Virus record (IMG/VR): IMGVR_UViG_3300009181_000033
Span: 186,001-250,000 of that record
Length of the DNA: 64,000 nt
Strand: one strand, 5' to 3'
Shown here: positions 1 to 64,000 of the stretch, piece after piece
How positions within the stretch are numbered: the stretch's first letter is position 1
Layout of the letters: each line of letters opens with the position of its first letter
Program-made: the position numbers and the translations under genes
The notes under the pieces: model-generated
What the model saw: only the letters and a program-made list of their open reading frames with translations
Databases searched by the model: none
Told to the model about the DNA's origin: nothing

Positions 1-2580
1 TCTGGTCGTTTAGGTCGATGTTCTTCGGATCCATGTGCTTATCAAACCAAGCACGAACCTGTGCGAAAGTCGGATTCTCGATACCTTCACGGCGCTGGAG
101 GATGAGCGAAATGCATCGCTCAATAATCCTCAAGGTTTCAAGGCCAAGGAGGTCGAACTTAATCCAACCGAGCTCCTCAAGGTGCTTGGCAGCCATGCCT
201 TCGGCCCATGGAGTCTGAGGCTCGCCCCTCGCAAGAATCAGAGGCATCCTTTCTGCGATGTTTTCAGAAACAATGACTCCTCCAGCATGGCGACCCAAGG
301 ACCTGTTCTGTCGAAAGAGAATCTTGATGGGATCGGCAACCTCGGGATGAGCCGCAATGAAGTTCTGGAGGGACTTCGAATATTGAATGGCGTCCTCGTA
401 AGAGAGGACGAAGCTGTTCTTGTCATGTCCTGGCTTGAAGATGACCTTTTTGACATCATCCTCGATCGGTGCCATGGCAGCGTTGACCTCCTCGAATGGA
501 ATTCCATAGAACTTAGAAATGTCCTTGATGAGGCTCTTCAGCTTGAAGGTGTTGTAATTGGAGATCGGAATGACATTCTCGTTGCCAAAGTTCTTTCGGA
601 GCAACTCAATCAACCTGTCTCGGTCGGAGATATCACTATCGATATCAGGGAATCCTGAATTGTGTGTCAGCGTCCAATTTGTTCCTGATGTAGAAACCCA
701 AAAAGTGTGATCTTCATCAACTTCAATGTCAATCAAATTGACATCATTCTCATGATCAATGATCTCGATCTTGTTGATCTTTGTAGGCTCTTGTTGAACA
801 AAGAAATTATCCATTGGCAGTATGTGCTGTGCTTGAACTTCAATTTGTTTGCCTTCCCTTAGGACTAACCAAATATGATTTGGTGAACATTCGAAAATAT
901 TAGAGCTCACATGAAGTCTGTATGTTTTCTTAGAGTTAGAATTAAATTTCTTTTTGATTTTTCGAGGAACTAAAGAACCCCCAACAACAACATCACCTTC
1001 AACTAGCTCTTCGATTTTTTTATGCCCGCTCGGTGTTTTCACCAAAGTCCCAGGCAAAAGACATCGATGGGGATTCATGAATCTCTCGAAAGGAAGATCA
1101 TATTCGATAGGATCGAGGTTGGTAATGCCAAGGACGTATGCAACGAGAGCACCAGCAGCAGAGCCACGACCAGGACCAATCAACATGTTTTCCCTGGCGA
1201 TGTCGAGAATCTTTTTCATGGTCAAGAAGTAATTGGAGAACTTCTTGTCCTTGATGATCTTCAGCTCGTACTTGAGTCGATCGATGTATTCCTGCTTGTC
1301 CTCCAAACCTCGCCAAACAAGACCCTTCTTGCAAGCCTCGACTAGAGCCTTGTCTTCAGTTAGTCCCTCAGGAATGGCATAGGAAGGCAGCTTCATGGAT
1401 CGATCAGGGTGTGCCTCCTGCAGCTCATTATGAACGATGTCGTGTGTCCTCTCGATTGCATCACAAACAATCGTATCATCATAGAAGGACATTCCTTCTG
1501 TTGTCTTACGATAGGTGTCCCAAAGCTGTGTGGCATTCTTGGGATAAAGCTCACACTTTAGATCTTCTACGGTTTGAGGAAGATCCTTGGGATTGAAACT
1601 CTGATAGTTCAACCACCCAAGCTTCTTATAGATCTCCCTCTCCCGCCAGTGCTCAGGTCGAGAATAGTGAGAGTCACAAGTGACAACAAGGCGGTCAGTC
1701 AAGGAATTTCGCTTGGCAAATTCGATGATCGCGCGGTTGGCAAGGTGCTGCGCTGACAGCTTGTTAAACTGAATCTCGAGACAGACGTTTTCCTTACCAA
1801 CCGCATCAGAGAGTCGATCGTAGGTGTTGCCCATGGAATTGAGCACCTTTTCCATGAGAGACTGATCGTTGAGCAAGTCATGCTTCAGATCATCGAATGG
1901 AATCTTCTGGAGCTGCTCAAAGATATCGTAACAAAGTGGGCCACCAAGGCATGCTGTGCTCACCATAAGGTGGCCACCCTTGGCAGCTTCCTTCAACATG
2001 GAATAGTCGACCCTGGGGAAACGATAGAAGCCCTCCAGATACCCTCTAGAAACGAGGTGAAATAGTCTCTGCAATCCCACAGATGTTTTTGGAAGAACGA
2101 CCAGATGATGACGTCGCTTCACCGGATCGTTATATTTGCCGGACTTGGTCTCGTCCTCGTTCTCGATTGTGAGAGTGGAATCCTCGGTGCCAACGTCGAC
2201 AGTTTCGTCGTTGCCATCGACAACGGCAACGATAGGAGTGACAATGGATTCATCCTTGACGGGCTTCGTCTTAGACTTTTCCAAGTCTCTCTGCCATTGT
2301 GAGAGATCAGGGTGAACATACATCTCACAGCCATTGATGACCTTAAAGTTCTTACCTGCTTTCTTCAGTTTTTCTGAATAGAGATAGGCGTAACCATAAC
2401 CGTTCATTTGTCCATGGTCGGTCAAGGACCAGGCATCCATGCCGTTCTCCATGACGAAATCCATGTGATCTTGAGGGAAATCCATTCCATCAAAGGTCGT
2501 TACGAGAATCCGCTGTGCCCATGCATTCCAGCGAATCTGGTTGGCATGGACACGGGATTCTTTTTTCCTCCTGTGTTCAT
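1..2580 (-). CDS. dnaE: DNA polymerase III alpha subunit (family C), 3' end outside window; frame broken by 5 extra nt at 2498-2502; contains a mini-intein
   Basis: Manual translation (absent from the ORF track because no stop lies in the window). RBS AAGGAAAAGGAAAT, ATG at 2580, MNTGGKKNPVSMPTRFAGMHGHSGFS-stop. A second frame, open 2497 to 1, reads TFDG..SLTDHG..GCEMY..TCDSHY..GPGRGSAAGALVAYVLGIT..FERFMNPHR[intein]SGFPDIDSD..GRHAGGV..KFDLLGL. Confidence 0.95.
659..1063 (-). mobile_element. Contiguous mini-intein (135 aa, no endonuclease) in DnaE
   Basis: Starts CLLPGTLVKTPSG, block B-like CSPNH, ends DIEVDEDHTFW..LTHN then Ser; removal restores FERFMNPHR-SGFPDID. Confidence 0.93.
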
Positions 2581-2592
2581 ATTTCCTTTTCC

Positions 2593-3519
2593 TTATTTAC
2601 CTTCCCAGAGTGGGATGAGGTTTTTATACCTTACCTTAAGGTCTTCGTATTTTGCACCATCGATTAGTTCTATTTTGACATCTGGGTGATCCTGATTCAG
2701 GAGTGAAAGTTTTTCTTCACAAATTTTTGTCATTCGGCCCTTTAGTTCATAATAGACCCCTTCGCACAAAAAGTCTGGGGTGTATATTTTGCCATTCGAA
2801 AGCAAAAAAGAAGTTGGCTCGTATTCCCATGATTTGCCGCAATAATTCAAAATTCTGGCAAAATTTGCCTCCCAACAGCTTCTAAAATAAGCGTCATTCA
2901 AATCGTGTCGTGTTCCTCCCCTTGCCGACGTGTAATGAGTTTCTCTTTTGGTTCGAACTCTTTTTGAAGCAGAAATGCTCATTTTTAGCCGAGCATCATC
3001 AGACGGTTTCCTGCCTTTGTGTAAAGATGAAGCAAATTCCCGACCACGGCGTGTTTTTGACCAGTGTTCTTCACCGTGGTTTTTTATGCTAGTTTGTTTG
3101 ATCTTTTCAGGAATGGTTCCATTCGCCCACAGCTTCTTCACAGATTCGGAAATTTTTTGACGAACTTCATCAGTGAATGGATTCCATCCCGACTCGTATT
3201 TTTTCAATAACGCATTTGACAATTTTTCGTTTTGCAAAGATGTTCTGGAATAAGAACCGTTATTTTTACGTGTTTCAACCATGGAAGAAAGAACACAGTC
3301 CAAGCATTTCATGACTTCTTTCTTCTTTGAAGTGTCAAAAAAAGAGCTGCCGCACTTAAGGCAAGTTTTCTCCACTGATTCGTGCTCAGTGTATCTGGTT
3401 CTTGCTCTCAATGCATAAGAGCACTTTGTGGAACACGTTCTTTTATCCGGTACCGACAATTTCTTTTTTTCATACTGAAACTCAGTGTTACAAACTTCGC
3501 ATTTTTTTATCAAAAGCAT
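2593..3519 (-). CDS. Putative free-standing homing endonuclease (Zn fingers, NUMOD3-like repeats, PD-(D/E)xK domain)
   Basis: CxxC pairs, HKGRKPSDDARLKMS, RSCWEANFARIL..WEYEP..YTPDF..YELKG; start moved to ATG 3519 behind GGAGG. Confidence 0.75.
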   Translation of the reverse strand: MLLIKKCEVCNTEFQYEKKKLSVPDKRTCSTKCSYALRARTRYTEHESVEKTCLKCGSSFFDTSKKKEVMKCLDCVLSSMVETRKNNGSYSRTSLQNEKLSNALLKKYESGWNPFTDEVRQKISESVKKLWANGTIPEKIKQTSIKNHGEEHWSKTRRGREFASSLHKGRKPSDDARLKMSISASKRVRTKRETHYTSARGGTRHDLNDAYFRSCWEANFARILNYCGKSWEYEPTSFLLSNGKIYTPDFLCEGVYYELKGRMTKICEEKLSLLNQDHPDVKIELIDGAKYEDLKVRYKNLIPLWEGK

Positions 3520-3600
3520 TGCATCAACCTCCAAACATAAATATGCCTTGGGCCAACACAAACACACTGGGTATTCAATATTTAGATTAATTCGCCGAAG

Positions 3601-3972
3601 TCAGTAACCGTTTTCAATTCTTTCGATGTTGACTTTGCCCTTCTTTATGTAAGCCTCGTAGAGCTCATCCACAGAAATCCCACTTGAAATTACAATCTCG
3701 AAGAAATAGTGGAGAGTATCGACCAGCTCCTCGACATAATGTTCCTTATCAAACTCGGATAACTCAGTGGCACGATGATCCTTTGAATTCCTCAGCAATA
3801 GATTTGCTTCAAATAATTCGTGCATGCATTCATGTGTGATTCCTTTTAGGAACTTCTGCCCGGCCTTGGAGGTTGGATCCACGGGAAAATCAGGAAAATT
3901 TCGCTTCTTCTGAAGAAGTCGCATAAAATCTTTCTGCTGAACATACATGCTTTCTAGTTTGTCTTTGCTCAT
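3601..3972 (-). CDS. MazG-like / all-alpha NTP pyrophosphatase
   Basis: ECMHELFEA..EELVDTLHY..Y..K..N..R pattern. Confidence 0.75.
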   Translation of the reverse strand: MSKDKLESMYVQQKDFMRLLQKKRNFPDFPVDPTSKAGQKFLKGITHECMHELFEANLLLRNSKDHRATELSEFDKEHYVEELVDTLHYFFEIVISSGISVDELYEAYIKKGKVNIERIENGY

Positions 3973-4002
3973 GCTGATATTCTAAAAACCAACTCATCAA
4001 AT

Positions 4003-4962
4003 TTACATTGTTACAATTTCAGATAAATAATCGATTGTTTTTTGCAAGCCTTCGTCCAGTTGAACCTTTGGCTCCCATCCTAGCAAATTTTTGGCCAATG
4101 TTATATCAGGTTTTCTTTGCAGGGGGTCATCGGCTGGCAGCGCTTTATGCTCTATTTCACAACCAAATTTTTGTTGAATTTTCAAGGCAAGTTCTTTGAT
4201 GGTAAATTCATTTGGATTTCCAATGTTAATTGGTCCGCCAGGGTTTTTTGGCAATGCAGCCAACTTTAAAATTCCATCTATAAGATCATCAACATAGCAG
4301 AAAGACCTCGTCTGTTGCCCCTCTCCATATATCGTCAATGGTTGCTTTTTTAGTGCTTGGCTTATGAAGTTAGTAATTACTCTTCCGTCGTCAGGATCCA
4401 TGTGGGGACCATATGTGTTGAATATCCTAACGAGCCTAGCATCAATTCCATGCTTGTTAAAGTAATCATAACAAAGGGCCTCTGCAGCGCGCTTGCCTTC
4501 ATCATAACAAGATCTGGGGCCATATGAATTCACATGTCCCCTGTAGGTCTCTGGCTGTGGAGAAACAGAAGGATCTCCATAGACTTCTGAGGTCGATGAA
4601 TGAACTACAACCGTGCTTGAATCTGCACACTTTAGAACATTATTCGTGCCAACAACACATGTGAGGGTCGTTTCGATAGGAATGCTTTGATATCTCGGAG
4701 GAGAAGCAGGACAAGCAAAGTTATAGATGACATCAAGTCGTATGTTTGAAAAATATGAAGGAAACTTTGGGGAGCATATGTCATCAGAGATGAAATAATA
4801 GTGTCCGTTGTTGTTATTTAATAAATCCCTATGATGTCTTGAAAGAGGATTAGAAGAAGAAAAGTTGTCAACACCATAGACCCTATCACCTTGGTTGACA
4901 TGATGTCTTACTAGGTGACTGCCCAAAAACCCTGCTGCTCCGGTGACCAAAACGTGTTTCAT
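4003..4962 (-). CDS. UDP-glucuronate decarboxylase-like NAD-dependent epimerase/dehydratase
   Basis: VLVTGAAGFLGSHL, ACPASP, STSEVYGDP, RSCYDEGKR, RIFNTYGP, DDP..RKPDI. Confidence 0.9.
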   Translation of the reverse strand: MKHVLVTGAAGFLGSHLVRHHVNQGDRVYGVDNFSSSNPLSRHHRDLLNNNNGHYYFISDDICSPKFPSYFSNIRLDVIYNFACPASPPRYQSIPIETTLTCVVGTNNVLKCADSSTVVVHSSTSEVYGDPSVSPQPETYRGHVNSYGPRSCYDEGKRAAEALCYDYFNKHGIDARLVRIFNTYGPHMDPDDGRVITNFISQALKKQPLTIYGEGQQTRSFCYVDDLIDGILKLAALPKNPGGPINIGNPNEFTIKELALKIQQKFGCEIEHKALPADDPLQRKPDITLAKNLLGWEPKVQLDEGLQKTIDYLSEIVTM

Positions 4963-4976
4963 CGCTCTCCAATATG

Positions 4977-5726
4977 CTATGCTTGTTCTGGCCAGTTAAT
5001 ATAAGACACATATTCACAATGGTCAACTGTCCCGCCTCTTCTTAGGTTGGGAACTTTTCTCCTGGCCACAAATTCCCACTTGTAAGGGAATATGTTGGAC
5101 GCACCATCACCATATGTCATAATAATTGGATTGCTTGTGCTTCTTATTAAATCCAAGGTGTCGGTGGCAACGTATGTTTTTTCATGATTCTTCTTGTGTT
5201 TTTCAACATATCCGCCGACCGTGTTGATGTAAGGTGGATCAACAAATAACATGTCACCATCTTGGTGCTTGTAGTCGTTGGCACTTCCATGTATGACTTC
5301 AATGTCCTTCAAGCGTGACAAACAAGCTATGGTCTGTTCTATTGGCAGATTAAATTGAGGATATATCTTCCAGGAGTTCAGCTGCCCTACGACAACGCCT
5401 GTCACATTGATTCTGACGTATGTCTGTGGGCCAATCTCTAATTTCATCAGCCTAACATCAGGCTTTATTATTTCGGAATTTTCTCGCTTAAATGCTCTAA
5501 ATTGATCGTCAAATTCCTTCAGCTCAACAGCTGAGCTTTTTTGCAACCACTTCCACATTTCTACTATGTCACCATTTGCCTCATAACCTAAGCCTGGCAA
5601 ATCTGTTGAGAGGAGATAGGCACCTGATCCAAGATATGGCTCAACAACTCTTTTCGTCCCAGCTAGAGGCTTCCTATAATGTTTAACGTAACGTTGTTTG
5701 TTACCGCTGTAACGAAAAAGTCTCAT
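4977..5726 (-). CDS. DNA adenine methyltransferase (Dam/D12-like)
   Basis: YSGNK, EPYLGSGA (motif I), DPPY (motif IV). Confidence 0.8.
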   Translation of the reverse strand: MRLFRYSGNKQRYVKHYRKPLAGTKRVVEPYLGSGAYLLSTDLPGLGYEANGDIVEMWKWLQKSSAVELKEFDDQFRAFKRENSEIIKPDVRLMKLEIGPQTYVRINVTGVVVGQLNSWKIYPQFNLPIEQTIACLSRLKDIEVIHGSANDYKHQDGDMLFVDPPYINTVGGYVEKHKKNHEKTYVATDTLDLIRSTSNPIIMTYGDGASNIFPYKWEFVARRKVPNLRRGGTVDHCEYVSYINWPEQA

Positions 5727-5796
5727 ATTTTGCTCCTAAGCAATAAAACAAATGATACAATAAAACTATATATAGTACAGCACTTAGGGACTAAAA

Positions 5797-6336
5797 ATGA
5801 ATAGAATAGCTAAAAAACTATATGAAACCTTCGGAGAACCGATTGGCAGCTATGCAGGAGAAGCGCCGGTGGGTGTTCGAAATGAAGGCGGACCTTGCCC
5901 GGACTGTGGAATGATGCCAATTGCTGGAAGGTGCGGTTGTGAAGCTGATTCGAGCGGTGTCTGTTCGAAGTGTGGAATGATGCCGCTAGATGGAATATGT
6001 GAGTGTTATAGTAGTGGTCGACACGTCAACGAATCATCTTGTGTTTGCGGTGGCAATGGAATGAAACAAGGTGCATCTTGCGAATGCGGAATGAGAGAAA
6101 TGGAAACATGCAGCCAGTGCGGTGGCATGGTTGAAGACGGAATGTGTGAGTGTGGTGGAGGAATGTACGAAACCAAAAAAAAAGGGCCGTCCAAGAAGAC
6201 AGCCCAAAAAATTCTCCGTGGAACGAAGACATTCAAAGATAAAATAAAAAAAGTTTCCAGCTGGGCGGATGATCCTGAAGCTGCCGCAGCCTGGATGATG
6301 AAGAAGGCCACCGGAAAGTGGCCTTCAGAAAAATAA
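5797..6336 (+). CDS. Cys-rich repeat protein with basic C-terminus
   Basis: 16 Cys in four Cx(1-2)CG..CxC units; AGGGA RBS; only plus-strand gene in this region. Confidence 0.7.
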   Translation: MNRIAKKLYETFGEPIGSYAGEAPVGVRNEGGPCPDCGMMPIAGRCGCEADSSGVCSKCGMMPLDGICECYSSGRHVNESSCVCGGNGMKQGASCECGMREMETCSQCGGMVEDGMCECGGGMYETKKKGPSKKTAQKILRGTKTFKDKIKKVSSWADDPEAAAAWMMKKATGKWPSEK

Positions 6337-6338
6337 TC

Positions 6339-7265
6339 TTAGAGTATAGCGAAGGCCGCATCCAGCTCTTGTGGTTGGTATAAGCCGGCCAAGTTGTCTT
6401 CGATATATTGGCGAGATTCTTCAGACGCCAGATCAACACCCATTTCTTGGGCTGCTCCAATGAAATCAAAACACTTGGAAATGAAGTTTGCAATCACTTC
6501 AGGTCCAGAGCCACTAGGAGGCGGCACAGCCATTCTGCCACCTAGCGTAGCAAATCTCCTTATTGGTGTTTCTGAGACAAATCCCCAATCACCACTCATC
6601 CAAGCGTTCATTTCTTCAGAAGTGATCCTAGCATGTGCCTCGTTCATCAATCCGCCACGACTTCCCCTAGATTCCTGTGTTGCCATAATTTCAGGTTGCA
6701 CAACGCCAACACCAGCATGTGAATGTCCAGAAGACCTCATTGCCTCATCTCCAGCAAGATAATCCTTGACATGCTCGAGGTCGGTATGAGCCGAAGCCAC
6801 AAGATCTTGAACCCAACCAGGAAGCTGATCTCCGGCATCTAGAAGTTCACAAATGGTCTTGGCCATTTCCTTGATGTCGTACATGCGAGATTTAATCATG
6901 TATCCTTCATCATCCATTGGGTGCCCTGATTCATAACCATGAAGGAAGCGCTGGGGATCTTTTTCTCCCTTGGCAAGGGAAACTTCTTCCTTGATAATAC
7001 GACGGAGTTGAAGCGGAGAGAGTTTTGCTATTTTTCCTTCTGGCACAACTGGGGATTTTTGTGACTTTACCCAGCAATTAGTGCAAACATCAGGCATGTC
7101 GTCTGAAGCTCCTTGACACCAGCAAGCCTCTTGACCGCAAGACGTACACATAAAAGTTTCATCTTTGCCGTAGACACAGTCTTCTGTGTGTTGTTCGGGA
7201 ATATTCGAAACAAGTGCCATTTCTTCTTTAATAATCTTGTGGAGTTGTGATACTGTTAGCTTCAT
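6339..7265 (-). CDS. Hypothetical protein, probable head-internal protein
   Basis: N-terminal MKLTVSQLHKIIKEE and internal KLSPLQLRRIIKEE; Cys cluster. Confidence 0.65.
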   Translation of the reverse strand: MKLTVSQLHKIIKEEMALVSNIPEQHTEDCVYGKDETFMCTSCGQEACWCQGASDDMPDVCTNCWVKSQKSPVVPEGKIAKLSPLQLRRIIKEEVSLAKGEKDPQRFLHGYESGHPMDDEGYMIKSRMYDIKEMAKTICELLDAGDQLPGWVQDLVASAHTDLEHVKDYLAGDEAMRSSGHSHAGVGVVQPEIMATQESRGSRGGLMNEAHARITSEEMNAWMSGDWGFVSETPIRRFATLGGRMAVPPPSGSGPEVIANFISKCFDFIGAAQEMGVDLASEESRQYIEDNLAGLYQPQELDAAFAIL

Positions 7266-7813
7266 TGCTGTAAAACCCTTTGCTTTAGCAAGTAAACATG
7301 TCCTTCATGACGATCTTCAATGCCTTGAAGCATATTGTCCAGACCACGGGTGAGAGTTCCACACTCCTTGAGGCAGTCTGCCAAGTGAGCCATTACCTTC
7401 AAGAAGTTCATTTCAGCAAGATAGGATCGCTTTGCAAGCTCGGCAGGTGAAGGCATGGTAGTTGTCATGCCATAGTTCTTGACCAATTTCATGACCTGTG
7501 ATGTAGTCAACATAAGATCAACATTGGCGGTTGAACCAAGGCCAATTGCCTTTTCTGCCACCGTGTCTATGTCTTCGATTGTTTCCTCATATAATTTAGA
7601 GAACAATAAGTGATCCCCATAGAACGGATCACCCTTTGTTACCCAGTGGTGATTTTGATGAACAAGGGCCAAGAACTTAAGATAAACGAGAGCAACAGAT
7701 AACTGGGGGTATGGCGTCGAACCCCACTCTGAAATAAAATTGTCGGTAACAATATTAAGATTTGGCTCAACAACAATGGCCATCTCGAATGTTTCTGAAA
7801 GTCTTCTCTTCAT
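7262..7813 (-). CDS. dps: Dps/ferritin-like protein
   Basis: HHWVTKGDPFYGDHLLFSKLYEE..DTVAEK ferroxidase pattern. Confidence 0.75.
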   Translation of the reverse strand: MKRRLSETFEMAIVVEPNLNIVTDNFISEWGSTPYPQLSVALVYLKFLALVHQNHHWVTKGDPFYGDHLLFSKLYEETIEDIDTVAEKAIGLGSTANVDLMLTTSQVMKLVKNYGMTTTMPSPAELAKRSYLAEMNFLKVMAHLADCLKECGTLTRGLDNMLQGIEDRHEGHVYLLKQRVLQQ

Positions 7814-8964
7814 CACTTTAGCTCCATATTAAACCCAATGAGATTGATTGCTCCGGGATGGGGTGACCAGGAAAGCTTATATGGTTCGCCCGCCATCCTC
7901 TGCTGTGTGTTCCAAGAATCAACGTATTTATCCAATACAGTTTCAACCCTGGAATTAAAGGTAACGCCCTGGGGCAGCCTTCCAAGAACAGGAATCTGTG
8001 TCTCTTTATTGTTGCCTTCGCCAATCAAGTATTTCTTAATTCCTGCAGGCACTGTGGACTTCTTAATCCCAAACACATTTTCGGCTTTCTTGACGTAGTC
8101 CCTACTTGACAATCTGTTCTCGACCAAGGAAGAAATGGGATCATTAACATCTTCTTCGATGATGGGCATTACAGCCTCTTCAAGATATGAACCTCTACGT
8201 AACCTATTCGCCAAAGAGAACAATGAGCCTTCTCCAAGAATTGCTTCTTCACGCTCTTCGATGCAATCGTAAATTGCATCCAATAGTTTTTGACGATCAA
8301 TCTTTGCATTGGAGACAGCGGCATAGCCAGCAGAAAACCTGGTTGCCAAGGCCTCTTCCCACTGACCTTCTAAATTAGCTCCATAATCAGAGCAAAGCTT
8401 GTGAGCAATTCTCTTGTACCATTCAACCGTGTGCTCCTCTTCTTTGGGACCCTTGGCCGCATCACCCATGAGTTCACCATTCATGTCAAACGGATCTGTT
8501 ACGGGCTTTGGATCGGGAAGGCCTGCCTCTTGAAGTCTCTTGTTTTTTGCAATTAAACGAAGTGCATCATCTCCTGGATAGCGCCTGACTGACTCCTGTA
8601 CAAGGGAGTGTGGGAGACGCTTTGCAGCTGCACATCTCACCACAGAATCATTGTCGCCCAAAAATTTAACGACATGTTTCTCCGGCAAAAGCCTAGCAAC
8701 AAGCTTTCTCACATCAGGGTGTACGCTGTTGGCAACCTCCAAAAGGGTTGATAATTTAAAAGAACCTTGACGCGGAAATCTGCCGGTTCCCTCGAGGAGA
8801 TCCAAGTGTTCGTTGAAACACTTTACCAAATAACGATGACTGCCAGTCAGGGTGACAGCAGGGCCTAGAACTCTAAACATCTCATCACGAAGATTGTTTA
8901 AAGACTTTTCTTCTTTTATAGTCGTCTTAGCGACGGTCTGTAGCTCTCTAAGCTTCAGTTGCAT
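7813..8964 (-). CDS. Hypothetical protein with HEAT-like repeats
   Basis: 383-aa ORF, GGAGG RBS; HPDVRKLVARLL / DSVVRCAAAKRL. Confidence 0.6.
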   Translation of the reverse strand: MQLKLRELQTVAKTTIKEEKSLNNLRDEMFRVLGPAVTLTGSHRYLVKCFNEHLDLLEGTGRFPRQGSFKLSTLLEVANSVHPDVRKLVARLLPEKHVVKFLGDNDSVVRCAAAKRLPHSLVQESVRRYPGDDALRLIAKNKRLQEAGLPDPKPVTDPFDMNGELMGDAAKGPKEEEHTVEWYKRIAHKLCSDYGANLEGQWEEALATRFSAGYAAVSNAKIDRQKLLDAIYDCIEEREEAILGEGSLFSLANRLRRGSYLEEAVMPIIEEDVNDPISSLVENRLSSRDYVKKAENVFGIKKSTVPAGIKKYLIGEGNNKETQIPVLGRLPQGVTFNSRVETVLDKYVDSWNTQQRMAGEPYKLSWSPHPGAINLIGFNMELK

Positions 8965-9024
8965 AATTGGCTGAACTCCTCCGAATAAGTATTATGATAT
9001 TACACAATTTAGAAAAAACAGCAA

Positions 9025-9213
9025 TTATTCGCTTGTTAATTTCATGTCTTTTGCCCATTTACGTATTTTTTTCTTCACGTCATCCGGAACATAGACACTC
9101 TTTTGGATAAAAGCAGGATCATTCAATAGTTCAATTTCATAATCTTCTTCAGGGTGTGAGCCGCCCAGACTTTCCCGTATCATCTTTCGAAGCTGTCCAA
9201 TTGTTATTTGCAT
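9025..9213 (-). CDS. Small hypothetical protein with shared N-terminal motif
   Basis: MQITIGQLRKMIRESL; ATATTTA 4 nt upstream. Confidence 0.6.
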   Translation of the reverse strand: MQITIGQLRKMIRESLGGSHPEEDYEIELLNDPAFIQKSVYVPDDVKKKIRKWAKDMKLTSE

Positions 9214-9223
9214 CAAATAAATA

Positions 9224-9748
9224 TCATGGATTTAAAAAGAAATTGTCCCAATCGTTGTGCCAATTCAAAGTTTTTGAATTTTCCCAAAAATGCGCGACCT
9301 TGGGTTCAGTTGGATTCTTTTTTAGTGACATTCCTGTTTCAGAAAGAGACCTGTGTCCTTTTTGTGAATTGCATCTCTTACAAGAAGCCACACAGTTTTT
9401 CCAAGATGTTGTTCCACCTTTGCACCGTGGAACGACATGATCGACAGTTATTGAAACCCAATCCAATTTGGCAAAGCAATATTGGCACTGCCAATTATCT
9501 CGATTAAAAAGAACTCTCTTTCTAAATCGAGGTGCGGAATATCTTCTATTTACTCTTTCAAGAAGTCTAACAGTAACTGGAACGGCATAGCTTTTTGTCG
9601 AAGTTGTTAATTGATCATCCCAAAAACTTGGATTTTCTCCTGTCGAAATAACCTCGGCACGGCCCTTGAATAATAAATTAAGGGCTCTTATTCCACTTAC
9701 AAAGTTTAGTGGCATCCAGTCTGAATTGAGAAGAAGAACCTTTTTCAT
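9224..9748 (-). CDS. HNH endonuclease (McrA-like)
   Basis: RDNWQCQYC..TVDHVVPRCKGGTTSWKNCVASCKRCNSQKG. Confidence 0.9.
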   Translation of the reverse strand: MKKVLLLNSDWMPLNFVSGIRALNLLFKGRAEVISTGENPSFWDDQLTTSTKSYAVPVTVRLLERVNRRYSAPRFRKRVLFNRDNWQCQYCFAKLDWVSITVDHVVPRCKGGTTSWKNCVASCKRCNSQKGHRSLSETGMSLKKNPTEPKVAHFWENSKTLNWHNDWDNFFLNP

Positions 9749-9802
9749 GGCAACACTTATAAATTAAGTATTGAAATCAAGTATACTCAATGCTATTTTG
9801 AT

Positions 9803-10201
9803 TCAATCCAAACAAATTGGACACAAAGTACGTATCCAACCATCATTCGTTTTCTTTCCTGGTGACCCACAATTCTCACACGTTTTATTGGAGAGAGATT
9901 CTGCCAATCTAGTCATGGCGTAAATTTCTTCATCCCCGCCGTAATAATAGAAACTAAGACCACCAAATTTTTCCTTGACCTGAACAGCTGTTACCTGAAG
10001 CTCTTCCTTTTCCTCAGGGAGTAGGTCTTTCTTTCTATCAATGTGACTTTGAATGCAACCACACAAGGAATCAATAATGTTGAACCAGCCATCTCCGCAT
10101 TCAAATCCCCACCATCTACCTGGATTTCCTGGAGGAGTTCTTTTCAAATTAAAAATGAGTGGATACTTGTTGCAAAGTTGCTCTTCTTTTTCGGGACTCA
10201 T
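9803..10201 (-). CDS. Conserved phage hypothetical protein with C-terminal Zn ribbon
   Basis: ECGDGW..QVKEKFGGLSFY..CENCG..LCPIC; start at ATG 10201, 6 nt after TATCAT. Confidence 0.7.
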   Translation of the reverse strand: MSPEKEEQLCNKYPLIFNLKRTPPGNPGRWWGFECGDGWFNIIDSLCGCIQSHIDRKKDLLPEEKEELQVTAVQVKEKFGGLSFYYYGGDEEIYAMTRLAESLSNKTCENCGSPGKKTNDGWIRTLCPICLD

Positions 10202-10256
10202 GGCTACATGATACAACTAAAATCAACAAGTATCCACTAATTTTTGAAGTATGTTT

Positions 10257-11189
10257 TTACTTGATCTGAATGGATTCGAGCTCGTCAAGAGTTATGAGGA
10301 CATTCATGAGCGACTCGGCCTCCTCATCTTTGATACCCAGGGACTTTTGTAGATCTTCAAGAAAATCCCCAAATTTCTTCTTAGCTTTTTCAACCCTGGG
10401 GTCGGCCTTCTCGCTTTCTTCCCTGAGCAATCCTGCTAGCTTTTGCCAACGTTCGACAAGAACAACGGGACGTTCACTCTGTGTTCTCTTGCTGCGAAGA
10501 GAACTTTGCACAGCTCTGAGAATATCAGCAGCGGTCGGTCGACCTCCTCCTTCAGCTTGCATATGCTTGTTTTGAAGAAGCCAATCAATGACCTTTGTCG
10601 CTAATCCAGGATCAGCTTTTGCCTGTTTTGCAACGGCCGCAGCAAGGACCTTCGAAGCCTTGGGAACATCAACTTTCTTTTCAGATGCTTGCTCTTTAGC
10701 TTTTTCTGCATCTTGCCCAGAAGCTTCCGCTGCTGCGGCCGCAATTGTTGGAACGGCTTCTTCTTGTTTGCTTGGATCAATAGGAGTACCTGGCTTGATG
10801 CCTGATCCCCCTGCTTTTCCTTCGTCAGTGCCAGCATCATTGTTGGGCTTTGCGTTAGCGATCTCCGCGGCAGCTGGGGCTCCAGCACCGTCAAGAACAC
10901 CCTTCAAAAACAGGGCAACATCCCCATCAGAAATGCCGGCCTTTTGAGCAACGCCCTTTAATTCCTCCACTCCCTTAGTTATGTCATTCTTTGCAGAGTC
11001 AAATTGTCTCTGGTGAGCCTTGTCAGCAATCGCTTTGCCCAGGCTTTTGCCTACATCAACTCCACCACCAAGCCAGCTCTTGACTTTGTCCAAAAATCCA
11101 ACTTCAACGAGCTGTTGACGTTGGAGAGATGTTATGTTTCCCTCTAGCATAAATTGATAAAGTTTGTAATCTAAAGCTGCCTTGTTCAT
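10257..11189 (-). CDS. Ala/Lys-rich hypothetical protein, possible head-internal protein
   Basis: 310-aa ORF, AGAGG RBS; contains VERWQKLAG motif. Confidence 0.65.
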   Translation of the reverse strand: MNKAALDYKLYQFMLEGNITSLQRQQLVEVGFLDKVKSWLGGGVDVGKSLGKAIADKAHQRQFDSAKNDITKGVEELKGVAQKAGISDGDVALFLKGVLDGAGAPAAAEIANAKPNNDAGTDEGKAGGSGIKPGTPIDPSKQEEAVPTIAAAAAEASGQDAEKAKEQASEKKVDVPKASKVLAAAVAKQAKADPGLATKVIDWLLQNKHMQAEGGGRPTAADILRAVQSSLRSKRTQSERPVVLVERWQKLAGLLREESEKADPRVEKAKKKFGDFLEDLQKSLGIKDEEAESLMNVLITLDELESIQIK

Positions 11190-11232
11190 TATTTCCTCTT
11201 AAGCAATGTGCATAATAAATATGTGTCAAAAG

Positions 11233-11263
11233 CAAAACGGCAACCACATTGGTTGCCGTTTTG
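11233..11263. terminator. Intrinsic terminator after hsp20 gene
   Basis: 13-bp perfect inverted repeat CAAAACGGCAACC/GGTTGCCGTTTTG. Confidence 0.75.
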
Positions 11264-11267
11264 TATT

Positions 11268-11660
11268 TCATTTAATTTTTACTTCTACAACTTTAGAGGG
11301 AGGCTGTTTTAATTTATGAAACTTAAGGGTTAACACACCGTCTTCCAAAGATGCATCAACCGTATCGGGATCAAAATCCTTTGACAACTGATAAGAATAT
11401 TTAAAATTTTCTCCACGAATTTTACCGCTAATCTTAATGTCCCTCCCAAAGGTTTGAACCGAAAGATCCTTGGCCTTAAGACCTGGAACGTCTATAGACA
11501 AATCCAATTCATTTTCTGTGGTATTAACCCTGTACGCTGTCGAGCTAGCGTACGCTTTCATGGAATTGGATCCGTAAAGATCATTATCAAAAATCTTAAA
11601 AAGATCGATGAAGTTTCTAGAATTCGTCAGCATTGTATCGTAATCATACTTGGTTAACAT
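11268..11660 (-). CDS. Small heat-shock protein (Hsp20)
   Basis: IDVPGLKAKDLSV..VDASLEDGVLTLKF..VEVK. Confidence 0.9.
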   Translation of the reverse strand: MLTKYDYDTMLTNSRNFIDLFKIFDNDLYGSNSMKAYASSTAYRVNTTENELDLSIDVPGLKAKDLSVQTFGRDIKISGKIRGENFKYSYQLSKDFDPDTVDASLEDGVLTLKFHKLKQPPSKVVEVKIK

Positions 11661-11831
11661 TGTTAATTCTCCTAATATTGTTTTTGAGGTTCCATTGCCT
11701 CATGTTGACATGATAATCACAGTTGCCTTAATGGAAACCCCTGCTGTGCGTTTTTTATTCATCTTTCATAAAAACAAATCTGACAACGAACATTAGACAA
11801 GCAAAAGTAAAAATAACAAATTTCAACATTG

Positions 11832-12086
11832 TCAAAAGACTATTTCGTTCGAAAACAAAGATTGCTTCTCTTTCTGCTTGTCCTCAGCTTCCTTAAGGTA
11901 TTTTTCATGCATCTTTTCGACAGAAGCAACATATTCTGGGTCGAGCGACATCGAACCTGTGTTCTCGGGGTCTTGAACTAACCTAACTTGCCTCAATAGA
12001 TCTGCGCCATCAACACCAAAAATAACCGCCTCCTGAAAAATCTGTATCATTCTCATCGCAACATCATCTGATATTTTATAGTTCAT
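11832..12086 (-). CDS. Hypothetical protein
   Basis: 84-aa ORF with AAGGA RBS. Confidence 0.6.
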   Translation of the reverse strand: MNYKISDDVAMRMIQIFQEAVIFGVDGADLLRQVRLVQDPENTGSMSLDPEYVASVEKMHEKYLKEAEDKQKEKQSLFSNEIVF

Positions 12087-12098
12087 TTTTATTTCCTT

Positions 12099-12692
12099 TC
12101 AAATTGGTGTAATCCTACAAGTTCTCAATATTCTGCGTATCTCATTAAATAAAATTTCTTTATCCATGCCAGTTCCATCAACAACATGAGAATCCTTGGG
12201 GTTATCATTTGACCACTCGGCATAAAGTTTACGAACTTTATCTTGAAGAATAGCGTCAGACTCATAAACGTCTTCAGATTCATGTTTGTAAGGTTGACCA
12301 AGCAACATGATGGTGAAATCAGGTTTTCTCAATAGCCTGTATAGGTTCGAACAATACTTTTCCTCGAGGCCTTCTGCAGTCCCATAAATAACCGAAGAAA
12401 GGCTCCACCGATCAAAGATAATAAAATCGTAATCATGTTCAATTTGGGTCAATTTCATGGTTTGAAAAATCCACTTATTGAAAAAATTAAACATTTGAAA
12501 TAGCCTAGGAAAAGTTTTTGCCAGTCCACTTTTCAACATCCAATAAATTGATCTATAAAAAGGACCGTTATTTATTGGAGCTTCAATGACAATCGCTTTT
12601 TTTCCTATGCTTTCTATGTACTCTTTTAGTAATTGTGACTGTGTTGCTTTACCGCATCTATCAGCACCTTCAAAAGCGATTATTTTTGACAT
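12099..12692 (-). CDS. tmk: Thymidylate kinase
   Basis: IAFEGADRCGKATQ P-loop, FDRW, KPD; GGAGG RBS. Confidence 0.88.
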   Translation of the reverse strand: MSKIIAFEGADRCGKATQSQLLKEYIESIGKKAIVIEAPINNGPFYRSIYWMLKSGLAKTFPRLFQMFNFFNKWIFQTMKLTQIEHDYDFIIFDRWSLSSVIYGTAEGLEEKYCSNLYRLLRKPDFTIMLLGQPYKHESEDVYESDAILQDKVRKLYAEWSNDNPKDSHVVDGTGMDKEILFNEIRRILRTCRITPI

Positions 12693-12704
12693 AATGTCCT
12701 CCAA

Positions 12705-13724
12705 TTAAAGACAAACGGTCTCCAAAATGAGCCTTGTCACAACATATGGATCTGCATTTGCACAAGGTCTTCTGTCTTCAAGATATCCTCTTCCTGACTG
12801 AACAACGTGCAGGGGGATTCTAATTGATGCTCCTCTATCAGAGATTCCATAACGAAATTCCCTATAAGAACACGTCTCATGATGGCCTGTTAGCCTGGAT
12901 TCAATCCCATGGCCATAATTTTCAATATGGAGATCATGTGTTTCTTTGAGCTTATTACAGGCTTCATAAATGTAATCAAGGCCGCCGCTCATTCTCATTT
13001 TGTTTGTTGAAAAATTTGTGTGAGCTCCGGCTCCGTTTAACTCAGCAACCGGCTTAGGATCCAGCTTGACAGTAATGCCATGCTTTTCACCTAATCGATA
13101 GAGAATCCACCTAGAAAGAATGAGGCCGTCCGAAACCTCAAGAGGATCTACAGCTCCAACTTGATACTCCCATTGACCCGGCATGACTTCAGAATTAATT
13201 CCGCAAATAGGTAGTCCCACATCAATACATGCTTGCATGTGTTCCTCGACTAATTCTCGACCAAAGACTTCATCAGAGCCCACTCCGCAATAAAAAGGAC
13301 CTTGATTAGGCGGATAACCACCTGTGGGCCAACCAAAGGGTCGACCATCCTTAAACATCGTATACTCTTGCTCAATGCCAAAAAGAGGTTCAAGTTGCTT
13401 AGTCTTTTCAACCACATCACGTAAAGCTGCCCTTGTGTTTGTAACATGAGGTTTGTTATTTGAATCATAAACCTCACAAAGAACGAGATAACAATAAGCT
13501 CCGCTCACAAACCTGGTGGGATCTTCCACAAACTTGACTGGCCTTAGAATACAATCACTCTTGTCACCGGTTGCCTGGCCAGTAGATGAACCATCAAATG
13601 TCCACTCCGGAAAATGAGAGAGTGCTACTTGCTCCCCTTCAAATGAAAAAATCTTTGTCTTGCTACGTAGCTTCTGGGTAGGTGTGGTTCCATCATTCCA
13701 AATATATTCGGCAACAATCTTCAT
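12705..13724 (-). CDS. glnII: Glutamine synthetase type II
   Basis: AEYIW.DG..LRSKT, FDGSSTGQA, GIEQEY, GPFYCGVG, EVMPGQWEYQVG, NGAGAHTNFST, RLTGHHET, GYLEDRRP; 339 aa. Confidence 0.95.
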   Translation of the reverse strand: MKIVAEYIWNDGTTPTQKLRSKTKIFSFEGEQVALSHFPEWTFDGSSTGQATGDKSDCILRPVKFVEDPTRFVSGAYCYLVLCEVYDSNNKPHVTNTRAALRDVVEKTKQLEPLFGIEQEYTMFKDGRPFGWPTGGYPPNQGPFYCGVGSDEVFGRELVEEHMQACIDVGLPICGINSEVMPGQWEYQVGAVDPLEVSDGLILSRWILYRLGEKHGITVKLDPKPVAELNGAGAHTNFSTNKMRMSGGLDYIYEACNKLKETHDLHIENYGHGIESRLTGHHETCSYREFRYGISDRGASIRIPLHVVQSGRGYLEDRRPCANADPYVVTRLILETVCL

Positions 13725-13786
13725 ACTTTCTCCTATAGTTTCTCTACATACTACTGCATCACATCAATGATGTTTCTATTTTATTC

Positions 13787-14443
13787 TCACTCAAATGGAG
13801 GACGAAGCACTCCGTCTTTCGTGAAACCAAATGCCTCGAGGGTGTTCTTGAATACGCCCAAGTCTATCACTTGCTGCAGCATTCTCTCTGCCAAATCCCT
13901 AATTTCTACTTGGGCATGAGTGGAATACCTGAGCTTGACGAAGTGCGCAAATGACCTGAAGTTAAACATCACGTCTGCCGTAATCTGATTTCCATAAGGA
14001 AGATAAAATCTGGCAGATTCCTTTGCTCTCTTCCTAGGAATGCCCTTCTCGACCAACCTGCTGAGCGTCTCGTGGTATCTCTGGAGACATCCCTCCATAT
14101 GCTCGATGTACCTCTCCTGTTCCTCACCATCCCAATCAGTCGGCACATAGTACTTGTCATCCTTCAATTCTTTGTACCTAGCTGACTCGGCGTTGATGGA
14201 AGTGCCAATCCTGTGTTTAAGAAGATGAATGTGGCTGGCCAATTCTGTTGTTACTAAAAAATGCAAAGAAGATTTTTCAAAAACAGTGTGATGTTCATTC
14301 TCAGCTAACATTTTCAACAATGAAGGAATTCTGTTGCTTTTTTCTTCTGTTAAGTCTCTTGAAGTAGAAGTCCATGCAGAAAGTGCATGAGTTTCGTCGG
14401 AGCCATAGTGACCAATTAATTCTACTTTATTATCGTAAGACAT
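13787..14443 (-). CDS. thyX: FAD-dependent thymidylate synthase
   Basis: HHTVFE, KHRIGTSINAESARY, KESARFYLP, HAQVEIR. Confidence 0.93.
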   Translation of the reverse strand: MSYDNKVELIGHYGSDETHALSAWTSTSRDLTEEKSNRIPSLLKMLAENEHHTVFEKSSLHFLVTTELASHIHLLKHRIGTSINAESARYKELKDDKYYVPTDWDGEEQERYIEHMEGCLQRYHETLSRLVEKGIPRKRAKESARFYLPYGNQITADVMFNFRSFAHFVKLRYSTHAQVEIRDLAERMLQQVIDLGVFKNTLEAFGFTKDGVLRPPFE

Positions 14444-14487
14444 GTCTCAATACTACACCAAGACATTAAAAATAGACAAAAGAAAAA

Positions 14488-14511
14488 GCACGGATGAAAA
14501 ACCATCCGTGC
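14488..14511 (-). terminator. Intrinsic terminator
   Basis: GCACGGATG/CATCCGTGC stem followed by TTTTTCTTTT on minus strand. Confidence 0.7.
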
Positions 14512-14536
14512 CCAAAAAAATGCCAATTCTTTTTAT

Positions 14537-14833
14537 TCAGGTTCCTCTTAAATAGTCTTGAAGCTTTTGCTCCATCAATTCCTTCATTTCAATTTCCATC
14601 TCTTCCAAGACCAAATTCATGTGCCCCAACAATTCTCTTTGACTTGTGGGGTTGGGAGAAATGAGTTGAGCATGAATTTTTAAATGTTTCTTTAGATCAG
14701 AACATGCATCACTAGCGATATTAGAAAGAACAAAATCAGGAATGCCACGGGCATAATCCTCCTTGAGGAGACTAAAAATCTCTGAAGAGATAAATTCCTT
14801 GAGGGAGACTTTTTGTCCGTGGCTCTTTTTCAT
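14537..14833 (-). CDS. Hypothetical protein
   Basis: 98-aa ORF, ATACTTA 5 nt upstream. Confidence 0.6.
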   Translation of the reverse strand: MKKSHGQKVSLKEFISSEIFSLLKEDYARGIPDFVLSNIASDACSDLKKHLKIHAQLISPNPTSQRELLGHMNLVLEEMEIEMKELMEQKLQDYLRGT

Positions 14834-14861
14834 GATATTAAGTATTGCACAGACTGATTAA

Positions 14862-16607
14862 TCAACCACATTTTGAAGTGCCACATGAAGAACACGTAAC
14901 GCACCCCTCCTTATAGACCAATCCTTCGACCCCACAAGAAGCACACTTCTTATCTGAAGTTGAAATTGTTCCATCAGGAATGTGACATTTCAAAACCCTG
15001 GCAATGACCTTGGAGAAGCTTCCCATATCGCTGTGCTTATCCTTTTGTAGCTGCTCCACAAGATATTGAATAGGGACTCCATGCCTGAGAGATAGAGAAA
15101 GTGTCCTTGTGAAAGCACCATGCAAGGGATTTGCGAATAGCTCAACTACATCCTTGAAGATGAGATTGTCGTCTTCACCCACAGGAATAGAAAGATTATA
15201 AGTTGAAACGCCGTCTCGCTTACCATTCTTAATGAGTGTTCCATTTTTCACCTTCTTAGGAACTTCAACGTGGGAGGAAAGGCCGCAGAACAACTCATAA
15301 GGCTTATCATCCAGCTTGCCAACCAAAACCAGATATGTCTCGGGACCATTAGAGCCCTTAAGATTAATCCTGTGAATATCACATGGAAGTTCCTTTGGTC
15401 TCTTTGGTGCATGATGCTCAGCCATCTTCTGGGGCTGACCATCTATGGTAGTTTCCTTGGGGGTGTCCTGGACTAGAACGCCTGTCCTGCAGCCATCGCG
15501 ATAGACTGTAAATCCTTTGCAGCCTGATTCCCAGGCTTTCATGTAAACATCTGCAACGACCTCACGAGAAACATCATTTGGCAGGTTACAAGTTTTTGAG
15601 ATCGCATGACAAACCCATCGCTGGGCGACTGATTGGAGCTTGACAGACATTGGCCAATCAACATCATTCGATGTTGCCTTCCAATAAGGTGAATTCTCCA
15701 CCTTGTCTTCCCCTCCAGTAACATCCATCCACTTCTTGAAACCATGGTGATAAACTTTATACTCTTGCCACTTATCGCCCAAATGATCAACAAAGTCGAC
15801 CCTTGAATCCACATCAGCAGAAGTTATCTTCTTGCGGCGCTTATAGGAAAGAAGATAAGCAGGCTCGATGCCGCTGGTAGTTTGAGTAAGACAAGAAACA
15901 GAGCCTGCAGGCGCTGTTGTTGTCAAAGCAATATTTCTTCGACCATATTTCTTCCAATTATCCACAATGGAAGCATCAGCCTCCATTATCCTCTGAAGGA
16001 AAGAGCTCTTGGTCTCAGCCTCCCACTCGTAAGCTGGGAATGAACCTCGATCCTTCGCCATGTCCACAGAAGAACGATAGGCTGAAAGAGTAAGGGTCTT
16101 ATAAATCTTCTCTGTTAGATCAACGGAGTCCTGAGAGCCATACCTGACATTCAGTGAAGCGATTGCATCACCAAGACCTGTGATTCCAAGCCCAGTCCTT
16201 CGAGCACCAGATGCCGCATCCTTAATCTTAGTCCAAAGATTAATTTCTGCTCTCTTCACATCAGCGCTCTCAGGATCTTCACTGATCTTATTCAGGATGG
16301 CATCAACAGCTTCAATCTCAAGATCAACGAGATCGTCCATTAGCTTTTGAGCCTTCTTAGAAACATCCGTGAACCTCTCGTAATCAAAGACAGGGTTGCT
16401 GCTAAAGGGTTCCTTAACAAACTTCGTAAGATTGACAAGCAAAAGTCGACATGAATCGTAGGGACTGAGGATCAACTCAGCGCAATTATGAACCAAAAGA
16501 CCATTCGCAAAAAAATTATGAACATCATCTACAGTGAGATCATAAACATCTTCGTTGTCAACGTTTTCAATAGTATCAATTTCATCCCAAAACGCTTGTT
16601 CAATCAT
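14862..16607 (-). CDS. nrdJ: Ribonucleotide reductase (class II-like) piece 3: 41-aa IntC plus C-terminal extein
   Basis: VYDLTVDDVHNFFANGLLVHN|CAELIL; RRTGLG, TTAPAGS, TTSGIEP, AISKTCNLP, KGFTVYRDG; C-terminal Zn ribbon. Confidence 0.93.
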   Translation of the reverse strand: MIEQAFWDEIDTIENVDNEDVYDLTVDDVHNFFANGLLVHNCAELILSPYDSCRLLLVNLTKFVKEPFSSNPVFDYERFTDVSKKAQKLMDDLVDLEIEAVDAILNKISEDPESADVKRAEINLWTKIKDAASGARRTGLGITGLGDAIASLNVRYGSQDSVDLTEKIYKTLTLSAYRSSVDMAKDRGSFPAYEWEAETKSSFLQRIMEADASIVDNWKKYGRRNIALTTTAPAGSVSCLTQTTSGIEPAYLLSYKRRKKITSADVDSRVDFVDHLGDKWQEYKVYHHGFKKWMDVTGGEDKVENSPYWKATSNDVDWPMSVKLQSVAQRWVCHAISKTCNLPNDVSREVVADVYMKAWESGCKGFTVYRDGCRTGVLVQDTPKETTIDGQPQKMAEHHAPKRPKELPCDIHRINLKGSNGPETYLVLVGKLDDKPYELFCGLSSHVEVPKKVKNGTLIKNGKRDGVSTYNLSIPVGEDDNLIFKDVVELFANPLHGAFTRTLSLSLRHGVPIQYLVEQLQKDKHSDMGSFSKVIARVLKCHIPDGTISTSDKKCASCGVEGLVYKEGCVTCSSCGTSKCG

Positions 16608-17406
16608 GATTTTTAATCTCCAAGTTTCTATTCGCTTTCCATTCTTTCAACGCGGCACTCATGTTTATTCCCAAACCTTCGAGTTCGACCAACGTTAATA
16701 ACACTGAGTTAATTTCAGAATATTCTTTTTTGAACTGTTCAAACTTATCGATTCTTTCCAAAGAACCGTTCGACCATTTCGATTTAATCTCTATTATCCT
16801 TTTCAAGGAATTATTTTCATATACAAAAAAGTCCGGTCTATAATATCGACCATCAGACAAGAGATAACTTCTGCACTCGACATCCCAAATTATATTCTTT
16901 TCATCTAGCCATTTTGCATATGCATATTCCCACGAACTTCTTAACCAAACATATTTAGAATGAGATTTATTGAAATGCCAGCCACAAAGATGATGTGTGT
17001 TGTTTTTGTCTCTATCAATTAATTTGCCAGTCCAATCCCTCCAGGGATTGGTTGGACCGCTGGCATTTTTTGATCTAATTTTTTTTAAATTTTCTGTCAC
17101 ACATGATCTTCCAGTCCTCTGGCTAATGTTAAGTGATTTAAAGATGGTACGTAATCGAGTGTAAGAAACGTTTCCTATCTCTTTTGACAACAACTTAAAT
17201 CCCATTCCACATTCACCATAAAGATAATTTAGATTTGAAATCAACTTGGGACAATCTGGATTGTCCTTGTCAATATAAAAGCTAGCTGTCATGTTTCCAT
17301 TTCTCGATTTAAATTTTCTTTTTTGTTTATCGCAAGCAATGATATGAATCAGCTGTCTTGTTTCTTCAATGAGTTCTTTATTTTCAATTACAATTTGATA
17401 CATCAC
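16600..17406 (-). CDS. Homing-endonuclease-like gene (PD-(D/E)xK) between halves of RNR split intein 2
   Basis: LRSSWEYAYAKWLD..YRPDFF..IEIKS; overlaps IntC gene by 8 nt. Confidence 0.8.
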   Translation of the reverse strand: MMYQIVIENKELIEETRQLIHIIACDKQKRKFKSRNGNMTASFYIDKDNPDCPKLISNLNYLYGECGMGFKLLSKEIGNVSYTRLRTIFKSLNISQRTGRSCVTENLKKIRSKNASGPTNPWRDWTGKLIDRDKNNTHHLCGWHFNKSHSKYVWLRSSWEYAYAKWLDEKNIIWDVECRSYLLSDGRYYRPDFFVYENNSLKRIIEIKSKWSNGSLERIDKFEQFKKEYSEINSVLLTLVELEGLGINMSAALKEWKANRNLEIKNHD

Positions 17407-17448
17407 TAACCCCTACCAATCATAAGTATGGAGCAGGGGTTAGTGATG
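17401..17448 (-). promoter_or_regulatory. RBS/start-occluding hairpin with ATACTTA motif in loop
   Basis: 14-bp perfect IR CATCACTAACCCCT/AGGGGTTAGTGATG; motif at 17423-17429. Confidence 0.8.
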
Positions 17449-17458
17449 ATCATTTATT

Positions 17459-18205
17459 TCATAACGAAAGAATTTTATCTTCCTTCGTGAGATTACCAGC
17501 TTCAACCCACCCGCGCTGAGTATAGACTCTATGATCTGGCGTTAGTTTAATTTTCTTTCCTGACTTTGTTGTTATCTGCAGAATCTTGGCATTGTCTTTG
17601 GTTTTGAAAGCAATTGCAGGTTTAATTACAATTTCATTGGTTTCAATGTCAAAGGCTTGAACATAGAAATTCGCCTTGTTGTCTGACAATTCTTTTACTG
17701 TTTTTGGTCCTGCATTTGTTCGAACAATTGTGTCACCTGTAACACATGGGTTTGTTGAAACATTTCCATAACCTTTATGCTCATAAACCTGGGTTGGAGT
17801 CATCTTCTTAACGGTATCCCAGAAGAGCAACCCCGGCTCGGCAGATGTCCATGCTGAATCAATAATTTGATTCCAGAGCTCACGAGCCTTGACAACCTTG
17901 GTGATCTTGGCTTCTGTAACAGGAACATCGACTGGCCATTGAAGAGTGAAGTCAGAATCATTCTTAACACAATTCATGAAATCATCGGAGAGGCGCACAG
18001 AAATGTTCGCTCCTGTGACTTTGGTAAGATCACGCTTAATATTGACGAATGTCTCCACTTCAGGATGACTACAATTGGAAGTGTAAAACCCATTTGCAAG
18101 AATTCGATGTGTGTCCTTGACCGTAAAGTCATATGTGGTTGATTTTCCGGCCGGAGAAATCCTCTTGATCTTTGATGTTGTCTTTTGAACGTTAGTGACT
18201 TCCAT
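17459..18205 (-). CDS. nrdJ: RNR piece 2: 44-aa IntC, 109-aa extein, 95-aa IntN
   Basis: YDFTVKDTHRILANGFYTSN|CSHPEV..GANISV..AEPGLLFWD..STNP|CVTGDTIV..LTPDH..KILSL. Confidence 0.93.
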   Translation of the reverse strand: MEVTNVQKTTSKIKRISPAGKSTTYDFTVKDTHRILANGFYTSNCSHPEVETFVNIKRDLTKVTGANISVRLSDDFMNCVKNDSDFTLQWPVDVPVTEAKITKVVKARELWNQIIDSAWTSAEPGLLFWDTVKKMTPTQVYEHKGYGNVSTNPCVTGDTIVRTNAGPKTVKELSDNKANFYVQAFDIETNEIVIKPAIAFKTKDNAKILQITTKSGKKIKLTPDHRVYTQRGWVEAGNLTKEDKILSL

Positions 18206-19151
18206 TTGTAATCTCCCTAATCTTTTCTACGCAAAATTCCCAGTTATTGTTTATGTCATGTTCCCAAAAGAAAAAATACTTATAACCATTTTCTTTTGCC
18301 AGTCTTTCCTTGATTTTGTCATCAAGTTGTTTCATGACTTGATGTTCCCTGAGCGGTTTCTTACCGTCTCCCCAGAAAGCTGGATTTCCATGCCAAAAAT
18401 CCCCATGGGCCTCTATCACTGTCTTTGAATCCCTCAAAAGAAAGTCATATTGTCTTTGTGCCAATATGAAGCTGTATTTGTAATTTACATTGATTTCTTT
18501 TAGAAAATTTTCTATTTTTTGTTCAATTGAAGTTTTTCGAAAGAGTTCTTTGTGAAATTGATTTCTGGTTGCATTTCGAATCTTTTCTATCGTTTCCAAG
18601 CTGTATATTCCAGTTTTATCCTTATTCCATGGGATATACTTTCTATCAAAAATATTATCGTTGTGTTTTTTTGTTAAGATTCTCTTATCTCTGATTTGTT
18701 CGTAATTTTCTGATTTACACCAGTGAGTCTTTTTGACTGAATCATTTCTTTGAGATAACTTAATTGCGTAACAAGTGTCGGAACAAGTTCCAATTTTTTG
18801 TTTTGATCTTTTGCATTTTGCATTGCAAATCGAACAAAGTCTCCAAGACTTTTCTTCTTTCTTTAAAAGCTTGGATGCTCTTTTGACTTGATGAAGCTCT
18901 TCTGGCGTATACTTCTCTACCGTTATCTTCCTTCTTGATATCTTGGCCGTCTCCCATACTGCCTTAAATTCATACTTGTTTTCAAAAAGTTCGTGAAGTC
19001 TTTGGTTGTTTATATTAAGGGCACGAACAAGCCCTGCCGGAGAACTCATCTTAAATTCATTAACAGTTTTTCCACGATAAAAGACTGTCTCCGGCAACTC
19101 AAAATAAAGAGTCGTGGTTGTTTCATTCAACAATCTCAGGATGATTGACAT
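18192..19151 (-). CDS. Homing-endonuclease-like gene (Vsr/DUF559-like, NUMOD3) between halves of RNR split intein 1
   Basis: PWNKDK..ETIEKIR, TSIE, YDFLL..IEAHGDFWH..WEHDI. Confidence 0.8.
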   Translation of the reverse strand: MSIILRLLNETTTTLYFELPETVFYRGKTVNEFKMSSPAGLVRALNINNQRLHELFENKYEFKAVWETAKISRRKITVEKYTPEELHQVKRASKLLKKEEKSWRLCSICNAKCKRSKQKIGTCSDTCYAIKLSQRNDSVKKTHWCKSENYEQIRDKRILTKKHNDNIFDRKYIPWNKDKTGIYSLETIEKIRNATRNQFHKELFRKTSIEQKIENFLKEINVNYKYSFILAQRQYDFLLRDSKTVIEAHGDFWHGNPAFWGDGKKPLREHQVMKQLDDKIKERLAKENGYKYFFFWEHDINNNWEFCVEKIREITNGSH

Positions 19152-19163
19152 GAAACATAAGTA

Positions 19164-20030
19164 TCACCGCTCTTTAAAACTGACATCATAAAAAACAAGT
19201 TCTTCTTTATCAACATCAATATCCTTGATTTGTTTAAGGTACTCTTCGCCTGTCTCGATGTTTTTTACAACAAATTTGTGTGTTGCCGTGACCTTGATGA
19301 TTTTGCCATTTTCAGCTTCAACCTCATAAATTTCACTGTCTTCAAATTTTTGATACGCTTCAATTTCCTTCCAGCCTTCATGGGTCCAAATTTTCCCATT
19401 AAATTTGTTGTCAACAACATCGTCAATTCTTTTCCAACCTTGGTCTGTTAGTACCAAGGTAGAACCTTCAAAGCATTCAATGGTGAGCATGAGTGCTCCT
19501 CGACGACCACCTTGGGCAACCTCACGGCAAGTATTTGAAAATCTTTCCATGAAGACACCAATGCCATCTGTTGTGCCGGCAGCATTTGCAGTGTGCATGC
19601 CCTTGGGACGAATTGTGGAAATGTCAAAACCGACACCTCCACGACGCTTCATGATCTGAGCCTGCTCCTGGTCTGTGAACAGGATTCCACCATAGGAATC
19701 TTGAGGAGAAGCAATTACGAAACAATTGGATAGAGATTGAAGCTTGTACTCGTTTCCAATTGCCGACATGGGGGAACCCTGAGGAACAACTTCCCATGAA
19801 GACAACATGTCATAAATCTCACCTTCAGTCAATGGATTAGGATACTTGGACTCGATTCTGGCGAACTCCTTTGCAAGACGACGGTGCATATCGCTTGGAG
19901 TCTTCTCAAGCAAGGAACCCTCGGCATTTCTGAGAGCGTACTTCGAAATGAAGACGGAAGCTGCCAATTCATCTCCATTGAAATACTTGAGTGATGCTTC
20001 GTATGCCTCTTCTTTTGTGTATGTGTTCAT
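19164..20030 (-). CDS. nrdJ: RNR piece 1: 185-aa extein plus 103-aa IntN
   Basis: PQGSPM, SLSNCFV, RRGGVG, VAQGGRRGALMLTIE|CFEGSTLV..VTATH. Confidence 0.93.
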   Translation of the reverse strand: MNTYTKEEAYEASLKYFNGDELAASVFISKYALRNAEGSLLEKTPSDMHRRLAKEFARIESKYPNPLTEGEIYDMLSSWEVVPQGSPMSAIGNEYKLQSLSNCFVIASPQDSYGGILFTDQEQAQIMKRRGGVGFDISTIRPKGMHTANAAGTTDGIGVFMERFSNTCREVAQGGRRGALMLTIECFEGSTLVLTDQGWKRIDDVVDNKFNGKIWTHEGWKEIEAYQKFEDSEIYEVEAENGKIIKVTATHKFVVKNIETGEEYLKQIKDIDVDKEELVFYDVSFKER

Positions 20031-20068
20031 ATCGATTCTTTCCTAAACGATGGGTCAAGGGTCAATAA

Positions 20069-21514
20069 CTATACGATGCTCGAGTGAGATTCACTCATTC
20101 CATTTAAAGAATTTTTCTTTGAAGAGAACTCCCCTTTGAGCTCCTTCCATTTTGCTCTCAGGGCCTGCTTTTGTGTTTCCTCATCAGAAGCCGTGACTGT
20201 CTCTGGGGCATCGGCTGTTCCAACAATTTCAAACATACTCTTGGCGGTATTCATCTTGATTGGATAAACCAAGCCGTCCCTTCCTGCTCGATTCTTTGCA
20301 ACATAAAGTCTCCCCCACCCAGAAGCCTTCTCATGAGGGCGTCTAGATACAGAGACAATAACATCACAAATCATAGCTTTGCCATAAGCTTCTGACATAT
20401 TTGTCATGTCGATTACTTCGCTATTGGCGCCTTCTTTGTTCGACTGTGATGCTGTCCAAATCGGTATTCCAATCTCCATCGCTAGCCCACGCAACTCTTC
20501 ATAAACAAGTTTAAGCTCATGTCTTAGAGAATCGAACTGCCGTGATGACCTCATGATGTCTGCATAATCAATAATAACAAGATCAGGTTTGAATCCTTTT
20601 AAGTCAAGTCTTTCTATGTGTGACTTGATGGTGTAAATGGAAGCTGTGTTTGTGGGATATTCCTTGATGTAAAGTCGACCAAGGTTCATGTCCTTATATT
20701 TGGCAACAACTTCATCTTTGCGATCCATAACCTCGTTCGAATCTATGTCGCAAAGATTGGAATCGTATCGAATACCGACGGCTGTTTCGGAAAGCTCAAA
20801 GGTGTAGTGAAGAACATTCTTACCTTCACGAAGAGCATTAGCACCAATCATAGTCAGCCAGTGAGACTTGCCGCTGCCGCTGGCACCAACGACACAGAGA
20901 AGTTCGCCCTTACCACTGCCTCCATTTAAGATTTCCTTCTTGTCCAGCTCGGCAAGTCTTGTGGGAATAGTGTCACGCTTTAGCTTGGTGAAGCGTGCAT
21001 CCATTTCATTGAAAAAGTCATGGCCGACGGATGGAGCTGTGCCGACTTGAACAGCCTTCTTGATTGTCTCTACGATAGATTCATACTTGTTTTCCTGCAT
21101 CTGGTCGACGGCAGACTCAAGAGCCTTCTTCAGAGCTTGCTTCCTGCAAAACTCTAGAGACTTGTCCTTGACGTACTGGAGATCGCCGGGATCGGGATTT
21201 GTCCTCATTCTCTGAAGGTAATCAACGATTTGATCACGCAAAATGAGATCGGTGCCGGCCTTGAGATCGTCTTTGATGATGGTAACAAGGAGCTGTAGAG
21301 TTGGGAATACCTTGTACTTCTTTGAATAGGAAAAATATCTGTCGGCCAAGAACTTGAGATAGTTGAGCTCAAAATATGAGACGTCAACAACTTCCATCAT
21401 CTGCTCGGCCCATTTATGATCGGTCAATAAAGCCTGTCCAAGCTTTTCTTGGAACGACTTACCAAATTGGCCGAATGAAACACCATTTGAATTTACGCGA
21501 TCATTTTCTGACAT
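20069..21514 (-). CDS. Replicative SF4 helicase (DnaB/gp41-like)
   Basis: GASGSGKS, IIDYAD, WTASQ, KNRAG. Confidence 0.9.
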   Translation of the reverse strand: MSENDRVNSNGVSFGQFGKSFQEKLGQALLTDHKWAEQMMEVVDVSYFELNYLKFLADRYFSYSKKYKVFPTLQLLVTIIKDDLKAGTDLILRDQIVDYLQRMRTNPDPGDLQYVKDKSLEFCRKQALKKALESAVDQMQENKYESIVETIKKAVQVGTAPSVGHDFFNEMDARFTKLKRDTIPTRLAELDKKEILNGGSGKGELLCVVGASGSGKSHWLTMIGANALREGKNVLHYTFELSETAVGIRYDSNLCDIDSNEVMDRKDEVVAKYKDMNLGRLYIKEYPTNTASIYTIKSHIERLDLKGFKPDLVIIDYADIMRSSRQFDSLRHELKLVYEELRGLAMEIGIPIWTASQSNKEGANSEVIDMTNMSEAYGKAMICDVIVSVSRRPHEKASGWGRLYVAKNRAGRDGLVYPIKMNTAKSMFEIVGTADAPETVTASDEETQKQALRAKWKELKGEFSSKKNSLNGMSESHSSIV

Positions 21515-22485
21515 TAGTTTTTCTCCGAAAGGAACTTAACACCCTCAACACACGACAAATCATAAAAGAAACCTTCAGTGTCGAAGTCATTAATTCCTTC
21601 CTTGACAAGATGCTTAATTAAACCCATTTTATCAACCTTTGGCACAAATGTACTAACTACATTTTCTACCTTCATTACTTGATCAGCCGAAAGCATGCTG
21701 CCATCCAAGTGCACCAGCTTCCAATTCCTCCTGATTTCATCCGCAGACTCAACAACCTTCTTGTAGGAGGAATTCTCCGAAGAATGACTGGCAGCATAAT
21801 CTATCAACTCTTGTAAAAGTATTTCCCTATCTCCTCCCAAAAATGGGAACTTAGTCGCAGTTGTCTTGAAGCCAAATCCTTTTATTCCTGGAATGTTGTC
21901 CGACACATCGCCACAGAGGCACTTTGCCAAAGCGAAATTGTGAGGTTTGACCCTAAATTCTTCGAATATGTCGTCGGGGACGATTAACTTCCTCTTATGC
22001 AGTGAATAAATCTTCGTGCTGTCATTCAACAACTGATACATGTCCTTATCAGAGGAAACGATGATCTTTTGCTGGTCGCCCAATGGTCCTCTGCAAAGAT
22101 ATGACACAACATCATCTCCTTCACAATCAGACACATAAATCTGACAGACAGGAATGGTTTTTAGCGCAGCCAGCAAACTGAAGAGCTGATATTGCTTATT
22201 CTCGTCCGTGTCAGGTATGTCGTCCTGATAGAAGCGATTGAGCTTCTCTGGCTTTTTATTCATCTTGTACTCAGGATATATTTTTCTGCGCCTTTGGGAA
22301 CCTCCACCTTCCCAGGCAACATACACCTTGGACGGCTGAAATTCCCGACACAGCCTCTGTAACGTCTTCATGAAGCCTACGCAACCTCCCATTTGATGAC
22401 CGTGGGACGACATTTGTGGATAGGCAGAGTATGACCTCACGAAAAGGTTGTAACCATCGATAATAAAAACGGGACGGTCGCTCAT
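21514..22485 (-). CDS. 5'-3' exonuclease / flap endonuclease
   Basis: IIDGYNLF, YPEYK, EGDDV, SSDKDMYQL, GDVSDNIPGIKGFG. Confidence 0.92.
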   Translation of the reverse strand: MSDRPVFIIDGYNLFVRSYSAYPQMSSHGHQMGGCVGFMKTLQRLCREFQPSKVYVAWEGGGSQRRRKIYPEYKMNKKPEKLNRFYQDDIPDTDENKQYQLFSLLAALKTIPVCQIYVSDCEGDDVVSYLCRGPLGDQQKIIVSSDKDMYQLLNDSTKIYSLHKRKLIVPDDIFEEFRVKPHNFALAKCLCGDVSDNIPGIKGFGFKTTATKFPFLGGDREILLQELIDYAASHSSENSSYKKVVESADEIRRNWKLVHLDGSMLSADQVMKVENVVSTFVPKVDKMGLIKHLVKEGINDFDTEGFFYDLSCVEGVKFLSEKN

Positions 22486-22520
22486 GGGTTCAAATTATTC
22501 CATGAGCGACCGTCAGTACA
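22473..22520 (-). promoter_or_regulatory. Start-occluding hairpin overlapping a sigma70-like promoter
   Basis: 15-bp perfect IR GACGGTCGCTCATGG/CCATGAGCGACCGTC (22473-22487/22500-22514); TGTACT-17-TAATTT-6-ATG. Confidence 0.75.
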
Positions 22521-22531
22521 ACAATCAATTT

Positions 22532-23533
22532 TTAAAGAATTTGAGATGCGATTAAGCAACCTCTGGCGACCGCATGGAGTGGATCCGACGCTTGACGCAC
22601 TATTTTCACAGGTAATGGAAAACCATTTTCTTTTAATTTCTTTTCAAAGTGAGTCACAAAACCTTTCGCCTTGGTCGTACCACCGGCAATAACAACCGGC
22701 AGGGGATCCTTAAATTTGGGTAGAGACTTATGGTCTTGCATTGCAGCAACCAATTGTTTAGCGGTATAGTCAATCAATCTATCATAATAGGTTGCGACAG
22801 CCGAAAGAACCTGGTTTTCATTCTGTTTTCCAACGGCAAAATCACCATTTTCTTTCTCAGCCTGAACAACCGAGTCGGTCTCGCCTGTGGCCACGGCAGA
22901 CATTCTATCAACCCAATCCCCGCTCTTTGTTGTTGAAAATTTTGTAATAGGTTCTCCGGCAAGCATCACACAAACATTAACCATACCGGCACCCCAAGAC
23001 AGAGCAACACCCGTGTATTCGTCATCAGAGAGCTCCGAGTAACAGAGGGCCTCGGCCTCATTAATTGATCTAGAATCGTAACCATTCTCTTCAAGGATCT
23101 TTTTTACAACATCCTCGTGATAACCGACATCAAAATCATCGTCTTCCTGATCAACAGGTTGTGCAGGAACACAAAACACAAGTTTTTCGCCTTTTTTCGC
23201 TGCCTTACCGGCAACTTCTTTCAAAATATATGAGAGGATTCTCCTAGCGTCTTTTTCCTTGGAAGAAACTACACCGCGATACATTGGCCTCTTTGCCGAA
23301 TCATTCCTTTCAACGGCTTTTTCAATTGCATCCTTTCCTAAGATGATGAAAGAACCGTCTGAATCCTTCACGTAATTTTTGCCTGCAAGACCTTTTTCTA
23401 TCATTTTTGTAGCGATAGGAGTAGATGGTTTGATGATGTAAAAAGCATCCCTGAAATCTTTATATTCAACGCCACCATCTGTCTCCGACGCTAAAACTAT
23501 AAAAGAAGTTCCAACATCCAATCCTTTAGACAT
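22532..23533 (-). CDS. Actin-fold ATPase (MreB/MamK/FtsA-like)
   Basis: GLDVGTS, INEAEA, SWGAGM, VIAGGTT, DPLHAVARG. Confidence 0.85.
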   Translation of the reverse strand: MSKGLDVGTSFIVLASETDGGVEYKDFRDAFYIIKPSTPIATKMIEKGLAGKNYVKDSDGSFIILGKDAIEKAVERNDSAKRPMYRGVVSSKEKDARRILSYILKEVAGKAAKKGEKLVFCVPAQPVDQEDDDFDVGYHEDVVKKILEENGYDSRSINEAEALCYSELSDDEYTGVALSWGAGMVNVCVMLAGEPITKFSTTKSGDWVDRMSAVATGETDSVVQAEKENGDFAVGKQNENQVLSAVATYYDRLIDYTAKQLVAAMQDHKSLPKFKDPLPVVIAGGTTKAKGFVTHFEKKLKENGFPLPVKIVRQASDPLHAVARGCLIASQIL

Positions 23534-23540
23534 AAAAAAA

Positions 23541-23852
23541 TTAACCCTTTCGATTTTTTAATCTTGATAACTTATCAGCAGCACTAAGTATGTCATCACT
23601 AGATTTCGTCACAGTTCCCAGCTTTTCACTCGGGGCATCGAAAGAATCAGTGGACACATTCGTTACAAATTTTCTATCGTCTATTTCTATTTTTGGTTTT
23701 TCTAATTTTTCTCTTCCCTTGGGTGGCGAAAATGAAATTAGGGGATTGTCGACTTGGGTATTTTCTTTTCGCAAATAAGATATGACTATATCAAATCTGC
23801 CCACAGCATAACCAAGCACAAAACCAGTAAAGAAACAAAACATTAATTCCAA
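23541..23852 (-). CDS. Small protein with N-terminal membrane anchor
   Basis: Hydrophobic N-terminus then charged tail; GAGGTG RBS before TTG. Confidence 0.6.
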   Translation of the reverse strand: MELMFCFFTGFVLGYAVGRFDIVISYLRKENTQVDNPLISFSPPKGREKLEKPKIEIDDRKFVTNVSTDSFDAPSEKLGTVTKSSDDILSAADKLSRLKNRKG

Positions 23853-23856
23853 AACT

Positions 23857-24312
23857 TCACCTCACTCCCGTGCTGCCAAACCCACCAATGCCCCTATCAG
23901 TGTCAGACAGCTTTTCACTTTTCAAGAAAGCCACCCTAATGACTTCGCTAAAAACAAGTTGAGCAATCCTGTCGCCTTTTTTTATAAAGAAGTCTTGGGC
24001 GCTTGTGTTGTAAAGAATGACCTTGATCTCACCAGTATAGTCGCTATCAATTGTTCCCGGGCTATTGAGAACAGTGATACCGTGCTTTGCCGCTAATCCA
24101 CTTCGAGGTCTTACCTGGCCCTCAAGCCCTTCCGGAATCTCAAGTCTGAGACCTGTTCCAATGAGACAACTGGCACCGGCAGGAACATTCGAATCTTCAC
24201 TGGCTCTCAGATCACATCCGGATGCCCCTTTTGTTGCGTAATGTGGAAGCAATGTATCGTCTTCAATAATATAACCAACAAATGCTAGCCTGGTGTCACT
24301 CATCTGTGTCAT
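23857..24312 (-). CDS. dut: Trimeric dUTPase
   Basis: ASGCDL, RPRSGLA, GTIDSDYTGE, GDRIAQL, RGIGGFGSTG. Confidence 0.95.
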   Translation of the reverse strand: MTQMSDTRLAFVGYIIEDDTLLPHYATKGASGCDLRASEDSNVPAGASCLIGTGLRLEIPEGLEGQVRPRSGLAAKHGITVLNSPGTIDSDYTGEIKVILYNTSAQDFFIKKGDRIAQLVFSEVIRVAFLKSEKLSDTDRGIGGFGSTGVR

Positions 24313-25249
24313 ATTCCTCCTCCTCGTTATTCTCAGTAGCACTGGCACCTGTGTTTATGATGAGAGCTTCATCGACGGCCATCATCACATACTTGTGGTA
24401 CTTTTCGTCCTTCATTACGCTAGCGAACTCAGCCTTATAGAATTTCTTCTCTGCAACGACCTCGCCAGTTTTTTCGTCCGTAACGGTGAGCTCCTTCCAA
24501 GCACCTTCACCCGAAATATTCACCCTAACACCGTTACGAACAACGCCTTTGTTTTCCTTACAATACGACTTTACCTCGTCGAAGAGGTACTCGCCTTCGA
24601 CAATTCCCTTGCCAAATATAATGTCGAATTCACACTTGCGGAACGGTGCTGCAACCTTATTCTTCTTGATAGTAACCGTGGTATGAATTCCAATTACGTT
24701 GCCGGCCTTGTCCTTCACTGGATTACCACTACCAAGAGATATCCTCACTGAAGAATGGAAAGGAATTGCCTTTCCACCGGGTGTTACAGTGGGGTCACCG
24801 TACATGGTATTGTGGGAAAGAATTCCATTTGAGAAATAAGAATGTGAATTCTCGACTTCAATATCAAGAATGTCTGTTTGCTGATTTAAATGAACAATTT
24901 TAGCATATGTCCACCCAAGATCCTGATGAAAGAATTGAACATTTTCACAATCAACTAAAGCTATCGCTTCAACCCAGTGGGGCTTTGAACCACCAACACA
25001 AACCCAAAATCTATGAAGAGGAGAAACATTAAGATTGAACTCTTCAATTCTATAAATGTCAGTACAAGACTTTCTGACTATGTTTTTGATCAATTCCCAG
25101 CCCTTGTTGCCATAAGAATCCTGGGTAAAAACTTCGTAACCATGGTTCTCAACATTAACCGGTTCATCAAAGGGCATTTCTTCATAAGAAGAGCCCATAC
25201 TTTCAAATAGCTTAGAAATCGAAATTTGTTCTTGATTCGTGTAGCTCAT
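24296..25249 (-). CDS. recA: RecA C-terminal piece preceded by 147-aa IntC
   Basis: VSPLHRF, DIEVENSHSYFSNGILSHN|TMYGDPTVTPGGKAIPFHSSVRI..KNKVAAPFR. Confidence 0.92.
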   Translation of the reverse strand: MSYTNQEQISISKLFESMGSSYEEMPFDEPVNVENHGYEVFTQDSYGNKGWELIKNIVRKSCTDIYRIEEFNLNVSPLHRFWVCVGGSKPHWVEAIALVDCENVQFFHQDLGWTYAKIVHLNQQTDILDIEVENSHSYFSNGILSHNTMYGDPTVTPGGKAIPFHSSVRISLGSGNPVKDKAGNVIGIHTTVTIKKNKVAAPFRKCEFDIIFGKGIVEGEYLFDEVKSYCKENKGVVRNGVRVNISGEGAWKELTVTDEKTGEVVAEKKFYKAEFASVMKDEKYHKYVMMAVDEALIINTGASATENNEEEEYDTDE

Positions 25250-25433
25250 ATTCTCTTATCTTTCCCAAAATCCAATCTTTGGAATTGGAGTCTTTCTTTC
25301 TGATATCGTTTTCCCACACAGTGATCAATTTGTATCCTTTAATTTTAGCGCAAGATTTTTTTGCAAAATCCCTTCGCATTAGCTTCTTTTGCATGTAAAG
25401 CATTTCTTTTCCATGCAAATAAGCATCAATCAA
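25212..25433 (-). pseudogene. C-terminal remnant of a Vsr/DUF559-like endonuclease between RecA halves
   Basis: AKIKGYKLITVWENDI aligns with AKENGYKYFFFWEHDI of 18192-19151; catalytic core absent. Confidence 0.7.
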
Positions 25434-25439
25434 GTTTGA

Positions 25440-26171
25440 TTATGCCACCCTTTTTCTCACAGTTAGTTGAGTGCTTGGGCCAACACAACCAATTTTTTCT
25501 CGAATTTGATTAAGGCAGAGAAGAGTGACGTTGTTCTGACCAATGACTCCGGTGATCTTGCGCATGCCTTTTGAGATAACTCGGGCCTGCAGACCGATCG
25601 TATTGTCTTCATATTCACCGTCAAGCTCGGCCTTGGGTGAAGTGGCTGCGACCGAATCCCAAATAACAAGAATAGGAATGTTCTTGTCCAGGACTTGTTT
25701 GGCTTTGAGAATAGTCGACTCAATAATTGAGAAGACTTCCTCGGTCATATGAGAATCACAATAAACGAATCTCTTCTTCACGTCGATGCCCATGTCGGCA
25801 AGCTTCTGGACAGGCGTGGCATTCTCCGTGTCGATGTATACAACCAGCCCACCCATTGCTTGGGTGACTGCTGCAGCGTGATAAGCCAAGTGCGACTTAC
25901 CGCAAGAAGGAGGGCCTGAAATTTCAATAATCCTCCCTTCTGGATATCCTCCAGATGTCGTGTTCCTGATTGCATAATTTAGCTGAATGGAGCCCGTATC
26001 AATCCAGCGCTTCACAACAGTTGGTGCATCCATTTCGGAGAGATTGAAGGCAATCCTTGAGCCAAATTCCTTGTTGATGGACGATATGAGGTCCTTCATC
26101 ATGTCGTCAACATCGCCTTTTTTAGTAAGCTGAAATCCCTCAGGGTCTACTGTTTTTTCTTTTTTTGCCAT
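25440..26171 (-). CDS. recA: RecA N-terminal piece ending in 15-aa IntN
   Basis: GRIIEISGPPSCGKS, YIDTE, WDSVAA, GLQARVISKGMRK, LNQIREKIG|CVGPSTQLTVRKRVA-stop. Confidence 0.92.
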   Translation of the reverse strand: MAKKEKTVDPEGFQLTKKGDVDDMMKDLISSINKEFGSRIAFNLSEMDAPTVVKRWIDTGSIQLNYAIRNTTSGGYPEGRIIEISGPPSCGKSHLAYHAAAVTQAMGGLVVYIDTENATPVQKLADMGIDVKKRFVYCDSHMTEEVFSIIESTILKAKQVLDKNIPILVIWDSVAATSPKAELDGEYEDNTIGLQARVISKGMRKITGVIGQNNVTLLCLNQIREKIGCVGPSTQLTVRKRVA

Positions 26172-26203
26172 TTTTCCTCAAAAATATTTTATTCAAAACG
26201 AAC

Positions 26204-26226
26204 GGGGCGGGTTCTTCGCCCGCCCC
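26204..26226 (-). terminator. Hairpin/terminator after SSB gene
   Basis: GGGGCGGG/CCCGCCCC stem followed by TTCGTTTT on minus strand. Confidence 0.65.
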
Positions 26227-26233
26227 TTCACTC

Positions 26234-27085
26234 TCACTCGTCGTCCATTAGCTCTGCGAAAGCGTCGTCAAGCGATTGTTTCTTTGTGCTTGGCTTTGCC
26301 GCAACTGGCTCTGACTTCTTTGGTGCTGGCACCTTTTTCTCGGTCGGCTTCAGCTCAGCAGCAAGATTATCGAGCTCATCAGAAGAAGTTGGTCCACGTG
26401 ATGTTCCGGCATTCGTGTCCTCAGAAGCTGTGTCACCACTTAGCCAGCTATTGAGAACTGCCTCGATCTCAGAAGGAGACTTGATGGGATACATATCGTC
26501 AATATTTGGAATCGACTCAAGCCACTTAGAGCTCACTGAATGATCATCATGTAGCTTCGTCGGCCTCCGGGCCGGATCGACCATCGTATCCATGAACTGC
26601 TTTCCTGGTGCCTGAGACAGCGTCACCTTTAGATCAAAGCCTTCAGCAGGTGAGAGAATGTCTCCAACCTCTTCGTCAAGGAAGAAGCTCAACATCCTCT
26701 GGTAAACAATCTTACCGAAGGACCAAACAAGAACACCTTGATCCTCCTGACCACGGACAATGACTGGGGCATAACATCGCATCTTGGGAGCGAGCTTCTT
26801 AGCAAGAACCCTGTCATCAGGCTTGCCACTGCTGTAAAGTTTGCGAATCAGATCATGGATAGGATCTGGCTTTCCAAACTGATTGGGTGCAAGGATGCCC
26901 TTATTCTCACCAAGGTAATAGAACCACCTCTCGAGGAAAGGCTGTCCGTCACCTGAATTCTTCCAAGGGAGACACCGAATCTTGTGCTCTCCAACCTTCG
27001 GCTTCCACATCTGGACCGAAGACGTCCTCTTGACACCGCTTAGCTCCGCAACACGACGCTTAATTGCCTCTAGATCAATAGCCAT
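26234..27085 (-). CDS. ssDNA-binding protein (gp32-like)
   Basis: WKP..KIRCLP, EGFDLKV, acidic tail LDDAFAELMDDE; next to recA. Confidence 0.8.
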   Translation of the reverse strand: MAIDLEAIKRRVAELSGVKRTSSVQMWKPKVGEHKIRCLPWKNSGDGQPFLERWFYYLGENKGILAPNQFGKPDPIHDLIRKLYSSGKPDDRVLAKKLAPKMRCYAPVIVRGQEDQGVLVWSFGKIVYQRMLSFFLDEEVGDILSPAEGFDLKVTLSQAPGKQFMDTMVDPARRPTKLHDDHSVSSKWLESIPNIDDMYPIKSPSEIEAVLNSWLSGDTASEDTNAGTSRGPTSSDELDNLAAELKPTEKKVPAPKKSEPVAAKPSTKKQSLDDAFAELMDDE

Positions 27086-27236
27086 ATTCCTATTCCTTAT
27101 CCTTATCCGCTGCAAAAATAAAGACTACACATCACCGCACCATGCGATATCGCATGCAGTCATTATTTACTTCCTCATCCTACTGTGCCGCTTTGCAGTT
27201 TGTCTAAACTGCCCTGCTTGTTTTTTCACAAGTGAA

Positions 27237-27521
27237 TTACTTCCATGTGACGAAGTTCTTCTTTTTCTTCTTCAGCTTGCCACCAGGAGAAACAGGATCT
27301 TTGCCCATGTCCTCAGCACCAGCACCAAGCGGACCTGTGAAACCAGCAACGCCGCCGGCAACGCTCATTTCATCCACTTCCTCTTCCTTGTCCTTGGTTT
27401 TTTCTTCCGAGTCCTTTGATTTCCGATTTGACTTTGATGGAATTAGCTGGTTTGGCGCACGGGGATTGTTGATCTCCGTGGCCAAAATCTCAGCTATGTA
27501 TTTCCTAAGCACTTCGTTCAT
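27237..27521 (-). CDS. Small hypothetical protein
   Basis: MNEVLRKYIAE; ATATTTA 5 nt upstream. Confidence 0.6.
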   Translation of the reverse strand: MNEVLRKYIAEILATEINNPRAPNQLIPSKSNRKSKDSEEKTKDKEEEVDEMSVAGGVAGFTGPLGAGAEDMGKDPVSPGGKLKKKKKNFVTWK

Positions 27522-27537
27522 GGAAATAAATATTCGC

Positions 27538-28131
27538 TCAAGCCAAAAGTCCCTTTTCTTGTTTCGTAGAAATAAGATCCGCGATGTGAACGATGTCTGC
27601 CAACATGGGCTCCTTCATCTTATAAGGAGCATTCTCATCTGCATACTGTCCATCATTGAGCTTAATCGACAACCACTCATCCTGAGACAGCTTGAGGCCA
27701 AAATGTTGACACAACCAAACTCCACGATCAGGTACAGTCATGTACATGATCTCCTTGTTGTGCTTATACATCTCACCAAGTTTGTCACGGTGCCAATCGG
27801 AATCCTGAGGAACGTAGTAATCATTCTCATGATCGCCCACCTTTCCAAGGTCGTGAAGAAGACAACCAATGATCAAAGACTCCTTTGAAACTTGCCAAGA
27901 AAATGACTTAACCAGCCTCATTGCATTCATGAGAACGCGGAGCGAATGGTCAACCAGGCCGCCAGGCTCAGCCAGGTGAAAATCTTTGCGTGAACTGGCG
28001 GGACACAAAGCAAGGCGCTCGCCGAGGTGGTCAACCAGAGCGAGCGCAGCTTCAGATCGATCTCCCAACTTCTCCATGAAAGAACGATACTTGTCAAAAT
28101 TAGATGCAATGTCTTCAGGTGATAGGCTCAT
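27538..28131 (-). CDS. HD-domain phosphohydrolase
   Basis: GGLVDHSLRV, LLHDLGKVG, HIADL. Confidence 0.85.
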   Translation of the reverse strand: MSLSPEDIASNFDKYRSFMEKLGDRSEAALALVDHLGERLALCPASSRKDFHLAEPGGLVDHSLRVLMNAMRLVKSFSWQVSKESLIIGCLLHDLGKVGDHENDYYVPQDSDWHRDKLGEMYKHNKEIMYMTVPDRGVWLCQHFGLKLSQDEWLSIKLNDGQYADENAPYKMKEPMLADIVHIADLISTKQEKGLLA

Positions 28132-28164
28132 GCAACATATGATATTATGTCACTTAAAGAATGT

Positions 28165-28416
28165 TCAATAGCTTCCATATGAAGAGCCAGAATAGCTGTC
28201 GGAATATTGATCAGCTGGCGCACTGTCGCCACTTTTCTTTAAGGAACTCTCGTACTTTGAACCACTTACAGGCCCATAATATTCCTCGTTGCCCATATCG
28301 TCTGTCAAATACAGATCGTCTCCCCTGCGAACGATCCTTGATCCGGAATATTCCAGCAGGGTCTTGGAAACTTCTTCTCTGATGATTCTTCTTAGTTGAT
28401 TGATCGAAATTCGCAT
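28165..28416 (-). CDS. Small hypothetical protein with shared N-terminal motif
   Basis: MRISINQLRRIIREEV..LLE. Confidence 0.65.
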   Translation of the reverse strand: MRISINQLRRIIREEVSKTLLEYSGSRIVRRGDDLYLTDDMGNEEYYGPVSGSKYESSLKKSGDSAPADQYSDSYSGSSYGSY

Positions 28417-28426
28417 GGCATATGTA

Positions 28427-29629
28427 TTATACCAACTCGAACTTTAAAGGAAAACGACATTCATATCCAGGGACTTCAATACTGCTTAATTCCTTGACTG
28501 ATTTCACCTTGTCGCCCCTAACATCAAGAATGATAGCATCGTGCAAAACGAATAATGGCCTGACACCATCTGTCCCAAGTGTCTGAACGACAGAATCAAA
28601 GCCCAGCATCGCCACATCGACACCCGTAGACTGGGCAAAAGTATTGATCAACAGATTATCGTTTCCTTCCTCGAGAAACAATGGTCGACCAAATCGATTC
28701 GTCAACTTCCCTTTAGATCGAAGTTCTTCCTTGAGTCTTGAACGCAAATCAGAGAGTCGGAAGTGTTCACCAATCAAATTAATGAATCGATCAACTTTTT
28801 CCTCCTGGACTTGGAGTCTGGCAATGAGGGCATTTCTCGAGATGCCATAAAGCTCGGCGATCACTGCAGTCTTCACCACATCACGAGAAACAGTGCCGCC
28901 AAACAATGCCTTGGAAATTTCTTCATAGAGATCCTCAGCAGGGGAAGACTTGCCGGCCTCTGCCAAGACCACCCTGACCTCGAGGGCACGAAAGTCAAGA
29001 GAACAAATAACACCATCTTCGAAGGCCGACTTCAACATGTTGCGACACTCTTTCTTTAGCGTCAACATATTGGGCCCATCCTCGACTGTCAAGCGACCGG
29101 TCCTCGTGCCGAATCGGTTATAAACGACCGGGCGTGCATAACCTGTCCGACCAGGCTTGAAGCTCTCTATCACCTGCGAATTCTGTTGAGACTCTGTGGA
29201 CAATTGCGTCCACCGCGAAACGTCTATCTTTGTAGGCTTCAAACTCCCAAGGAGTCGACTTCCTGCTGTCCAGGCAGCGTCATAGTAGTCGAAGGGTAGC
29301 TCCGAAAATACAGATGAGGTTTCATGCACAAGATTTTTAAAGTATTTTTGGTAGACATCGTGCGGCACCGCATGCTGCCACATGACAGGAAGATGGGAGC
29401 CAGATGTGACTATCGACATAGATTTGATATACTTTTCTGGTAGACCGGGCAGCTCAATGTTCAACAGCCTAAGGAGCGTGTCCATGCACCTTGAAGTGGA
29501 TGTCGACTTATATTCGCCCGAAAGGTGCCAAGACCCACGGGGGACAGAGTCAGACCACTGAAAACCACTTTCGATCACTAAATGCCTGGACGAACCAAGG
29601 ACCTTTGAATCGATGCAAAACTGGGACAT
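28427..29629 (-). CDS. Short family-A DNA polymerase-like protein
   Basis: TRTGRL, SLDFRALEVRV (motif A), RDVVK..LYG (B), QSTGVD, LHDAII (C); 400 aa. Confidence 0.8.
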   Translation of the reverse strand: MSQFCIDSKVLGSSRHLVIESGFQWSDSVPRGSWHLSGEYKSTSTSRCMDTLLRLLNIELPGLPEKYIKSMSIVTSGSHLPVMWQHAVPHDVYQKYFKNLVHETSSVFSELPFDYYDAAWTAGSRLLGSLKPTKIDVSRWTQLSTESQQNSQVIESFKPGRTGYARPVVYNRFGTRTGRLTVEDGPNMLTLKKECRNMLKSAFEDGVICSLDFRALEVRVVLAEAGKSSPAEDLYEEISKALFGGTVSRDVVKTAVIAELYGISRNALIARLQVQEEKVDRFINLIGEHFRLSDLRSRLKEELRSKGKLTNRFGRPLFLEEGNDNLLINTFAQSTGVDVAMLGFDSVVQTLGTDGVRPLFVLHDAIILDVRGDKVKSVKELSSIEVPGYECRFPLKFELV

Positions 29630-29713
29630 TTTTAAGATGATAATCCGCCTAGAAGCAAATTGACACCCTTAACCCAAAAATGATTTGACCACAATAAACC
29701 ACAATGAAATTTA

Positions 29714-32700
29714 TCAGCCACCCCCGCCAGCAGGAGCAGCAGCTTGCGGTTTCGGCCCCTGAGACTTTTTACTTGCTGCTGCTATTTCGGCAAGGCGCTG
29801 GGCGACTTCACCCTTCACAACGGCGGTGATTTCGGGAGCTGATTGGAATTTGCCGTAGCCATCGGTGTATGCTAGCGTCCAGGATGTCTCAAATCGTCCG
29901 GGGGCTATTGTATGCGAAATTTGAGTTGTCGTATAAAGGTTGTCGAGCGTTGTTCCGGTCCCAAGGTCAACAAAATACTGTTGGTACATTTGAGCAATTG
30001 GACATCCAAGCGTCGTCATGGAGAGCTGTGCAGGAACAACCCTCAAGGGTAAACCATTCGGGTCTTCAAGTCCCGCACCTTCTCCACCCCCCCCTGCTGT
30101 GGCACCCTTTTGTGCATTGATTATGTTCGCGGCAGCTATCAATCCGTCAGTTTTTGATGACAACGTTATGTTCTTTACGAGAGTGCCATTTGTTCCGACG
30201 ACAATATTGGGAGCCTGTGACTTGACAAATTTCCTGATTTCCGCGGCAGAGGAAGGTCCCTTAGATATCACGTACTTTCTTCCATAAGGATTCTCCACCA
30301 CCTTGAGCGCTCCCTCGACCTCTTTGTTTACTTCGGTCACCATCTGACTTGCTGCATCGACGGCGGCGGTCTTGCCTTTCTTGTTGGGAGTTGATGGATA
30401 TTTTTCCTTTAAAAATTTCTCAATTGGTTCGGAGTTTATCTCACCAATCTCCCAGCCGGTGTCGGTTTTCATCAATTTGGTCAAGAGGTTATAGGGGGAA
30501 TGTTGTTTATCATATATGTGCACCCTCTTTATCAGCCCCTCAGTTTTACTTTCTTCTTCGGCGATGGTCTTGCGCGATTTTTTAATCTTATCGTAAACAT
30601 TGCCACTGCTGGAATTTTTTGAGCTTGATTCAACAACCATTTCTATGATGGGCCTCTTGAGAGAACCGTACTTTGCGCACCAATCTGTCATGACTGATTC
30701 GTATTGTTTCGTTTCCTTCTTTTTCATCTCACCTTTGTCGGATATTTTATACGGCTCATAGGCATTATACATGCCATAGCCCGGGCTCCTGTTGTCAGCA
30801 AATTGGTTTTCTATCACCAGTCCCATGAATGCCTCAATGGTGAGGGGACCATTTGAATTTTTCACCAAATTCAAATATCCATTCATGAGCCTGTGGGTGT
30901 CGATGGGAAACTCAGCTATGGAATGTCCGCTGACGGGGCCACACTCTTCATTGAGGCCATAAAAGATGACCTGCAGCTCATCGCAATGTTGTAACATTGC
31001 AGGCGCAACAAATTTCATAAATAACTTTCCAAATGAAATTATCCTTGGGACGTTAAAGTCTGTTTTACCCACGATGAGGCCTCTGGCTGCAGCGTCATTT
31101 ATTGCACTTTGATAAATGTTTGCGGACAAGACGGAGCCGCCGACCTTGGCGTCAGTGAATTTATCTATCGCACTGGTGAGATCTTCATTAAAATATCCCT
31201 TCGCGCTCCGAACGCTGTCCGCAAGGAAGGGGTCTTCTAAAACTCCGGTGCCCTCCTGGAGCTTTGACATGAAATCGCTTTGTATTTGTTTGGTGAAAGC
31301 TTTCGTTTTTTCCTTTATATCCTTGATGTTGTTCTCCAGGGCTGTGGCATCTTCGGTGGAGATCTTGCCTCCCTTTTTAAGAGAGTCGACTGTTTTCGTA
31401 ATGAGATTGTCATATCCCGAAAAGTCGCTGGCCGGGAGGTCTAGCATCACTCCGCGACGAGAGGCATCGATGAGCTGAGTCGTTTTTAAGTCGGCCTGGA
31501 GCTCGACACTCCCTTCCGGCAAGTTGGCAGTGAGTCCCTGCACAGCAACAGCAAGTTGCTGCAGGGCTTTCCTTTGGGTTTCAGCCTGACCACCATCAAT
31601 GGTTGCTTGGTGAGCTTCCCGGATGCCTTTGCTCACCATCTCGAGAGTGAGAGAGGCCTGGTCGCCCCCGCCAAAGCTAAATTGAGTGTTGGATATCATC
31701 CAACAGTCCGTCTTAATCATGTTCTGATTTATAAACTTTGAATAATGGTCTTCGCTCTCATCCGTCGTCCTGGGTGCCAACCAGCCTGACGTCGTCCACA
31801 CCGTGACATCGCTAAACCCGTTGGCTCCCTTAATAAAAGGAGCCAATTCAGAGAGCCTGGACTTGTCGTGAATCTTTAGTTTTAGAGTACCTTTTTTGTG
31901 AATTAAGGCTCCGGCGCCGGCATTCATGTACTGTATCAGCATGTCCTCTATGGAAGCGAATGGCAAAAATGGCTTCGGTTTTACGAGCCTTTTGTACACA
32001 CCGCCACCGCCCAGATAGTCCATGTTCGTCAGCGTCTGAGGCATGAAAAACATCTCTGGTCCCATGTAAAGCGTATCCCTTTGGTTATCACCTTGTCCGG
32101 GCGACATTTGCAGCATCGCCTTGTCCGCCTCCGTGATTGGGATGTTTTTTTGTGTGGTGTCGGCGCCGCCGTCGCTCGAGCCTAACAAAAATCTGATCAT
32201 ATTGGGCGTGTTTATGGACTTCGAGTTGGCCTGGAGGAGCCCGGCAGGATGGTGCATTTCAAATTCAACTTTAAGATAAGGGATCATCCTGGAAGGCATG
32301 ATGCTCGGCATGTAATTCAGGAAAAGCTGCACGGCATCGGTCCCAGACACCGCAGGGGTAATGCGTGGGCAGGACGTCACAAAAGCGGAAAGCTTCTTGT
32401 TTTTAAGGGGGCCATCCAAGGTGATGATCCCATTGAGATCATCGACAGTTTTTGTTGTCGTCTTTTTTCCCTTTTCAGGCTTCTCGAGCTTCCAGTAGTC
32501 TTCGTCCCCGAAGGAAATCTTGTCTTCATTGAGCGATATCACGTGAAATGATTTTTTCAACTCTCCTTGTTTCTTGGGGTCTCTGACCCCCTCATAATGT
32601 TGTTCTATCCCTTTTTTCACTTTCGAATATGCGGCAACTTCCCCTTGGGGGTTGCAGAGCAGTCCCAGGATTAATTCTTCGATGTCCTGTGCGTTCGACG

Positions 32701-32785
32701 CATCCACCACACCACCTGAGTTCATAACCAAGGCCTTGGGGGTCATCATCGCATATATGTCAAGAAGGCTGTTATTGATTGTCAT
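29714..32785 (-). CDS. Large virion protein, probable baseplate hub-like
   Basis: 1023 aa in tail block; C-terminal YTTTQISHTIAPGRFET hub-like pattern. Confidence 0.5.
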   Translation of the reverse strand: MTINNSLLDIYAMMTPKALVMNSGGVVDASNAQDIEELILGLLCNPQGEVAAYSKVKKGIEQHYEGVRDPKKQGELKKSFHVISLNEDKISFGDEDYWKLEKPEKGKKTTTKTVDDLNGIITLDGPLKNKKLSAFVTSCPRITPAVSGTDAVQLFLNYMPSIMPSRMIPYLKVEFEMHHPAGLLQANSKSINTPNMIRFLLGSSDGGADTTQKNIPITEADKAMLQMSPGQGDNQRDTLYMGPEMFFMPQTLTNMDYLGGGGVYKRLVKPKPFLPFASIEDMLIQYMNAGAGALIHKKGTLKLKIHDKSRLSELAPFIKGANGFSDVTVWTTSGWLAPRTTDESEDHYSKFINQNMIKTDCWMISNTQFSFGGGDQASLTLEMVSKGIREAHQATIDGGQAETQRKALQQLAVAVQGLTANLPEGSVELQADLKTTQLIDASRRGVMLDLPASDFSGYDNLITKTVDSLKKGGKISTEDATALENNIKDIKEKTKAFTKQIQSDFMSKLQEGTGVLEDPFLADSVRSAKGYFNEDLTSAIDKFTDAKVGGSVLSANIYQSAINDAAARGLIVGKTDFNVPRIISFGKLFMKFVAPAMLQHCDELQVIFYGLNEECGPVSGHSIAEFPIDTHRLMNGYLNLVKNSNGPLTIEAFMGLVIENQFADNRSPGYGMYNAYEPYKISDKGEMKKKETKQYESVMTDWCAKYGSLKRPIIEMVVESSSKNSSSGNVYDKIKKSRKTIAEEESKTEGLIKRVHIYDKQHSPYNLLTKLMKTDTGWEIGEINSEPIEKFLKEKYPSTPNKKGKTAAVDAASQMVTEVNKEVEGALKVVENPYGRKYVISKGPSSAAEIRKFVKSQAPNIVVGTNGTLVKNITLSSKTDGLIAAANIINAQKGATAGGGGEGAGLEDPNGLPLRVVPAQLSMTTLGCPIAQMYQQYFVDLGTGTTLDNLYTTTQISHTIAPGRFETSWTLAYTDGYGKFQSAPEITAVVKGEVAQRLAEIAAASKKSQGPKPQAAAPAGGGG

Positions 32786-33081
32786 TAGCCTACCAGCGCC
32801 TCGATGTCAGATAAATTCAGGACGTTTATTACGGTCCCGGGAGGTACTTGGAGACCCCACCCTATTTCGCTGGCGGCTGCCAAAACCCACCAATAAGAAC
32901 CGTCGCCGTAAAATTTTCCGGCCAGCGTGTCCAACCTGTCGTTGCCTGTCAAAATGACTTGATTTACGGGAATCAATCTCCCGTTTTTCAAAGCTGACCT
33001 CAGCGTTGACAAACACAAAGCAGCTCGCAATTGCTCGCCACCGGCTATCTTGTTTTCTCTCCTGTACCTGCTGAATGCCAT
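32785..33081 (-). CDS. LysM / tail-X-like baseplate protein
   Basis: DRLDTLAGKFYGDGSYWWVLA..VPPGTVI. Confidence 0.75.
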   Translation of the reverse strand: MAFSRYRRENKIAGGEQLRAALCLSTLRSALKNGRLIPVNQVILTGNDRLDTLAGKFYGDGSYWWVLAAASEIGWGLQVPPGTVINVLNLSDIEALVG

Positions 33082-33083
33082 GT

Positions 33084-36000
33084 TTACCTACCTCTCGGGG
33101 CAAAAGGACCGACTGGATATATTGGTGCACGATTGGTACCCTTGTGATCCAATCCAGGCGTAATGTCGTGTATTGGAGCAAATGATATCGTTATCTTACA
33201 CATTTTTGGAGCCTTTTTTCCTATTTCGTCGGTTTCCCACGTCACCTTGTCCATCCAGTCAAAATTCATGCTTTCTATGAAACCGGCCAAACCCTTGCCG
33301 CCCACAGTCCTAAACGACTTGGCGATCAAATTTCCCTTTCCAGGAGCACTTGGGTCATCGCTCATGAATTCCATGACGCTAGCTCCGTAATCGTCTGGGT
33401 CCGCCTGCGTTTTCATGAACTTTGTAAGCGACGGCTGGGTCAGCGTTATTTGTTTTTTGTTGACAGTTATCGTCTTGCCAATAATTTGTTCCGTAGGAAT
33501 CCCCTTATTACCATATTTTTTGCCCAAGCTGTCCGCGTCTTTGAGGCCAAAGTGGGCCAGCTCGTCGCCATCGGGGAGCTCTATTACACATGTGACAGTG
33601 CTGTCATTATTATTGACAGCTTCAATTTTCAAGACAAGGCCTACGGGAAAAGTCATTGGGGCGACCGTGACGCCAGGCAAGTTCGGAGGAATTGATATGC
33701 TGGTGGCATTAACTCCGTTCATTTTTAGCTCCCCGGTGGGGATGAACTTATAACCGCCGGCAGTGTCAGCAGTATTCTTTAGTTCCTCTATTTTATTTTT
33801 TAGTGCCTCTATATTTAATTTAGATGTGTTGAATTCTTCGCCACCCTTGCCGGCAAATTTGGTGTCGCTGTTTCCGTATCCGAATATTTTTGCCAAATTG
33901 TACCTTGAGTAATTGCTTCTAATCAGGTCTCCTATCCTCACTCTCGTCAGCGGTGATGCGGAAAACTGTTGGCTAAACGGGGCGGTGTACTTATATTCGT
34001 CGGCGCCGGTGCCTTGGGAGATTTGATAACCTTCTGTGAATTGCGGATATATCATCGTTGTTAATTTGTTTATTTTTATCCACATGCTGTCGAAGTCGTT
34101 CTTGGAGAGGGCAGCAACATAAAAAGAAAAAGATATTTTTCTCGATGTGCTCTTGTATATCTTTATGGATTCAACCCTGCCAATCGCGTCGACGTTGTCG
34201 TAGTTCGCGGTAAAATCGTCCGACAGGGAGGCCAAAAACGCGTGGAAGCTGACAATTTCGTTGGTCCTTACATCGTGAAAATAAAATGGAACATACTCGG
34301 AATCCAAATAGTTCTCAAACAACTCCCTTTCTTCACCGCTTATCCTGCCTGTGTCTTCAACCTTGTAGGGCGAGATCTTTTTACCGCCAAGATCCCTAAG
34401 GTTGCTTTGCTCCGAGTTGAGGAGCTTGGGCGCGCCCATGCCGCCAATCAAAATAGAATTTAGGGTTGAATTTGGCAATATAATTCTGTCAATCGCCCTA
34501 TAAGAGGACCAAGCCAAGGCCTGATTTCCGGCTTGGTCCTTGCCCCTGAGGCGACTCTTGGTGACCGCATGGGGACCTGGGCCGGCGTACTCCAGAGAGT
34601 CAATCTTTGAAATTTTTTCGTCGCCTTTTTCGTCCTTGTGTTTGACTCTTTGGGAGGAATTTTCTGACAAGAGTGCGTCTCCGAGCGTGACGAACACGTT
34701 CATCGACCTCATGATCCTGGATTCTCTGAGGACAGATATTATTTCCAGCACCTGCTTGATGACTCCAACGGCGTCGGTAGCTTGGGCCGAGGCGGCGAAG
34801 GAGTCCGCAATAATGAATATTGATCTCATTATAGATCTTAAAACGACCAAATTGTAACCTGGGTTTTGAGAACCATAAATCGCTATTTCACCAACCGCAG
34901 GGATCAATTTTTGAAGCCCAGAAAGGTAGCTAGTTGAAAAACTCTCAAGATCGGGATTGGCACCCAAAAATGTCAATAGACCCAGTACCAAGCAATCACT
35001 GAATGGATAAGCTGGATTATAAAGACCCAGAAGATCCGTCCAGCTGAAAGTTCCTCCCATGATCGCCTTCACAATTCCTCCGGCGGTTAGAACAGAAGCC
35101 GGACCCATGCCCTCTCTCCATCTTCCCATGTCCATGATTCCGGTGGACGGGCTTATAGGCGTAGGTGTAGAGGTAAAGCCTATGGTGAAGAGGGTAAAGA
35201 CCAAGCCCACCGCTAGCGACATTGCGACCACGAGGAGCTGCATTCCTAGGTTCGAAACCCCGCCGAATCTGTCAAAATTGTTGTTGAGGGATCCCCAGGA
35301 GACTGCTGACGGGTTGACCAAAAAGCCTGGGTCAAGGTTGTTGGTCGTTAAATCGGATATGACATTTTTCACCTCGAGCTCGCTGACATTGACTCGAGTT
35401 ACGCCCATCTGTGTCCGGCCTGGCAATATTGCAGTCGCATCGCCAGGAACATTGTTCGCAGCAAACGAACCCAATTCGTAAGATGAGCGGGCCATCAAGA
35501 TGCCGCCAATTTGGGATAGACGTCCGAAAGAAAATTGATAACTTTCGTCCAAGGCCTGGTCAGGTGCTTCTCCCATTTTTAACGTGCGAGGATCGTAAAA
35601 CACATTTTCTTTGAGGTTCCCTTCAGAATTGGTTATTCTGCTCTCAAAAGAGCCTTTTGAAAATCTATTGTTGATTACGGCGCTGCTGTATTTGCCAACA
35701 ACAGGACTGAGTTTAGCATTTATTTCACCCGTGCCTTCAACCAACTGAACGGTCGACAGCACAGAATTGCCATCCTGTGCTGTTTTATCGGCTAAAATTC
35801 CCTTGCCTTTTATGAAAATTTTGGACAGCCCGGCCTTCGCATAGTAGTCGGAGACACTCTTTAGCGTCGTAAATTTCGAACCGTCGACGTTAAAATATTT
35901 CTGTTTGTCAGTGTCAGAGATTTGTGGGCGAACAGGCGATCCATTTTCATCAGTGAGTTTTAATTCTTCTTGATTCGGTACCGCTGGTGTAACCGGATAA

Positions 36001-36230
36001 TAATTCTTTTTTGTTGTGGAGCTTAGGTATGAAGACAACGTTCTTTTCGTCTTCACAGACAAGTCGCCGCCGACATTTGTGTTGATCGAACCTCGATTCC
36101 ACTTGGTTTTACTCACACCGTCATCTTCGACTCCGATGTCGTAATGGTGCAAATTTAATTCGCTATCAGGAAATCCGCCTGTTCCGGTATCAAGTGTTTG
36201 TTGGGGTTGGTTTTCGTCTTTGGACGGCAT
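33084..36230 (-). CDS. Large virion protein, probable baseplate/tube-initiator-like
   Basis: 1048 aa between tape measure and LysM gene; AIGRVESIKIYKSTSRKISFSF, RVRIGDL. Confidence 0.5.
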   Translation of the reverse strand: MPSKDENQPQQTLDTGTGGFPDSELNLHHYDIGVEDDGVSKTKWNRGSINTNVGGDLSVKTKRTLSSYLSSTTKKNYYPVTPAVPNQEELKLTDENGSPVRPQISDTDKQKYFNVDGSKFTTLKSVSDYYAKAGLSKIFIKGKGILADKTAQDGNSVLSTVQLVEGTGEINAKLSPVVGKYSSAVINNRFSKGSFESRITNSEGNLKENVFYDPRTLKMGEAPDQALDESYQFSFGRLSQIGGILMARSSYELGSFAANNVPGDATAILPGRTQMGVTRVNVSELEVKNVISDLTTNNLDPGFLVNPSAVSWGSLNNNFDRFGGVSNLGMQLLVVAMSLAVGLVFTLFTIGFTSTPTPISPSTGIMDMGRWREGMGPASVLTAGGIVKAIMGGTFSWTDLLGLYNPAYPFSDCLVLGLLTFLGANPDLESFSTSYLSGLQKLIPAVGEIAIYGSQNPGYNLVVLRSIMRSIFIIADSFAASAQATDAVGVIKQVLEIISVLRESRIMRSMNVFVTLGDALLSENSSQRVKHKDEKGDEKISKIDSLEYAGPGPHAVTKSRLRGKDQAGNQALAWSSYRAIDRIILPNSTLNSILIGGMGAPKLLNSEQSNLRDLGGKKISPYKVEDTGRISGEERELFENYLDSEYVPFYFHDVRTNEIVSFHAFLASLSDDFTANYDNVDAIGRVESIKIYKSTSRKISFSFYVAALSKNDFDSMWIKINKLTTMIYPQFTEGYQISQGTGADEYKYTAPFSQQFSASPLTRVRIGDLIRSNYSRYNLAKIFGYGNSDTKFAGKGGEEFNTSKLNIEALKNKIEELKNTADTAGGYKFIPTGELKMNGVNATSISIPPNLPGVTVAPMTFPVGLVLKIEAVNNNDSTVTCVIELPDGDELAHFGLKDADSLGKKYGNKGIPTEQIIGKTITVNKKQITLTQPSLTKFMKTQADPDDYGASVMEFMSDDPSAPGKGNLIAKSFRTVGGKGLAGFIESMNFDWMDKVTWETDEIGKKAPKMCKITISFAPIHDITPGLDHKGTNRAPIYPVGPFAPRGR

Positions 36231-36244
36231 AAAAAATTATTTCA

Positions 36245-36505
36245 TCACTTCTTGTTTGAATCTTTAGTAATTAAAGACTCGTCTATTTCTCTCAGCTTTT
36301 TTTCATCATTCAAAATTTCCTTATTTTCTCTAATTTTTTGAAAATTAGACAGCATGGCACCGGTCATTGTTGAAACCATTTGACTCACGGTGTCGATGAT
36401 CATCTGTTTTTCTTTTTCATCTTTTGACATTCCCACAACGAGCTTGAACCTCTCGTCCTGCAAAATGGCGTTTACATAGTCTTCTTTGGTTTTTAAGTCG
36501 GACAT
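36245..36505 (-). CDS. Hypothetical protein
   Basis: 86-aa ORF with AGGA RBS. Confidence 0.6.
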   Translation of the reverse strand: MSDLKTKEDYVNAILQDERFKLVVGMSKDEKEKQMIIDTVSQMVSTMTGAMLSNFQKIRENKEILNDEKKLREIDESLITKDSNKK

Positions 36506-36517
36506 ATTGTTATCCTA

Positions 36518-39500
36518 TCACCCTGAATAGCCTGAGAACCTAGAATTGTTTGAAGAATTTGCATGAATAAACATTGTTTGATTATCCTTTATGGGCATTT
36601 CCTTCTGTTCCAGAAGGAAATTGATTCTATCTCTTATGATCGACCGGTTGTCTTTTATGATCGCACTCTCCACCTTGCCAGTATCCATTGTAACATTAAG
36701 GTTGACAGTCAAGAGAACTTCTTTGCTGCGAACTGTGTAAATGCCACTGCTGCCCAATCCCATTTTACCGGCAAATTCCTCAAGCTTGGTCTTTATGTCA
36801 ACTGAAGTCCCCTTTGCGAGGGCTTCGTCAACCTTTTGGATAGCAGTGACAACTTCCTCGACAGTCTTTATCATGGCAACGGCTTGACCGGGGACTGATG
36901 TCTTAAATTGATCAAAGATCCTCTGCGCGCCGGACACCATGTTCTTAACACTGTCAAGAGTTCGTGGCATGTTATCAATTGCTTTTATGTTATCGAATAG
37001 ACTTACGGCTGGATCGATCCCCTTTTCAACGTCCTTCAGTAGATTTACCACGTCAGGAATAAATGTGCTCTTGACTTGGCTGGATTGGTAACCACCTATC
37101 ACTCCGGAAACATCCTTAAACTTCGTCATCAAAGTATTTATGCTTCTGTTGCCACTGGGTTCCGCCAAGGCCGTAAAGATGAAATTGAGATTTTCCATCG
37201 TTTGAGACAAGAACGCATTTCCTATGCCCATAGGACCATCCTCAAGGTCCTTGGTTGAATTGCTCATTGAGGAAAGAACAGGACCCATTTCTTTAAACAA
37301 ATCGCCCAATTTCTTTATGCCATCAATTGCAGACGTGTCTTTCCCGATGTACTCACCAATTTTCTTGACATAATCCACCAAGAATTTTAAGCTATATTTT
37401 TCTCCCCAAGACGCCCCGGCGAGAGCCGAGAATATTCCCATCACATGTCCGAATGTGTCTTCAAGGAAGGCGTTACTTTTGCCCTTTGAGCCCTTGTCTT
37501 CTATTGAATTTAGGCCACTAGTGATTCCAGAAAATGAAGATCCAATTCCGCTAAGCATCTCACCCAATTTTTTGCTCGTATCAACAAGGGCGGTTCCTTT
37601 CCCCATGTAATCACCGATCTTTTGGAGATAACCAGCCACGTATTTTATGCTATAATATCCATTCCAGGTGTCACCAGCCAGCGCAGACAATATTCCCATC
37701 ACATGTCCGAGTGTGTCTTCAAGGAAGGAGTTACTTTTGCCTTTGTTGCCTGGGTCAGGAATGTCACCAATTATTTTTGAGAGTTCACTTATTTTTCCAA
37801 ATGTTGAAAAAATACTGCTGACAGTTTCAAGTTTGTTCTTAAATTCTTGGCCAGAAGGTATTGTCTTTGTCACAGCCATCATCGAGCTGACCAGCTGAGG
37901 TATGGAATCTTTAACCTTGTCAAAAATATCAGAAATGCTTGGAAAGCTACTGACGACACTTACGATAGCGCCTTGGGCAGCATCAACTTTAATATTTCCT
38001 GCATCCTTAGTTGAAGAAGAAAGCGTGCCGGCTAAGCCAGTTATGGCCTTGATAATTTCTGCAAGAGGTGCCAGGCCTGAAATTTGCTCTGGTTTTAATC
38101 CAGACAAGGAGCTTGTGACAGAACCGATCAACTTTTTCGCAAATGGTAACAGCTTTTCCGTGACGGCACCGAGAACCTTTTCCATGTAAGTTGCAGCCGC
38201 AGTTATTCCAGCCGAATCCACCTCAGCTTGTTTGACACCACCACTCCAAAAGCCAGCACCTGAGACTTTTGTTTTTTGGAATTTTGAAACGTCAGGAGCC
38301 ATGCCCTGTATCAAACCAGTGAGGGCTTGAAAAATGGTCGATATGGCTTGAGCAGACTTTTCTATATTTTCAGCTCTACCAATCTTTGCCATTGCTTCTG
38401 CTATGGCGCGAATGAGAGGAATGACACCCTTCATCATGCTTTCTATATACACGGCTGCTCCGGAGAAACCAGCTCTTAAATTTTCTGATCTCTTGCCAGA
38501 GAGGCTATCAATCCAGCTGGTTGATTCGCCAGCCAATTTTCCAGTAACATCACCTATTTTGCCCATCAGGTCGCCAATTGACTTGATCACTTCAGCAAAA
38601 GCCTTGAGCGGTTCTATTTTATCTGGCGTGATAATTTTCACAGCCACTATGAGCTGTTTTATAACCTGATTTATTCCGCCATTTCCATTTTGGCCATCGA
38701 GAAGCGTCTTGATCATTTCTGTGACCGAGTCTATTTGTTTGGCCTTGTCGGCAGCACTGCCAAAGGCACTAAAGTCCATCGCTTTTATTATGTTAGCAAT
38801 TTTTTGCATTAAATCACCAACAGCATTGACAATCAAAACGAAAGTCTCGGCCTTTATTTTGAGGGCAGCCGGATCTTCCTTAATTTTGCTAAGCGATTCC
38901 ATGATGACCACAGCAGTTGCTGACAACGCCAACACACCAGCAGCCATGGCTGCCATTCCGGCGGCGGCGGCTCCAGCGGCAACACCCATTGAAGAGATTA
39001 TGGCAGCGCCGATCGCAGCGGCTTCCACCAGAATAACACCTACTTTCATGTAAACATTTGAAATAGCCTCCATCATGATTGCGGCTGCCTCGATCGATGC
39101 AGGATTAAAACCTTCAAATGACTTCAGGATGAGCCACGCAGTTCCAACAAGAATAGCAACAGTGGCGGCCATGGTGCCCATTCCAACCGCTACTTCTTTA
39201 AAAGCTTGTTTTATCAATTTTGAAATACCCAGAGCCATTAAGACAATGGTGGCGGCGGCACCATACATGGGGACCATAGCCAAGAACAAAAGTGTTGCCT
39301 TGCCAATGTCTTCTATGGAAACATCTTTGACGACTTTTAATGCAAGAGCAAATGCTCCGATGCCCTCGAGAAGAAGGAACGCCATTCCAGCAAAGACAGT
39401 TAGCAAAGATTGCCACGTGACACCCTGAAGGCCGCTCGCAGCTTTCAAAAAGACGCCCATTGGGATAAACATTCCTGCAACCGCGCCGAAGACAATGGCA

Positions 39501-41974
39501 GCTTTGCCAATGTCTTCTATGGAGACATCCTTCACAACAAGGAGTGCTATTTTAAATGCCCCCAAACCTATCGCGAACACTCCTGCCATTCCGACCAAAA
39601 ATGCGGTTAATTTGCCCCAATCGACTGTGTTTGAAGTCGCATCCTGCATCTTTTTTAGTGTTTCAGGGTCAGGAAGGGAGCTGCTCATCATGGCAGACGG
39701 ACTAGAAGAAACAGGCGCCGCAGCTTTTGCAATTTGTTCGACAGACTTTCCGCCATCAGCTGCGGCTGCATTCTTAGCACCTCCCATCAGGCCGCCAAAC
39801 AAAGCTTTGCCGGCCTTATTAAATAAACCGCCTGACACTGCCCCTATCACGCCACGTAATAAAGCTGGTCCTAGAATTATTGCGGCAGCGCCAGCTATGA
39901 TTGCATGTCCTGTCTTTGTGTGTAAGAGCGCATCTTTCAATTTTTCCCACAGGACTTCTGCAAGCCTGCCCAAGGCAGGCAAGAGTTTGTCTGTGAGACT
40001 GATTATTGCCTTTTCCATGGGAGTCTTTATCGCATTTCCCATGCCAGATGCATTGACGTTTGGAATTTGAGGTTTTTTAATCCAAGCCACCAGCTTATCG
40101 ACCAACCCGGCCAATTCCGTGAACATCCAGTCGGCAATGCCGCCTATTATATTTAAGGCCGCGATACCGAATTCCTTGAATCCCTCAAGGACCTTTTTAC
40201 CTGGGCCGGCACTTTTATCAAAAAAACTAAAAAAGATAGACTTTATTTTTTCAATGACATCGGTAAAGCTCTTTATGTTGCCTTTTTTAAAGTCATCGAC
40301 GACACCGAGTATTTGACCAAACATATCTTTGAATTTTTTTGGATCAAAGAGATCTTTTATGCCACCAAAAATCTGTTTGACACCCGGAAAGAGATCAACA
40401 AAGGCCTTGCCCATCTTTATGCCGAATTCATAAGAGGACCTAAGGGTCTGTCTTATATTACTCATCATCCCCAAAAAGGCCGGTGATGATTTAATACCAA
40501 GCTGTAATCCTTCTATGATGTGAGAGAATATTCCACCGGACGCCCCTGTGCCACCAGACTGAGCTATTCTCTCTATTTGATCAGACAATTTTGACATTGC
40601 GGTGGCCTGATCCATGACGCTGCCTTCCACCTTGTCACCTTCTTTGGTGATTTTCTTCATCATGTCGCCCTGGTCTTTGTTTGCCAACATCGCATCCATT
40701 GTGGCTGCATCCAGGCCGGTAGTTTGCTGAATGAGTTTTCTTTCCTGGTAGGAAAGCTTCGTCATGTCCTTGCCGGTCGCAGCAAATTGCTTGCGAAGTA
40801 TCTCCATCTTCGAAGATGGATCTTGGGCAGACATTATTTCCTGTGCATTAATGTTCGTACCAAATGCTTCGTTCAATTTGGATGTTGATTCGGCGGCAGA
40901 ATCAAAGGTGTCAAATGAATCCATCAACCCAGTCAGCTTATCGATGGAGACACCCAGCTTGTTTGCATAAACGACAGCCGAAGCCAATTCTTTTGTGGAC
41001 AGATGACCGAAGTTCTTGACGTCGGCCATAGCCTTACCCATATCCTTCGATATAACCTTTGCATCCAAGCCGAAAGCCTTGGCCATGCCTAGAGATTGTT
41101 TGGTGATGTCTCCTAAAACATCACCCATTTTGACTCCCATCATATCCGCCTTGCCGGCGATGGTGTTCATCTGTTCTGCGGTGATGCCCAGGCCTTTTTG
41201 GTATGCCAACAGAGCACCGCCATTTTCTTCAAATTCGTTTGCGTGTTTCGCAAACTGTGGGCCCATGCCCTTCGCAACCTCGGTTACGTACTCCATTTTC
41301 TGCGCCAAATTCCCAAATACCCTAAAGGAATTCAAGCCAGTGTCGTTAAAGCCCTTCAGCTCCTTCGAGGTGGAAATAATTGCTTTGGAAGAAACAGAGG
41401 AAAGCGCCCCGAACTCTGTCCTAACCTTTTCGTAAGCAGCGGCCAGCTCATTACCGCCTCCACCAGAAGAAGCCATGTCCATGAGGCCGCCTAAAATTTT
41501 AAACGGTATGGAAAGGATACCCTTTGCAATAGAAAAAAGACCATCTACTACGCCGCCAACTACTCCACCCACGCCTTTCAGTAGTGCAAATAAATTTCTA
41601 AATCCTTGTCCCAGTCCATCAAGAGCTGAAACAGCAACAGTGGCAGCTTGGGTCAATTTGGACTTCATGACCTTGGCCAAGTTTTGCATCACACTTTCGG
41701 TTTTTGTGGTCTGCTTCTCTAGTTTTTGTGCTTCCTTGGTTACACTTTGCCACTTTTCAGGTGAAAAACACTTGTCTGAGGAATCACAAATCTTTGCCAT
41801 GTTTCCGGCCATGGCTTGCATTGAAGCTTGCAACTGAGCAAAGATTTGTATTTGATCGCCCAGGGCCTTGGAAGCCTCCGTGGCAGATTGCTTGACGGCC
41901 TGCATTGACTTAGCAACGCTTTCGGCCGTCTTCGGATCCATATTGTTACCACTTCCGCCTTCATTTCCAGCCAT
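36518..41974 (-). CDS. Tail tape measure protein
   Basis: 1818 aa, Ala/Gly-rich helical, central hydrophobic segments, internal repeats, follows chaperones. Confidence 0.85.
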   Translation of the reverse strand: MAGNEGGSGNNMDPKTAESVAKSMQAVKQSATEASKALGDQIQIFAQLQASMQAMAGNMAKICDSSDKCFSPEKWQSVTKEAQKLEKQTTKTESVMQNLAKVMKSKLTQAATVAVSALDGLGQGFRNLFALLKGVGGVVGGVVDGLFSIAKGILSIPFKILGGLMDMASSGGGGNELAAAYEKVRTEFGALSSVSSKAIISTSKELKGFNDTGLNSFRVFGNLAQKMEYVTEVAKGMGPQFAKHANEFEENGGALLAYQKGLGITAEQMNTIAGKADMMGVKMGDVLGDITKQSLGMAKAFGLDAKVISKDMGKAMADVKNFGHLSTKELASAVVYANKLGVSIDKLTGLMDSFDTFDSAAESTSKLNEAFGTNINAQEIMSAQDPSSKMEILRKQFAATGKDMTKLSYQERKLIQQTTGLDAATMDAMLANKDQGDMMKKITKEGDKVEGSVMDQATAMSKLSDQIERIAQSGGTGASGGIFSHIIEGLQLGIKSSPAFLGMMSNIRQTLRSSYEFGIKMGKAFVDLFPGVKQIFGGIKDLFDPKKFKDMFGQILGVVDDFKKGNIKSFTDVIEKIKSIFFSFFDKSAGPGKKVLEGFKEFGIAALNIIGGIADWMFTELAGLVDKLVAWIKKPQIPNVNASGMGNAIKTPMEKAIISLTDKLLPALGRLAEVLWEKLKDALLHTKTGHAIIAGAAAIILGPALLRGVIGAVSGGLFNKAGKALFGGLMGGAKNAAAADGGKSVEQIAKAAAPVSSSPSAMMSSSLPDPETLKKMQDATSNTVDWGKLTAFLVGMAGVFAIGLGAFKIALLVVKDVSIEDIGKAAIVFGAVAGMFIPMGVFLKAASGLQGVTWQSLLTVFAGMAFLLLEGIGAFALALKVVKDVSIEDIGKATLLFLAMVPMYGAAATIVLMALGISKLIKQAFKEVAVGMGTMAATVAILVGTAWLILKSFEGFNPASIEAAAIMMEAISNVYMKVGVILVEAAAIGAAIISSMGVAAGAAAAGMAAMAAGVLALSATAVVIMESLSKIKEDPAALKIKAETFVLIVNAVGDLMQKIANIIKAMDFSAFGSAADKAKQIDSVTEMIKTLLDGQNGNGGINQVIKQLIVAVKIITPDKIEPLKAFAEVIKSIGDLMGKIGDVTGKLAGESTSWIDSLSGKRSENLRAGFSGAAVYIESMMKGVIPLIRAIAEAMAKIGRAENIEKSAQAISTIFQALTGLIQGMAPDVSKFQKTKVSGAGFWSGGVKQAEVDSAGITAAATYMEKVLGAVTEKLLPFAKKLIGSVTSSLSGLKPEQISGLAPLAEIIKAITGLAGTLSSSTKDAGNIKVDAAQGAIVSVVSSFPSISDIFDKVKDSIPQLVSSMMAVTKTIPSGQEFKNKLETVSSIFSTFGKISELSKIIGDIPDPGNKGKSNSFLEDTLGHVMGILSALAGDTWNGYYSIKYVAGYLQKIGDYMGKGTALVDTSKKLGEMLSGIGSSFSGITSGLNSIEDKGSKGKSNAFLEDTFGHVMGIFSALAGASWGEKYSLKFLVDYVKKIGEYIGKDTSAIDGIKKLGDLFKEMGPVLSSMSNSTKDLEDGPMGIGNAFLSQTMENLNFIFTALAEPSGNRSINTLMTKFKDVSGVIGGYQSSQVKSTFIPDVVNLLKDVEKGIDPAVSLFDNIKAIDNMPRTLDSVKNMVSGAQRIFDQFKTSVPGQAVAMIKTVEEVVTAIQKVDEALAKGTSVDIKTKLEEFAGKMGLGSSGIYTVRSKEVLLTVNLNVTMDTGKVESAIIKDNRSIIRDRINFLLEQKEMPIKDNQTMFIHANSSNNSRFSGYSG

Positions 41975-42006
41975 GGCCTACATCCCTCCAATGCAAAAAC
42001 TTCAGA

Positions 42007-42309
42007 TCAAAGTGGCCAACGGACCCCAAGGGTCCTTTCAAATTCAGAAGCAGACATTTGCTTGATCCTCAATTTGTCTATGACCGACTGAACAGATGCA
42101 CCTGGTTTCTGTAGTTCATCTTGGAATCTTCTTGACGCCGAAAGCGCATTGGCAACGGCATTAATTTCACTCTCACTGCCTCTCAGCTTGGTATTAACCA
42201 ATTTTCCGGCCAGCCAAGCGCCCAATGACGCCAAGAAAATCTTTCCAGTCAAACTAAGGGAAAACATCCCTTCATTTAATGTGTCATTTTTGTCAGTCTC
42301 GGCGGCCAT
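42007..42309 (-). CDS. Hypothetical tail-region protein
   Basis: 100-aa ORF with AGGAG RBS. Confidence 0.6.
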   Translation of the reverse strand: MAAETDKNDTLNEGMFSLSLTGKIFLASLGAWLAGKLVNTKLRGSESEINAVANALSASRRFQDELQKPGASVQSVIDKLRIKQMSASEFERTLGVRWPL

Positions 42310-42372
42310 AAAATCTCCTAAAGTGCTAAAGCTCTACAGTAAATAATAGCATTAAGTCAAATTTGACATAAT

Positions 42373-42654
42373 TTATGTAAAACGACGAAGCCTTGAAGGC
42401 GTCTGTTCCCTTGCCATCCCCTGTAGCGCTCGAGTATCAGGAGAATTTTGATGCACGGCGCGAGACTGCGTGTTGCCGCTGTCGTGAGTTCTCTTTAATT
42501 CACGACTAATTCTGTCGATGAACCAGCGCTTGTACGCAACTGGCAGATTTTGAACCTCGCTATAGAGAAATCCACCATAGTAAGTGAGCAAAAACGCCGG
42601 TTCAAGGATCAGCTGTTCTCTATCTTCCGGCCGAAGGCCAAAGAAAGGTGACAC
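42373..42654 (-). CDS. Tail assembly chaperone extension, likely made by frameshift from upstream gene
   Basis: Overlaps upstream ORF by 35 nt in +1 frame; YYGGFLYSEVQNLPVAYKRWFI. Confidence 0.65.
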   Translation of the reverse strand: MSPFFGLRPEDREQLILEPAFLLTYYGGFLYSEVQNLPVAYKRWFIDRISRELKRTHDSGNTQSRAVHQNSPDTRALQGMAREQTPSRLRRFT

Positions 42655-43498
42655 CGAGGGGCATGCTCACCTCCTCACCGTGACCGCATGAATCACAAAC
42701 AGTGTGCTGCTTCATCTCAATTCCAGGCTCATTTTCTTTCACATAATTGCGAAGGGCCAATGAGTCACGGGCAGGCATCGCCTTAACGAATGCAGCAATC
42801 TTTGAGCGATCTTCAATGCCATCGATTGAAATAATTGAATAAAGCAAATTGGTTGTAACATTGGACTCGGCGCCCAACGCCAACTTCTTCTGCTTCTCAT
42901 TCAACATCATGATCTCTTCCTCGTCACGGCCGGTCATGAACTTAAACCTAACAACCTTCTTGCTGTAAGGGAGCAAGAACTCAAATAAATTAACACCAGG
43001 CTGAACAGGCTCAATCTCAAGTCGCTTTATGGGAAGAGAACCAAGATCGAATGAATGCGGTGACTTAATGTTGCACTCAGGGCACTCCATCTCAACCTGA
43101 TACTCAGGTCCATAACCCGTAATTCGAATGGCAGTCATCAAAGCATTTCTATCGCCGCTGAGGAGGTCAAGAGGATTAATTGACCTATCTATCAAACAAG
43201 ACTTAATCAGCTCAGTAACAACTGTCCCTTTCTTCAATAAGGCTCTGGAGGTTAAAATATCTTCCTCCTTGGCAGTCATCGCCTTAATCTCAACGACATC
43301 CATCTCGTAGAGAGACGACCCTTGAGGGTACACCCTCCCAGAAGAAGGAAGCGGCACAACCTCATGAGGTATATCTAATCCAAAATCAGCCTTTACCTTA
43401 TCTGATGCCGACTGTCTCGGCATTCTTGGATCAACGCCCTGTGACATTTGCTGCTGCTGAGAAAAAACTGCATTCTTCTGTTCACGATCTTCTGACAT
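42620..43498 (-). CDS. Tail/baseplate assembly chaperone (gp26-like)
   Basis: LPSSGRVY, MTAKEEDIL, GDRNAL..IR..GYG, CPEC, CDSCG..TFLWP. Confidence 0.7.
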   Translation of the reverse strand: MSEDREQKNAVFSQQQQMSQGVDPRMPRQSASDKVKADFGLDIPHEVVPLPSSGRVYPQGSSLYEMDVVEIKAMTAKEEDILTSRALLKKGTVVTELIKSCLIDRSINPLDLLSGDRNALMTAIRITGYGPEYQVEMECPECNIKSPHSFDLGSLPIKRLEIEPVQPGVNLFEFLLPYSKKVVRFKFMTGRDEEEIMMLNEKQKKLALGAESNVTTNLLYSIISIDGIEDRSKIAAFVKAMPARDSLALRNYVKENEPGIEMKQHTVCDSCGHGEEVSMPLGVTFLWPSAGR

Positions 43499-43614
43499 GT
43501 GCTAAGTCTCCTGATAACTTATCATATGGCCGCAGCGCAGAAAGTAAACAAATTCAACAAAAAAACATCTTATAATAGTTCACTTACATAATTAAAAAAG
43601 AAATAGGTGCTTAA

Positions 43615-44007
43615 ATGGCTATCAACTACCCTCTACAAGGCGAATTCAACACTTCAGCATATACAATCTCAGCTACTCCCTTTGTGACATCATCAACCAT
43701 CACACTGGGTGAAATAAAAGAAATCAATTTCGGCTACGTATCTAGATTTTTCTCCGTAAAAAACACCTCCCCAGGTACAGTCATATCGGTGGGATTCTCC
43801 ACCAACGGACTCAAACCAAAAAACTCAAACTTCTTCTTCCTCAGCGGCTCACAAGACTCAGGAGCGCTCGAACTCAGGGCAGACAAAATATTCATCTCAG
43901 GCTCAAGCGGAAACTCCATTTTTACCATAACCGCAGGACTAACAACAATAGCATCCAAGTTCGCCACACCCCTCACATCATCAATGGGCTTCACCGGAAT
44001 AGGTTAA
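43615..44007 (+). CDS. Ser/Thr-rich hypothetical protein
   Basis: 130-aa ORF, AGGTG RBS, ATAATTA at 43588-43594. Confidence 0.6.
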   Translation: MAINYPLQGEFNTSAYTISATPFVTSSTITLGEIKEINFGYVSRFFSVKNTSPGTVISVGFSTNGLKPKNSNFFFLSGSQDSGALELRADKIFISGSSGNSIFTITAGLTTIASKFATPLTSSMGFTGIG

Positions 44008-45668
44008 TCACAATTAATTTTCATGAGATAATTTCCACAACCCCAAATCTCAACAACTCCCGACTCTTTGGCAACTTCTTCTTGTGATAGATTACGAATC
44101 TTATCTGCTTTGTATTTAAATCTATTGTAGCGATGACCATAGTCAGTCCACCAAAATCTAGCACCCTTCGGTGACGACTCTAATCGCCAACCGGCAGTCA
44201 AATAGCTTTTGCCGTCGCCAACACGAGCGTCGACATAAGAAATGATGGACTGGAAACCCAAAGATTTTGCTTTCTTAAGCGAAACGGAAGTCAATCTTCC
44301 AATCCATCCACGAATTGTAATTCCTGGAAGACAAGCAGATCTTGCAACCTCTAGGGATAAAATTGCCTTCGAAGCATGAAATGGTTTTCGAAGTGACATG
44401 GCAGCGACAACCCTTCCAGATTCGTCAACGAGCCCAAAACAAGAAAAACACCTGACGTGCCCTTCAAGATGCGACATTTCAAAAAATGCTGCCGCCGTCA
44501 TATTGTCCAATTCCTTGATTTGTAATTTTCTTGCGTCAAGAACCTCGCCAGGCACACCAAGCCTGTGACGTAACATGCCCTCCACAATTTGTCGACGATT
44601 CTTCCATTCGTCTTCGAAAATCATAAAAAATTTGTGTCCGGCAGCCTCAACCGATTTTCGCTTTATTTCATGGTAGTTCCTGTCAGGGATGTTTGAAACC
44701 GAATGCCAATAGAGGCCATTGTATTCGATTGCAAGTTTTTTAGACGGCACGAGGATGTCCACCTCGCGAGGCGCAATTAGGCTTCTGTCAGAGAGAATTG
44801 CATCTGGTGTGATAGATGCAACGAAATTATAAACCTCGATCTGTCCCTTTGATTCTTTGGGCGCGCAAGAAAAACAGATAGGAGATTCCTCCAGCATGGC
44901 AAGACTCTTAAGTTGCTCGGCTCCACATTGCTTGCAAACGAACTTCAAACGATCTATGCGACGTCTCTTGTAATCTTCAATCGATGACAAAAGATGAAAT
45001 CCATCTGCGTGAAAAGCCAGCCTTGCTTCGAGATCTGCGGGCTTTATTCTTCGACCTGCACCTGATTTGTCATAACGTGCCTTTATTTTTTCGGCCGCAG
45101 ACGCAAGTGAAAGGTTTGTTTCTTTCGTGAGCCCTTTGTTCCATGGCACAAGTTCACCAGTTGCAAACATGCTCTTCTTAGTCATAGAAATCTTTTCGGC
45201 AGCTAGCTTCGCCTTTTCCGAATCAGATAAACGCCAATCGACAAAGGAACCTGAGAAATATCCCTTCCTCATCGTATCACCTGTCTTTAAAGACATGTCT
45301 GTGATTTTTTTTGATGTTTCTTTGGTAAGACCTTTGTTCCACACGGCATACGCACCCGACGCGTATGTTTCTGCGCGTTTTGCTGCCATTTCTTGTTGTT
45401 TATCTGGTTTCAGATAAACAGAATCGACTCTCGCATTGTGTCCTCTTGCGTATTTTGAAACGAAACCCCTTTTCCATCCTAACCATGGAATGTCGACATC
45501 ACATGTTGGAGAACACGCACATTTTGGCTGCTTGTCTTCGTTGAAGAGATGAACATAAAAGGACAACACATCCTCCACGTTATGACAATTCTTCAAGTGC
45601 TCAAGAAATCTAATTTCTTGCCCAAAGTCTTTCTCGCATTTCGGACACTTAATACGTTCGTAGGCCAT
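44004..45668 (-). CDS. Hef-like homing endonuclease paralog 1
   Basis: C2H2 finger, WNKGLTKET x2, AIEYNGLYWHS, IFEDEW, SYVDAR, RFWWTD, IWGCG; start moved to ATG 45668. Confidence 0.75.
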   Translation of the reverse strand: MAYERIKCPKCEKDFGQEIRFLEHLKNCHNVEDVLSFYVHLFNEDKQPKCACSPTCDVDIPWLGWKRGFVSKYARGHNARVDSVYLKPDKQQEMAAKRAETYASGAYAVWNKGLTKETSKKITDMSLKTGDTMRKGYFSGSFVDWRLSDSEKAKLAAEKISMTKKSMFATGELVPWNKGLTKETNLSLASAAEKIKARYDKSGAGRRIKPADLEARLAFHADGFHLLSSIEDYKRRRIDRLKFVCKQCGAEQLKSLAMLEESPICFSCAPKESKGQIEVYNFVASITPDAILSDRSLIAPREVDILVPSKKLAIEYNGLYWHSVSNIPDRNYHEIKRKSVEAAGHKFFMIFEDEWKNRRQIVEGMLRHRLGVPGEVLDARKLQIKELDNMTAAAFFEMSHLEGHVRCFSCFGLVDESGRVVAAMSLRKPFHASKAILSLEVARSACLPGITIRGWIGRLTSVSLKKAKSLGFQSIISYVDARVGDGKSYLTAGWRLESSPKGARFWWTDYGHRYNRFKYKADKIRNLSQEEVAKESGVVEIWGCGNYLMKINCD

Positions 45669-45694
45669 GGCACAAATATACCACAGCCTACGAA
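45657..45694 (-). promoter_or_regulatory. Start-occluding hairpin containing extended -10
   Basis: TTCGTAGGCTGTGGTA-TATTTG-TGCCATGGCCTACGAA: 16 pairs incl. 3 G-U; TGGTATATT 6 nt before ATG. Confidence 0.75.
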
Positions 45695-45717
45695 GTTGTA
45701 TAATCCAGTTGGCAGTG

Positions 45718-46515
45718 TCATTGTGTTGAAAAATGATGGGCATCGTGACATGCAACACACAATACGACACCAGAAACGTCTTGCTTCAAGTGGTAATCTG
45801 ACACCCACTCCGCTATCATCGACTTCCTCTCAAACGAATCACCAGGCTCACCCAGCTCGGCAATCGCGCGGTGCAAGATAGATGCGAATCTCTCCTCGTT
45901 GTGGTGCACCTCCAGGTCCCTCGTTCCTCCACACTTAGAACAACGAAATCCACTCGCTTTCAACTTCGGATACACCCAACTATTGTAAATATGTGATCTA
46001 ACGAGTGGTTGCAAAGCTGAAGTGCCATCCCTCCATTGAGAATGTGCCGAGCCAGTTAACGGCGTGATAATTCCAGTTTGCCATTGATCTCTCATTTTTT
46101 GAGATTTCCTAATCTTTTCGGACGTCGAATTGTAAGCGGCTTCTGAAATTTTTGCAAATACAGGATCATTCTCTTTTGATTTACCACGATTCCAAGGATT
46201 TCTGCTCCACAATCCTTCATCACGACGCTTCTTAAGGCTTTTTTCCTGTGCGCTCTTATTGTGCCCCCAATTATTGTGAACACGTGCTGCATGACCAAGA
46301 ACGTATTCCGAATATCCTTTCTGAAGAGTTACGAATTTCGTTGTCTCACCACAACCACAAGCACAAGTAGGTTCTTTTCCGTCTGGAAAGAATAGCATAC
46401 AATACAGGTCTTTGGTTGGTAGATTGTGTCGCTTTTGACAATGGATCCTCATCGAATCCAATTTAGAAGTTTCATACTCACCGCAAACCGGGCACTTAAA
46501 AGTCGAAGGGTCCAT
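45718..46515 (-). CDS. HNH homing endonuclease with Zn-finger N-terminus
   Basis: CPVC..HCQKRH, CACGCG, PWNRGK, CSKCG..LEVHH..LCVACH. Confidence 0.8.
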   Translation of the reverse strand: MDPSTFKCPVCGEYETSKLDSMRIHCQKRHNLPTKDLYCMLFFPDGKEPTCACGCGETTKFVTLQKGYSEYVLGHAARVHNNWGHNKSAQEKSLKKRRDEGLWSRNPWNRGKSKENDPVFAKISEAAYNSTSEKIRKSQKMRDQWQTGIITPLTGSAHSQWRDGTSALQPLVRSHIYNSWVYPKLKASGFRCSKCGGTRDLEVHHNEERFASILHRAIAELGEPGDSFERKSMIAEWVSDYHLKQDVSGVVLCVACHDAHHFSTQ

Positions 46516-46543
46516 GGTAGAAATATACCACGAACCCTTGACT
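46501..46543 (-). promoter_or_regulatory. Start-occluding hairpin containing extended -10
   Basis: AGTCAAGGGTTCGTGGTA-TATTTC-TACCATGGACCCTTCGACT; same geometry as 45657-45694. Confidence 0.75.
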
Positions 46544-46584
46544 TGTATATTTGACTTTCGCTTTTCGATCGTCGAATCGCAGCG

Positions 46585-47073
46585 TCAAAACTGCAAAACA
46601 CAGTTATCAAAGCGGAGAGTCATTGAGATTTCCATGGGACCACCATCCTCATAGGTGACCTCACCGAAATTCGCTTCTGTAATGAAAGCTCCCTTTATAT
46701 CCCATAGCTCAACAACTGTGCCGACTGGGTCTAGGAGTTTGAGTTGGATGTCACGCTTATAGAAGTCGGCGTAGCCGGAGCGGCCGGATACTGATTCGAA
46801 GTGTGTGCGTACCCATTCCATGACCTGTTGTGCTCCGGAGGGAGCGATTGGGTCGTGGAGTGTGACGGCCATTGTGCCGAATGAAGTTTTGCCGGCGAGG
46901 TAGCGGCGGCTGTTGATGAAGGGAACTTCAACTTCTTCGGTGGTGATTGTGGGGCGTGCGGTTGTCTTGATGATATAGGCGTCGATGCCCTCGATCATGA
47001 GAACCCAGCGGTTCTTTCGCTTGGGTTCGAATTTAGCGGGTACCATCGATGCAACGTCTAATGTCTCGGCCAT
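46585..47073 (-). CDS. Tail tube protein (gp19-like)
   Basis: FEPKRKNRW..YLAGK..GAQQVMEW..GYADFYKRDI..W.IKGAF..LRFD. Confidence 0.85.
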   Translation of the reverse strand: MAETLDVASMVPAKFEPKRKNRWVLMIEGIDAYIIKTTARPTITTEEVEVPFINSRRYLAGKTSFGTMAVTLHDPIAPSGAQQVMEWVRTHFESVSGRSGYADFYKRDIQLKLLDPVGTVVELWDIKGAFITEANFGEVTYEDGGPMEISMTLRFDNCVLQF

Positions 47074-47170
47074 TTTTGTCTCCTTGTTGCCTTTTTTCTC
47101 GGCATTCACTCTTAAATATCAACAAATTATTTTTTTATCATCTTTATTTTTATAGAATAACTATATTCTA

Positions 47171-48844
47171 GTGGAAAGGCAAGATAAGATGGGTTCCGTT
47201 AAAGGGAGGGAGTTGAGGGTTGCGATATGTCCAATTTGTCGCAATTTTGAGTCAAAAAGGATAACTTTGTTAGAGAAGCACATTGTGGTAGAGCATGGCC
47301 GCGATTTAAAGAGTGTATGGGATGAATTTAATGGTGGGCCTGCTGTGTGTGCATGTGGCTGCGGAGAAGTGACAAAGTGGAGTGGGTGGTGGGGTGGGTA
47401 TTCAAAAGTGTTATCAGGGCACAACGGGTCCATATATTCCATGTACGGCGAGGATGAGGCAAAAAGAATATCAGAAAAAAGAAAAGAATCGCTCCGAGGC
47501 AAGGTATCATGGTCAAAAGGATTAACGGCGGAAAGTGATGAGAGGGTAAAGAAAAGGGCAAAAGCAACCGCTGAAGGTAGAAAGTCTGCATTTGATTCCG
47601 GGAAATTAGAAATATGGAACAAAGGCAAAACCGTAGAAAACGATGAAAGGGTGGCGGCGGGGGCGATCGAGTTAAAAGGGCTGTATGCAAAAGGGACAGT
47701 GGTGCCGTGGGCAAAGGGCCTAAGTAAAAAAACAGACAAAAGAATTGCTGGAATGGCAATTAAGGTCTCAATGGTTCTGAGACAGGAAAAAATAAGAAGG
47801 CACCTCGATGGAATGAAGAGGTTGTCGGTGGAAGAGATTAAGAGGCGTGTGGAGTCTTCTGGTAGGCTTAGGGTGGTGAATGGTCTTGAAAATTACACAA
47901 ACGACGCACAAAAAGCCATCCAGGTGAAATGTTCGAGCTGTGAAGAAGTGTTCTATGGATCTCTTAGATCCTTGCAGTATGGCAAGTGTTTTAAATGTTC
48001 CCCTGGGGGATCGATTGCTCAAGAAAACATTGCGACCTGGTTGGAAGGAGTGGGTTGTGTCGTGAAGAGGAATGATAGGTCGATGCTAGGTGGTTTGGAA
48101 CTGGACATACACGTCCCTGGTGGGAATTTGGCCATTGAATACAATGGTCTTTATTGGCACTCCCACACGCATCGATCATCTAATTATCACGAAAATAAGA
48201 CAAAATTGGCGCGCGAGGCTGGCATAAATTTGATTCACATCTTCGAGGATGAGTGGAGGGATAAGGGTGAGATTATTAAATCAATGATCTGCTCCCGCTT
48301 GGGAATCGACATCAAGTCGATAGGTGCAAGAAGGTGCGTTGTGAAACAAATTGATTCAAGGGCTAGAAAGATTTTCTTTGAAGAAAACCACGTAGATGGT
48401 GATGTGACATCAACTGTTGCGTGGGGATTGTATTTTGGTGAAGACCTAGTTTATGCGATGTCAATCAGGAGACCATTTCATAAAAAAGAAGGAGTGATGG
48501 AGGTTGCAAGATGCGCCGCCAAAAAATTCCACAATGTTCAAGGCGGATTGAGCAGATTGGTCAAGTTGGCCATTCAATGGTGCAAAGAACACGATTACAA
48601 AAACCTAATGACGTATGTTGACACAAGACATGGAGGAATGGGCGAAGGTTATTTGAAGGCAGGTTTTTCAAAAGCTGGACGTACCCCTCCAAGATTTTGG
48701 TGGACAGACTTCGAAAATAGATACAATAGATTTAAATACAAAGCAGATTCCCAAAAAGGCCTCACAGAAGTGGCGGTTGCAGAAGCAGCCGGTGTCGTAA
48801 AAATATGGGGATGTGAAAATATAATTTTCAAAATTGACATTTAG
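47171..48844 (+). CDS. Hef-like homing endonuclease paralog 2, antisense between sheath and tube genes
   Basis: CACGCG..GHN, W.KG repeats, AIEYNGLYWHS, IFEDEW, TYVDTR, RFWWTD, IWGC. Confidence 0.75.
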   Translation: MERQDKMGSVKGRELRVAICPICRNFESKRITLLEKHIVVEHGRDLKSVWDEFNGGPAVCACGCGEVTKWSGWWGGYSKVLSGHNGSIYSMYGEDEAKRISEKRKESLRGKVSWSKGLTAESDERVKKRAKATAEGRKSAFDSGKLEIWNKGKTVENDERVAAGAIELKGLYAKGTVVPWAKGLSKKTDKRIAGMAIKVSMVLRQEKIRRHLDGMKRLSVEEIKRRVESSGRLRVVNGLENYTNDAQKAIQVKCSSCEEVFYGSLRSLQYGKCFKCSPGGSIAQENIATWLEGVGCVVKRNDRSMLGGLELDIHVPGGNLAIEYNGLYWHSHTHRSSNYHENKTKLAREAGINLIHIFEDEWRDKGEIIKSMICSRLGIDIKSIGARRCVVKQIDSRARKIFFEENHVDGDVTSTVAWGLYFGEDLVYAMSIRRPFHKKEGVMEVARCAAKKFHNVQGGLSRLVKLAIQWCKEHDYKNLMTYVDTRHGGMGEGYLKAGFSKAGRTPPRFWWTDFENRYNRFKYKADSQKGLTEVAVAEAAGVVKIWGCENIIFKIDI

Positions 48845-48863
48845 GTGTCATCCAATAGGCAAT

Positions 48864-48919
48864 AAAAAGCCTCCGATAAATGGACTCATATTGATCCATC
48901 TATTTATCGGAGGCTTTTT
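48864..48919. terminator. Bidirectional terminator between convergent genes
   Basis: 18-bp perfect IR AAAAAGCCTCCGATAAAT/ATTTATCGGAGGCTTTTT. Confidence 0.8.
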
Positions 48920-48938
48920 TAGTTATCGTTCTAGGTTC

Positions 48939-51900
48939 TTATTGGACCTGTGCGAGGTTGTTGGCCACGACGAAGTCAAGGCTGACGAACTCGATGCTCT
49001 TCGTGGGTTGCACGAAGATCTTGCCGCGAATGGTGTTGTTCTCGATGTCGTCCTGGGTCGTCGTCGAGGAATCGATGATGACCTTGAATCTCTCGAGACC
49101 GCTGAGGGCTTGGATTCTCTGGAGGCGTGGTGTCACAGAGGCAGAGAAGCGGGCGAGTGTTGCAGCTCTGTTAGGTTCGAACAAGATGGTGTTCGCAATG
49201 TCTCTGACTTGGCGCCTAATCTCGATGAGAAGACGACGGACATTAACGCGATCTAGAGCGGAAGCGGCAACCTGCAGTGTCTTCTGGCCCCAGACGACGA
49301 TGCCGCCGCGAGGATTGGTACCGCTCTGAGCAGAACCTGGGAAGGCGACGATAGGATTGATTGAATTGTCATACAAGGAATCCATGTCCTTTTGCTTGAG
49401 TCTAACTCTTGGCTCGAGGGCTTCTTGTGGAAGTGCACCTCTGGTGAAGCCGGCGGGGGCAAACCAAGGATGACCAACAGCGTCATTCAAGGCCAGGGCT
49501 CCGAGAACGAGAACTGAAGGAGGGGCTTGCACGTTGATTCCCTTTGGATCTCTGTATAAGACATCCGGGAAATACGCTGCGGCGAAGGAGGAGTCGACTG
49601 TGCGATTCTTGAAGTTGTTGATTGTGTTAACAACAGAAGGAATCTGGTCTTCATCCTCAACCTGTTCGTAATTCTCGTCGAGTTGTTCAATGTCCATGAC
49701 GTACATGGCATCGAATCTCTCTTCAACCGCCAAAATGGCCGCATCGGTGACGATCGGCTCTCTTATGCTTGGGATGGCTAGAAGCTGTATGTCCATGTTG
49801 ACAACATTCTTCATGATCTCAATGGCTTTCATGTAGGCCTTGACGTTCGGTCCATTTTCAGCTCCACGGTTGGTTGTGGCGCCCATATCGGCATGAACAG
49901 CTGTATTGTTGATCTCTTCTGAGTCCTTGTCAAAAATATTGACACCGTTGAATCCGCCTTGCATGAAGGTCGTATATTTCACAAATGATTTATTTGTCAA
50001 GAAGTCATCGACCCTTAGGGCTCTTGTTTTATTTGTGTTGTTGGATATGATATTTCCATCCCTCACATAAACTGCGCTCTTCCATTGATTGGAATCTGCG
50101 TCACCTGTGGTGCCAGTGACAACCTGCAGGTGTTCCAAGGAGAACATGTTGTTGCAGAACCTATCGGAATCGACGATGCCGAGCTGTGCTGTGTCCGGTT
50201 GTCCTGAATTGCTCCCGGTTAAGAATCCAGCAAAGTCTGGATAGTATTTGCCGAATGATTTGATTCCATCATTTGGAAGAATGGAGCCATTTTGCCTCAG
50301 GACAGTTTGTGGATGCTCAAATTGAACGCCCCAATAGAATTTGGGTTCAACGTTTTCCTTTGCCGAATCAACATCATTTATTGTTATCTTCTTTCTAAAT
50401 GGTAGCGGAGGTGTGACCACGTGATTGAACACAGAATCGACTGTTAGCACTGCATTCTCTACTGCCTTCAATGAAGAAGAAAGTGGTGACGATCCAGAAG
50501 TGACCAAGTGATCAATTCCCCTGAATCCGATAGGCAACGCGACTGGGTCAACGAATCCATTTTCAACATCGGGGTGAACTTCAACCCTGACGTAATTTGA
50601 TCTGTTCTCGTAGTTTCCTTGTATGACCATCTTTTGAGCAGATTCTTCTCTGTCAAAATCGTAATATGCGTGAATGTCTCCAATCACCTTTGCAATATAA
50701 CGATCAGAAGATGGATCCAGATTTACACCTGAAAATGTCTCATTCGCTATCGTCTTCTTGTCCAAATCCCTGTCATTGAACTCCCTTAGAACAACCGTAA
50801 AGTTGCCGTATTTGTTCATGGGATCATTGGAGGGTGTTAAATTTTCAATTGATATCTTGTATTGATAGGCTGGACCAACACCGTCATCGAGAGCATGGAA
50901 CCTAAAGAGATTAATGGGCTTACCACCAAATTTCTGAGAGATGAACCAAGGCGACTTGGCATGACCAAACCTGTCCTGGAAATTCTCATAATTGGGAACA
51001 ATCCTATTGGGATCAAAGTAGTTCCTGGCAGTTGATCCGGTAACCAAGAACGCCGCCTGTTCTTTGCCGGTGCCAGTTGCACCTGCACCCGCGGTGCTTT
51101 CAACAACAGCCGTCCCTGTCACAGCTGCTAAAACGGGATGGATATCCCAATTCGCATAAAGATAGTGACCAGCTTCTTGTATTTTATTGGGGTCAGTGTT
51201 GAGCACATTAGCAAAATAATTGTTTGAAGTGACGTCAAAAGAAGCTGTTATGATATTAGGATAAGAAGCCGTCAAACCCTGATGTCCGTTTAGGAACATT
51301 GAGAATTCCTGTTTGGGACTGGCGTTGTTGCCAAGGACGACGTCGCCTAATTGCGATCCTTTTATGTTTGCTTGCAAAGCAACCAAAGCAGATCCGGGTT
51401 GTGCTGAAGAAATACCGGCCACCGAGGAAGAGAGCGTTAGGATGACTCCGCTTGGGGCCATTAAAACGCCCCTAACAATAGGAACGGCGGCGGCGTGAGA
51501 CCCTGCAGCTGCGGCAACTGCTGACTTGTAACCTTGTATGCCGGCTTCGCTAAAGACAGTTGAGCCAGCAGATTCTGACATGAAACAACCAAGGAAGTAG
51601 GTTCTTCCCGCAACTCCCAAGTTGTTTGCAAATGGATTTCTCTCTTTCGTTCCAGGGACGCCCGAGAGCGGATTTGGAACATTGTCTCCAACAACGAAAC
51701 CGGCATTGGTGACAGTCCCGTCGTCAGTTCTTTCCCTGCCGTCACCAGTCCCAAGAACCCTGAGATAGGTTACAGCCTGGGCATTCCTTAACCATTCAAA
51801 CACTGCAAGAGGTCCGAATTTTTTGCCGTCTGTTTCACCAAACTTATTGTACCAATCTCCTATCGTGCCGACAGTGACCGGCACGAAGGCGGGCCCATTA

Positions 51901-52013
51901 AGGGCAGTGCCAACAATGCCTGCTGGCGTTCCGACGGGTGCTCGGGCCACTGGACCCGAGATGTCTATCTCTCTTGTTGTTACTCCTGCACTACCGAATT
52001 TCAACTGTGCCAT
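48939..52013 (-). CDS. Tail sheath protein (gp18-like), copy A
   Basis: GVTTREID, GPAFVP, PWFAPAGFTRG, WGQKTLQ..SALDRVNVRRLL. Confidence 0.93.
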   Translation of the reverse strand: MAQLKFGSAGVTTREIDISGPVARAPVGTPAGIVGTALNGPAFVPVTVGTIGDWYNKFGETDGKKFGPLAVFEWLRNAQAVTYLRVLGTGDGRERTDDGTVTNAGFVVGDNVPNPLSGVPGTKERNPFANNLGVAGRTYFLGCFMSESAGSTVFSEAGIQGYKSAVAAAAGSHAAAVPIVRGVLMAPSGVILTLSSSVAGISSAQPGSALVALQANIKGSQLGDVVLGNNASPKQEFSMFLNGHQGLTASYPNIITASFDVTSNNYFANVLNTDPNKIQEAGHYLYANWDIHPVLAAVTGTAVVESTAGAGATGTGKEQAAFLVTGSTARNYFDPNRIVPNYENFQDRFGHAKSPWFISQKFGGKPINLFRFHALDDGVGPAYQYKISIENLTPSNDPMNKYGNFTVVLREFNDRDLDKKTIANETFSGVNLDPSSDRYIAKVIGDIHAYYDFDREESAQKMVIQGNYENRSNYVRVEVHPDVENGFVDPVALPIGFRGIDHLVTSGSSPLSSSLKAVENAVLTVDSVFNHVVTPPLPFRKKITINDVDSAKENVEPKFYWGVQFEHPQTVLRQNGSILPNDGIKSFGKYYPDFAGFLTGSNSGQPDTAQLGIVDSDRFCNNMFSLEHLQVVTGTTGDADSNQWKSAVYVRDGNIISNNTNKTRALRVDDFLTNKSFVKYTTFMQGGFNGVNIFDKDSEEINNTAVHADMGATTNRGAENGPNVKAYMKAIEIMKNVVNMDIQLLAIPSIREPIVTDAAILAVEERFDAMYVMDIEQLDENYEQVEDEDQIPSVVNTINNFKNRTVDSSFAAAYFPDVLYRDPKGINVQAPPSVLVLGALALNDAVGHPWFAPAGFTRGALPQEALEPRVRLKQKDMDSLYDNSINPIVAFPGSAQSGTNPRGGIVVWGQKTLQVAASALDRVNVRRLLIEIRRQVRDIANTILFEPNRAATLARFSASVTPRLQRIQALSGLERFKVIIDSSTTTQDDIENNTIRGKIFVQPTKSIEFVSLDFVVANNLAQVQ

Positions 52014-52057
52014 TTATTTGCTCCATTGATAGCTAACTATTGTCTACCTAAAAAATT

Positions 52058-55000
52058 TCACACGAACTCAACGCCACTATTTGTAACAATGAAATCAATT
52101 GCGATGAACTCGACAACCCTTGTGGGAACAACGACTATTCTTCCATTCAGGCGATTGAGATCGACATCTTCTTGGGTGTTATTGCTCTCATTCATAACAA
52201 CCTGGAAGGCTTCTACGCCGGCCTGAATTTGAATGAGACCCAACTGGAAAGAAGCATCGGCAACAAACTTATTACGAACGGCTGGCGTGTTTTGCTCGAA
52301 CACTATGTTCTTTGCAATACCGGAAATGATTCTCTTTATCTCCAGCATCAACCTTCTCACGTTGACCCTATCAAGAGCCGAACGATTAATTTGTAGCGTC
52401 TTTTGACCAAAGATAACGAAACCCATCTTGGGGAAAGTGGCTATCGGATTGATGCGTGATTCGTAGAGGCGGTCCCTGTCAGAAACATTTAGTCTCACGC
52501 CGACATTTGTTACGAAGTCCAACGCTGCCCTGTTGAAACCAGCAGGGGCAAACCAAGGATAAGAAACTCTGTCGTTAAAGCCCAAAGCACCCAAGGCAGC
52601 AACTGAGGCCGGAACCCTTACTTTTCTCTTGTTGACGGTGTCATCGACAAAGACATCAGGATAGTATGTCGCAACGTAATTATTGTCAATGGTCCTTGCA
52701 TCAAGTTGATTTGCTGTGCGCACTATGTTTGGTTTGACACTTGAATCATCATAAATGACTGCGTCATCATCGCTATATGAAGGAATGTCCATCACGTGCA
52801 TGGCCATTCCATAATCCCTAACCTTCTGCATGGTTCTGTCATTTATGTATACATCCCTGATACCTGGTATACAGATGATGTTCGTGTTCGCCTCGAGCGG
52901 GTTGGTCATTATGTCAACGGCGGACAAGTAAGAATTAACACCGTTGTTGTCTTCGTTAAAGCCAGACGGATTGACAGTGCCAAAACCTTCTGGATAGAAA
53001 GTTGGTGATGCACCTGAATCGAAAGAAACTGACTTATCATTCAATCGACGAGCGTTTCTATCCAAGAAATTGGTTCCATCAAATCCACCATACATGAAAT
53101 TGGTGAACTTGGCATAAGCGGAGAACCTATTGAATTCAGAGGCGGTCCCTTGGGACAGCAACGTTGCGAAAGTAATTCTGTCTATCTGAGAAGTCCCATC
53201 ATTGTTTAACACGTACGTGCTAGAGTCAAGTTTGGCATTTCTCACGTAGGCTGCCTGCCTCATGTGACTGTTCACCGAACTTGTGAGATCTGTGATTGAA
53301 GAGTTGTAGAACGCGACATTTGCCAATGAGAACTTATTATTGTTCATGTCGTCGGCAAAAGATCCCGTCAACAACGAGTCTAGTTTCGATATTCCAACAA
53401 ACTTGGTAAATGACTCGAGCAGAGAATTTTTCTCTGTGACAAGGTTGGCGTTTAACAACATGTTGTTTTTGACATCATTGGTGACGTCAGAACCAGTGCT
53501 GCTTCTCTCAAACTTAACGCCCCAATAGTAGGCTGGATTTGCTTGCTCTGCAGCACCAGGCTCACCGGTAAACGTTGGGGTTTGTTTCACTTCACCTCTT
53601 GTAACCTTGAACCTAAGGGGGAGAGGTGGGAGGAAAGAACCAGACAGTGATGTTCCGGCAGAAGAAGAACAATGCAGTCTTGAAGCAGAAGGATCGAGAG
53701 CACCATCGTTGGTCAAGGGGCTGGTTTTCAACAACTCTGGACCCCTGAATCCGAACGGAAGAGCGGTGGTTGGAATTTGCTCTTTTTCGTGCTCTTCGCT
53801 CATCTCAATTCTGACGTATCTTGAATTATTTGCATACTTGCCAAGGGCAACGATTCTCTTCTCGTTAGGATCAAGAGAATCAAAGTTATAGAAAACTTTT
53901 CTATCTCCGATCATCTTGGCTATGTAATTTGGAGCCTTTGGATCCAAGGTGACATTTGAAAATTGTTCGAGAACCATAGGGCTCACGTCGGTATCGTTCC
54001 AGTCCCTTATTTGAACATTGAACGTTCCATACTTGTTTGCTTCATTTGCAGACGCCTTGACGTTTGTGATAGAAATCTTGTAAAGGCTGTTTGCATATTG
54101 ACCATCGTCCAACGACTCGAACCTAAAAAGATCGTATTCTTTTGTTCCATACGGTTGTGATATAAAGAATGTGCTCTTGGGCGTGGTGTATCTCGTGTTG
54201 TAAGAACCAAACACCTTGCTAAATGGATTTCCGTGAAGACCGTCAGCGGAAGAACCGCTGAGTATCGCCACAGAGTTTCCTGCATCAACGTATGCAATTG
54301 TGTGATCAACAGCAAAATCTGCGTGTAGATAATGTTGTTCTTGATAGAACTTGTCAGGATCCCTGTTTAGAACCTTGGCAAAATAATCCTTGTCTGTTGG
54401 GTTGAATGAAGCGGTTAAAACCTTCACGCCGGAAAGTCCATCCATTTTTGAGAATGAATCACCTATGGAAGAAGAGATGATGAGTTTAAATTTCCCATCG
54501 GAGTGCATTGGGTGATCGTCGTTATTAACAACCTTCACTGCCACCAAGCTAGAATTGGATCCCGTAACCATGATTCTTGCTGTAGAGGGCGTCATGATGA
54601 GGCCTCTTATCAAGTCGGCAGATGTAGAATTTGTTATGGTGTCATTGTTGGTAAAATCAGCAACTGCAACGTCTTCATTGGGTCCAAACGTATGTTTGGC
54701 AGCCAAAAACTGAACCCTTCCAGTAGTTGAATCGTCCAAAACAAAGCCGGCATTATTGACAACACCTTTTGTCAAAGTATCACTCAGGTGTTGAGCTGTA
54801 GTGTTGGCTCCTGCACCCAGCACCCTGAGATATGTCAAGGATGATCTGTTCTTTAAAAATTCGCAAACCGCGTATGGTCCAAAATGCTTTGGATCAAGAT
54901 TGCCAAAGTTTTGCACAAATTCATTAAAATTTGCTACAGTAAATGGCACAAAGGCGGGGCCTTTGTTTGATGTTCCTATGATTCCTGCAGGGACGCCTAC

Positions 55001-55078
55001 TGGTCCAGATGTCCTGGGTGATGATAAATCTATTTCGCGTTCATAAAAATTTGGCGACTTAAAGGTCTGCTCTGACAT
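52058..55078 (-). CDS. Tail sheath protein (gp18-like), copy B
   Basis: SPNFYEREID, GPAFVP, PWFAPAGFNRA, FGQKTLQ..SALDRVNVRRLM. Confidence 0.93.
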   Translation of the reverse strand: MSEQTFKSPNFYEREIDLSSPRTSGPVGVPAGIIGTSNKGPAFVPFTVANFNEFVQNFGNLDPKHFGPYAVCEFLKNRSSLTYLRVLGAGANTTAQHLSDTLTKGVVNNAGFVLDDSTTGRVQFLAAKHTFGPNEDVAVADFTNNDTITNSTSADLIRGLIMTPSTARIMVTGSNSSLVAVKVVNNDDHPMHSDGKFKLIISSSIGDSFSKMDGLSGVKVLTASFNPTDKDYFAKVLNRDPDKFYQEQHYLHADFAVDHTIAYVDAGNSVAILSGSSADGLHGNPFSKVFGSYNTRYTTPKSTFFISQPYGTKEYDLFRFESLDDGQYANSLYKISITNVKASANEANKYGTFNVQIRDWNDTDVSPMVLEQFSNVTLDPKAPNYIAKMIGDRKVFYNFDSLDPNEKRIVALGKYANNSRYVRIEMSEEHEKEQIPTTALPFGFRGPELLKTSPLTNDGALDPSASRLHCSSSAGTSLSGSFLPPLPLRFKVTRGEVKQTPTFTGEPGAAEQANPAYYWGVKFERSSTGSDVTNDVKNNMLLNANLVTEKNSLLESFTKFVGISKLDSLLTGSFADDMNNNKFSLANVAFYNSSITDLTSSVNSHMRQAAYVRNAKLDSSTYVLNNDGTSQIDRITFATLLSQGTASEFNRFSAYAKFTNFMYGGFDGTNFLDRNARRLNDKSVSFDSGASPTFYPEGFGTVNPSGFNEDNNGVNSYLSAVDIMTNPLEANTNIICIPGIRDVYINDRTMQKVRDYGMAMHVMDIPSYSDDDAVIYDDSSVKPNIVRTANQLDARTIDNNYVATYYPDVFVDDTVNKRKVRVPASVAALGALGFNDRVSYPWFAPAGFNRAALDFVTNVGVRLNVSDRDRLYESRINPIATFPKMGFVIFGQKTLQINRSALDRVNVRRLMLEIKRIISGIAKNIVFEQNTPAVRNKFVADASFQLGLIQIQAGVEAFQVVMNESNNTQEDVDLNRLNGRIVVVPTRVVEFIAIDFIVTNSGVEFV

Positions 55079-55116
55079 TACCTATCTCCTTAAATGTGGG
55101 CTTTCGCTTCAGAAGA

Positions 55117-55123
55117 TAAGTAT
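55117..55123 (-). promoter_or_regulatory. Representative putative late promoter ATANTTA (upstream of sheath B)
   Basis: Same heptamer sits shortly upstream of at least 17 gene starts; see findings. Confidence 0.7.
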
Positions 55124-55193
55124 TATCGAAAAGTATAAAAAATAAATTATAACTTGGGACAAACGTTTGCAAACACAACATTTCAAAGAAAAA

Positions 55194-56402
55194 TCATTCT
55201 TTGGAATCACCGGGAAAAACATTTGTGAGTTCTATTTCTAAATCCCCCAGCGAATAATTGTTTTTAGAATAAACTGTTTCTCCATTTGATGATGCGCTTC
55301 TCACCCTATAATTTGAACCAAATATGGAGAGATTGTCGCGAGGAAAAAGCTTCGGTCTTTTTGGATGTATTTCCATGGGGAGCGTAGGATCGTCTGTCCC
55401 CAATTCGTACTGGTCGTCGATAGAATTAGGGTCTTGATCAGCAACCACAGACGGTGAGGCCGTCAATGACTCGAACTTTATAATAGGCGATGAAATATAT
55501 CTTTTTATTGGAATTGGTGAACCGGGAGTCTGGGAAACAAAGAAATAAGCAGGAACGTTGACGTTAAAGGAGTATTTGATGAATCTTTCCTGTTGGGACA
55601 TATCATCAAAATTATTCTCTAATGCGTAAGAACCACCATCGACTGACGCTACAAACCAGTATCCCTTGGGTGTTTCAAGCTTCCAGCCTTGGACTTGGGG
55701 CAAAAATGAAGTTATCACTTTTTCCATTATTTGGTTGGCGTGCTGCATATATTGCGTCCATATTGTTATTTGATATTTTGCAGTGTAGAATTGAGGAGTG
55801 GGCACAACTATTGTTTCTACAATATTATTGTTCAAATAAGGCTGGAGCAATTTGCCATTCATTGCATCTTTTGTGTCCGACAACTCACCTAATCTTCTAT
55901 CCGTTGTCAATTGGGAAGAAGAAACGTGGGTTGAAACTGCTAAATTTTCTTGGTCTTTCAAAAAAAATTTATTTATCAAATTTTGATAATCCCTGTCAGA
56001 CTTGTGTAGTCTCCTGTTGACGGTTATCTCTCCAACACTTTGATTAATTCCACGGGCCGTCATCTCTTCACTGGGTGATTGGGCTAGTTCGGTTCTCATT
56101 ATTGTCAACAAGGGGAGCAAGAGAGTATTGTTCCTGTCCCTAAGAGGTCGACCATTTTTTAACAAAGACCATTTTTCTCCAGCAGCGAAAATAACTGGGA
56201 TTTTTTTCAAGGGTGATGAATCATTGCCTCCGCAGAACGGAGATATTTCTTTTTCAAAAAGATTAAACAGTGCTACGTCGACGTCTTCGACCCCACAAGG
56301 AGGCAAATATAGATCAACACTCCCTTGAGTGGTCTCATACCCTGTGGGCAAAGGGAGCTGACCATTATTTGATTTGCTGCCTGGATTAAACCGAGTTGCC
56401 AT
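55194..56402 (-). CDS. Tail terminator / sheath stabiliser (gp15-like)
   Basis: IPVIFAAGEKW, LPLLTIMRT, YQITIWT; between neck and sheath genes. Confidence 0.6.
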   Translation of the reverse strand: MATRFNPGSKSNNGQLPLPTGYETTQGSVDLYLPPCGVEDVDVALFNLFEKEISPFCGGNDSSPLKKIPVIFAAGEKWSLLKNGRPLRDRNNTLLLPLLTIMRTELAQSPSEEMTARGINQSVGEITVNRRLHKSDRDYQNLINKFFLKDQENLAVSTHVSSSQLTTDRRLGELSDTKDAMNGKLLQPYLNNNIVETIVVPTPQFYTAKYQITIWTQYMQHANQIMEKVITSFLPQVQGWKLETPKGYWFVASVDGGSYALENNFDDMSQQERFIKYSFNVNVPAYFFVSQTPGSPIPIKRYISSPIIKFESLTASPSVVADQDPNSIDDQYELGTDDPTLPMEIHPKRPKLFPRDNLSIFGSNYRVRSASSNGETVYSKNNYSLGDLEIELTNVFPGDSKE

Positions 56403-56409
56403 TTTTCAC

Positions 56410-57078
56410 CTACTCATCATAAAAGGAAGAACCGGCGCCTGTTTGATCTCCCTTATCGGACACTTCTTTGGGACCGGTAATAGGTTTATCAAGCACACCA
56501 TTTTCGATAAGGTCTCTCTTGTCACCAGTGGCTTCTCCGTTTTTATCGATAGACTCGCCTCTTTGTTGAACAAATTCTTTTTGTACAGCATCTGCATCTG
56601 TGTATTTGATGTCTGTTGGCCCAATTGTTGGAGCCTTAAACAGACCTTCACGAGCTTTGATTCCTATTAGTTTGACTCCATCCTTGTGCTCAGGCATACC
56701 GAATATATTGCGCATAAAAACTCGCTCGGTTATCTCATAAAAAACATCCGAAAAAGAAAAGAAGTCACCTATGTTGACATTTATTCCTTTGTCTAAGAGG
56801 TCCCTGTATTGTATGAACGCCTCAATTTTGAATTGGGCATCGATACCGAATTTATCTATTTTTGTATCTGATTGAAAGTTGCTGTCTATTAAACAATCTA
56901 TGGCTATGGGATTGTCGTAGATCTTTTGAAGTGCTTCATTATAGACGCCATGGGATTTTGTTTTCGTCTCAGAAATTGGGTAATAATAAATCTTTTGACC
57001 GACCACATCCTTTATTATTTCCTTAGTTATGTCGGAAATAAAATTCAATTCCCTGGGTGTGATAAATAATCTGGCCAT
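56410..57078 (-). CDS. Neck / head closure protein (gp14-like)
   Basis: GQKIYYY, KFGID, GDFF; synteny. Confidence 0.6.
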   Translation of the reverse strand: MARLFITPRELNFISDITKEIIKDVVGQKIYYYPISETKTKSHGVYNEALQKIYDNPIAIDCLIDSNFQSDTKIDKFGIDAQFKIEAFIQYRDLLDKGINVNIGDFFSFSDVFYEITERVFMRNIFGMPEHKDGVKLIGIKAREGLFKAPTIGPTDIKYTDADAVQKEFVQQRGESIDKNGEATGDKRDLIENGVLDKPITGPKEVSDKGDQTGAGSSFYDE

Positions 57079-57081
57079 GTT

Positions 57082-58263
57082 TTATCCTATTACGATCCCC
57101 TTGCCCAAAGGCATTGGGATGTACCTTAATTGTTTATTGAGATTTTCGGCGGCGGCCGCATCGGCCTCGAGCAACTTTTGGTGAGTAAGATTTGCCAAAA
57201 ATTCCTTCATTTGAGTTTGAAGCTTGTCCTTTTCTTCTTTTCCTTGAGACAAGAGAGATTCACCGTTTAGCTGCAAATCCGCATTTGGAATCGGGATGGA
57301 TTGAAATTTAGATCGAATTAAACCCAAAAGCTCTTTGCAAAGCGCCAAAGTATACTGCCTTATCCACTGCTTTCCAGGTTGATTAATTGTATTGAAAGGT
57401 ATGTTGTTGAGCGGAAAATTCTGTGGGCCCGAAATTCCAAATATGGAATCGTCAGTTGTGAACGCTGACGGATTATAGGGATTGCCTGGTGGCATAACCT
57501 TGCAATAAAGTCGACCAACCTGCAGGTCCGTCACAGGTATGGGATATATCCTTATATTGCCACCCAGAACCTCATATGAATAATGAGATCTTCTGACCCT
57601 AAAGGCAGATTCTAACATTCCTCTTCTTAAAATGTCTTCAAAGATTGGAAGAACGTAAAAGATAGTTGAATTGACGTAAGACTCATAATTGAAATTTGTT
57701 GCCAAGAAATTAGTGACGTTTGAAGCATTCAACAAAAAATGTTGGGCTGCCAAAGGCTCAACATGAAACAATTCTACTATCTTTAATTTTCCTTTGGAAC
57801 CAGAAGGCAGTGTGTCATATACCACATTTCCTGAGGTCACATCCTTTAGTTCTGTATAGAGATTATAGTCTTGTCTTCCACTTTGAATATCAAAGTAACC
57901 CAAAGTTGCGTTACTCGAGCCACCAACAAAAGCTTCAGTCGCATATGGCTCGGCTTTCCTTAAAAGATATTCAAGAGAGCCTCTGGCATATTTGTTGGTG
58001 AAATCGACTGAGCCGGTCGCTAATCCCAAAACGTTAGTCAACTCTGAAGTTATCTTTGTCTCTAGAACAAGGCGGCTATATTCACAACATGCTTCTTCAA
58101 AGCAAGCCCATATTTCCTTCTTTGTCAATTCGACTGACAGGACGTCATCGCCTAATTTTCTTTTAACAAAGACAACCATTCTGTCTGCTTCACCTTGAAA
58201 GGCGGCGTCTGAATCAAAAAACCCAAATGGCGTCGGAGAAATTGTAGAATTAAAATTAGACAT
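57082..58263 (-). CDS. Neck / adaptor protein (gp13-like)
   Basis: KLG..VEL, WIRQYTLALCKELLGLIRSKF, LNGESL. Confidence 0.75.
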   Translation of the reverse strand: MSNFNSTISPTPFGFFDSDAAFQGEADRMVVFVKRKLGDDVLSVELTKKEIWACFEEACCEYSRLVLETKITSELTNVLGLATGSVDFTNKYARGSLEYLLRKAEPYATEAFVGGSSNATLGYFDIQSGRQDYNLYTELKDVTSGNVVYDTLPSGSKGKLKIVELFHVEPLAAQHFLLNASNVTNFLATNFNYESYVNSTIFYVLPIFEDILRRGMLESAFRVRRSHYSYEVLGGNIRIYPIPVTDLQVGRLYCKVMPPGNPYNPSAFTTDDSIFGISGPQNFPLNNIPFNTINQPGKQWIRQYTLALCKELLGLIRSKFQSIPIPNADLQLNGESLLSQGKEEKDKLQTQMKEFLANLTHQKLLEADAAAAENLNKQLRYIPMPLGKGIVIG

Positions 58264-58311
58264 TCTTCACACCTGTCATGTTGATAAGTATGAGAAAGAT
58301 TTTAAATTCTA

Positions 58312-58506
58312 TTAAATATCATCAATGATTTCTTTGACAAAGAGACGAAGCAAATTTTCCTTCACGATGTCATCGTCATCGTCGTTTTCTTTGCCGCTTT
58401 TTACTAAAGTAAGACGAGCAGTTGGCGGCAAATAAGCCATTCCACCACCTCGCGAATCACCAAGTTTTCTTTTGATTATATCTCTTCGACTCTTCTTTTT
58501 TGGCAT
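58312..58506 (-). CDS. Small hypothetical protein
   Basis: 64 aa; ATATTTA upstream; C-terminal LLRLFVKEII. Confidence 0.55.
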   Translation of the reverse strand: MPKKKSRRDIIKRKLGDSRGGGMAYLPPTARLTLVKSGKENDDDDDIVKENLLRLFVKEIIDDI

Positions 58507-58520
58507 GGCGCCAATAAATA

Positions 58521-58742
58521 TTACATTCCTGCGATTAATGCCTGAACAGCAGTTGAGACTCGTTCCTGCAACTCCCTCGGCAAAGCAGAAAGAAGAACAT
58601 AATTCTCTGCCTTTGTTGTGTCTTGAGGCATTCCACCAGCCATATAATCAGAATTTGTTTTTACAATGGCCCTAATTACCAAAGGCGGTAATCCCACCCT
58701 AGTTGAATAAATCGGTTGATATAAATCTACTTTATTTTCCAT
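58521..58742 (-). CDS. Hypothetical protein
   Basis: 73-aa ORF with GAGGA RBS. Confidence 0.55.
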   Translation of the reverse strand: MENKVDLYQPIYSTRVGLPPLVIRAIVKTNSDYMAGGMPQDTTKAENYVLLSALPRELQERVSTAVQALIAGM

Positions 58743-58743
58743 T

Positions 58744-58923
58744 TCATCCTCTGAGGAGATTCTTGTTCTCCATTAATGCCCCATTGATATTATTTAATTG
58801 CCTCTTTAGCTGAACCAATTCTTGTAAAATCAATTGGGTTGGCTCACCTCTATTCTCCAATAGTATCAGATTCTCTTCCAATAACTTTATTTTCTCACAC
58901 AGAATTTCTCTTGTAGCTGACAC
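58744..58923 (-). CDS. 59-aa coiled-coil-like protein (below ORF-track cutoff)
   Basis: GTG start after AAGGCGGTGA; MSATREILCEKIKLLEENL..NLLRG; abuts next gene. Confidence 0.55.
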   Translation of the reverse strand: MSATREILCEKIKLLEENLILLENRGEPTQLILQELVQLKRQLNNINGALMENKNLLRG

Positions 58924-58956
58924 TTTATCACCGCCTTTAATCGAGAATGTTTAAAT

Positions 58957-59029
58957 TGGTTGTATAGACAGGAATTGAACCTGCGATCTTCTGGTGTGAA
59001 GCAGACGTAATACCACTTCCCACCCTGCG
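58957..59029 (-). pseudogene. Degenerate initiator-tRNA-like gene
   Basis: Intact T-arm GCAGG-TTCAATT-CCTGT and ACCA end, C1:A72 mismatch; acceptor stem and anticodon arm damaged. Confidence 0.6.
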
Positions 59030-59074
59030 TCGATAATTTATATCTTATGAAGATATGTGTTTTTGTATATTTTT

Positions 59075-59147
59075 TAGTGCAGCGGATGAGAATCGATCCC
59101 ACAAGCAAACCGCACAAGATCGAAAGTTTCCATTAGTTTGTGGCCAC
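59075..59147 (-). pseudogene. Highly degenerate tRNA remnant
   Basis: T-arm-like GTGGG-ATCGATT-CTCAT then CCGCTGCACTA; no D or anticodon arm. Confidence 0.35.
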
Positions 59148-59148
59148 A

Positions 59149-59222
59149 TGGTTGGGGTGTAGTGAATCGAACACTAATTCACGGATTCAAAGTCCGTCGT
59201 CTTGCCATTAGACGACACCCCA
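59149..59222 (-). tRNA. tRNA-Gln(UUG)
   Basis: TGGGGTG/CACCCCA acceptor, ACGGA-CTTTGAA-TCCGT, TAGTG-TTCGATT-CACTA, encoded CCA. Confidence 0.95.
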
Positions 59223-59294
59223 GTCTACTTGCCCAATCTTTACGATTGGACCAGAACCAGAAACACATCTATCAAATTTTATTTTTAATAAGGG

Positions 59295-59555
59295 TTACCT
59301 TTGAGGACTTGATTGAAGATTTTGACTCAAGTTCAACCAGTTATTTTGTTCTTTTTGAACCAAATCATTTATCTTTTTTGACTCCTGTTGTGCCCAGGAT
59401 CTATATACTTCCTGCTCCAATTCTTCCTGTTCTTTTTTTAGAGCTGAAAGGATGGGTTTCCTAAATTTATCCAATAAATGCTGTTTGGTATTTGCGTCTC
59501 TAATTAATGTTTCATAAATCTCAAGCATTTCAGATGCCGTGAAGGCCACATTCAT
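59295..59555 (-). CDS. Hypothetical protein
   Basis: 86-aa ORF coupled to upstream stop (ATGA). Confidence 0.55.
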   Translation of the reverse strand: MNVAFTASEMLEIYETLIRDANTKQHLLDKFRKPILSALKKEQEELEQEVYRSWAQQESKKINDLVQKEQNNWLNLSQNLQSSPQR

Positions 59556-60166
59556 TGAGTGTCACCAATTCCATAGGCATAGTCAAGTTTAAATATATTT
59601 GCCCAAGCCTTACATAGTCTCTTATAAGTAAAGACTTCCCAATCTTCACCATCATGAAATTCTATAGTCTTATCAGTTACCTTGATGGTGGTGATCTCTG
59701 GAAGAAGAATTGAGCCTTCATTGATCAAAACATCGACTGCGTTCCTAAAATCTACATCCTCAAACTGAACTGTGACCTTCTCACCAATGGAATTTTTAAC
59801 ATCCTGGGCTGGTAAATCCTGCAAGTCAGAAGCCGGCACTAAAAAGTGATGCTCGATTTTTTCATTATCGGGCTCTTCGACTGCTTCCCTTCCCGTCTCC
59901 TCATCTTCATCTTCATCTTCATCTTCATCTTGATCTTCATCTTCATCTTGATCTTCATCTTCATCTTCATCTTCATCTTGATCTTGATCTTGATCTTGAT
60001 CTTGAGTCTGGCTTGGTCGACAAGCGCTCTCTTCACCGGTTAAAAAAATCTCTATGTTTGACATCATGTTTGATATCTGTTCCTTTGTGGCAGGATCCCA
60101 ATCGCTACCTGAAATCTGAAAGAGAAGAGAGTATAGAAATAGTGACTCGGTTTTGGAAAGATTCAT
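59552..60166 (-). CDS. Acidic protein with (Q/E)D tract
   Basis: AGGAG RBS before ATG 60166; QDQDQDQDQDEDEDEDED. Confidence 0.65.
   Translation of the reverse strand: MNLSKTESLFLYSLLFQISGSDWDPATKEQISNMMSNIEIFLTGEESACRPSQTQDQDQDQDQDEDEDEDEDQDEDEDQDEDEDEDEDEETGREAVEEPDNEKIEHHFLVPASDLQDLPAQDVKNSIGEKVTVQFEDVDFRNAVDVLINEGSILLPEITTIKVTDKTIEFHDGEDWEVFTYKRLCKAWANIFKLDYAYGIGDTQ
59901..60005. repeat. Hexanucleotide repeat TCATCT/TGATCT, about 17 units
   Basis: Directly visible; in frame with the QD/ED tract. Confidence 0.95.
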
Positions 60167-60184
60167 TAGATGTTCTCCTATAAA

Positions 60185-60212
60185 AAGGACGGGAACTTTC
60201 GTTCCCGTCCTT
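60185..60212 (-). terminator. Intrinsic terminator
   Basis: 12-bp stem AAGGACGGGAAC/GTTCCCGTCCTT, GAAA loop, T-run on minus strand. Confidence 0.8.
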
Positions 60213-60241
60213 GCCACATGTCAAAGCAAAATTAATATATT

Positions 60242-60514
60242 TCAGTGTGACTTCTGTGTAAACTGATAATGCTTCTGTAGTGCCCTATAGATTGTCCTAG
60301 CAGTCCTTCCATCAAATCGATAAGTAATGCCTTCTGGGGTATCAACATACATTGTTGTCGAATCAACCTTTGGATTCGTGCTGACAGCAATGTTAACGCT
60401 ATTATCACTTCGCCTAAAAGTCTCGGTCCTGAAATTGCCTCTTCGATCCTCACGAGTACGAATGGAAGCACTACGATTTTGGCTGACAACGTCGTTGTTC
60501 TTGGTCTTGGACAT
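60242..60514 (-). CDS. Basic hypothetical protein
   Basis: AGGAG RBS before MSKTKNN; own promoter-like element and terminator. Confidence 0.6.
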   Translation of the reverse strand: MSKTKNNDVVSQNRSASIRTREDRRGNFRTETFRRSDNSVNIAVSTNPKVDSTTMYVDTPEGITYRFDGRTARTIYRALQKHYQFTQKSH

Positions 60515-60583
60515 TTCTATTTCTCCTGGACTTAATCGTCCTTGATGGTTGAACTTTAGTGCACGCACTGTCATATGTTCAAA

Positions 60584-60623
60584 AAAATAAATCGAGCGGC
60601 ATTTCTACCGCTCGATTTATTTT
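60584..60623. terminator. Intrinsic terminator
   Basis: 16-bp IR AAAATAAATCGAGCGG/CCGCTCGATTTATTTT. Confidence 0.8.
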
Positions 60624-60635
60624 CACATCTTCAAA

Positions 60636-61619
60636 TCACTTGATAATTCCAGCCAGCTTCTGCCAACGCTCAACAACAACAGAGCCATCTCTCTGATAGC
60701 CCGAAGTCTGTTGTTTCTTTTTATCTCCCTTTTCACCAGTCAAAGCATTGACTTCGGGTGAATATGGGGGATTGATGTCCATTTTTCCTGATTCAATGTC
60801 TTTCTTCACTGCAGCCAACTCACTTGGCTCGATTGCCGGCATGTCAACCTTGGGCGGCATCCATCCTTCAACAGCCCTAGTGTCTGCTGTGGAGGCCCAA
60901 TTTTCTTTGACATGTTCAGCTGCGGCCTCGAGCGTATCAAACCCATTAGCCTGGAATGCTTTAAGGATTTCTTCAGGCACAGGAAGGAACTTTCCTCCCT
61001 TGGAGGCCATCTCCACAAACTTATCTGCGACAGCTTCTGGTGTGAGTGAATCAAGATCAGTGTCAGAAGGCTTGCCTTTTCCACCGTGAGCAGCTGTCCA
61101 AACATTAAGAACACCAACCAATTGCTTGCCAGGAAGATCAATCTGCAAACCACCGACTGAAGCGCTGGGGTCAACCATCAGGGTGGCTGCCCAGCGATGA
61201 TGGCCGTCCATGATGTGATTGTCATTAGAAATAATGGCCCCCAAATCACCACCAGCTCCGCCGCTGAAGCTTCCCATCTTACCCATCATTTGAATGGCCA
61301 TTCCAACAAATTTGCCAAAGTCCATGGTTGTTTGGGTTGCTCTCAAGCTGTCAGCAGGTGAATTTGTCTGGCCGCCGGAAGCAACATCGTCCTCGGCATC
61401 TTCGTCTTCTAGTCCTTTTGAAGCCAAGGCCTTTGCGATAGAAGGATCAACTTGACTCAGGTTCGTAGGGAAAAGACTAGGGTCAATTTTAGCAGGTGAA
61501 GCATCCTCAAACAACGACAAAAGAGAGCGAGAATGCCCCTTGGGGGAACGTATTTCCTTCAAAGCTTTTCTTGCTTCAGATGCTATCAAATTTCTCAGTT
61601 GTAATTCTGTCAATCTCAT
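60636..61619 (-). CDS. ParB/Srx-like domain protein with shared N- and C-terminal motifs
   Basis: IISNDNHIMDGHHRWAA; MRLTELQLRNLIASE; VERWQKLAGIIK. Confidence 0.7.
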   Translation of the reverse strand: MRLTELQLRNLIASEARKALKEIRSPKGHSRSLLSLFEDASPAKIDPSLFPTNLSQVDPSIAKALASKGLEDEDAEDDVASGGQTNSPADSLRATQTTMDFGKFVGMAIQMMGKMGSFSGGAGGDLGAIISNDNHIMDGHHRWAATLMVDPSASVGGLQIDLPGKQLVGVLNVWTAAHGGKGKPSDTDLDSLTPEAVADKFVEMASKGGKFLPVPEEILKAFQANGFDTLEAAAEHVKENWASTADTRAVEGWMPPKVDMPAIEPSELAAVKKDIESGKMDINPPYSPEVNALTGEKGDKKKQQTSGYQRDGSVVVERWQKLAGIIK

Positions 61620-61960
61620 TTCTTCTTTTCCTCTCCGTCCTCAGACGAAACCTTCTTCAAAACGTTCATGGCCTTAACAGTGTCCTCCGGAGAAGCCTGC
61701 ATCAGCTTGGCAAAAATATCACCAAACACGGAATTGTCGAGGCTGTTTCTCTTTCCAGCCCGTAGATTGGAAACAGCGGTCTTCAACTTGCCAACATCTG
61801 CTCCCAAAGCGTCTGCCATTTTTTTAATATCAACATTGCCTTCAACATCAGCGGTCTCGCCACCCACCTTTGTTGGGCCGGCCTCAAAAATATTGTGGAG
61901 AGTCATCTTTTGCTTTTCTGATTCAACTAATTTTCTCAAAAGTCTGGCCGTTAATTTCAT
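61616..61960 (-). CDS. Hypothetical protein with shared N-terminal motif
   Basis: MKLTARLLRKLVESE; ATATTTA 5 nt upstream. Confidence 0.6.
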   Translation of the reverse strand: MKLTARLLRKLVESEKQKMTLHNIFEAGPTKVGGETADVEGNVDIKKMADALGADVGKLKTAVSNLRAGKRNSLDNSVFGDIFAKLMQASPEDTVKAMNVLKKVSSEDGEEKKK

Positions 61961-61981
61961 AAAAATAAATATTCAACAAAA

Positions 61982-62329
61982 TTAATTTTTTGGCCCGTGT
62001 GACCCTTTTTTTCGCAGCACCAACGGATTTTCTTTAACCAACCAAAACTCCTTGTCAATGGGCGGATCTTCCCCTTCACGAAACCACATCAACTTTCTAC
62101 CGCCAGTAGATGCATAAACACCTATTATCGTTATGTGCCCCGCGTGGATCAGGTCGTGACAAGAGTGACAGACAATCGCAAGGTTTTCGTTATTGTTGGT
62201 ACAGCGCGGATCACACCTGGGAATTATATGGTGGACATTGAGCGCATCAGGATTTGAAAAGTCACAGATCTCGCAACTATCCTTCAACAGACCTTCCTGT
62301 CCACTCCTCCTACGACTCTTTCGCTTCAT
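61982..62329 (-). CDS. Small HNH endonuclease
   Basis: CEIC..NVHHIIP..NNENLAIVCHSCHDLIH. Confidence 0.85.
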   Translation of the reverse strand: MKRKSRRRSGQEGLLKDSCEICDFSNPDALNVHHIIPRCDPRCTNNNENLAIVCHSCHDLIHAGHITIIGVYASTGGRKLMWFREGEDPPIDKEFWLVKENPLVLRKKGSHGPKN

Positions 62330-62336
62330 GGGAAAA

Positions 62337-62801
62337 TCACCTGCCAGACATTGCAGCCTTAAAAACAAGACTGCCGATCGCATGGTGCCTGCCGTCCACC
62401 TGATAAAAGAGGTTCACGCCCTTCTCCAATGCCCACAGGATTAACCAATTTAATGTCTTAACATCAAGCTTGCTCCTTGCCTCGGCAACCTCGTAATGTG
62501 TCAAATCGGCGCGGGATGGAAGGACTATCTTGGATATAATGACACCCGACAAATCAGGCCTCATCCACTCCGGGAACACATCCGCCTCGACCCTCCAGGA
62601 ACAGTTGTACGACTTGCATGTGTTGGGTCGACCCTCGTAGTCGGTGCACTTTCCACCAGCAAGAAAGAAACAAGGTCGACCAGGATACATCTGGTGCCCC
62701 TTTATATCGGCAGACAACCAGCCCTCACAACAACCCGTGCAAGGACCACAAGCACGAGAAGAATCTTGCAAAACAGGCAATGACGTCACTTTATCTGTCA
62801 T
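62337..62801 (-). CDS. CxxCxxCC (YkgJ-like) metal-cluster protein
   Basis: CGPCTGCC..PCFFL..CTDYEGRPNTCKSYNCSW. Confidence 0.75.
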   Translation of the reverse strand: MTDKVTSLPVLQDSSRACGPCTGCCEGWLSADIKGHQMYPGRPCFFLAGGKCTDYEGRPNTCKSYNCSWRVEADVFPEWMRPDLSGVIISKIVLPSRADLTHYEVAEARSKLDVKTLNWLILWALEKGVNLFYQVDGRHHAIGSLVFKAAMSGR

Positions 62802-62886
62802 GCCACAATCATATGCGGTATTTCGAACTTGTCGATGGCCTCTCGAATATATTCTTCAAGTAACACTATTGACATGACATTAAATA

Positions 62887-63999
62887 CTACATGCATGTGC
62901 TAATTCTGAATATATGTGATCCACAACCATATATCCTTGAAACTTTCGCTGCAAGGGCAACTTGTCTCTCTGTTAAACCTAGTTGTGCACGATATCTAAA
63001 TCGATCGTAACGTAACTCATTATCTGTGTACCAATAATCAGGTGCTGTGCAACCGACTCTTTCAAAACCAGCAGAAACGTATCCATTGCCAGTTCCAACT
63101 CTTCGATCAACATACGTCATGATCTGCGAATATCCATTCTTGGAAGACCAATCACGAGCCACCTTTAGCAACTTTGATAATCCGCCAGGAACAGACATTC
63201 CCTTCTGTGTACTAAATCTAGCAATCTCAATGGAATTTTCATATTTTCCGCCATGACGAGGCACGCGTAAAGACAAAGCTGCAACGATATTGCCATTTCT
63301 GTCACGCAGACCCCAGCAAACTTTGCTGGGTGTGTAACCAGCAAGATGTGTCGCATTAAAGAACGCTTTCTGTTCTTTCGTAGATAGCTCAATAACTGTG
63401 GTTGACCAAGTCTTACATTTTGAAGGGTGAAATCCTAGCCTATGTTGAATCATTGATTTTATGATGTCTTGCTTGTCACGCCACTCATCTTCAAATATTT
63501 GCAACAAGCTTATACCGACTGATTCAGCCATTTCAGCTTTCACAGAATGGGACTTCTTATCAAATTCTTCAGTGGGCTTGCCTGCTTCACTGTGCCAAAA
63601 CAAACCATGACACTCAATTCCAAATTTTTTAGATGGAACATAAATGTCAATCTCTTTCGGTGATAATGTTTTTCTGTCACCGCTTATTGCGTCCGCAGAT
63701 AAAGAACGAACATACTCAAATACAGATAACTCCCAATTTGATTTGCCGACTGGACAACATCGATAACAACGGCTACCTCTTTCAAACGCCTGCAATGTTT
63801 TTTGTTGTCTCTCTCCGCATTTAAGACACTCGAATGTGAGATATTGCTGCTGCCTTGAATGATATTCATTCAAAGAAGTAATCAGCTTAAACTCAAGTGA
63901 TCTCTCACTAATTCTTTCATTTAATGCCGATGAAAACAGTGTTTTATTTTCCGATATTCTTTTTATAGTCTCTTGTGCGTGACGTTTGCCATAAAAATG
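62887..63999 (-). CDS. Hef-like homing endonuclease paralog 3 (5' end outside window)
   Basis: Frame open to window edge (HFYGKRHAQETIKRIS, NUMOD3-like); GIECHGLFWHS, IFEDEW, TYVDRR, YWYTD, IYGCG. Confidence 0.75.
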   Translation of the reverse strand, partial: HFYGKRHAQETIKRISENKTLFSSALNERISERSLEFKLITSLNEYHSRQQQYLTFECLKCGERQQKTLQAFERGSRCYRCCPVGKSNWELSVFEYVRSLSADAISGDRKTLSPKEIDIYVPSKKFGIECHGLFWHSEAGKPTEEFDKKSHSVKAEMAESVGISLLQIFEDEWRDKQDIIKSMIQHRLGFHPSKCKTWSTTVIELSTKEQKAFFNATHLAGYTPSKVCWGLRDRNGNIVAALSLRVPRHGGKYENSIEIARFSTQKGMSVPGGLSKLLKVARDWSSKNGYSQIMTYVDRRVGTGNGYVSAGFERVGCTAPDYWYTDNELRYDRFRYRAQLGLTERQVALAAKVSRIYGCGSHIFRISTCM

Positions 64000-64000
64000 G

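Follow-up and report, generated by a model that had tools for sequence, protein, structure and literature searches.

How the only replicative-polymerase gene of a jumbo phage can be expressed when its coding sequence is broken, within an active-site motif, by five bases that include a stop codon is the question raised by a locus at one end of a 64,000-nt stretch of viral DNA (positions 186,001 to 250,000 of the IMG/VR record IMGVR_UViG_3300009181_000033), hereafter the window. All features of the locus are on the minus strand, which was not stated in the preliminary description; the remainder of what was described there is correct. The dnaE ATG is at 2580-2578 and is followed by an exon (2503..2580) of 26 codons, MNTGGKKNPVSMPTRFAGMHGHSGFS, that ends with the PHP metal-ligand motif HGHSGFS. 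The last of these codons, TCG (Ser26), is at 2505-2503 and is followed immediately by a TAA stop codon at 2502-2500. The rest of the gene is in the -1/+2 frame, resuming from ACC at 2497-2495 and reading TFDGMDFPQDH..., and the two parts are separated by exactly 5 nt, TAACG (2502-2498). Removal of these 5 nt gives HGHSGFS-TFDG, and the colinearity with the Pfam PHP profile is exact. In an uninterrupted related dnaE locus, designated L026 (related viral dnaE loci are identified here by L numbers), LHSHSGFS occupies profile positions 2-9 and T position 10, and the downstream piece in the window has its F at position 11. The main body of dnaE (Pol III alpha; 1..2497) continues about 1.4 kb beyond the window start, in one open frame of 1341 codons, about 1308 of them from TFDG on. 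It has Pfam matches to PHP (4.5e-20) and DNA_pol3_alpha (3.6e-52), and the later PHP motifs TDHG, GCE and CDSH are present.

The insert is real. The source run matches it exactly at about 15x depth, contigs from two other studies, with their own SNPs, span 2498-2502 without any indel, and five IMG/VR contigs from other metagenomes carry the identical TAACG. An assembly or sequencing artefact is therefore refuted, with no evidence remaining in its favor. The interruption is also not unique. In addition to the window, 13 of 69 related viral dnaE loci are interrupted, 12 of the 13 at this codon, and together with a scan of the adjacent endonuclease family, there are 16 junction types of 5, 7, 9, 10, 11 and 16 nt, plus one of 42 nt located three codons upstream in L006. 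All three phases occur, so no single frameshift or readthrough explains them. All 16 types start with a stop codon directly after a TCN Ser codon, TCG being the rarest TCN codon in this genome at 0.84%. The triplet that precedes the resume codon, the proposed landing triplet, matches the proposed take-off codon at two or more of three positions in 16 of 16 types, and is a Ser codon in 10 of these and ACG or ACC (with the same last two bases) in 5; by our arithmetic, the chance expectation is 10/64 per junction. In L006, TCG is paired with TCA. In the window, the proposed landing triplet, ACG (2500-2498), matches TCG at only two of three positions, with the mismatch at the first codon position, and is not a cognate Ser codon, a weaker match than the GGA/GGA of T4 gene 60. 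Such matches can also be a passive by-product of target-site duplication at insertion.

Does the interruption simply inactivate the gene? Homing elements can be deleterious, and the PHP domain is probably not catalytic for polymerization in many DnaE proteins, and so a parasitic element could have left a pseudogene or a PHP-defective, N-terminally truncated polymerase. This is unlikely. The gene is the only PF07733 (Pol III alpha) gene in the complete 297.9-kb genome, and the frame is intact for about 1300 codons in all gapped alleles that do not carry further endonuclease or intein splits. Among gap-bearing alleles the dnaE body has dN of 0.07-0.2 with synonymous sites saturated, and TAACG is invariant in six distinct alleles whose synonymous sites are near saturation. 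The 26-codon exon belongs to a family with the consensus M-S-x-G-G-x-[EK]-N-P-V-R-V-P-x-R-F-x-G-L-H-x-H-S-G-F-S, has a dN/dS of about 0.15, and HxHSGFS is retained in cassettes whose endonucleases are only 39-63% identical. Both parts of the gene are therefore under purifying selection.

Directly 5′ of dnaE, at 2593..3519, is a gene for a free-standing nuclease (308 aa from its ATG) that stops 12 nt before the dnaE ATG. The 12-nt spacer (2581..2592) contains an AAGGA-type ribosome-binding site, and in several relatives the endonuclease stop codon overlaps or abuts the dnaE ATG. The protein has N-terminal Cys-rich zinc-ribbon-like modules, NUMOD3-like helices and a C-terminal PD-(D/E)xK nuclease of the T7 endonuclease I type (WEANFAR...YTPDF...YELKG). 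Pfam Phage_endo_I is matched by 8 of 10 family members (best E 8e-7), PHROG 945 ('endonuclease') is matched at 4e-11, and the top PDB fold hits of an AF2 model (pLDDT 79.7) are T7 endonuclease I (probability 1.0). Phage T7 endonuclease I (PDB 2pfj, 1m0d) is the closest fold and sequence relative of the C-terminal domain (25-30% identity over 76-100 aligned columns), but is a dimeric Holliday-junction resolvase of about 150 aa, whereas the 308-aa protein carries zinc-ribbon and NUMOD3-like DNA-binding modules and has the genomic behavior of a homing endonuclease. All full-length homologues found lie directly 5′ of dnaE.

The gap co-occurs with the endonuclease. Of 29 endonuclease-adjacent dnaE alleles 21 are gapped, whereas only 4 of the 57 alleles without the endonuclease are gapped. 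Both traits require at least 10 changes on the DnaE tree, and independent contrasts go in the same direction in about 6 cases and in the opposite direction in 0-1 (p about 0.03), although, as the alleles are phylogenetically related, the p-values are optimistic. Eight endonuclease-positive alleles have no gap, so a gap is not obligatory for coexistence; endonuclease-positive ungapped alleles carry variant motifs (HS[D/T/H/N]FS), which is compatible with an alternative route to immunity. That the endonuclease, exon and gap move together is apparent from L025 (filled) and L026 (empty), which are 99.3-99.6% identical except that 1014 nt replace 121 nt. The right breakpoint is at the 3′ end of the gap, and mismatch clusters of 79-108 nt flank the cassette on both sides, as expected of co-conversion tracts. 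L060 keeps a relic of the original dnaE promoter and first ~20 codons upstream of the endonuclease. In the window, positions 2498-3519 are thus a mobile homing-endonuclease cassette, inserted into the sequence encoding the first PHP metal-binding motif, that carries a free-standing endonuclease, its own replacement 5′ exon of dnaE and, at its 3′ end, the 5-nt stop-initiated gap.

The exon also contains a hairpin (2515..2553) upstream of the take-off codon. The lower helix pairs 2553-2545 (GUGUCCAUG, codons V-S-M) with 2523-2515 (CAUGGGCAC, codons H-G-H), a short upper helix forms inside the loop, and the 3′ arm ends 9 nt before the take-off codon. Pairing occurs in 85.9% of cells against 74.9% in shuffles (0/500), the covariation score is 0.34 against 0.16 (0/500), and slid registers give 17-68%. 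The isolated hairpin has a predicted energy of -22.9 kcal/mol, and the 9-10-bp helix is absent from resident exons and from endonuclease-positive ungapped alleles. The helix is, however, specific to one subfamily; the L085 group has a different helix, and L043 and L077 have a weak one. The conserved NPVRVP peptide, 13-18 residues before the take-off Ser, cannot be separated from the RNA helix it encodes. There is no take-off stem-loop and no Shine-Dalgarno-like element in the gap. The TCG-TAA-CGA mini inverted repeat noted in the preliminary description has only 3 bp, is not conserved in other alleles and is absent from the predicted folds; L006 has a 12-bp hairpin directly after the stop.

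These observations are most readily explained by short-range ribosome hopping over a gap that protects the cassette from its own endonuclease, although both hopping and immunity are inferred from sequence comparisons in an uncultured lineage, without RNA, ribosome-profiling or protein evidence, and we hold this explanation with only moderate confidence. Presumably the ribosome translates the 26 codons and pauses with peptidyl-tRNA-Ser on UCG and UAA in the A site, the tRNA unpairs, the mRNA slips forward 5 nt, the tRNA re-pairs on ACG and decoding resumes at ACC, so that one normal DnaE results. The hairpin, with its 3′ arm at -18 to -10 from the P-site codon, would be partly melted at take-off and its re-zipping may pull the mRNA forward, as proposed for the 5′ stem-loop of T4 gene 60. 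By analogy with MobA and gene 60, the gap would split the recognition site of the endonuclease and so protect cassette-bearing genomes, whereas uninterrupted alleles would be cut and converted by double-strand-break repair. The core of the preliminary description, a miniature stop-containing insert that belongs with the adjacent homing endonuclease and is skipped by the ribosome, as in T4 gene 60/MobA, is therefore supported. Nothing supports its further suggestion that the insert modulates PHP proofreading.

Other ways of expressing the gene are less consistent with these data. DnaE could be made as two polypeptides, with the 26-aa peptide released at the stop and a reinitiated second product assembling with it non-covalently, as split topoisomerase or NrdA subunits do after Mob endonuclease insertions. 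Endonuclease-split genes whose parts reassemble are known (Manning & Atkins, bioRxiv 10.1101/2022.08.31.505936), purifying selection on the exon would also fit a peptide acting in trans, and the window has an in-frame ATG five codons after the resume site. However, there is no conserved start codon. L065 has none within 60 codons, L003 carries the same TAACG but has no in-frame start near the junction, and the first ATG in L005 and L025 lies 24-32 codons in, past further PHP motifs. No ribosome-binding site precedes the resume site, and a 26-aa peptide that supplies one barrel strand and two metal ligands in trans has no precedent that we know of. This alternative, also raised in the preliminary description, appears doubtful. 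It is similarly improbable that different recoding events act in different alleles, with -1/+2 frameshifting at the 5- and 11-nt gaps, +1 frameshifting at the 7-, 10- and 16-nt gaps and stop-codon readthrough at the 9-nt gaps. The 9-nt class is in frame and so, at the sequence level, readthrough cannot be distinguished from a hop, a point also made by Atkins et al. 2016 (PMC5009743). But no slippery sequence is present at the junction in any class, three mechanisms would be needed at one homologous site, and each would add 2-5 residues to the PHP loop, between the conserved Ser and the Asp ligand, whereas all 55 uninterrupted alleles keep the two-residue S-x-x-D-G spacing. The genetic code is standard, and there is no suppressor tRNA.

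In the window, an A_AAA_AAG heptamer (2566-2560), the dnaX-type slippery site, is in the correct phase to direct -1 programmed frameshifting into the frame of the gene body, which is open from 2596, and this frame is open across the junction in the window and in L004/L012. The heptamer is, however, present only in the window and L004/L012; L003, L005 and L075 share TAACG but lack it, and the -1 frame is closed upstream in L005 and L025. Such a product would replace the selected RFxGMHGHSGFS segment with unrelated residues, in contradiction to the exon dN/dS of 0.15, and this explanation is very unlikely. Excision or editing of the insert at the RNA level, as suggested in the preliminary description, cannot be excluded without RNA data but seems remote, as no intron-like structure is present and we know of no mechanism that excises 5-16 nt from phage or bacterial mRNA.

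The closest documented system is the 50-nt bypass of T4 gene 60 with the MobA cassette (Bonocora et al. 2011, as described in Manning & Atkins, bioRxiv 10.1101/2022.08.31.505936). In both, a free-standing endonuclease gene lies directly 5′ of a short exon that ends in a take-off codon followed by a stop, an AU-rich gap then ends in a triplet that matches the take-off codon, here only partly in some alleles, and the endonuclease, exon and gap travel as one cassette into a conserved metal-binding motif of an essential replication enzyme. In both, alleles exist that kept the gap but lost the endonuclease, and the structure 5′ of take-off is stronger in cassette alleles than in parental alleles. 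The two are, however, not homologous. The target is the dnaE PHP motif rather than the Topo II Toprim domain, the nuclease is T7-endonuclease-I-like PD-(D/E)xK rather than HNH, the gaps are 5-16 nt rather than 20-50 nt, a take-off stem-loop and mini-SD are lacking, and the landing triplet in the window is only a 2/3 match. The host gene is also not split into two ORFs with added tails; instead, the cassette supplies a replacement N-terminal exon. MobA elements are reported exclusively in Topo2L (Manning & Atkins), and bypassing has not been shown experimentally here.

[quoted passage not shown] 2016, PMC5009743), involve, as proposed here, a short-range hop of peptidyl-tRNA over a stop codon onto a matching codon with no need for an elaborate gap structure, and the TCN-stop-NNN-TCN junctions are close natural analogues. 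Those events were engineered and of low efficiency, whereas the junctions here are natural and conserved, sit in an essential gene, would require hops of 5-16 nt and are accompanied by a conserved 5′ hairpin. The mitochondrial byp inserts of Magnusiomyces capitatus (27-55 nt; cited in PMC5009743) are also short non-coding inserts in essential genes that, as proposed here, are rendered harmless by bypassing, and tolerate two-out-of-three matches between take-off and landing, as in UCG to ACG in the window. They are, however, GC-cluster-like mini-elements at many sites that rely on an unassigned A-site codon and special mitoribosome properties, with no associated endonuclease, whereas here there is a single site, a stop codon in the A site, an endonuclease linkage and bacterial ribosomes.

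For about 35 years, T4 gene 60 and its homologues have been the only natural phage case of translational bypassing. The 2016 review states that shorter-distance counterparts had long been presumed and that no natural in-frame stop-hops were known (PMC5009743), the 2022 survey calls the bypass cassette unique (Manning & Atkins), and no prior report of the dnaE cassette was found. It is somewhat more likely than not that this is a second, independently evolved family of natural programmed bypassing and the first natural short-range stop-hops, in which an endonuclease of a new architecture invades the active-site motif of phage DnaE and restores the gene with a portable 5′ exon whose covarying hairpin drives the hop. 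If so, bypassing would be a general, repeatedly evolved solution for endonuclease self-immunity inside essential coding sequence rather than a T4 curiosity, and homing endonucleases could colonize the interior of essential active-site codons without an intron or intein. With at least 16 natural junction variants, gaps as short as 5 nt and a small covarying 5′ hairpin, such a family would provide a natural comparative series for asking what a bacterial ribosome minimally needs to hop. Gene callers split or truncate these dnaE genes, and so metagenomic phage annotations miss an intact replicative polymerase.

Free-standing endonucleases are also known to invade phage replication genes, including DnaE and RNR, as 'fractured genes' inside split inteins (Dassa et al. 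2009, PMC2677866). The nuclease family described here is found in exactly that arrangement in the RNR gene of this genome and in the dnaE of relatives L005-L009, although the nucleases reported by Dassa et al. were GIY-YIG or Vsr-like. At the dnaE 5′ site there is no intein, and continuity of the protein would have to be restored during translation rather than by protein splicing. The window dnaE does, however, contain a second mobile element that is not part of the bypass cassette, a 135-aa mini-intein (659..1063, minus strand; NPHR/CLLPG...LTHN/SGFPDID) that splits the DNA_pol3_alpha match into two halves, has a weak Hint_2 hit and is absent from L002 and L003.

The 297,894-bp IMG/VR jumbo-phage record of which the window is bases 186001-250000 has direct terminal repeats, is estimated by CheckV to be complete, and originates from freshwater metagenomes. 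The lineage is uncultured: INPHARED contains no full-length homologue of the endonuclease and the DnaE relatives in deposited phages are at most about 31% identical, whereas in cellular genomes only the isolated nuclease domain has relatives. The features of interest all lie on the minus strand. The dnaE gene starts at the ATG at 2580 and reads through 26 codons (MNTGGKKNPVSMPTRFAGMHGHSGFS) to a TAA at 2502-2500. From ACC at 2497, the remainder of the gene (TFDGMDFPQDH...) is in the -1/+2 frame, a single open frame of 1341 codons that leaves the window and has Pfam PHP and DNA_pol3_alpha domains. This is the only Pol III alpha gene in the genome and, with the reservation that families A and B were not searched, the single PF07733 gene argues against a second polymerase that would make dnaE dispensable. 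A 308-aa ORF (3519-2593) ends 12 nt before the dnaE ATG. Removal of TAACG (2502-2498) restores exact colinearity. In L026, an uninterrupted dnaE locus, LHSHSGFS occupies PHP profile positions 2-9 and T position 10, and the downstream piece in the window has its F at position 11, although the 26-aa exon alone is too short to score against Pfam. The 5 nt are not an assembly artefact, as the source run matches exactly at ~15x depth, and contigs from two other studies, with their own SNPs, span the site without any indel.

A scan with the DnaE body returned 69 viral loci (numbered with the prefix L) at 41-85% identity, of which 55 read HxH-x-x-x-S-x-x-DG without interruption and 13 are interrupted, 12 of them directly after the same Ser codon. 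One, L044, could not be assessed at that step. A second scan, with the endonuclease family, identified about 30 further full or partial homologues. Every full-length homologue lies directly 5' of a dnaE gene, and 21 of the 29 assessable loci have a gap. Together, these provide 16 distinct junction types of 5, 7, 9, 10, 11 and 16 nt, in all three phases, and every type begins with a stop codon directly after a TCN Ser codon. Assuming the canonical S-x-[FYM]-D-G spacing, the triplet before the resume codon matches the take-off codon at 2 or more of 3 positions in all 16 types, being a Ser codon in 10, ACG after TCG or ACC after TCC in 5, and TTG in 1. By our calculation, 10/64 is expected by chance per junction, and even eight independent lineages would give p of about 4e-7. 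These matches could, however, partly be a passive result of target duplication, the alleles are related, which inflates the statistics, and the landing triplet in the window is only a 2/3 match. TAACG itself is identical in six distinct alleles whose synonymous sites are close to saturation. The TCG-TAA-CGA inverted repeat, noted in the preliminary description as having the stop in its loop, is not conserved.

There is also a 42-nt junction type, three codons upstream, in L006 (L006:2949-2990) and in L153 (the L044 contig), two contigs from different metagenomes. Here an independent 39-nt insert with a 12-bp hairpin (HAHS TCG/TAA.../TCA GGA) is present in a resident-type exon with no endonuclease upstream, and the matched Ser codons would need a 42-nt hop, a span close to that of gene 60. 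Only two exact copies of this insert were found in IMG/VR, both in dnaE, which does not support a dispersed mini-element. A more distant DnaE family (HLHVH-T-EYS-PLDG), in L103 at ~1950-2000, is next to a partial homologue of the endonuclease and has an in-frame 9-nt insert, TAAGGTCCC, after a His codon. In this case the triplet before the resume codon (CCC) does not match the take-off codon CAT, and the insert is unexplained.

With gaps in all three phases, a single frameshift or readthrough event cannot serve all of the junctions, and no slippery sequence is located at the junction. An alternative genetic code or suppressor tRNA is rejected, as TGA, TAA and TAG are all used as stops, all three end long ORFs, and the 14 tRNAs include no suppressor. 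An A_AAA_AAG heptamer, the E. coli dnaX-type -1 slippery site, is present in phase at 2566-2560 (minus strand; dnaE codons 5-7), with the -1 frame open to the junction, and could in principle shift ribosomes into the body frame in the window. It is, however, missing from other TAACG alleles, the -1 frame is closed in the gapped alleles L005 and L025, and such a shift would scramble the selected HxH segment. Reinitiation lacks a conserved start codon: L065 has none within 60 codons, and L003 shares TAACG but has no in-frame start near the junction. The pseudogene reading fails on selection. The last 20 codons of the exon have dN/dS of about 0.15 across cassettes whose endonucleases are only 39-63% identical, and the gene body has intact frames and dN of 0.07-0.2, with only dN reported as NG86 dS is saturated.

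The neighbouring homing endonuclease is modular, with Cys-rich zinc-ribbon-like units, repeated NUMOD3-like helices and a C-terminal domain that has invariant WEANFAR, Y-x-PDF and YE-x-KG motifs. Pfam Phage_endo_I hits 8 of 10 family members and PHROG 945 'endonuclease' scores 4e-11. With the AF2 model (pLDDT 79.7), T7 endonuclease I was found first, followed by other mobile-element PD-(D/E)xK nucleases.

Several lines of evidence assign the gap to the endonuclease cassette. Among the dnaE loci from the first scan plus the window, 10 gapped alleles have the endonuclease upstream and 4 do not, and only 2 ungapped alleles have the endonuclease. On the DnaE tree, each trait needs at least 10 changes and, in independent contrasts, the two traits change together in about 6 pairs and oppositely in 0-1 (p about 0.03). 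L025 and L026 constitute a filled/empty pair with flanks that are 99.3-99.6% identical, in which 1014 nt (endonuclease, exon and gap) replace 121 nt, with the right breakpoint at the 3' end of the gap. There are 14 mismatches in the 79 nt after the gap, then 2 in the next 4400 nt, and 13 mismatches in the 108 nt before the cassette, against 1 in the preceding 1877 nt. Those are co-conversion tracts, as expected for homing by double-strand-break repair. L060, another cassette-bearing locus, still carries the original dnaE promoter and first ~20 codons as a relic upstream of the endonuclease, and this relic breaks off about 5 nt before the Ser codon. The element therefore inserts into the HxHSGFS/xFDG-coding site and brings a replacement 5' exon. 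In the window itself, the left boundary of the cassette could not be set, as the upstream gene context differs from that of the close relative L002.

The cassette exons form their own family, most are 26 codons long, and the family has an NPVRVP motif that is absent from resident exons. Alleles with a gap and a cassette-type exon but no endonuclease (L005, L028, L065) look like endonuclease loss after insertion. Conversely, eight endonuclease-positive alleles (L078, L080, L082, L083, L096, L097, L099 and L102; about 35-110 nt 3' of the endonuclease) have no gap and no 5' hairpin. Most of these carry altered motifs (HS[D/T/H/N]FS, S-I-H), possibly an alternative route to immunity from self-cleavage.

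Unexpectedly, the cassette exons of one subfamily also contain an RNA element. In the NPV subfamily, the V-x-x codons pair with the H-x-H codons 21 nt downstream, in the window 2553-2545 with 2523-2515, and the middle codon pair takes four or more complementary forms (CGA/UCG, AGA/UCU, GUU/AGC and UCC/GGG). For 15 distinct exons, 85.9% of cells pair, against 74.9% in shuffles (0/500), the covariation score is 0.34 against 0.16 (0/500), and all slid registers are worse. The isolated hairpin is -19 to -25 kcal/mol in the clade of the window. Resident exons and endonuclease-positive ungapped exons lack the hairpin, with a local MFE of about -8 kcal/mol, against -20 in gap-bearing exons (Mann-Whitney p about 1e-7, although the alleles are not independent). 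It is not a terminator, as there is no U-tract and a terminator scan found nothing there. The 3' arm ends 9 nt before the take-off codon, at -18 to -10, and the base of the helix should therefore be held open by the ribosome at take-off. This matches the model quoted for the gene 60 5' stem-loop, in which completion of pairing pulls the mRNA forward (PMC5009743), but that functional step is an inference here. The helix is specific to one subfamily. In a second cassette subfamily (L085-L089, L092, L093 and L101), the exon upstream of TCC-TAGGTA-TCT is shorter (MLRPDRFVGLHAHSTFS) and has a different predicted helix (AAGGUUGAA/UUCAACCUU), with a 3' arm that abuts the take-off codon.

The architecture works like that of T4 gene 60/MobA although, in the absence of RNA or protein evidence, hopping, immunity and the role of the hairpin remain inferences. 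An endonuclease is followed by a short exon that ends in a take-off codon followed by a stop, a gap then ends in a fully or partly matched triplet, together these form one cassette inside a metal-binding motif of a replication enzyme, and hit-and-run derivatives exist. The dnaE cassette is not a member of the gene 60 family, as the gene and the nuclease class are different, there is no homology, there is no take-off stem-loop and no mini-SD, and the gaps are 5-16 nt, against 20-50 nt. The TCN-stop-NNN-TCN junctions are natural analogues of the synthetic E. coli stop-hops, for which no natural occurrence was known according to a 2016 review (PMC5009743). No report of a dnaE coding gap or of natural stop-hops was found in the literature searched, which did not include most subscription-journal papers.

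Paralogues of the endonuclease behave as homing endonucleases elsewhere. In the window, the ribonucleotide reductase gene at 14862-19151 (minus strand) is 'fractured', with 17459-18205 holding the RNR N-part plus the intein N-half, 16600-17406 a free-standing paralogue of the dnaE-associated endonuclease, and 14862-16607 the intein C-half plus the RNR C-part. A Vsr-like ORF lies next door at 18192-19151. A contiguous 135-aa mini-intein (NPHR/CLLPG...LTHN/SGFPDID) is present in dnaE at 659-1063 (minus strand) and is absent from the close relatives L002 and L003, whereas in L005-L009 and L037 the same site holds a split intein, with a free-standing paralogue of the same nuclease family between the halves. 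A third paralogue (NUMOD3 plus an endo-I-like domain) lies between tRNA-Ser and tRNA-Met in a cluster of 11 tRNA genes that includes tRNA-Ser(UGA) (G000:C1:88512-91232, and L157:1189-1971), and the window itself holds one tRNA-Gln (59149-59222).

What the first reader, a model, noticed from the sequence alone, without database searches (positions are those of the whole stretch)
6339..61960. Shared N-terminal motif on unrelated proteins: candidate capsid-targeting signal
Seen: MKLTVSQLHKIIKEE (7265, with an internal second copy), MQITIGQLRKMIRES (9213), MRISINQLRRIIREE (28416), MRLTELQLRNLIASE (61619), MKLTARLLRKLVESE (61960); weaker at 8964, 27521 and the C-terminus of 58312-58506. Most lie behind ATANTTA. 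Known: T4 internal proteins have a short N-terminal capsid targeting sequence removed by the prohead protease after (I/L)xE. Inference: a modular tag that loads diverse cargo, including a ParB-like domain, into the head.
Basis: partly seen in the sequence, partly recalled or inferred. Interest (0 to 1): 0.65.

Follow-up and report, generated by a model that had tools for sequence, protein, structure and literature searches.

The report
Shared head-loading tag on phage proteins
A 15-residue N-terminal peptide (MKLTxxQLRRIIKEE) is shared by many otherwise unrelated proteins of an uncultured 298-kb freshwater T4-like phage and thousands of relatives. It most likely addresses them to the assembling head and is then cut off by the head protease, like a much-expanded version of the phage T4 capsid targeting sequence.

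Summary
A profile of the motif finds 18 places in the 297,894-bp genome above a reversed-sequence control. All lie on the coding strand: 15 at an N-terminus, one about 30 residues in, one internal, one behind a doubtful start. Conservation is in the peptide, not the DNA: the invariant Leu8 uses all six Leu codons.

The cargo is unrelated: 157 tagged proteins fall into 133 BLAST clusters. The tag is widespread but undescribed: 7,670 cluster representatives, 11-35 copies in other complete genomes, no Pfam or PHROG family, and no paper containing it.

The genome has a T4-type head module just right of the window. It holds terminase, portal, an S77/gp21 protease, a gp23 capsid protein, and tag-like small proteins beside the protease. 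All five motif-bearing records at least 90% complete encode the S77 protease.

The tag ends in (I/L)-x-E, the T4 gp21 cleavage motif. In the 327-aa family an invariant Glu38 separates a variable leader from the conserved domain.

There are no virion, cleavage or expression data. The ParB-like call is weak (fold Z about 5). I rate it a new variant of a known kind.

The parts
6339..7265 (-). 308-aa protein with the tag at residues 1-15 (7221-7265). It appears to be an in-frame fusion of at least two tagged modules: a Cys-rich module (residues 1-79), a second module (80-175) and a C-terminal part.
   Evidence: Translation. HMM score 37.6 bits. Residues 81-175 align with residues 2-94 of stand-alone 98-101-aa tagged proteins L094 and L052, E 2e-29 and 4e-23.
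6981..7028 (-). Internal second copy of the tag (AKLSPLQLRRIIKEEV, residues 80-95), which keeps the I-K-E site.
   Evidence: (25.3 bits).
7813..8964 (-). 383-aa protein with a loose tag-like N-terminus (MQLKLRELQTVAKTTIKEE). It is a candidate prohead-core or internal protein.
   Evidence: It does not score above the control in the HMM scans. It has 13 [IL]xE sites against 4.2 expected, p=4e-4, fourth in the genome. ATACTTA lies 21 nt upstream.
9025..9213 (-). 62-aa tagged protein (MQITIGQLRKMIRES), with the tag at 9169-9213.
   Evidence: 37.4 bits. ATATTTA at 9218-9224 ends 4 nt before the ATG (1 nt before the in-frame TTG).
28165..28416 (-). 83-aa tagged protein (MRISINQLRRIIREE), with the tag at 28372-28416.
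   Evidence: 41.4 bits. Only close homologues of 83-91 aa turn up in the word search.
60636..61619 (-). 327-aa tagged protein. It has a leader helix (residues 5-24), a flexible linker with the invariant Glu38 (LFE|D, codon 61506-61508), a globular ParB/Srx-like domain (about residues 41-295), and a C-terminal ERWQKLAGIIK (60639-60671).
   Evidence: 27.7 bits. 271 homologues with variable leaders that all end hydrophobic-x-E before 'DADPxKID'. E38 and D138-W143 are invariant in 85 sequences. AF2 model pLDDT 91. Fold matches to ParB/Srx at Z 3.7-5.2. No Pfam or PDB sequence hit.
61616..61960 (-). 114-aa tagged protein (MKLTARLLRKLVESE), with the tag at 61916-61960. It is the first gene of a two-gene tagged operon, about 2.5 kb from the capsid-protein gene.
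   Evidence: 35.9 bits. ATATTTA at 61966-61972, 5 nt before the ATG.
27237..27521 (-). 94-aa protein with a loose resemblance (MNEVLRKYIAEI...). Its Y-I-A-E matches the T4 IPIII ending F-I-A-E. Membership is doubtful.
   Evidence: It does not score above the control. ATATTTA at 27527-27533.
58312..58506 (-). 64-aa protein whose C-terminus loosely resembles the tag. I do not accept it as a member.
   Evidence: No HMM hit above the control. ATATTTA at 58515-58521.
10257..11189 (-). 310-aa protein with an internal copy of the second portable peptide (ERWQKLAGLL, near 10451).
62887..64000 (-). 3' part of a 483-aa HNH homing-endonuclease gene that separates the tagged operon from the gp23-type capsid gene. 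The head module continues to the right of the window (genome 250439-262927).

Best explanation

Proposed mechanism:
1. Tagged genes are transcribed together with the structural genes.
2. The tag is basic (pI about 11), amphipathic and helical. It binds the acidic scaffold or core on which the T4-type prohead is built, so the attached protein is enclosed when the gp23-type shell closes.
3. The S77 (gp21-type) prohead protease then cuts after the Glu of the terminal (I/L)-x-E, at Glu14, and at further such sites in longer leaders (for example LFE38 in the 327-aa protein). This frees the mature cargo inside the head.
4. In-frame fusions that carry internal tags would be cut into separate cargoes in the same way.
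5. The cargo is mostly small, acidic and hypervariable. It is probably ejected with the DNA and acts early in the host, as T4 IPI does against restriction.

Shown here: the motif exists, sits at the N-terminus, is conserved at protein level, and carries unrelated cargo. The head and protease are T4-type and co-occur with the tag. Tag-like copies lie inside the head module. The (I/L)-x-E ending and the invariant boundary Glu are present. The 327-aa protein has a helix, linker and domain architecture.

Inferred: binding to the core, cleavage, retention in the virion, ejection, and late timing.
For: 1. Sequence statistics: 4 matches against 0.07 expected in the window. There are 18 HMM hits above the reversed control, all on the coding strand: 15 at an N-terminus, one about 30 residues in, one internal, one behind a doubtful start.

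2. Peptide-level selection: Leu8 uses six codons and Arg9 uses both AGR and CGN. Third-position identity is 0.44 against amino-acid identity 0.58, and upstream DNA identity is 0.29.

3. Portability: a degenerate DNA pattern with no start codon in it found more than 120 IMG/VR loci. Of 176 matches, 161 have Met exactly three codons upstream. The 157 unique proteins form 133 cargo clusters. Cargo includes YkuD and AAA_33 domains and a ParB/Srx-like fold.

4. T4-type head: S77 protease E=1e-25, 31% identical to T4 gp21 with GELDHP and SSRG conserved. Gp23 MCP E=1e-64. Portal and TerL.

5. Position: tag-like 81-aa, 137-aa and 106-aa proteins lie next to the protease and portal. In relatives with estimated genomes of about 180 kb, a tagged gene sits between portal and protease, where T4 has genes 67 and 68.

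6. Co-occurrence: S77 is present in 25 of 44 motif contigs of at least 45 kb and in 5 of 5 that are at least 90% complete. The 19 negatives are 13-58% complete and carry neither a gp23-type nor an HK97-type capsid gene.

7. Cleavage logic: (I/L)-x-E ends at residue 14 in 13 of the 18 hits, and at residues 13-15 in 15. This matches the gp21 motif L/I-x-E (PMC9026906). T4 leaders read from NC_000866 have the same form: MKTYQEFIAE, MLKEQLIAE, MAKINELLRE.

8. In 85 homologues of the 327-aa protein the leaders differ, but Glu38 at the leader/domain boundary is invariant. The AF2 model gives helix 5-24, a low-confidence linker 25-40 and a domain with pLDDT 97-98.

9. [IL]xE is most enriched in the proteins flanking the protease and in the scaffold-position protein. 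The capsid protein has four such sites in its first 60 residues, including I13-R14-E15.

10. ATANTTA is enriched 12-21 fold upstream of starts. It precedes both sheath genes and the scaffold-position gene, and none of DnaE, DnaB or RNR. There is a weak gp55 homologue.

11. The 327-aa tagged protein shares its last 11 residues with the scaffold-position protein.
Against: - There is no direct evidence. No cultured phage carries the tag: T4 and Microcystis phage Mel-JY01 have none, and only the uncultured record LR756508.1 has 14. So no virion proteome exists, and no RNA runs hold the sequence.
- The tag has no detectable similarity to the T4 CTS, so the link is by analogy and context.
- The specificity of this S77 homologue is unknown.
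- (I/L)-x-E is a short motif, about 1 per 92 residues genome-wide.
- Tagged genes are scattered among replication and tail genes in this genome, not confined to the head module.
- The 689-aa 'scaffold' is assigned only by position, acidity and [IL]xE content, with no family hit.
- The IMG/VR set was picked with a pattern that forces T4, Q7, I11, I12, E14 and E15, so conservation at those positions in that set is circular. N-terminality and cargo diversity are not.
- In one related lineage (L144) the N-termini are less uniform.
Confidence: 0.62

Rival explanations
1. The tagged proteins are themselves assembly components: extra scaffold or core subunits that co-assemble through the shared helix. 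They would be degraded and expelled at maturation rather than delivered as cargo. The tag would then be a core-assembly helix, not a loading signal for effectors.
For: Tag-like N-termini occur on the small proteins next to the protease, where T4 has the core proteins gp67 and gp68. The cargo is strongly acidic like the scaffold: median pI 4.84 against scaffold pI 4.65. Several are rich in [IL]xE.
Against: There are 133 unrelated cargo clusters, and some carry enzyme-like domains (YkuD, AAA_33, ParB/Srx-like) that make no sense as scaffold. Up to 35 hypervariable copies per genome is the pattern of an arms-race arsenal, not of a structural part. Most small tagged proteins have only the one site at the tag.
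Confidence: 0.15
2. The peptide has a role unrelated to the capsid. It could be a basic amphipathic helix that binds nucleic acid, a host factor or a membrane, or an oligomerisation or regulatory module shared by a class of small phage proteins. Its link with T4-like phages would then only reflect ancestry.
For: The tag is basic and amphipathic (pI about 11, hydrophobic moment 0.67). Tagged genes are scattered through the genome, including among replication genes. There is no direct evidence for packaging. The complex prediction gave no answer.
Against: This does not explain the strict N-terminal position (161 of 176). It does not explain the constant (I/L)-x-E ending and the invariant boundary Glu, or the tag-like copies inside the head module beside the protease. 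It does not explain why a tagged protein shares its C-terminus with the scaffold-position protein. The tag has no hydrophobic core for membrane insertion or secretion (mean hydrophobicity -0.58).
Confidence: 0.15
3. The similarity is selected at the nucleotide level: a translation-initiation, promoter or recombination cassette at the 5' ends of genes. The peptide would be a by-product.
For: T-even internal-protein loci are thought to shuffle through conserved flanks. AT-rich ATANTTA elements lie just upstream of several tagged genes.
Against: Synonymous codons vary freely: six Leu codons at position 8, and AGR and CGN Arg codons at position 9. Third-position identity (0.44) is below amino-acid identity (0.58). 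The 30 nt upstream are unrelated (0.29). An internal copy is kept in frame inside a fusion protein.
Confidence: 0.02

Closest known systems
Capsid targeting sequence (CTS) of phage T4 internal proteins IPI, IPII, IPIII and Alt (Mullaney and Black 1996, as reviewed in PMC9026906, PMC3012670, PMC5694885)
   Same: Both are short N-terminal peptides shared by otherwise unrelated, hypervariable proteins. Both start M-K and end hydrophobic-x-Glu, the gp21 cleavage motif. Both phages have a T4-type prohead with a gp21-family protease, a gp23-type capsid protein and a gp20-type portal. In both, the genes are scattered and partly tandem, and the leaders of the core and shell proteins have a related form (T4 gp22 MLKEQLIAE, gp24 MAKINELLRE; here the capsid protein's MKYFSLDQLAQGIRE).
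   Different: There is no detectable sequence similarity to MKTYQEFIAE: the tag profile finds nothing in T4. The tag is 15 residues, not 10, and is strongly basic. It is far more conserved across distant genomes and far more expanded: at least 16 per genome here and up to 35 in relatives, against about 4 in T4. It also occurs as internal copies in fusion proteins. Its function is untested.
Propeptides of head, inner-body and ejection proteins of giant phages phiKZ, 201phi2-1 and SPN3US (Thomas et al., reviewed in PMC9026906; PMC5694885)
   Same: In these giant phages, many head-internal proteins are processed by a gp21-related protease after Glu. Paralogues can share identical N-terminal residues (SPN3US gp53 and gp54). 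Propeptides carry several cleavage sites.
   Different: Those phages cleave at S/A-x-E, and their propeptides are mostly longer than 100 residues and are not one common short tag. They have virion RNA polymerases and a distant protease. Here the protease is a clear Pfam S77 member, the P3 residue is Ile or Leu, and the head module is syntenic with T4.
T4 prohead core proteins gp67, gp68 and the scaffold gp22
   Same: Small proteins encoded beside the protease gene. The neighbouring core and scaffold-position proteins are rich in L/I-x-E sites. Their location in the head module matches.
   Different: No sequence similarity was found; PHROGs gives no hit for the 81-aa, 137-aa, 285-aa or 689-aa proteins. 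Here these proteins share their N-terminal form with dozens of non-core proteins.
ParB/Srx (sulfiredoxin) fold superfamily, as the cargo domain of 60636-61619
   Same: The eight best structural matches are all ParB/Srx-type: sulfiredoxin, Atu1540, KorB, PadC, SerK, SbnI and pNOB8 ParB-N. They cover residues about 79-186, around an invariant DGHHRW motif.
   Different: Z is only 3.7-5.2 and the Foldseek E-value is 0.03 or worse. No Pfam ParBc hit in any of 85 members and no PDB sequence hit. The protein has an extra helical domain of about 110 residues and a scaffold-like C-terminus.

Membership tests
T4-type capsid targeting sequence / internal-protein propeptide system | A short N-terminal peptide (10-20 aa) common to otherwise unrelated proteins of one phage | tested here: met
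   15 tagged N-termini in this genome. 133 cargo clusters among 157 tagged proteins. 161 of 176 copies in IMG/VR are exactly N-terminal.
T4-type capsid targeting sequence / internal-protein propeptide system | The peptide ends in the prohead-protease site L/I-x-E | tested here: met
   (I/L)-x-E ends at residue 14 in 13 of the 18 hits, and at residues 13-15 in 15. Glu38 at the leader/domain boundary is invariant in 85 homologues. Only the sequence motif was tested, not cleavage.
T4-type capsid targeting sequence / internal-protein propeptide system | The phage builds a T4-type prohead: gp21-family protease, gp23 capsid protein, gp20 portal and an internal scaffold core | tested here: met
   PF03420 E=1e-25. 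PF07068 E=1e-64. Portal and TerL PHROGs. 31% identity to T4 gp21. The scaffold is assigned by position and composition only.
T4-type capsid targeting sequence / internal-protein propeptide system | Sequence homology to the T4 CTS (MKTYQEFIAE) | tested here: not met
   The tag profile A1 finds no match in the T4 genome at E<=1. T4 leaders read share only the general form.
T4-type capsid targeting sequence / internal-protein propeptide system | The tag is necessary and sufficient for packaging into the prohead and is removed during maturation; the mature proteins are in virions | not testable with these tools
   No cultured carrier. No RNA or proteome data. The complex prediction gave no verdict.
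T4-type capsid targeting sequence / internal-protein propeptide system | Late (structural-gene) expression | tested here: inconclusive
   ATANTTA is enriched 12-21 fold upstream of starts and is shared with the sheath and scaffold-position genes. There is a weak gp55 homologue. There are no expression data, and only about half of the tagged genes have the element directly upstream.
ParB/Srx superfamily (cargo of 60636-61619) | Match to Pfam ParBc or related models | tested here: not met
   No family at E<=0.1 for the protein. None in 85 homologues. A PDB profile search found nothing.
ParB/Srx superfamily (cargo of 60636-61619) | ParB/Srx fold with the conserved Arg-containing motif | tested here: inconclusive
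   The top eight VIA-align matches are all ParB/Srx-type, but Z is 3.7-5.2 and the Foldseek E-value is at best 0.03. DGHHRW is invariant.
phiKZ-like inner-body or ejection-protein propeptides | Cleavage motif S/A-x-E and long (>100 aa) propeptides | tested here: not met
   The P3 residue is Ile or Leu and the leaders are 14-38 residues. The protease is a clear Pfam S77 member, 31% identical to T4 gp21; whether phiKZ-type markers such as virion RNA polymerases are present was not examined.
Sec/Tat signal peptides | A hydrophobic core after a short basic N-region | tested here: not met
   The tag is charged throughout, with mean hydrophobicity -0.58 and an amphipathic moment of 0.67.

The most novel reading that the evidence does not exclude
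A large uncultured clade of T4-like phages, in freshwater and other habitats, uses one nearly invariant 15-residue label to load an arsenal of up to about 35 different small acidic proteins per genome into the capsid. That is about a tenth of the genes. Some are loaded as tag-cargo-tag-cargo polyproteins that the head protease cuts apart. The label alone would then pick out thousands of injected effectors from sequence (7,670 clusters at 50% identity), many of them likely anti-defence proteins. A second portable peptide, ERWxKLAGIxK, is shared with the scaffold-position protein and would mark a separate shell- or scaffold-binding route.
Probability: 0.4. Interest if true: 0.8.

Novelty: new variant of a known kind. 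Interest (0 to 1): 0.7.

Why it matters
The T4 capsid targeting sequence is the textbook case of a phage address label for injected proteins, and it is used to package foreign proteins. It has been regarded as a feature of T-even phages with three or four cargoes.

If this tag works the same way, the principle is much older and far more widely used. It is a strongly conserved label on thousands of hypervariable proteins, with dozens per genome.

That would turn an open question into a sequence search: which proteins do uncultured phages inject with their DNA? It would yield a large candidate set of early-acting anti-defence proteins. It would also provide a second, orthogonal packaging tag for engineering T4-like capsids.

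Tried and rejected
- Pfam and PHROGs on the tagged proteins gave no family for the tag, and mostly none for the cargo.
- The word-index protein search with the 83-aa protein returned only close homologues; the tag alone is too short for that tool.
- tblastn of tagged proteins against cultured-phage records found no cultured carrier, only the uncultured record LR756508.1. The tag profile confirmed 14 copies there and none in T4 or Microcystis phage Mel-JY01.
- Full-text searches for the motif strings and for related concepts found no paper describing it.
- Complex prediction of the 689-aa scaffold-position protein with the 62-aa tagged protein gave no verdict (score 0.00). This is not evidence either way.
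- The sequencing-run search found only freshwater DNA metagenomes and no RNA, so expression timing could not be examined and read laying was not used.
- I looked for lineage-specific alternative tags in the contig of a ParB/Srx-like orthologue with a different leader (L144). Its N-termini are helical and end in hydrophobic-x-E, but there is no crisp common tag. In L143 the standard tag and a different leader coexist on adjacent genes, so strict 'one tag per lineage' is rejected.
- The 19 S77-negative contigs carry neither a gp23-type nor an HK97-type capsid gene. They are uninformative fragments rather than counter-examples.
- The nucleotide-level explanation is rejected on codon variation.
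- A secretion-signal explanation is rejected on composition.
- One mistyped call (28) and two parameter errors produced nothing.

Full report
WHAT THE WINDOW IS

The window is bases 186001-250000 of a single 297,894-bp virus record with direct terminal repeats, judged complete. GC content is 43%. The only sequencing runs that hold it are freshwater metagenomes.

Most genes lie on the minus strand. Recognisable ones in the window are:
- a DnaE-type polymerase with a Hint insert;
- a ribonucleotide reductase with an intein;
- a DnaB helicase;
- two tandem tail-sheath paralogues of about 1,000 aa;
- a giant tail protein;
- HNH homing endonucleases.

Immediately to the right of the window lies a T4-type head module on the same strand. 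In order it contains:
- large terminase (genome 261299-262927);
- a 106-aa protein;
- a portal of 1,042 aa with an HNH insert;
- a 285-aa protein;
- a Peptidase_S77 prohead protease (PF03420, E=1e-25);
- proteins of 137 and 81 aa;
- two paralogues of about 175 aa;
- an acidic 689-aa protein in the scaffold position (pI 4.65, no family hit);
- a Gp23-type major capsid protein (PF07068, E=1e-64).

The protease is 31% identical to T4 gp21 over 169 residues and keeps the His (GELDHP) and Ser (SSRG) motifs. The order matches T4 genes 20-67-68-21-22-23.

CHECK OF THE OBSERVATION

- A degenerate DNA pattern for the core finds 4 sites in the window, against 0.07 expected from shuffles.
- Over the whole genome, a strict regular expression finds 11 sites. 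All are on the minus strand and 10 lie directly behind Met.
- Two profile HMMs find 18 sites above the best score of a reversed-sequence control. The two weakest lie in doubtful ORFs.
- Five strong copies lie outside the window, mostly as adjacent pairs (genome starts 47800; 57385 and 57687; 86912 and 87446).
- Weaker but above-control copies include three in or beside the head module: the 81-aa MKLTNTMLRKIILQE, the 106-aa MPKIELDRLKKIIREE, and a 398-aa protein whose copy sits about 30 residues in.
- The related 137-aa MKLSKFELKNIVKEC scores below the control.

The conservation is in the peptide. The invariant Leu8 uses all six Leu codons and Arg9 uses AGA, AGG, CGT and CGA. Third-position identity between copies (0.44) is below amino-acid identity (0.58), and the 30 nt upstream are unrelated (0.29).

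HOW WIDESPREAD IT IS, AND WHAT IT IS ATTACHED TO

Of the 176 matches, 161 have Met exactly three codons upstream, so the peptide is N-terminal almost everywhere. The consensus is MKITKRQLRRIIKEE.

The proteins are small (median 110 aa) and are often in tandem arrays. After the first 18 residues are removed, 157 unique proteins fall into 133 BLASTP clusters, 116 of them singletons. The few recognisable domains are unrelated to each other: a YkuD L,D-transpeptidase, an AAA_33 P-loop kinase-like domain, and weak EF-hand hits.

A 30-column profile of 70 N-termini (A1) matches 7,670 representatives of 50%-identity clusters at E<=0.001, among 1.84 billion proteins.

The top scorers carry two or three copies. 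In 142 of 150 one copy is at residue 1, and 107 of 159 internal copies still begin with Met. These are in-frame fusions of neighbouring tagged genes.

The window's 308-aa protein is such a fusion. Its residues 81-175 align to residues 2-94 of stand-alone tagged proteins of about 100 aa.

Other complete or near-complete genomes carry 11, 17, 23, 27 and 35 copies, largely in arrays of 8-13 kb.

No Pfam or PHROG family covers the tag, and no paper in the library contains the motif strings. Among cultured-phage records it was not found. T4 and Microcystis phage Mel-JY01 have none, while the uncultured 484-kb record LR756508.1 has 14.

LINK TO THE T4-TYPE HEAD

Among 44 motif-bearing contigs of at least 45 kb that could be searched, 25 encode an S77 protease. 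That includes all five that are at least 90% complete. The 19 without it are 13-58% complete and carry no capsid gene of either the gp23 or the HK97 type, so they are fragments that miss the head module.

In several contigs a tagged gene lies within 1-2 kb of the protease gene. In relatives with estimated genomes of about 180 kb the order is terminase, portal, 272 aa, 183 aa, tagged 112-128 aa, 95 aa, protease. There the tagged gene sits where T4 has genes 67 and 68.

In the window itself, the tagged pair 61960/61619 lies about 2.5 kb from the capsid gene on the same strand, separated from it by a homing endonuclease and two small genes.

CLEAVAGE LOGIC

The reviews describe T4 as follows. T4 gp21 cuts after Glu in L/I-x-E. 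The 10-residue N-terminal CTS of IPIII is sufficient for packaging and is then removed. Core proteins are cut many times, and propeptides often hold several sites (PMC9026906, PMC5694885, PMC3012670).

Read from the T4 record, the leaders are:
- IPII and IPIII: MKTYQEFIAE;
- gp22: MLKEQLIAE;
- gp24: MAKINELLRE;
- gp21: MNEPQLLIE.

In this genome, (I/L)-x-E ends at residue 14 in 13 of the 18 profile hits, and at residues 13-15 in 15.

The 327-aa protein has 271 homologues. Their N-terminal leaders differ in length and sequence, for example MKLTESQLRRII..., MKKILNEQQLRKHIADE..., MENWRRFVNE, MKLRKLIE and ...RLQKLAGILKE. Every one ends hydrophobic-x-Glu directly before the conserved start of the domain (DADPxKID). 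That Glu (E38) is invariant in an 85-sequence alignment.

The AlphaFold2 model (mean pLDDT 91) shows a leader helix at residues 5-24, a low-confidence linker at 25-40, and a compact domain with pLDDT 97-98.

Genome-wide, [IL]xE is most over-represented in four proteins:
- the 285-aa protein beside the protease (12 sites against 3.1 expected);
- a 148-aa protein just upstream of a tagged pair;
- the 689-aa scaffold-position protein (19 against 7.5);
- window 7813-8964 (13 against 4.2).

The capsid protein has four such sites in its first 60 residues. They include I13-R14-E15, within a tag-like MKYFSLDQLAQGIRE, and L58-K59-E60, near the position that corresponds to the T4 gp23 maturation site.

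PROMOTER-LIKE ELEMENT

ATACTTA and ATATTTA are enriched 21-fold and 12-fold in the 40 nt upstream of starts. ATANTTA lies within 60 nt upstream of 52 genes (55 sites). These include both sheath genes, the scaffold-position gene, the 81-aa head-module protein and several ORFs of 778-1,702 aa. None of DnaE, DnaB or RNR has it.

It often ends only 4-8 nt before the ATG. A weak homologue of the T4 late sigma factor gp55 exists (E=7e-4). This fits late expression but does not show it.

THE CARGO CALLED ParB-LIKE

No Pfam model matches any of 85 family members, and a PDB profile search finds nothing.

Structure comparison gives only weak matches, but they are consistent. The eight best VIA-align rows (Z 3.7-5.2) and the best Foldseek rows (E 0.03-0.5) are all ParB/Srx-type folds. 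They cover residues 79-186, around an invariant DGHHRW. I rate the ParB/Srx assignment as plausible but not established.

OTHER FEATURES THAT BEAR ON THE MECHANISM

The tag is basic (pI about 11) and amphipathic. The cargo is acidic: median pI 4.84, with 82% below pI 6, against 36% of this genome's ORFs of 50-300 aa. The scaffold-position protein is acidic with long Asp/Glu runs. An electrostatic, helix-mediated attachment of the tag to the core is therefore plausible.

A second portable peptide, ERWxKLAG(I/L)xK, ends three proteins: the scaffold-position protein, the tagged 327-aa protein and a 303-aa protein elsewhere in the genome. It also occurs internally in window 10257-11189. In some orthologues of the 327-aa family the same sequence sits in the N-terminal leader.

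So one tagged protein shares its last 11 residues with the presumed scaffold. This is independent circumstantial support that it resides in the head.

INTERPRETATION

The best explanation is a T4-CTS-like address label and propeptide (confidence about 0.6).

Steps shown: the motif is real, N-terminal, portable and selected at the peptide level. The genome has a T4-type head and protease, and these co-occur with the tag. Tag-like copies lie in the head module. The cleavage-type ending and the invariant boundary Glu are present.

Steps inferred: binding to the core, cleavage, retention in the virion and ejection, and late timing.

Rivals:
- The tagged proteins are expendable core subunits rather than delivered cargo (0.15).
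- The helix has a role unrelated to the capsid (0.15).
- It is a nucleotide-level cassette (0.02, contradicted).

By function and context this is the same kind of system as the T4 CTS. It is not a sequence relative of it, since the homology test was not met. It differs in length, charge, conservation and scale. I therefore file it as a new variant of a known kind, not as a member of the T4 CTS family in the narrow sense.

LIMITS

The IMG/VR set was chosen with a pattern that fixes several tag positions. Only its N-terminality, codon usage, cargo diversity and context are unbiased.

Only the best 150 of the 7,670 profile hits could be inspected, and these are enriched for multi-copy proteins.

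The complex prediction returned no verdict.

Noticed in passing
window 60639-60671; window about 10451 (in 10257-11189); genome 252353-254422 and 165413-166324: A second portable peptide, ERWxKLAG(I/L)xK, ends the scaffold-position 689-aa protein, the tagged 327-aa protein and a 303-aa protein. It occurs internally in a 310-aa protein. In some orthologues of the 327-aa family the same sequence (RLQKLAGILKE) sits in the N-terminal leader instead. It could be a shell- or scaffold-binding peptide.
   Followed up: partly
window 6339-7265; proteins P0126-P0275: Proteins with two or three tags are common and look like in-frame fusions of neighbouring tagged genes; 107 of 159 internal copies still begin with Met. 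They may be polyproteins that the head protease cuts apart.
   Followed up: partly
IMG/VR records behind L040 (G019), L032 (G015), L053 (G026), L035 (G016), L002 (G002): Other complete or near-complete genomes carry 11-35 tagged genes, mostly in tandem arrays of 8-13 kb. In two of them the arrays lie at the ends of the record. The window's own genome has fewer copies, and they are scattered.
   Followed up: partly
whole genome; in the window e.g. 9218-9224, 61966-61972, 14839-14845: The ATANTTA element often ends only 4-8 nt before the ATG. If it is a -10-like late promoter, the mRNAs would be nearly leaderless. AGATTAA and GTGCAAA are also enriched upstream of starts (11-fold and 9-fold) and were not examined.
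   Followed up: partly
window 2-2485, 14862-16607; genome 257774-260902: Self-splicing or mobile inserts sit in essential genes: a Hint domain in DnaE, an intein in ribonucleotide reductase, and an HNH-endonuclease insert in the portal protein.
   Followed up: no
window 44004-45770 and 62887-64000 (continuing to genome 250338): There are two paralogous HNH homing endonucleases (phrog_3339). One lies directly after the major capsid gene, as segD does after gene 23 in T4.
   Followed up: no
window 48939-52013 and 52058-55078: Two tandem tail-sheath paralogues of about 1,000 aa, roughly twice the usual length, with large inserts before the conserved C-terminal domain.
   Followed up: no
tagged proteins of IMG/VR loci and of this genome: After removal of the basic tag, the cargo is markedly acidic: median pI 4.84, with 82% below pI 6, against 36% of this genome's small ORFs.
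   Followed up: yes
L055:6258-7055 (-) and L096:1749-2465 (-): The tag is fused to a YkuD L,D-transpeptidase domain and to an AAA_33 P-loop kinase-like domain. The AAA_33 protein lies directly upstream of the protease gene in one contig (L048).
   Followed up: no
window 7262-7816: A 184-aa protein between two tagged genes matches a PHROG 'DNA binding protein' family (phrog_3636, E=2e-12) and, more weakly, a starvation-inducible regulator family. It is co-oriented with and overlaps the tagged 308-aa gene.
   Followed up: no

Follow-up and report, generated by a model that had tools for sequence, protein, structure and literature searches.

A Phage Ribonucleotide Reductase Gene in Three Pieces, with Two Split Inteins of Opposite Charge Polarity

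Phage genes fractured by split inteins have been described in gp41-1, gp41-8, IMPDH-1, NrdA-2, as well as NrdJ-1 (Dassa et al. 2009, NAR 37:2560, PMC2677866). Their parts lie on one strand in the order host N-terminus fused to IntN, short spacer (27–51 nt), free-standing endonuclease gene (HEG), and IntC fused to the host C-terminus. The hosts are genes of phage DNA metabolism, the HEGs fall into two families, including a Vsr-like one, and the inteins are split after motif N4 and before motif C2. Local charges on the two long strands complement each other, and both polarities are found, some inteins sharing the same one (NrdJ-1 with IMPDH-1, gp41-1 with gp41-8; PMC2677866). Each of these genes holds one split intein, and in DnaE-1 the extra in-frame intein was only partial (PMC2677866). 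Engineered tandem trans-splicing joins three fragments by two split inteins that do not cross-react, with the polarity of strands beta3/beta6 as a proposed source of orthogonality (10.1101/546465; PMC7090010), and gp41-1 (N+/C−) has already been combined with NrdJ-1 (N−/C+) for recursive assembly (PMC7090010; polarity according to Dassa et al.). Both polarities, orthogonality by charge swapping, and tandem trans-splicing are thus already published. The open-access literature searched yielded no description of a natural gene that a pair of HEG-carrying split inteins divides into three pieces.

Such a gene lies in the window analyzed here, a stretch of 64,000 nucleotides (positions 186,001–250,000 of IMG/VR record IMGVR_UViG_3300009181_000033), where five intact ORFs occupy the minus strand at 14862–20030 and encode piece 1, HEG1, piece 2, HEG2, and piece 3, in that order. 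When compared by megablast with GenBank phages, the locus gave no match. In piece 1, extein 1 of NrdJ (residues 1–185, ending in RRGALMLTIE; minus strand, as are all features below, 19476–20030) is followed by IntN1 (103 aa, 19167–19475; stop codon 19164–19166), which has Cys1, a TxxH block B (VTATH), weak Pfam Intein_splicing/Hint matches, and distant matches to DnaE/DnaX inteins. HEG1, a free-standing, putatively Vsr-like protein of 319 aa (18192–19151), starts 12 nt past this stop and overlaps the start of piece 2 by 14 nt. Piece 2 consists of IntC1 (44 aa, 18074–18205, with an AGGGAG Shine-Dalgarno upstream of its ATG), which ends in HRILANGFYTSN followed by the +1 Cys, of extein 2 (109 aa, CSHPEVE to GNVSTNP, 17747–18073), and of IntN2 (95 aa, 17462–17746; stop codon 17459–17461; Pfam Intein_splicing, 43.7 bits). 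HEG2, a free-standing protein of 268 aa (16600–17406), starts 52 nt past the stop codon of piece 2, with its end overlapping the start of piece 3 by 8 nt. Piece 3, preceded by a GGAG Shine-Dalgarno, comprises IntC2 (41 aa, 16485–16607, ending in HNFFANGLLVHN and matching positions 119–155 of the Pfam Intein_splicing profile) and extein 3 (540 aa, 14865–16484; stop codon 14862–14864), which starts with CAELILSPYDSCRL and is rich in Cys in its C-terminal tail. The junctions are LTIE/CSHPE and STNP/CAE, the latter placing the thiyl-radical Cys at +1. The extein lengths and their sum, the HEG in each gap, and the second junction at the thiyl-radical Cys had been given in the first-pass annotation of this DNA, and each was reproduced exactly.

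The locus shows the described arrangement twice, with a DNA-metabolism host, a putatively Vsr-like HEG in one of the two gaps, and the N4/C2 split. The differences are that it contains two elements and three pieces instead of one split intein per gene, that its spacers measure 12 and 52 nt, and that HEG2 belongs by sequence to neither of the two HEG families of Dassa et al. That fractured phage genes combine split inteins with HEGs and that the intein halves associate electrostatically, which the first-pass annotation took as known, agrees with PMC2677866.

The three exteins sum to a deduced product of 834 aa, which is a class II (adenosylcobalamin) ribonucleotide reductase (RNR), NrdJ, as judged from its sequence. 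The Pfam RNR barrel is tiled across the three pieces (profile positions 1–87, 85–212, and 212–523), with Ribonuc_red_lgN also matched in extein 1, and the Pfam intein/Hint domains are found at the expected ends of the pieces. NrdJ_Z (TIGR02504) is the best model for each piece, and the exteins tile it at positions 3–163, 165–281, and 282–604 of 606, with 99, 96.9, and 280.4 bits; each value alone is below the cut-off of 399.95, and their simple sum is 476. The controls for collinearity were uninterrupted NrdJ homologues (L001–L018) from a first scan of viral contigs with piece 2, which returned only uninterrupted NrdJ and no three-piece relatives. The product aligns with an uninterrupted homologue at 79% identity over 833 residues and without gaps at either junction, and the restored thiyl loop, STNP/CAELILSPYDSC, is the same as in the uninterrupted homologue L008 (the NPC(G/A)E active-site loop). 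This NrdJ is the sole RNR catalytic gene of the complete 297.9-kb phage genome, in which neither a second RNR large subunit nor NrdB (PF00268) was found.

One may ask whether the pieces are spliced at all. The gene could be decaying under its load of selfish elements, as has been proposed for RNR genes burdened with inteins and HEGs in Campylobacter phages (PMC3653736), or its fragments could assemble non-covalently, as happens in Aeromonas phage Aeh1 with an NrdA that a HEG has split (PMC3045599). In Aeh1 too a free-standing HEG cuts the large subunit of an RNR that is still needed, but there no intein is involved, whereas the HEGs of the window are flanked by intact split inteins. Neither variant fits the locus well. 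All five ORFs are intact in what is the only RNR gene of the genome, the splicing residues are invariant, and dN/dS, in every case where an estimate of dS was possible, is 0.05–0.10, which points to purifying selection on the HEGs and intein halves as well as on the exteins. Furthermore, the thiyl Cys is itself the +1 nucleophile, so that without ligation the active-site loop would stay cut. We therefore regard the absence of splicing as extremely improbable; purifying selection and the collinear product lend indirect support to the predicted trans-splicing of both inteins.

Intein 1 is inserted in a loop of NrdJ between LTI(S/E) and (V/C). Its splicing residues (Cys to VTATH in N1, TSN before the Cys in C1) are conserved across homologues, with the particularity that IntC1 ends in Ser-Asn instead of the usual His-Asn, an ending invariant within the family. 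Intein 2 lies directly before the thiyl-radical Cys, and its splicing residues (Cys to LTPDH in N2, VHN before the Cys in C2) are also conserved across homologues. IntN2 is related to NrdJ-1 (residues 5–93 match PDB 8ubs at E=1.8e-10), the intein widely used for ultrafast trans-splicing (PDB 8UBS/9OMB), which shares its host enzyme and active-site loop. NrdJ-1 is, however, inserted one residue further toward the C-terminus according to Dassa et al., while intein 2 uses the Cys as +1, and the N−/C+ polarity of NrdJ-1 is reversed in it. Homologues at this site form two sister lineages, class A (N+/C−), which includes intein 2 of the window, and class B (NrdJ-1-like, N−/C+).

The net charges (K+R minus D+E) are −9 for IntN1, +4 for IntC1, +5 for IntN2, and −11 for IntC2, which reproduces each hand-counted value and with it the opposite polarity of the two inteins. 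Complementarity within cognate pairs also appears on the interface strands, whose positions were taken from the alignment and not from a solved structure: −4 in N1 (before block B) faces +5 in C1 (first strand), and +4 in N2 (before LTPDH) faces −7 in C2 (first strand), as in the fractured genes of Dassa et al. This pattern is not a chance feature of the window, since the net charges of the N and C halves at site 2 are anticorrelated (Pearson r = −0.93, 23 unique pairs) and each of the 26 unique pairs of intein 1 is N-negative/C-positive (N −4 to −16, C +3 to +10). Class A ranges from +2 to +7 in N and from −8 to −11 in C, and class B from 0 to −10 in N and from −2 to +4 in C.

The first-pass annotation had gone further, proposing that the inversion makes the two pairs orthogonal, with repulsion between N1 and C2 preventing the skipping of piece 2 and repulsion between C1 and N2 preventing its cyclization. 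In its strongest version, the inversion determines orthogonality and was selected, or even required, for one gene to carry two split inteins. The non-cognate halves of the window are indeed like-charged, both overall (−9 with −11, +4 with +5) and on the strands (−4 with −7, +5 with +4). Engineering lends some weight to the idea, as a charge swap over whole fragments is reported to have suppressed the cross-reactivity of Npu DnaE and charge engineering of strands gave orthogonal halves of NpuDnaB; yet swapping the strand charges alone in Npu DnaE left cross-splicing intact (all bioRxiv 10.1101/546465). In addition, published matrices show orthogonality to be the usual outcome for split inteins that have diverged, irrespective of polarity: of 16, 15 were mutually orthogonal (PMC7090010), among them, with polarities taken from Dassa et al., the same-polarity pairs named above.

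The distribution of the two classes bears more directly on necessity. Among the three-piece variants found, which number seven or eight, class A is carried by four to five, a point in favor of the idea. Nevertheless, most occurrences of class A are in NrdJ genes of two pieces that lack intein 1, amounting to more than 60 protein clusters, and a test for enrichment of the three-piece state in class A was negative (4/63 against 2/22 in class B; Fisher p = 0.65 in a small and biased sample). In the extein tree, built on only 91 columns, the three-piece genes of a class fall within its two-piece ones, and the class of intein 2 tracks the clade of the host extein. The survey of relatives, biased as it is toward the kin of the query, contains doubly split genes in which both inteins have the same polarity, in two separate lineages known from metagenome contigs only. 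The class B genes L019–L021, from three samples, have N1 −16, C1 +10, N2 −4, and C2 +1; in L178, also class B, the values are N1 −12, C1 +10, and N2 −9, with C1 and N2 in one polypeptide. Such a mixture of polarities among homologues split twice is what the first-pass annotation had said would count against its proposal. A further candidate for a polarity case (P0086/L177) was dropped because an HNH domain is fused to its IntC2, which the end of the contig truncates.

Since same-polarity class B three-piece genes exist, inversion appears not to be needed for a gene in three pieces, a case that would weaken if these loci mis-splice heavily. The like charges of the non-cognate halves stand as observed, but the role assigned to them as the cause of orthogonality finds no support in the lineage-bound polarity of class A, the lack of enrichment, the low identity between the two inteins (only about 30%), or the published matrices; selection or a requirement for inversion is very unlikely. 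We consider it quite probable that NrdJ was invaded twice, independently, by fractured genes, with polarity set by ancestry and pairing secured mainly by sequence divergence.

Under two independent invasions, each mobile element would have consisted of a split mini-intein with a free-standing HEG between its halves, Vsr-like in intein 1 and PD-(D/E)xK in intein 2. The five ORFs are probably cotranscribed, pieces 2 and 3 overlapping the end of the preceding HEG (a scan for sigma-70 promoters and terminators had a yield near the shuffled expectation and is uninformative for this phage). Three polypeptides would be made, the acidic strand of IntN1 pairing with basic IntC1 and the basic one of IntN2 with acidic IntC2, and two independent trans-splicing reactions, presumably in either order, would yield the 834-aa NrdJ with native-like junctions. 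The opposite polarity would come from ancestry, the intein 1 family being always N−/C+ and class A always N+/C−. What secures correct pairing is most likely, for the most part, the divergence of the two inteins over their whole sequence, to which repulsion between like-charged non-cognate halves would add no more than a bonus here.

The inversion might be ancestral and not required, and still measurably lower mis-association (skipping, cyclization, and unproductive complexes) relative to same-polarity combinations, so that the combination of class A with intein 1 is somewhat fitter. That electrostatics steers the association of split inteins is established (PMC2677866; 10.1101/546465), and in their motifs the strands of intein 1 (acidic EIYEVEAENG, basic SKIKRIS) are similar to those of class B (IIELELEDG, KIKKINI) and unlike those of class A. 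Because of this likeness, a class B partner is the more likely one to mis-associate with intein 1. L019 couples an unusually weakly charged site-2 pair (−4/+1) with the most strongly charged intein 1 seen (−16/+10). The absence of enrichment in the counts argues the other way, as does L178, which puts C1 (+10) and N2 (−9) in one polypeptide. Exaptation of this kind is possible, but we hold it only tentatively. The composite proposal that the thiyl-site split intein comes in two charge-reversed sister classes, with the reversal confined to the interface strands and co-residence with intein 1 favoring class A, is unlikely to hold in all its parts.

Were it true, the reversal between classes A and B would amount to compensatory charge swapping in nature across the interface of a split protein, a preference of co-residence for class A would mean that electrostatic compatibility filters the combinations of selfish split inteins within a gene, and the window would provide, for the ligation of three fragments, an orthogonal NrdJ-1-like pair with Cys+1 that nature had already validated. 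The gain for biotechnology would be incremental, because the orthogonal opposite-polarity pair gp41-1 and NrdJ-1 is already in use; unlike such man-made combinations, the window has a pair that resides together naturally in one essential gene. An essential phage enzyme appears to tolerate two independent invasions by split inteins and HEGs, which makes its rebuilding from three polypeptides necessary. Charge-reversed sister inteins at one site also allow the idea of electrostatic pairing to be tested with evolved instead of designed sequences, and the related loci, where intein 1 is combined with a class A or class B intein, a cis intein, or nothing at site 2, form a natural panel.

Split intein 1 was seen in about 30 unique loci, where site 2 is empty in about 12 and contains a large cis intein in about 10, the other states being a cis class A mini-intein (L024), split class A, and split class B. 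Conversely, genes without intein 1 hold most of the class A and class B split inteins. As intein 1 co-occurs with an empty site 2, a cis intein, or either class, the two elements move independently. Their HEGs would carry them into intein-free alleles during co-infection. All 22 aligned members of the HEG2 family lie between IntN2 and IntC2, in both classes, with E159, P190-D191, E205, and K207 invariant; HEG2 itself has the motifs WLRSSWE, YRPDFF, and IEIK. By sequence, HEG2 matches nothing in Pfam, NCBIfam, or PDB. Its AF2 model (pLDDT 87.6) retrieves in Foldseek only weak matches (E 0.003–0.3), all of the restriction-endonuclease fold (including BstEII, TT1808, TnsA, and I-Bth0305I). HEG2 is thus a predicted PD-(D/E)xK-fold nuclease, placed in the fold and not in a family because these matches are weak (E ≥ 0.003). 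HEG1, with homologues in L019, L022, and L177, matches Pfam Vsr (E=3.9e-4, 20.7 bits, cut-off 27) and TIGR00632 vsr (E=1.1e-4, 22.5 bits, cut-off 97.85) below threshold and PDB 1cw0 weakly. It has an FWHG-type motif, its PHROG matches are HNH/homing endonuclease families, and its dN/dS is 0.10. The dS of intein 1 and HEG1 (0.43–0.82) is lower than that of the flanking extein (1.9), which fits a lateral spread of this element.

On the minus strand of window positions 14862-20030, five ORFs follow one another: piece 1 (19164-20030, 288 aa), the homing endonuclease gene HEG1 (18192-19151, 319 aa), piece 2 (17459-18205, 248 aa), a second such gene, HEG2 (16600-17406, 268 aa), and piece 3 (14862-16607, 581 aa). 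Pfam splits one ribonucleotide reductase (RNR) barrel model in order over the three pieces (profile positions 1-87, 85-212, and 212-523) and places intein/Hint domains at the C-terminal ends of pieces 1 and 2 and at the N-terminal end of piece 3; PHROGs is concordant, and IntC1, the C-terminal half of the first intein, was recognized by sequence comparison from its conserved motifs. As computed by script, exteins of 185, 109, and 540 aa give a product of 834 aa, with splice junctions LTIE|CSHPE (site 1) and STNP|CAE (site 2), and the intein halves are IntN1 (103 aa, net charge -9), IntC1 (44 aa, +4), IntN2 (95 aa, +5), and IntC2 (41 aa, -11). Every length, charge, and junction of the first-pass annotation is reproduced exactly. 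Spacers of 12 nt and 52 nt separate piece 1 from HEG1 and piece 2 from HEG2, the starts of pieces 2 and 3 are overlapped by the preceding HEG (14 nt for HEG1, 8 nt for HEG2), and Shine-Dalgarno motifs precede pieces 1 (AGGA), 2 (AGGGAG), and 3 (GGAG). Among the flanking ORFs (12705-14443 and 20069-21514, minus strand), one can identify by eye a glutamine-synthetase-like (339 aa), a ThyX-like (218 aa), and a DnaB-like helicase ORF (481 aa), from which the split RNR appears to lie in a nucleotide-metabolism and replication module.

The exteins cover NCBIfam TIGR02504 (NrdJ_Z, adenosylcobalamin-dependent RNR) at positions 3-163, 165-281, and 282-604 of 606. Aligned over 833 residues with an uninterrupted homolog from a 212-kb viral contig (L008), the deduced spliced product shows 79% identity and no gap at either junction. 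The source record, of which the window is positions 186001-250000, has 297,894 bp, direct terminal repeats, and a CheckV completeness of 100%; neither a second match to an RNR large subunit nor NrdB is found in this complete genome. Given this and the tiling of NrdJ_Z, the three-piece NrdJ is the only RNR of the phage and is predicted to be of class II.

The two inteins differ in their relatives. IntN2 matches the solved split intein NrdJ-1 (PDB 8UBS, E = 1.8e-10), the matches of IntN1, to DnaX and DnaE inteins, are all marginal, and within the window identity is 31% between the N halves and 34% between the C halves. All 26 unique intein-1 pairs have a negative N half (-4 to -16) and a positive C half (+3 to +10). 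Split inteins at site 2 form two homologous lineages: class A, which includes the window (N2 +2 to +7, C2 -8 to -11), and the NrdJ-1-like class B (N2 0 to -10, C2 -2 to +4). Among 23 unique site-2 pairs, the net charges of the two halves are strongly anticorrelated (Pearson r = -0.93). The classes differ in homologous segments: ahead of block B, the strand is AKILQITTKSGKKIK-like in class A and ANIIELELEDG-like in class B, and the first IntC strand is FWDEIDTIENVDNED-like in class A and KIKIKKINIKQNED-like in class B. Over its C-terminal 20 residues IntC hardly differs between classes, and the same HEG2 family lies between the halves of both. At L067-L171 and at 16485-17746 of the window, the split intein of the NrdJ thiyl site is thus found as homologous sister classes whose two interface strands are reversed in charge (A, N+/C-; B, N-/C+). 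For a single intein family at a single insertion site, this resembles a naturally arisen compensatory swap of charges. Such sister classes sharing an insertion site are the most interesting by-product of the analysis.

A protein search with piece 2 retrieves other middle pieces (P0001-P0004, P0070, P0074, P0075, and P0086) and about 100 proteins of 387-430 aa composed of extein 1, extein 2, and IntN2, i.e., two-piece genes with the site-2 split intein only. Scans for IntC1 motifs find split intein 1 in about 30 unique loci. About 12 of these have nothing inserted at site 2, about 10 carry there a large contiguous intein with an endonuclease, one (L024) carries a contiguous mini-intein of class A, and the remainder have a split intein. 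Intein 1 is contiguous in L047 and L055 and lacks its HEG in L049, L058, L066, and L178. This mixture is the pattern predicted by independent homing and decay, and the two inteins belong to separate families that move independently of each other. HEGs have been lost or have decayed at the latter four loci for intein 1 and at L171 and L178 for intein 2. In several HEG-less intein-1 loci the halves are only 43-75 nt apart; L171 retains a 41-aa C-terminal remnant of HEG2, and the HEG2 of L178 is 5′-truncated and begins directly after the IntN2 stop. Contiguous mini-inteins of 131-149 aa with fused N and C halves occur in class A (L024, L073, and L082) and class B (L100 and L140), and those of both classes retain the charged strands; transitions between split and contiguous states appear frequent. 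A further three-piece variant (L177:518-1867, P0086) has IntC1 and extein 2 and then an IntN2 of 92 aa that belongs to the large "AVADG/ATADG" intein type. Its next ORF has an HNH endonuclease domain in frame with the start of IntC, which puts the split on the upstream side of that domain; the junction itself is beyond the contig end.

The first-pass annotation proposed that opposite polarity makes the intein pairs orthogonal, blocking both the skipping and the cyclization of piece 2. Among complete or near-complete homologous loci, polarity is not constant in doubly split genes, as there are class B three-piece loci, and this counts against the proposal. L019, L020, and L021 represent one locus in three ENA samples, with five intact ORFs and both HEGs homologous to those of the window (N1 -16, C1 +10, N2 -4, C2 +1); the other is L178 (P0075; N1 -12, C1 +10, N2 -9). 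The two inteins share their polarity in each of these loci, and from their charges C1 and N2 of the middle piece attract instead of repelling. In a tree of extein 2 (91 columns, sample skewed to the relatives of the query), class A three-piece proteins are nested within class A two-piece proteins and class B ones within class B, P0075 being sister to the two-piece P0114 (support 100/95). Class A shows no excess of three-piece forms (4/63 against 2/22; Fisher p = 0.65 in the same skewed sample). Nesting and lack of enrichment argue that intein-2 polarity is older than intein 1 and does not depend on intein 1 being there; three-piece genes would each pair intein 1 with the site-2 class in circulation within their own host clade. 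The first-pass observation of the locus is correct and complete, but the claim that inversion is what makes the system work is unsupported, whether as a necessity or as an adaptation. A modest gain in fidelity in this particular phage is possible. L019 (2719-7958) contains both the most charged intein-1 pair found (-16/+10) and one of the weakest site-2 pairs (-4/+1), which, in this single case, could be coincidence or another means by which the pairs stay separate. On the ENA contig, an IS605 OrfB/TnpB (Cas12f-like) gene (L019:10810-11415) follows this NrdJ about 3 kb downstream.

The best explanation for the locus is that two independent fractured-gene elements would have inserted in one essential NrdJ gene, predicted to be restored through two independent trans-splicing reactions, with opposite polarity inherited along with the class A lineage. 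Fractured genes of this kind were described by Dassa et al. 2009 (PMC2677866). Beyer et al. (bioRxiv 10.1101/546465) pointed out the opposite polarity of gp41-1 and Npu DnaE and tried charge swapping as a path to orthogonality: cross-splicing of Npu DnaE persisted after a swap limited to strands, it had been suppressed by a whole-fragment swap in earlier work that they cite, and NpuDnaB halves were made orthogonal by strand engineering. Of the 16 split inteins examined by Pinto et al. (PMC7090010), 15 were mutually orthogonal, and the authors used gp41-1 with NrdJ-1 in recursive multi-fragment assembly. With these results, charge-based pairing and its biotechnological use are already established. 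RNR genes with several introns or inteins are also known from the literature, in whose searchable part we found no description of a natural three-piece gene made by two HEG-carrying split inteins.

Two related three-piece loci, L022 and L023, served for comparison with the window. Exteins, intein halves, and both HEGs all have a dN/dS of 0.05-0.10 in every case where dS can be estimated (several values are saturated). In the comparison with L022, dS is 0.43-0.82 for intein 1 and HEG1 (18074-19475), against 1.9 for extein 1 and about 1.9 or saturation for the flanking exteins. The lower values fit a more recent lateral spread and suggest recent horizontal transfer of the intein 1/HEG1 element between related phages. 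All homologs retain the residues for splicing (Cys1, TxxH, terminal Asn, and +1 Cys), and IntC1 ends family-wide in Ser-Asn, not His-Asn.

HEG1 has sub-threshold Vsr matches and is conserved in L019, L022, and L177. HEG2 has no sequence match in Pfam, NCBIfam, or PDB, yet E, PD, and ExK motifs are invariant in a 22-member alignment. Its AF2 model is confident (pLDDT 87.6), and the Foldseek matches, all weak (E 0.003-0.3), are all to restriction-endonuclease folds, among them BstEII, TT1808, TnsA, and I-Bth0305I. Motifs and fold together place HEG2 among the predicted PD-(D/E)xK nucleases, an assignment at the level of the fold and not of a family. A free-standing 324-aa ORF (2593-3567, minus strand) has a C-terminal domain resembling the HEG2 core (tblastn, 33% over 64 aa, E = 4.6e-6) and a weak Pfam match to Phage_endo_I; it is probably another homing endonuclease, without intein association. 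The same phage has a third intein (G000:C1:257774-260902, minus strand) about 7.8 kb past the window end, contiguous and with an HNH-like region read by eye (HHCNF...N...H motif). Its host is a 1042-aa ORF directly downstream of a 542-aa ORF, the two taken by eye only as portal and large terminase, and IntN2 is 36% identical to this intein over 87 aa.
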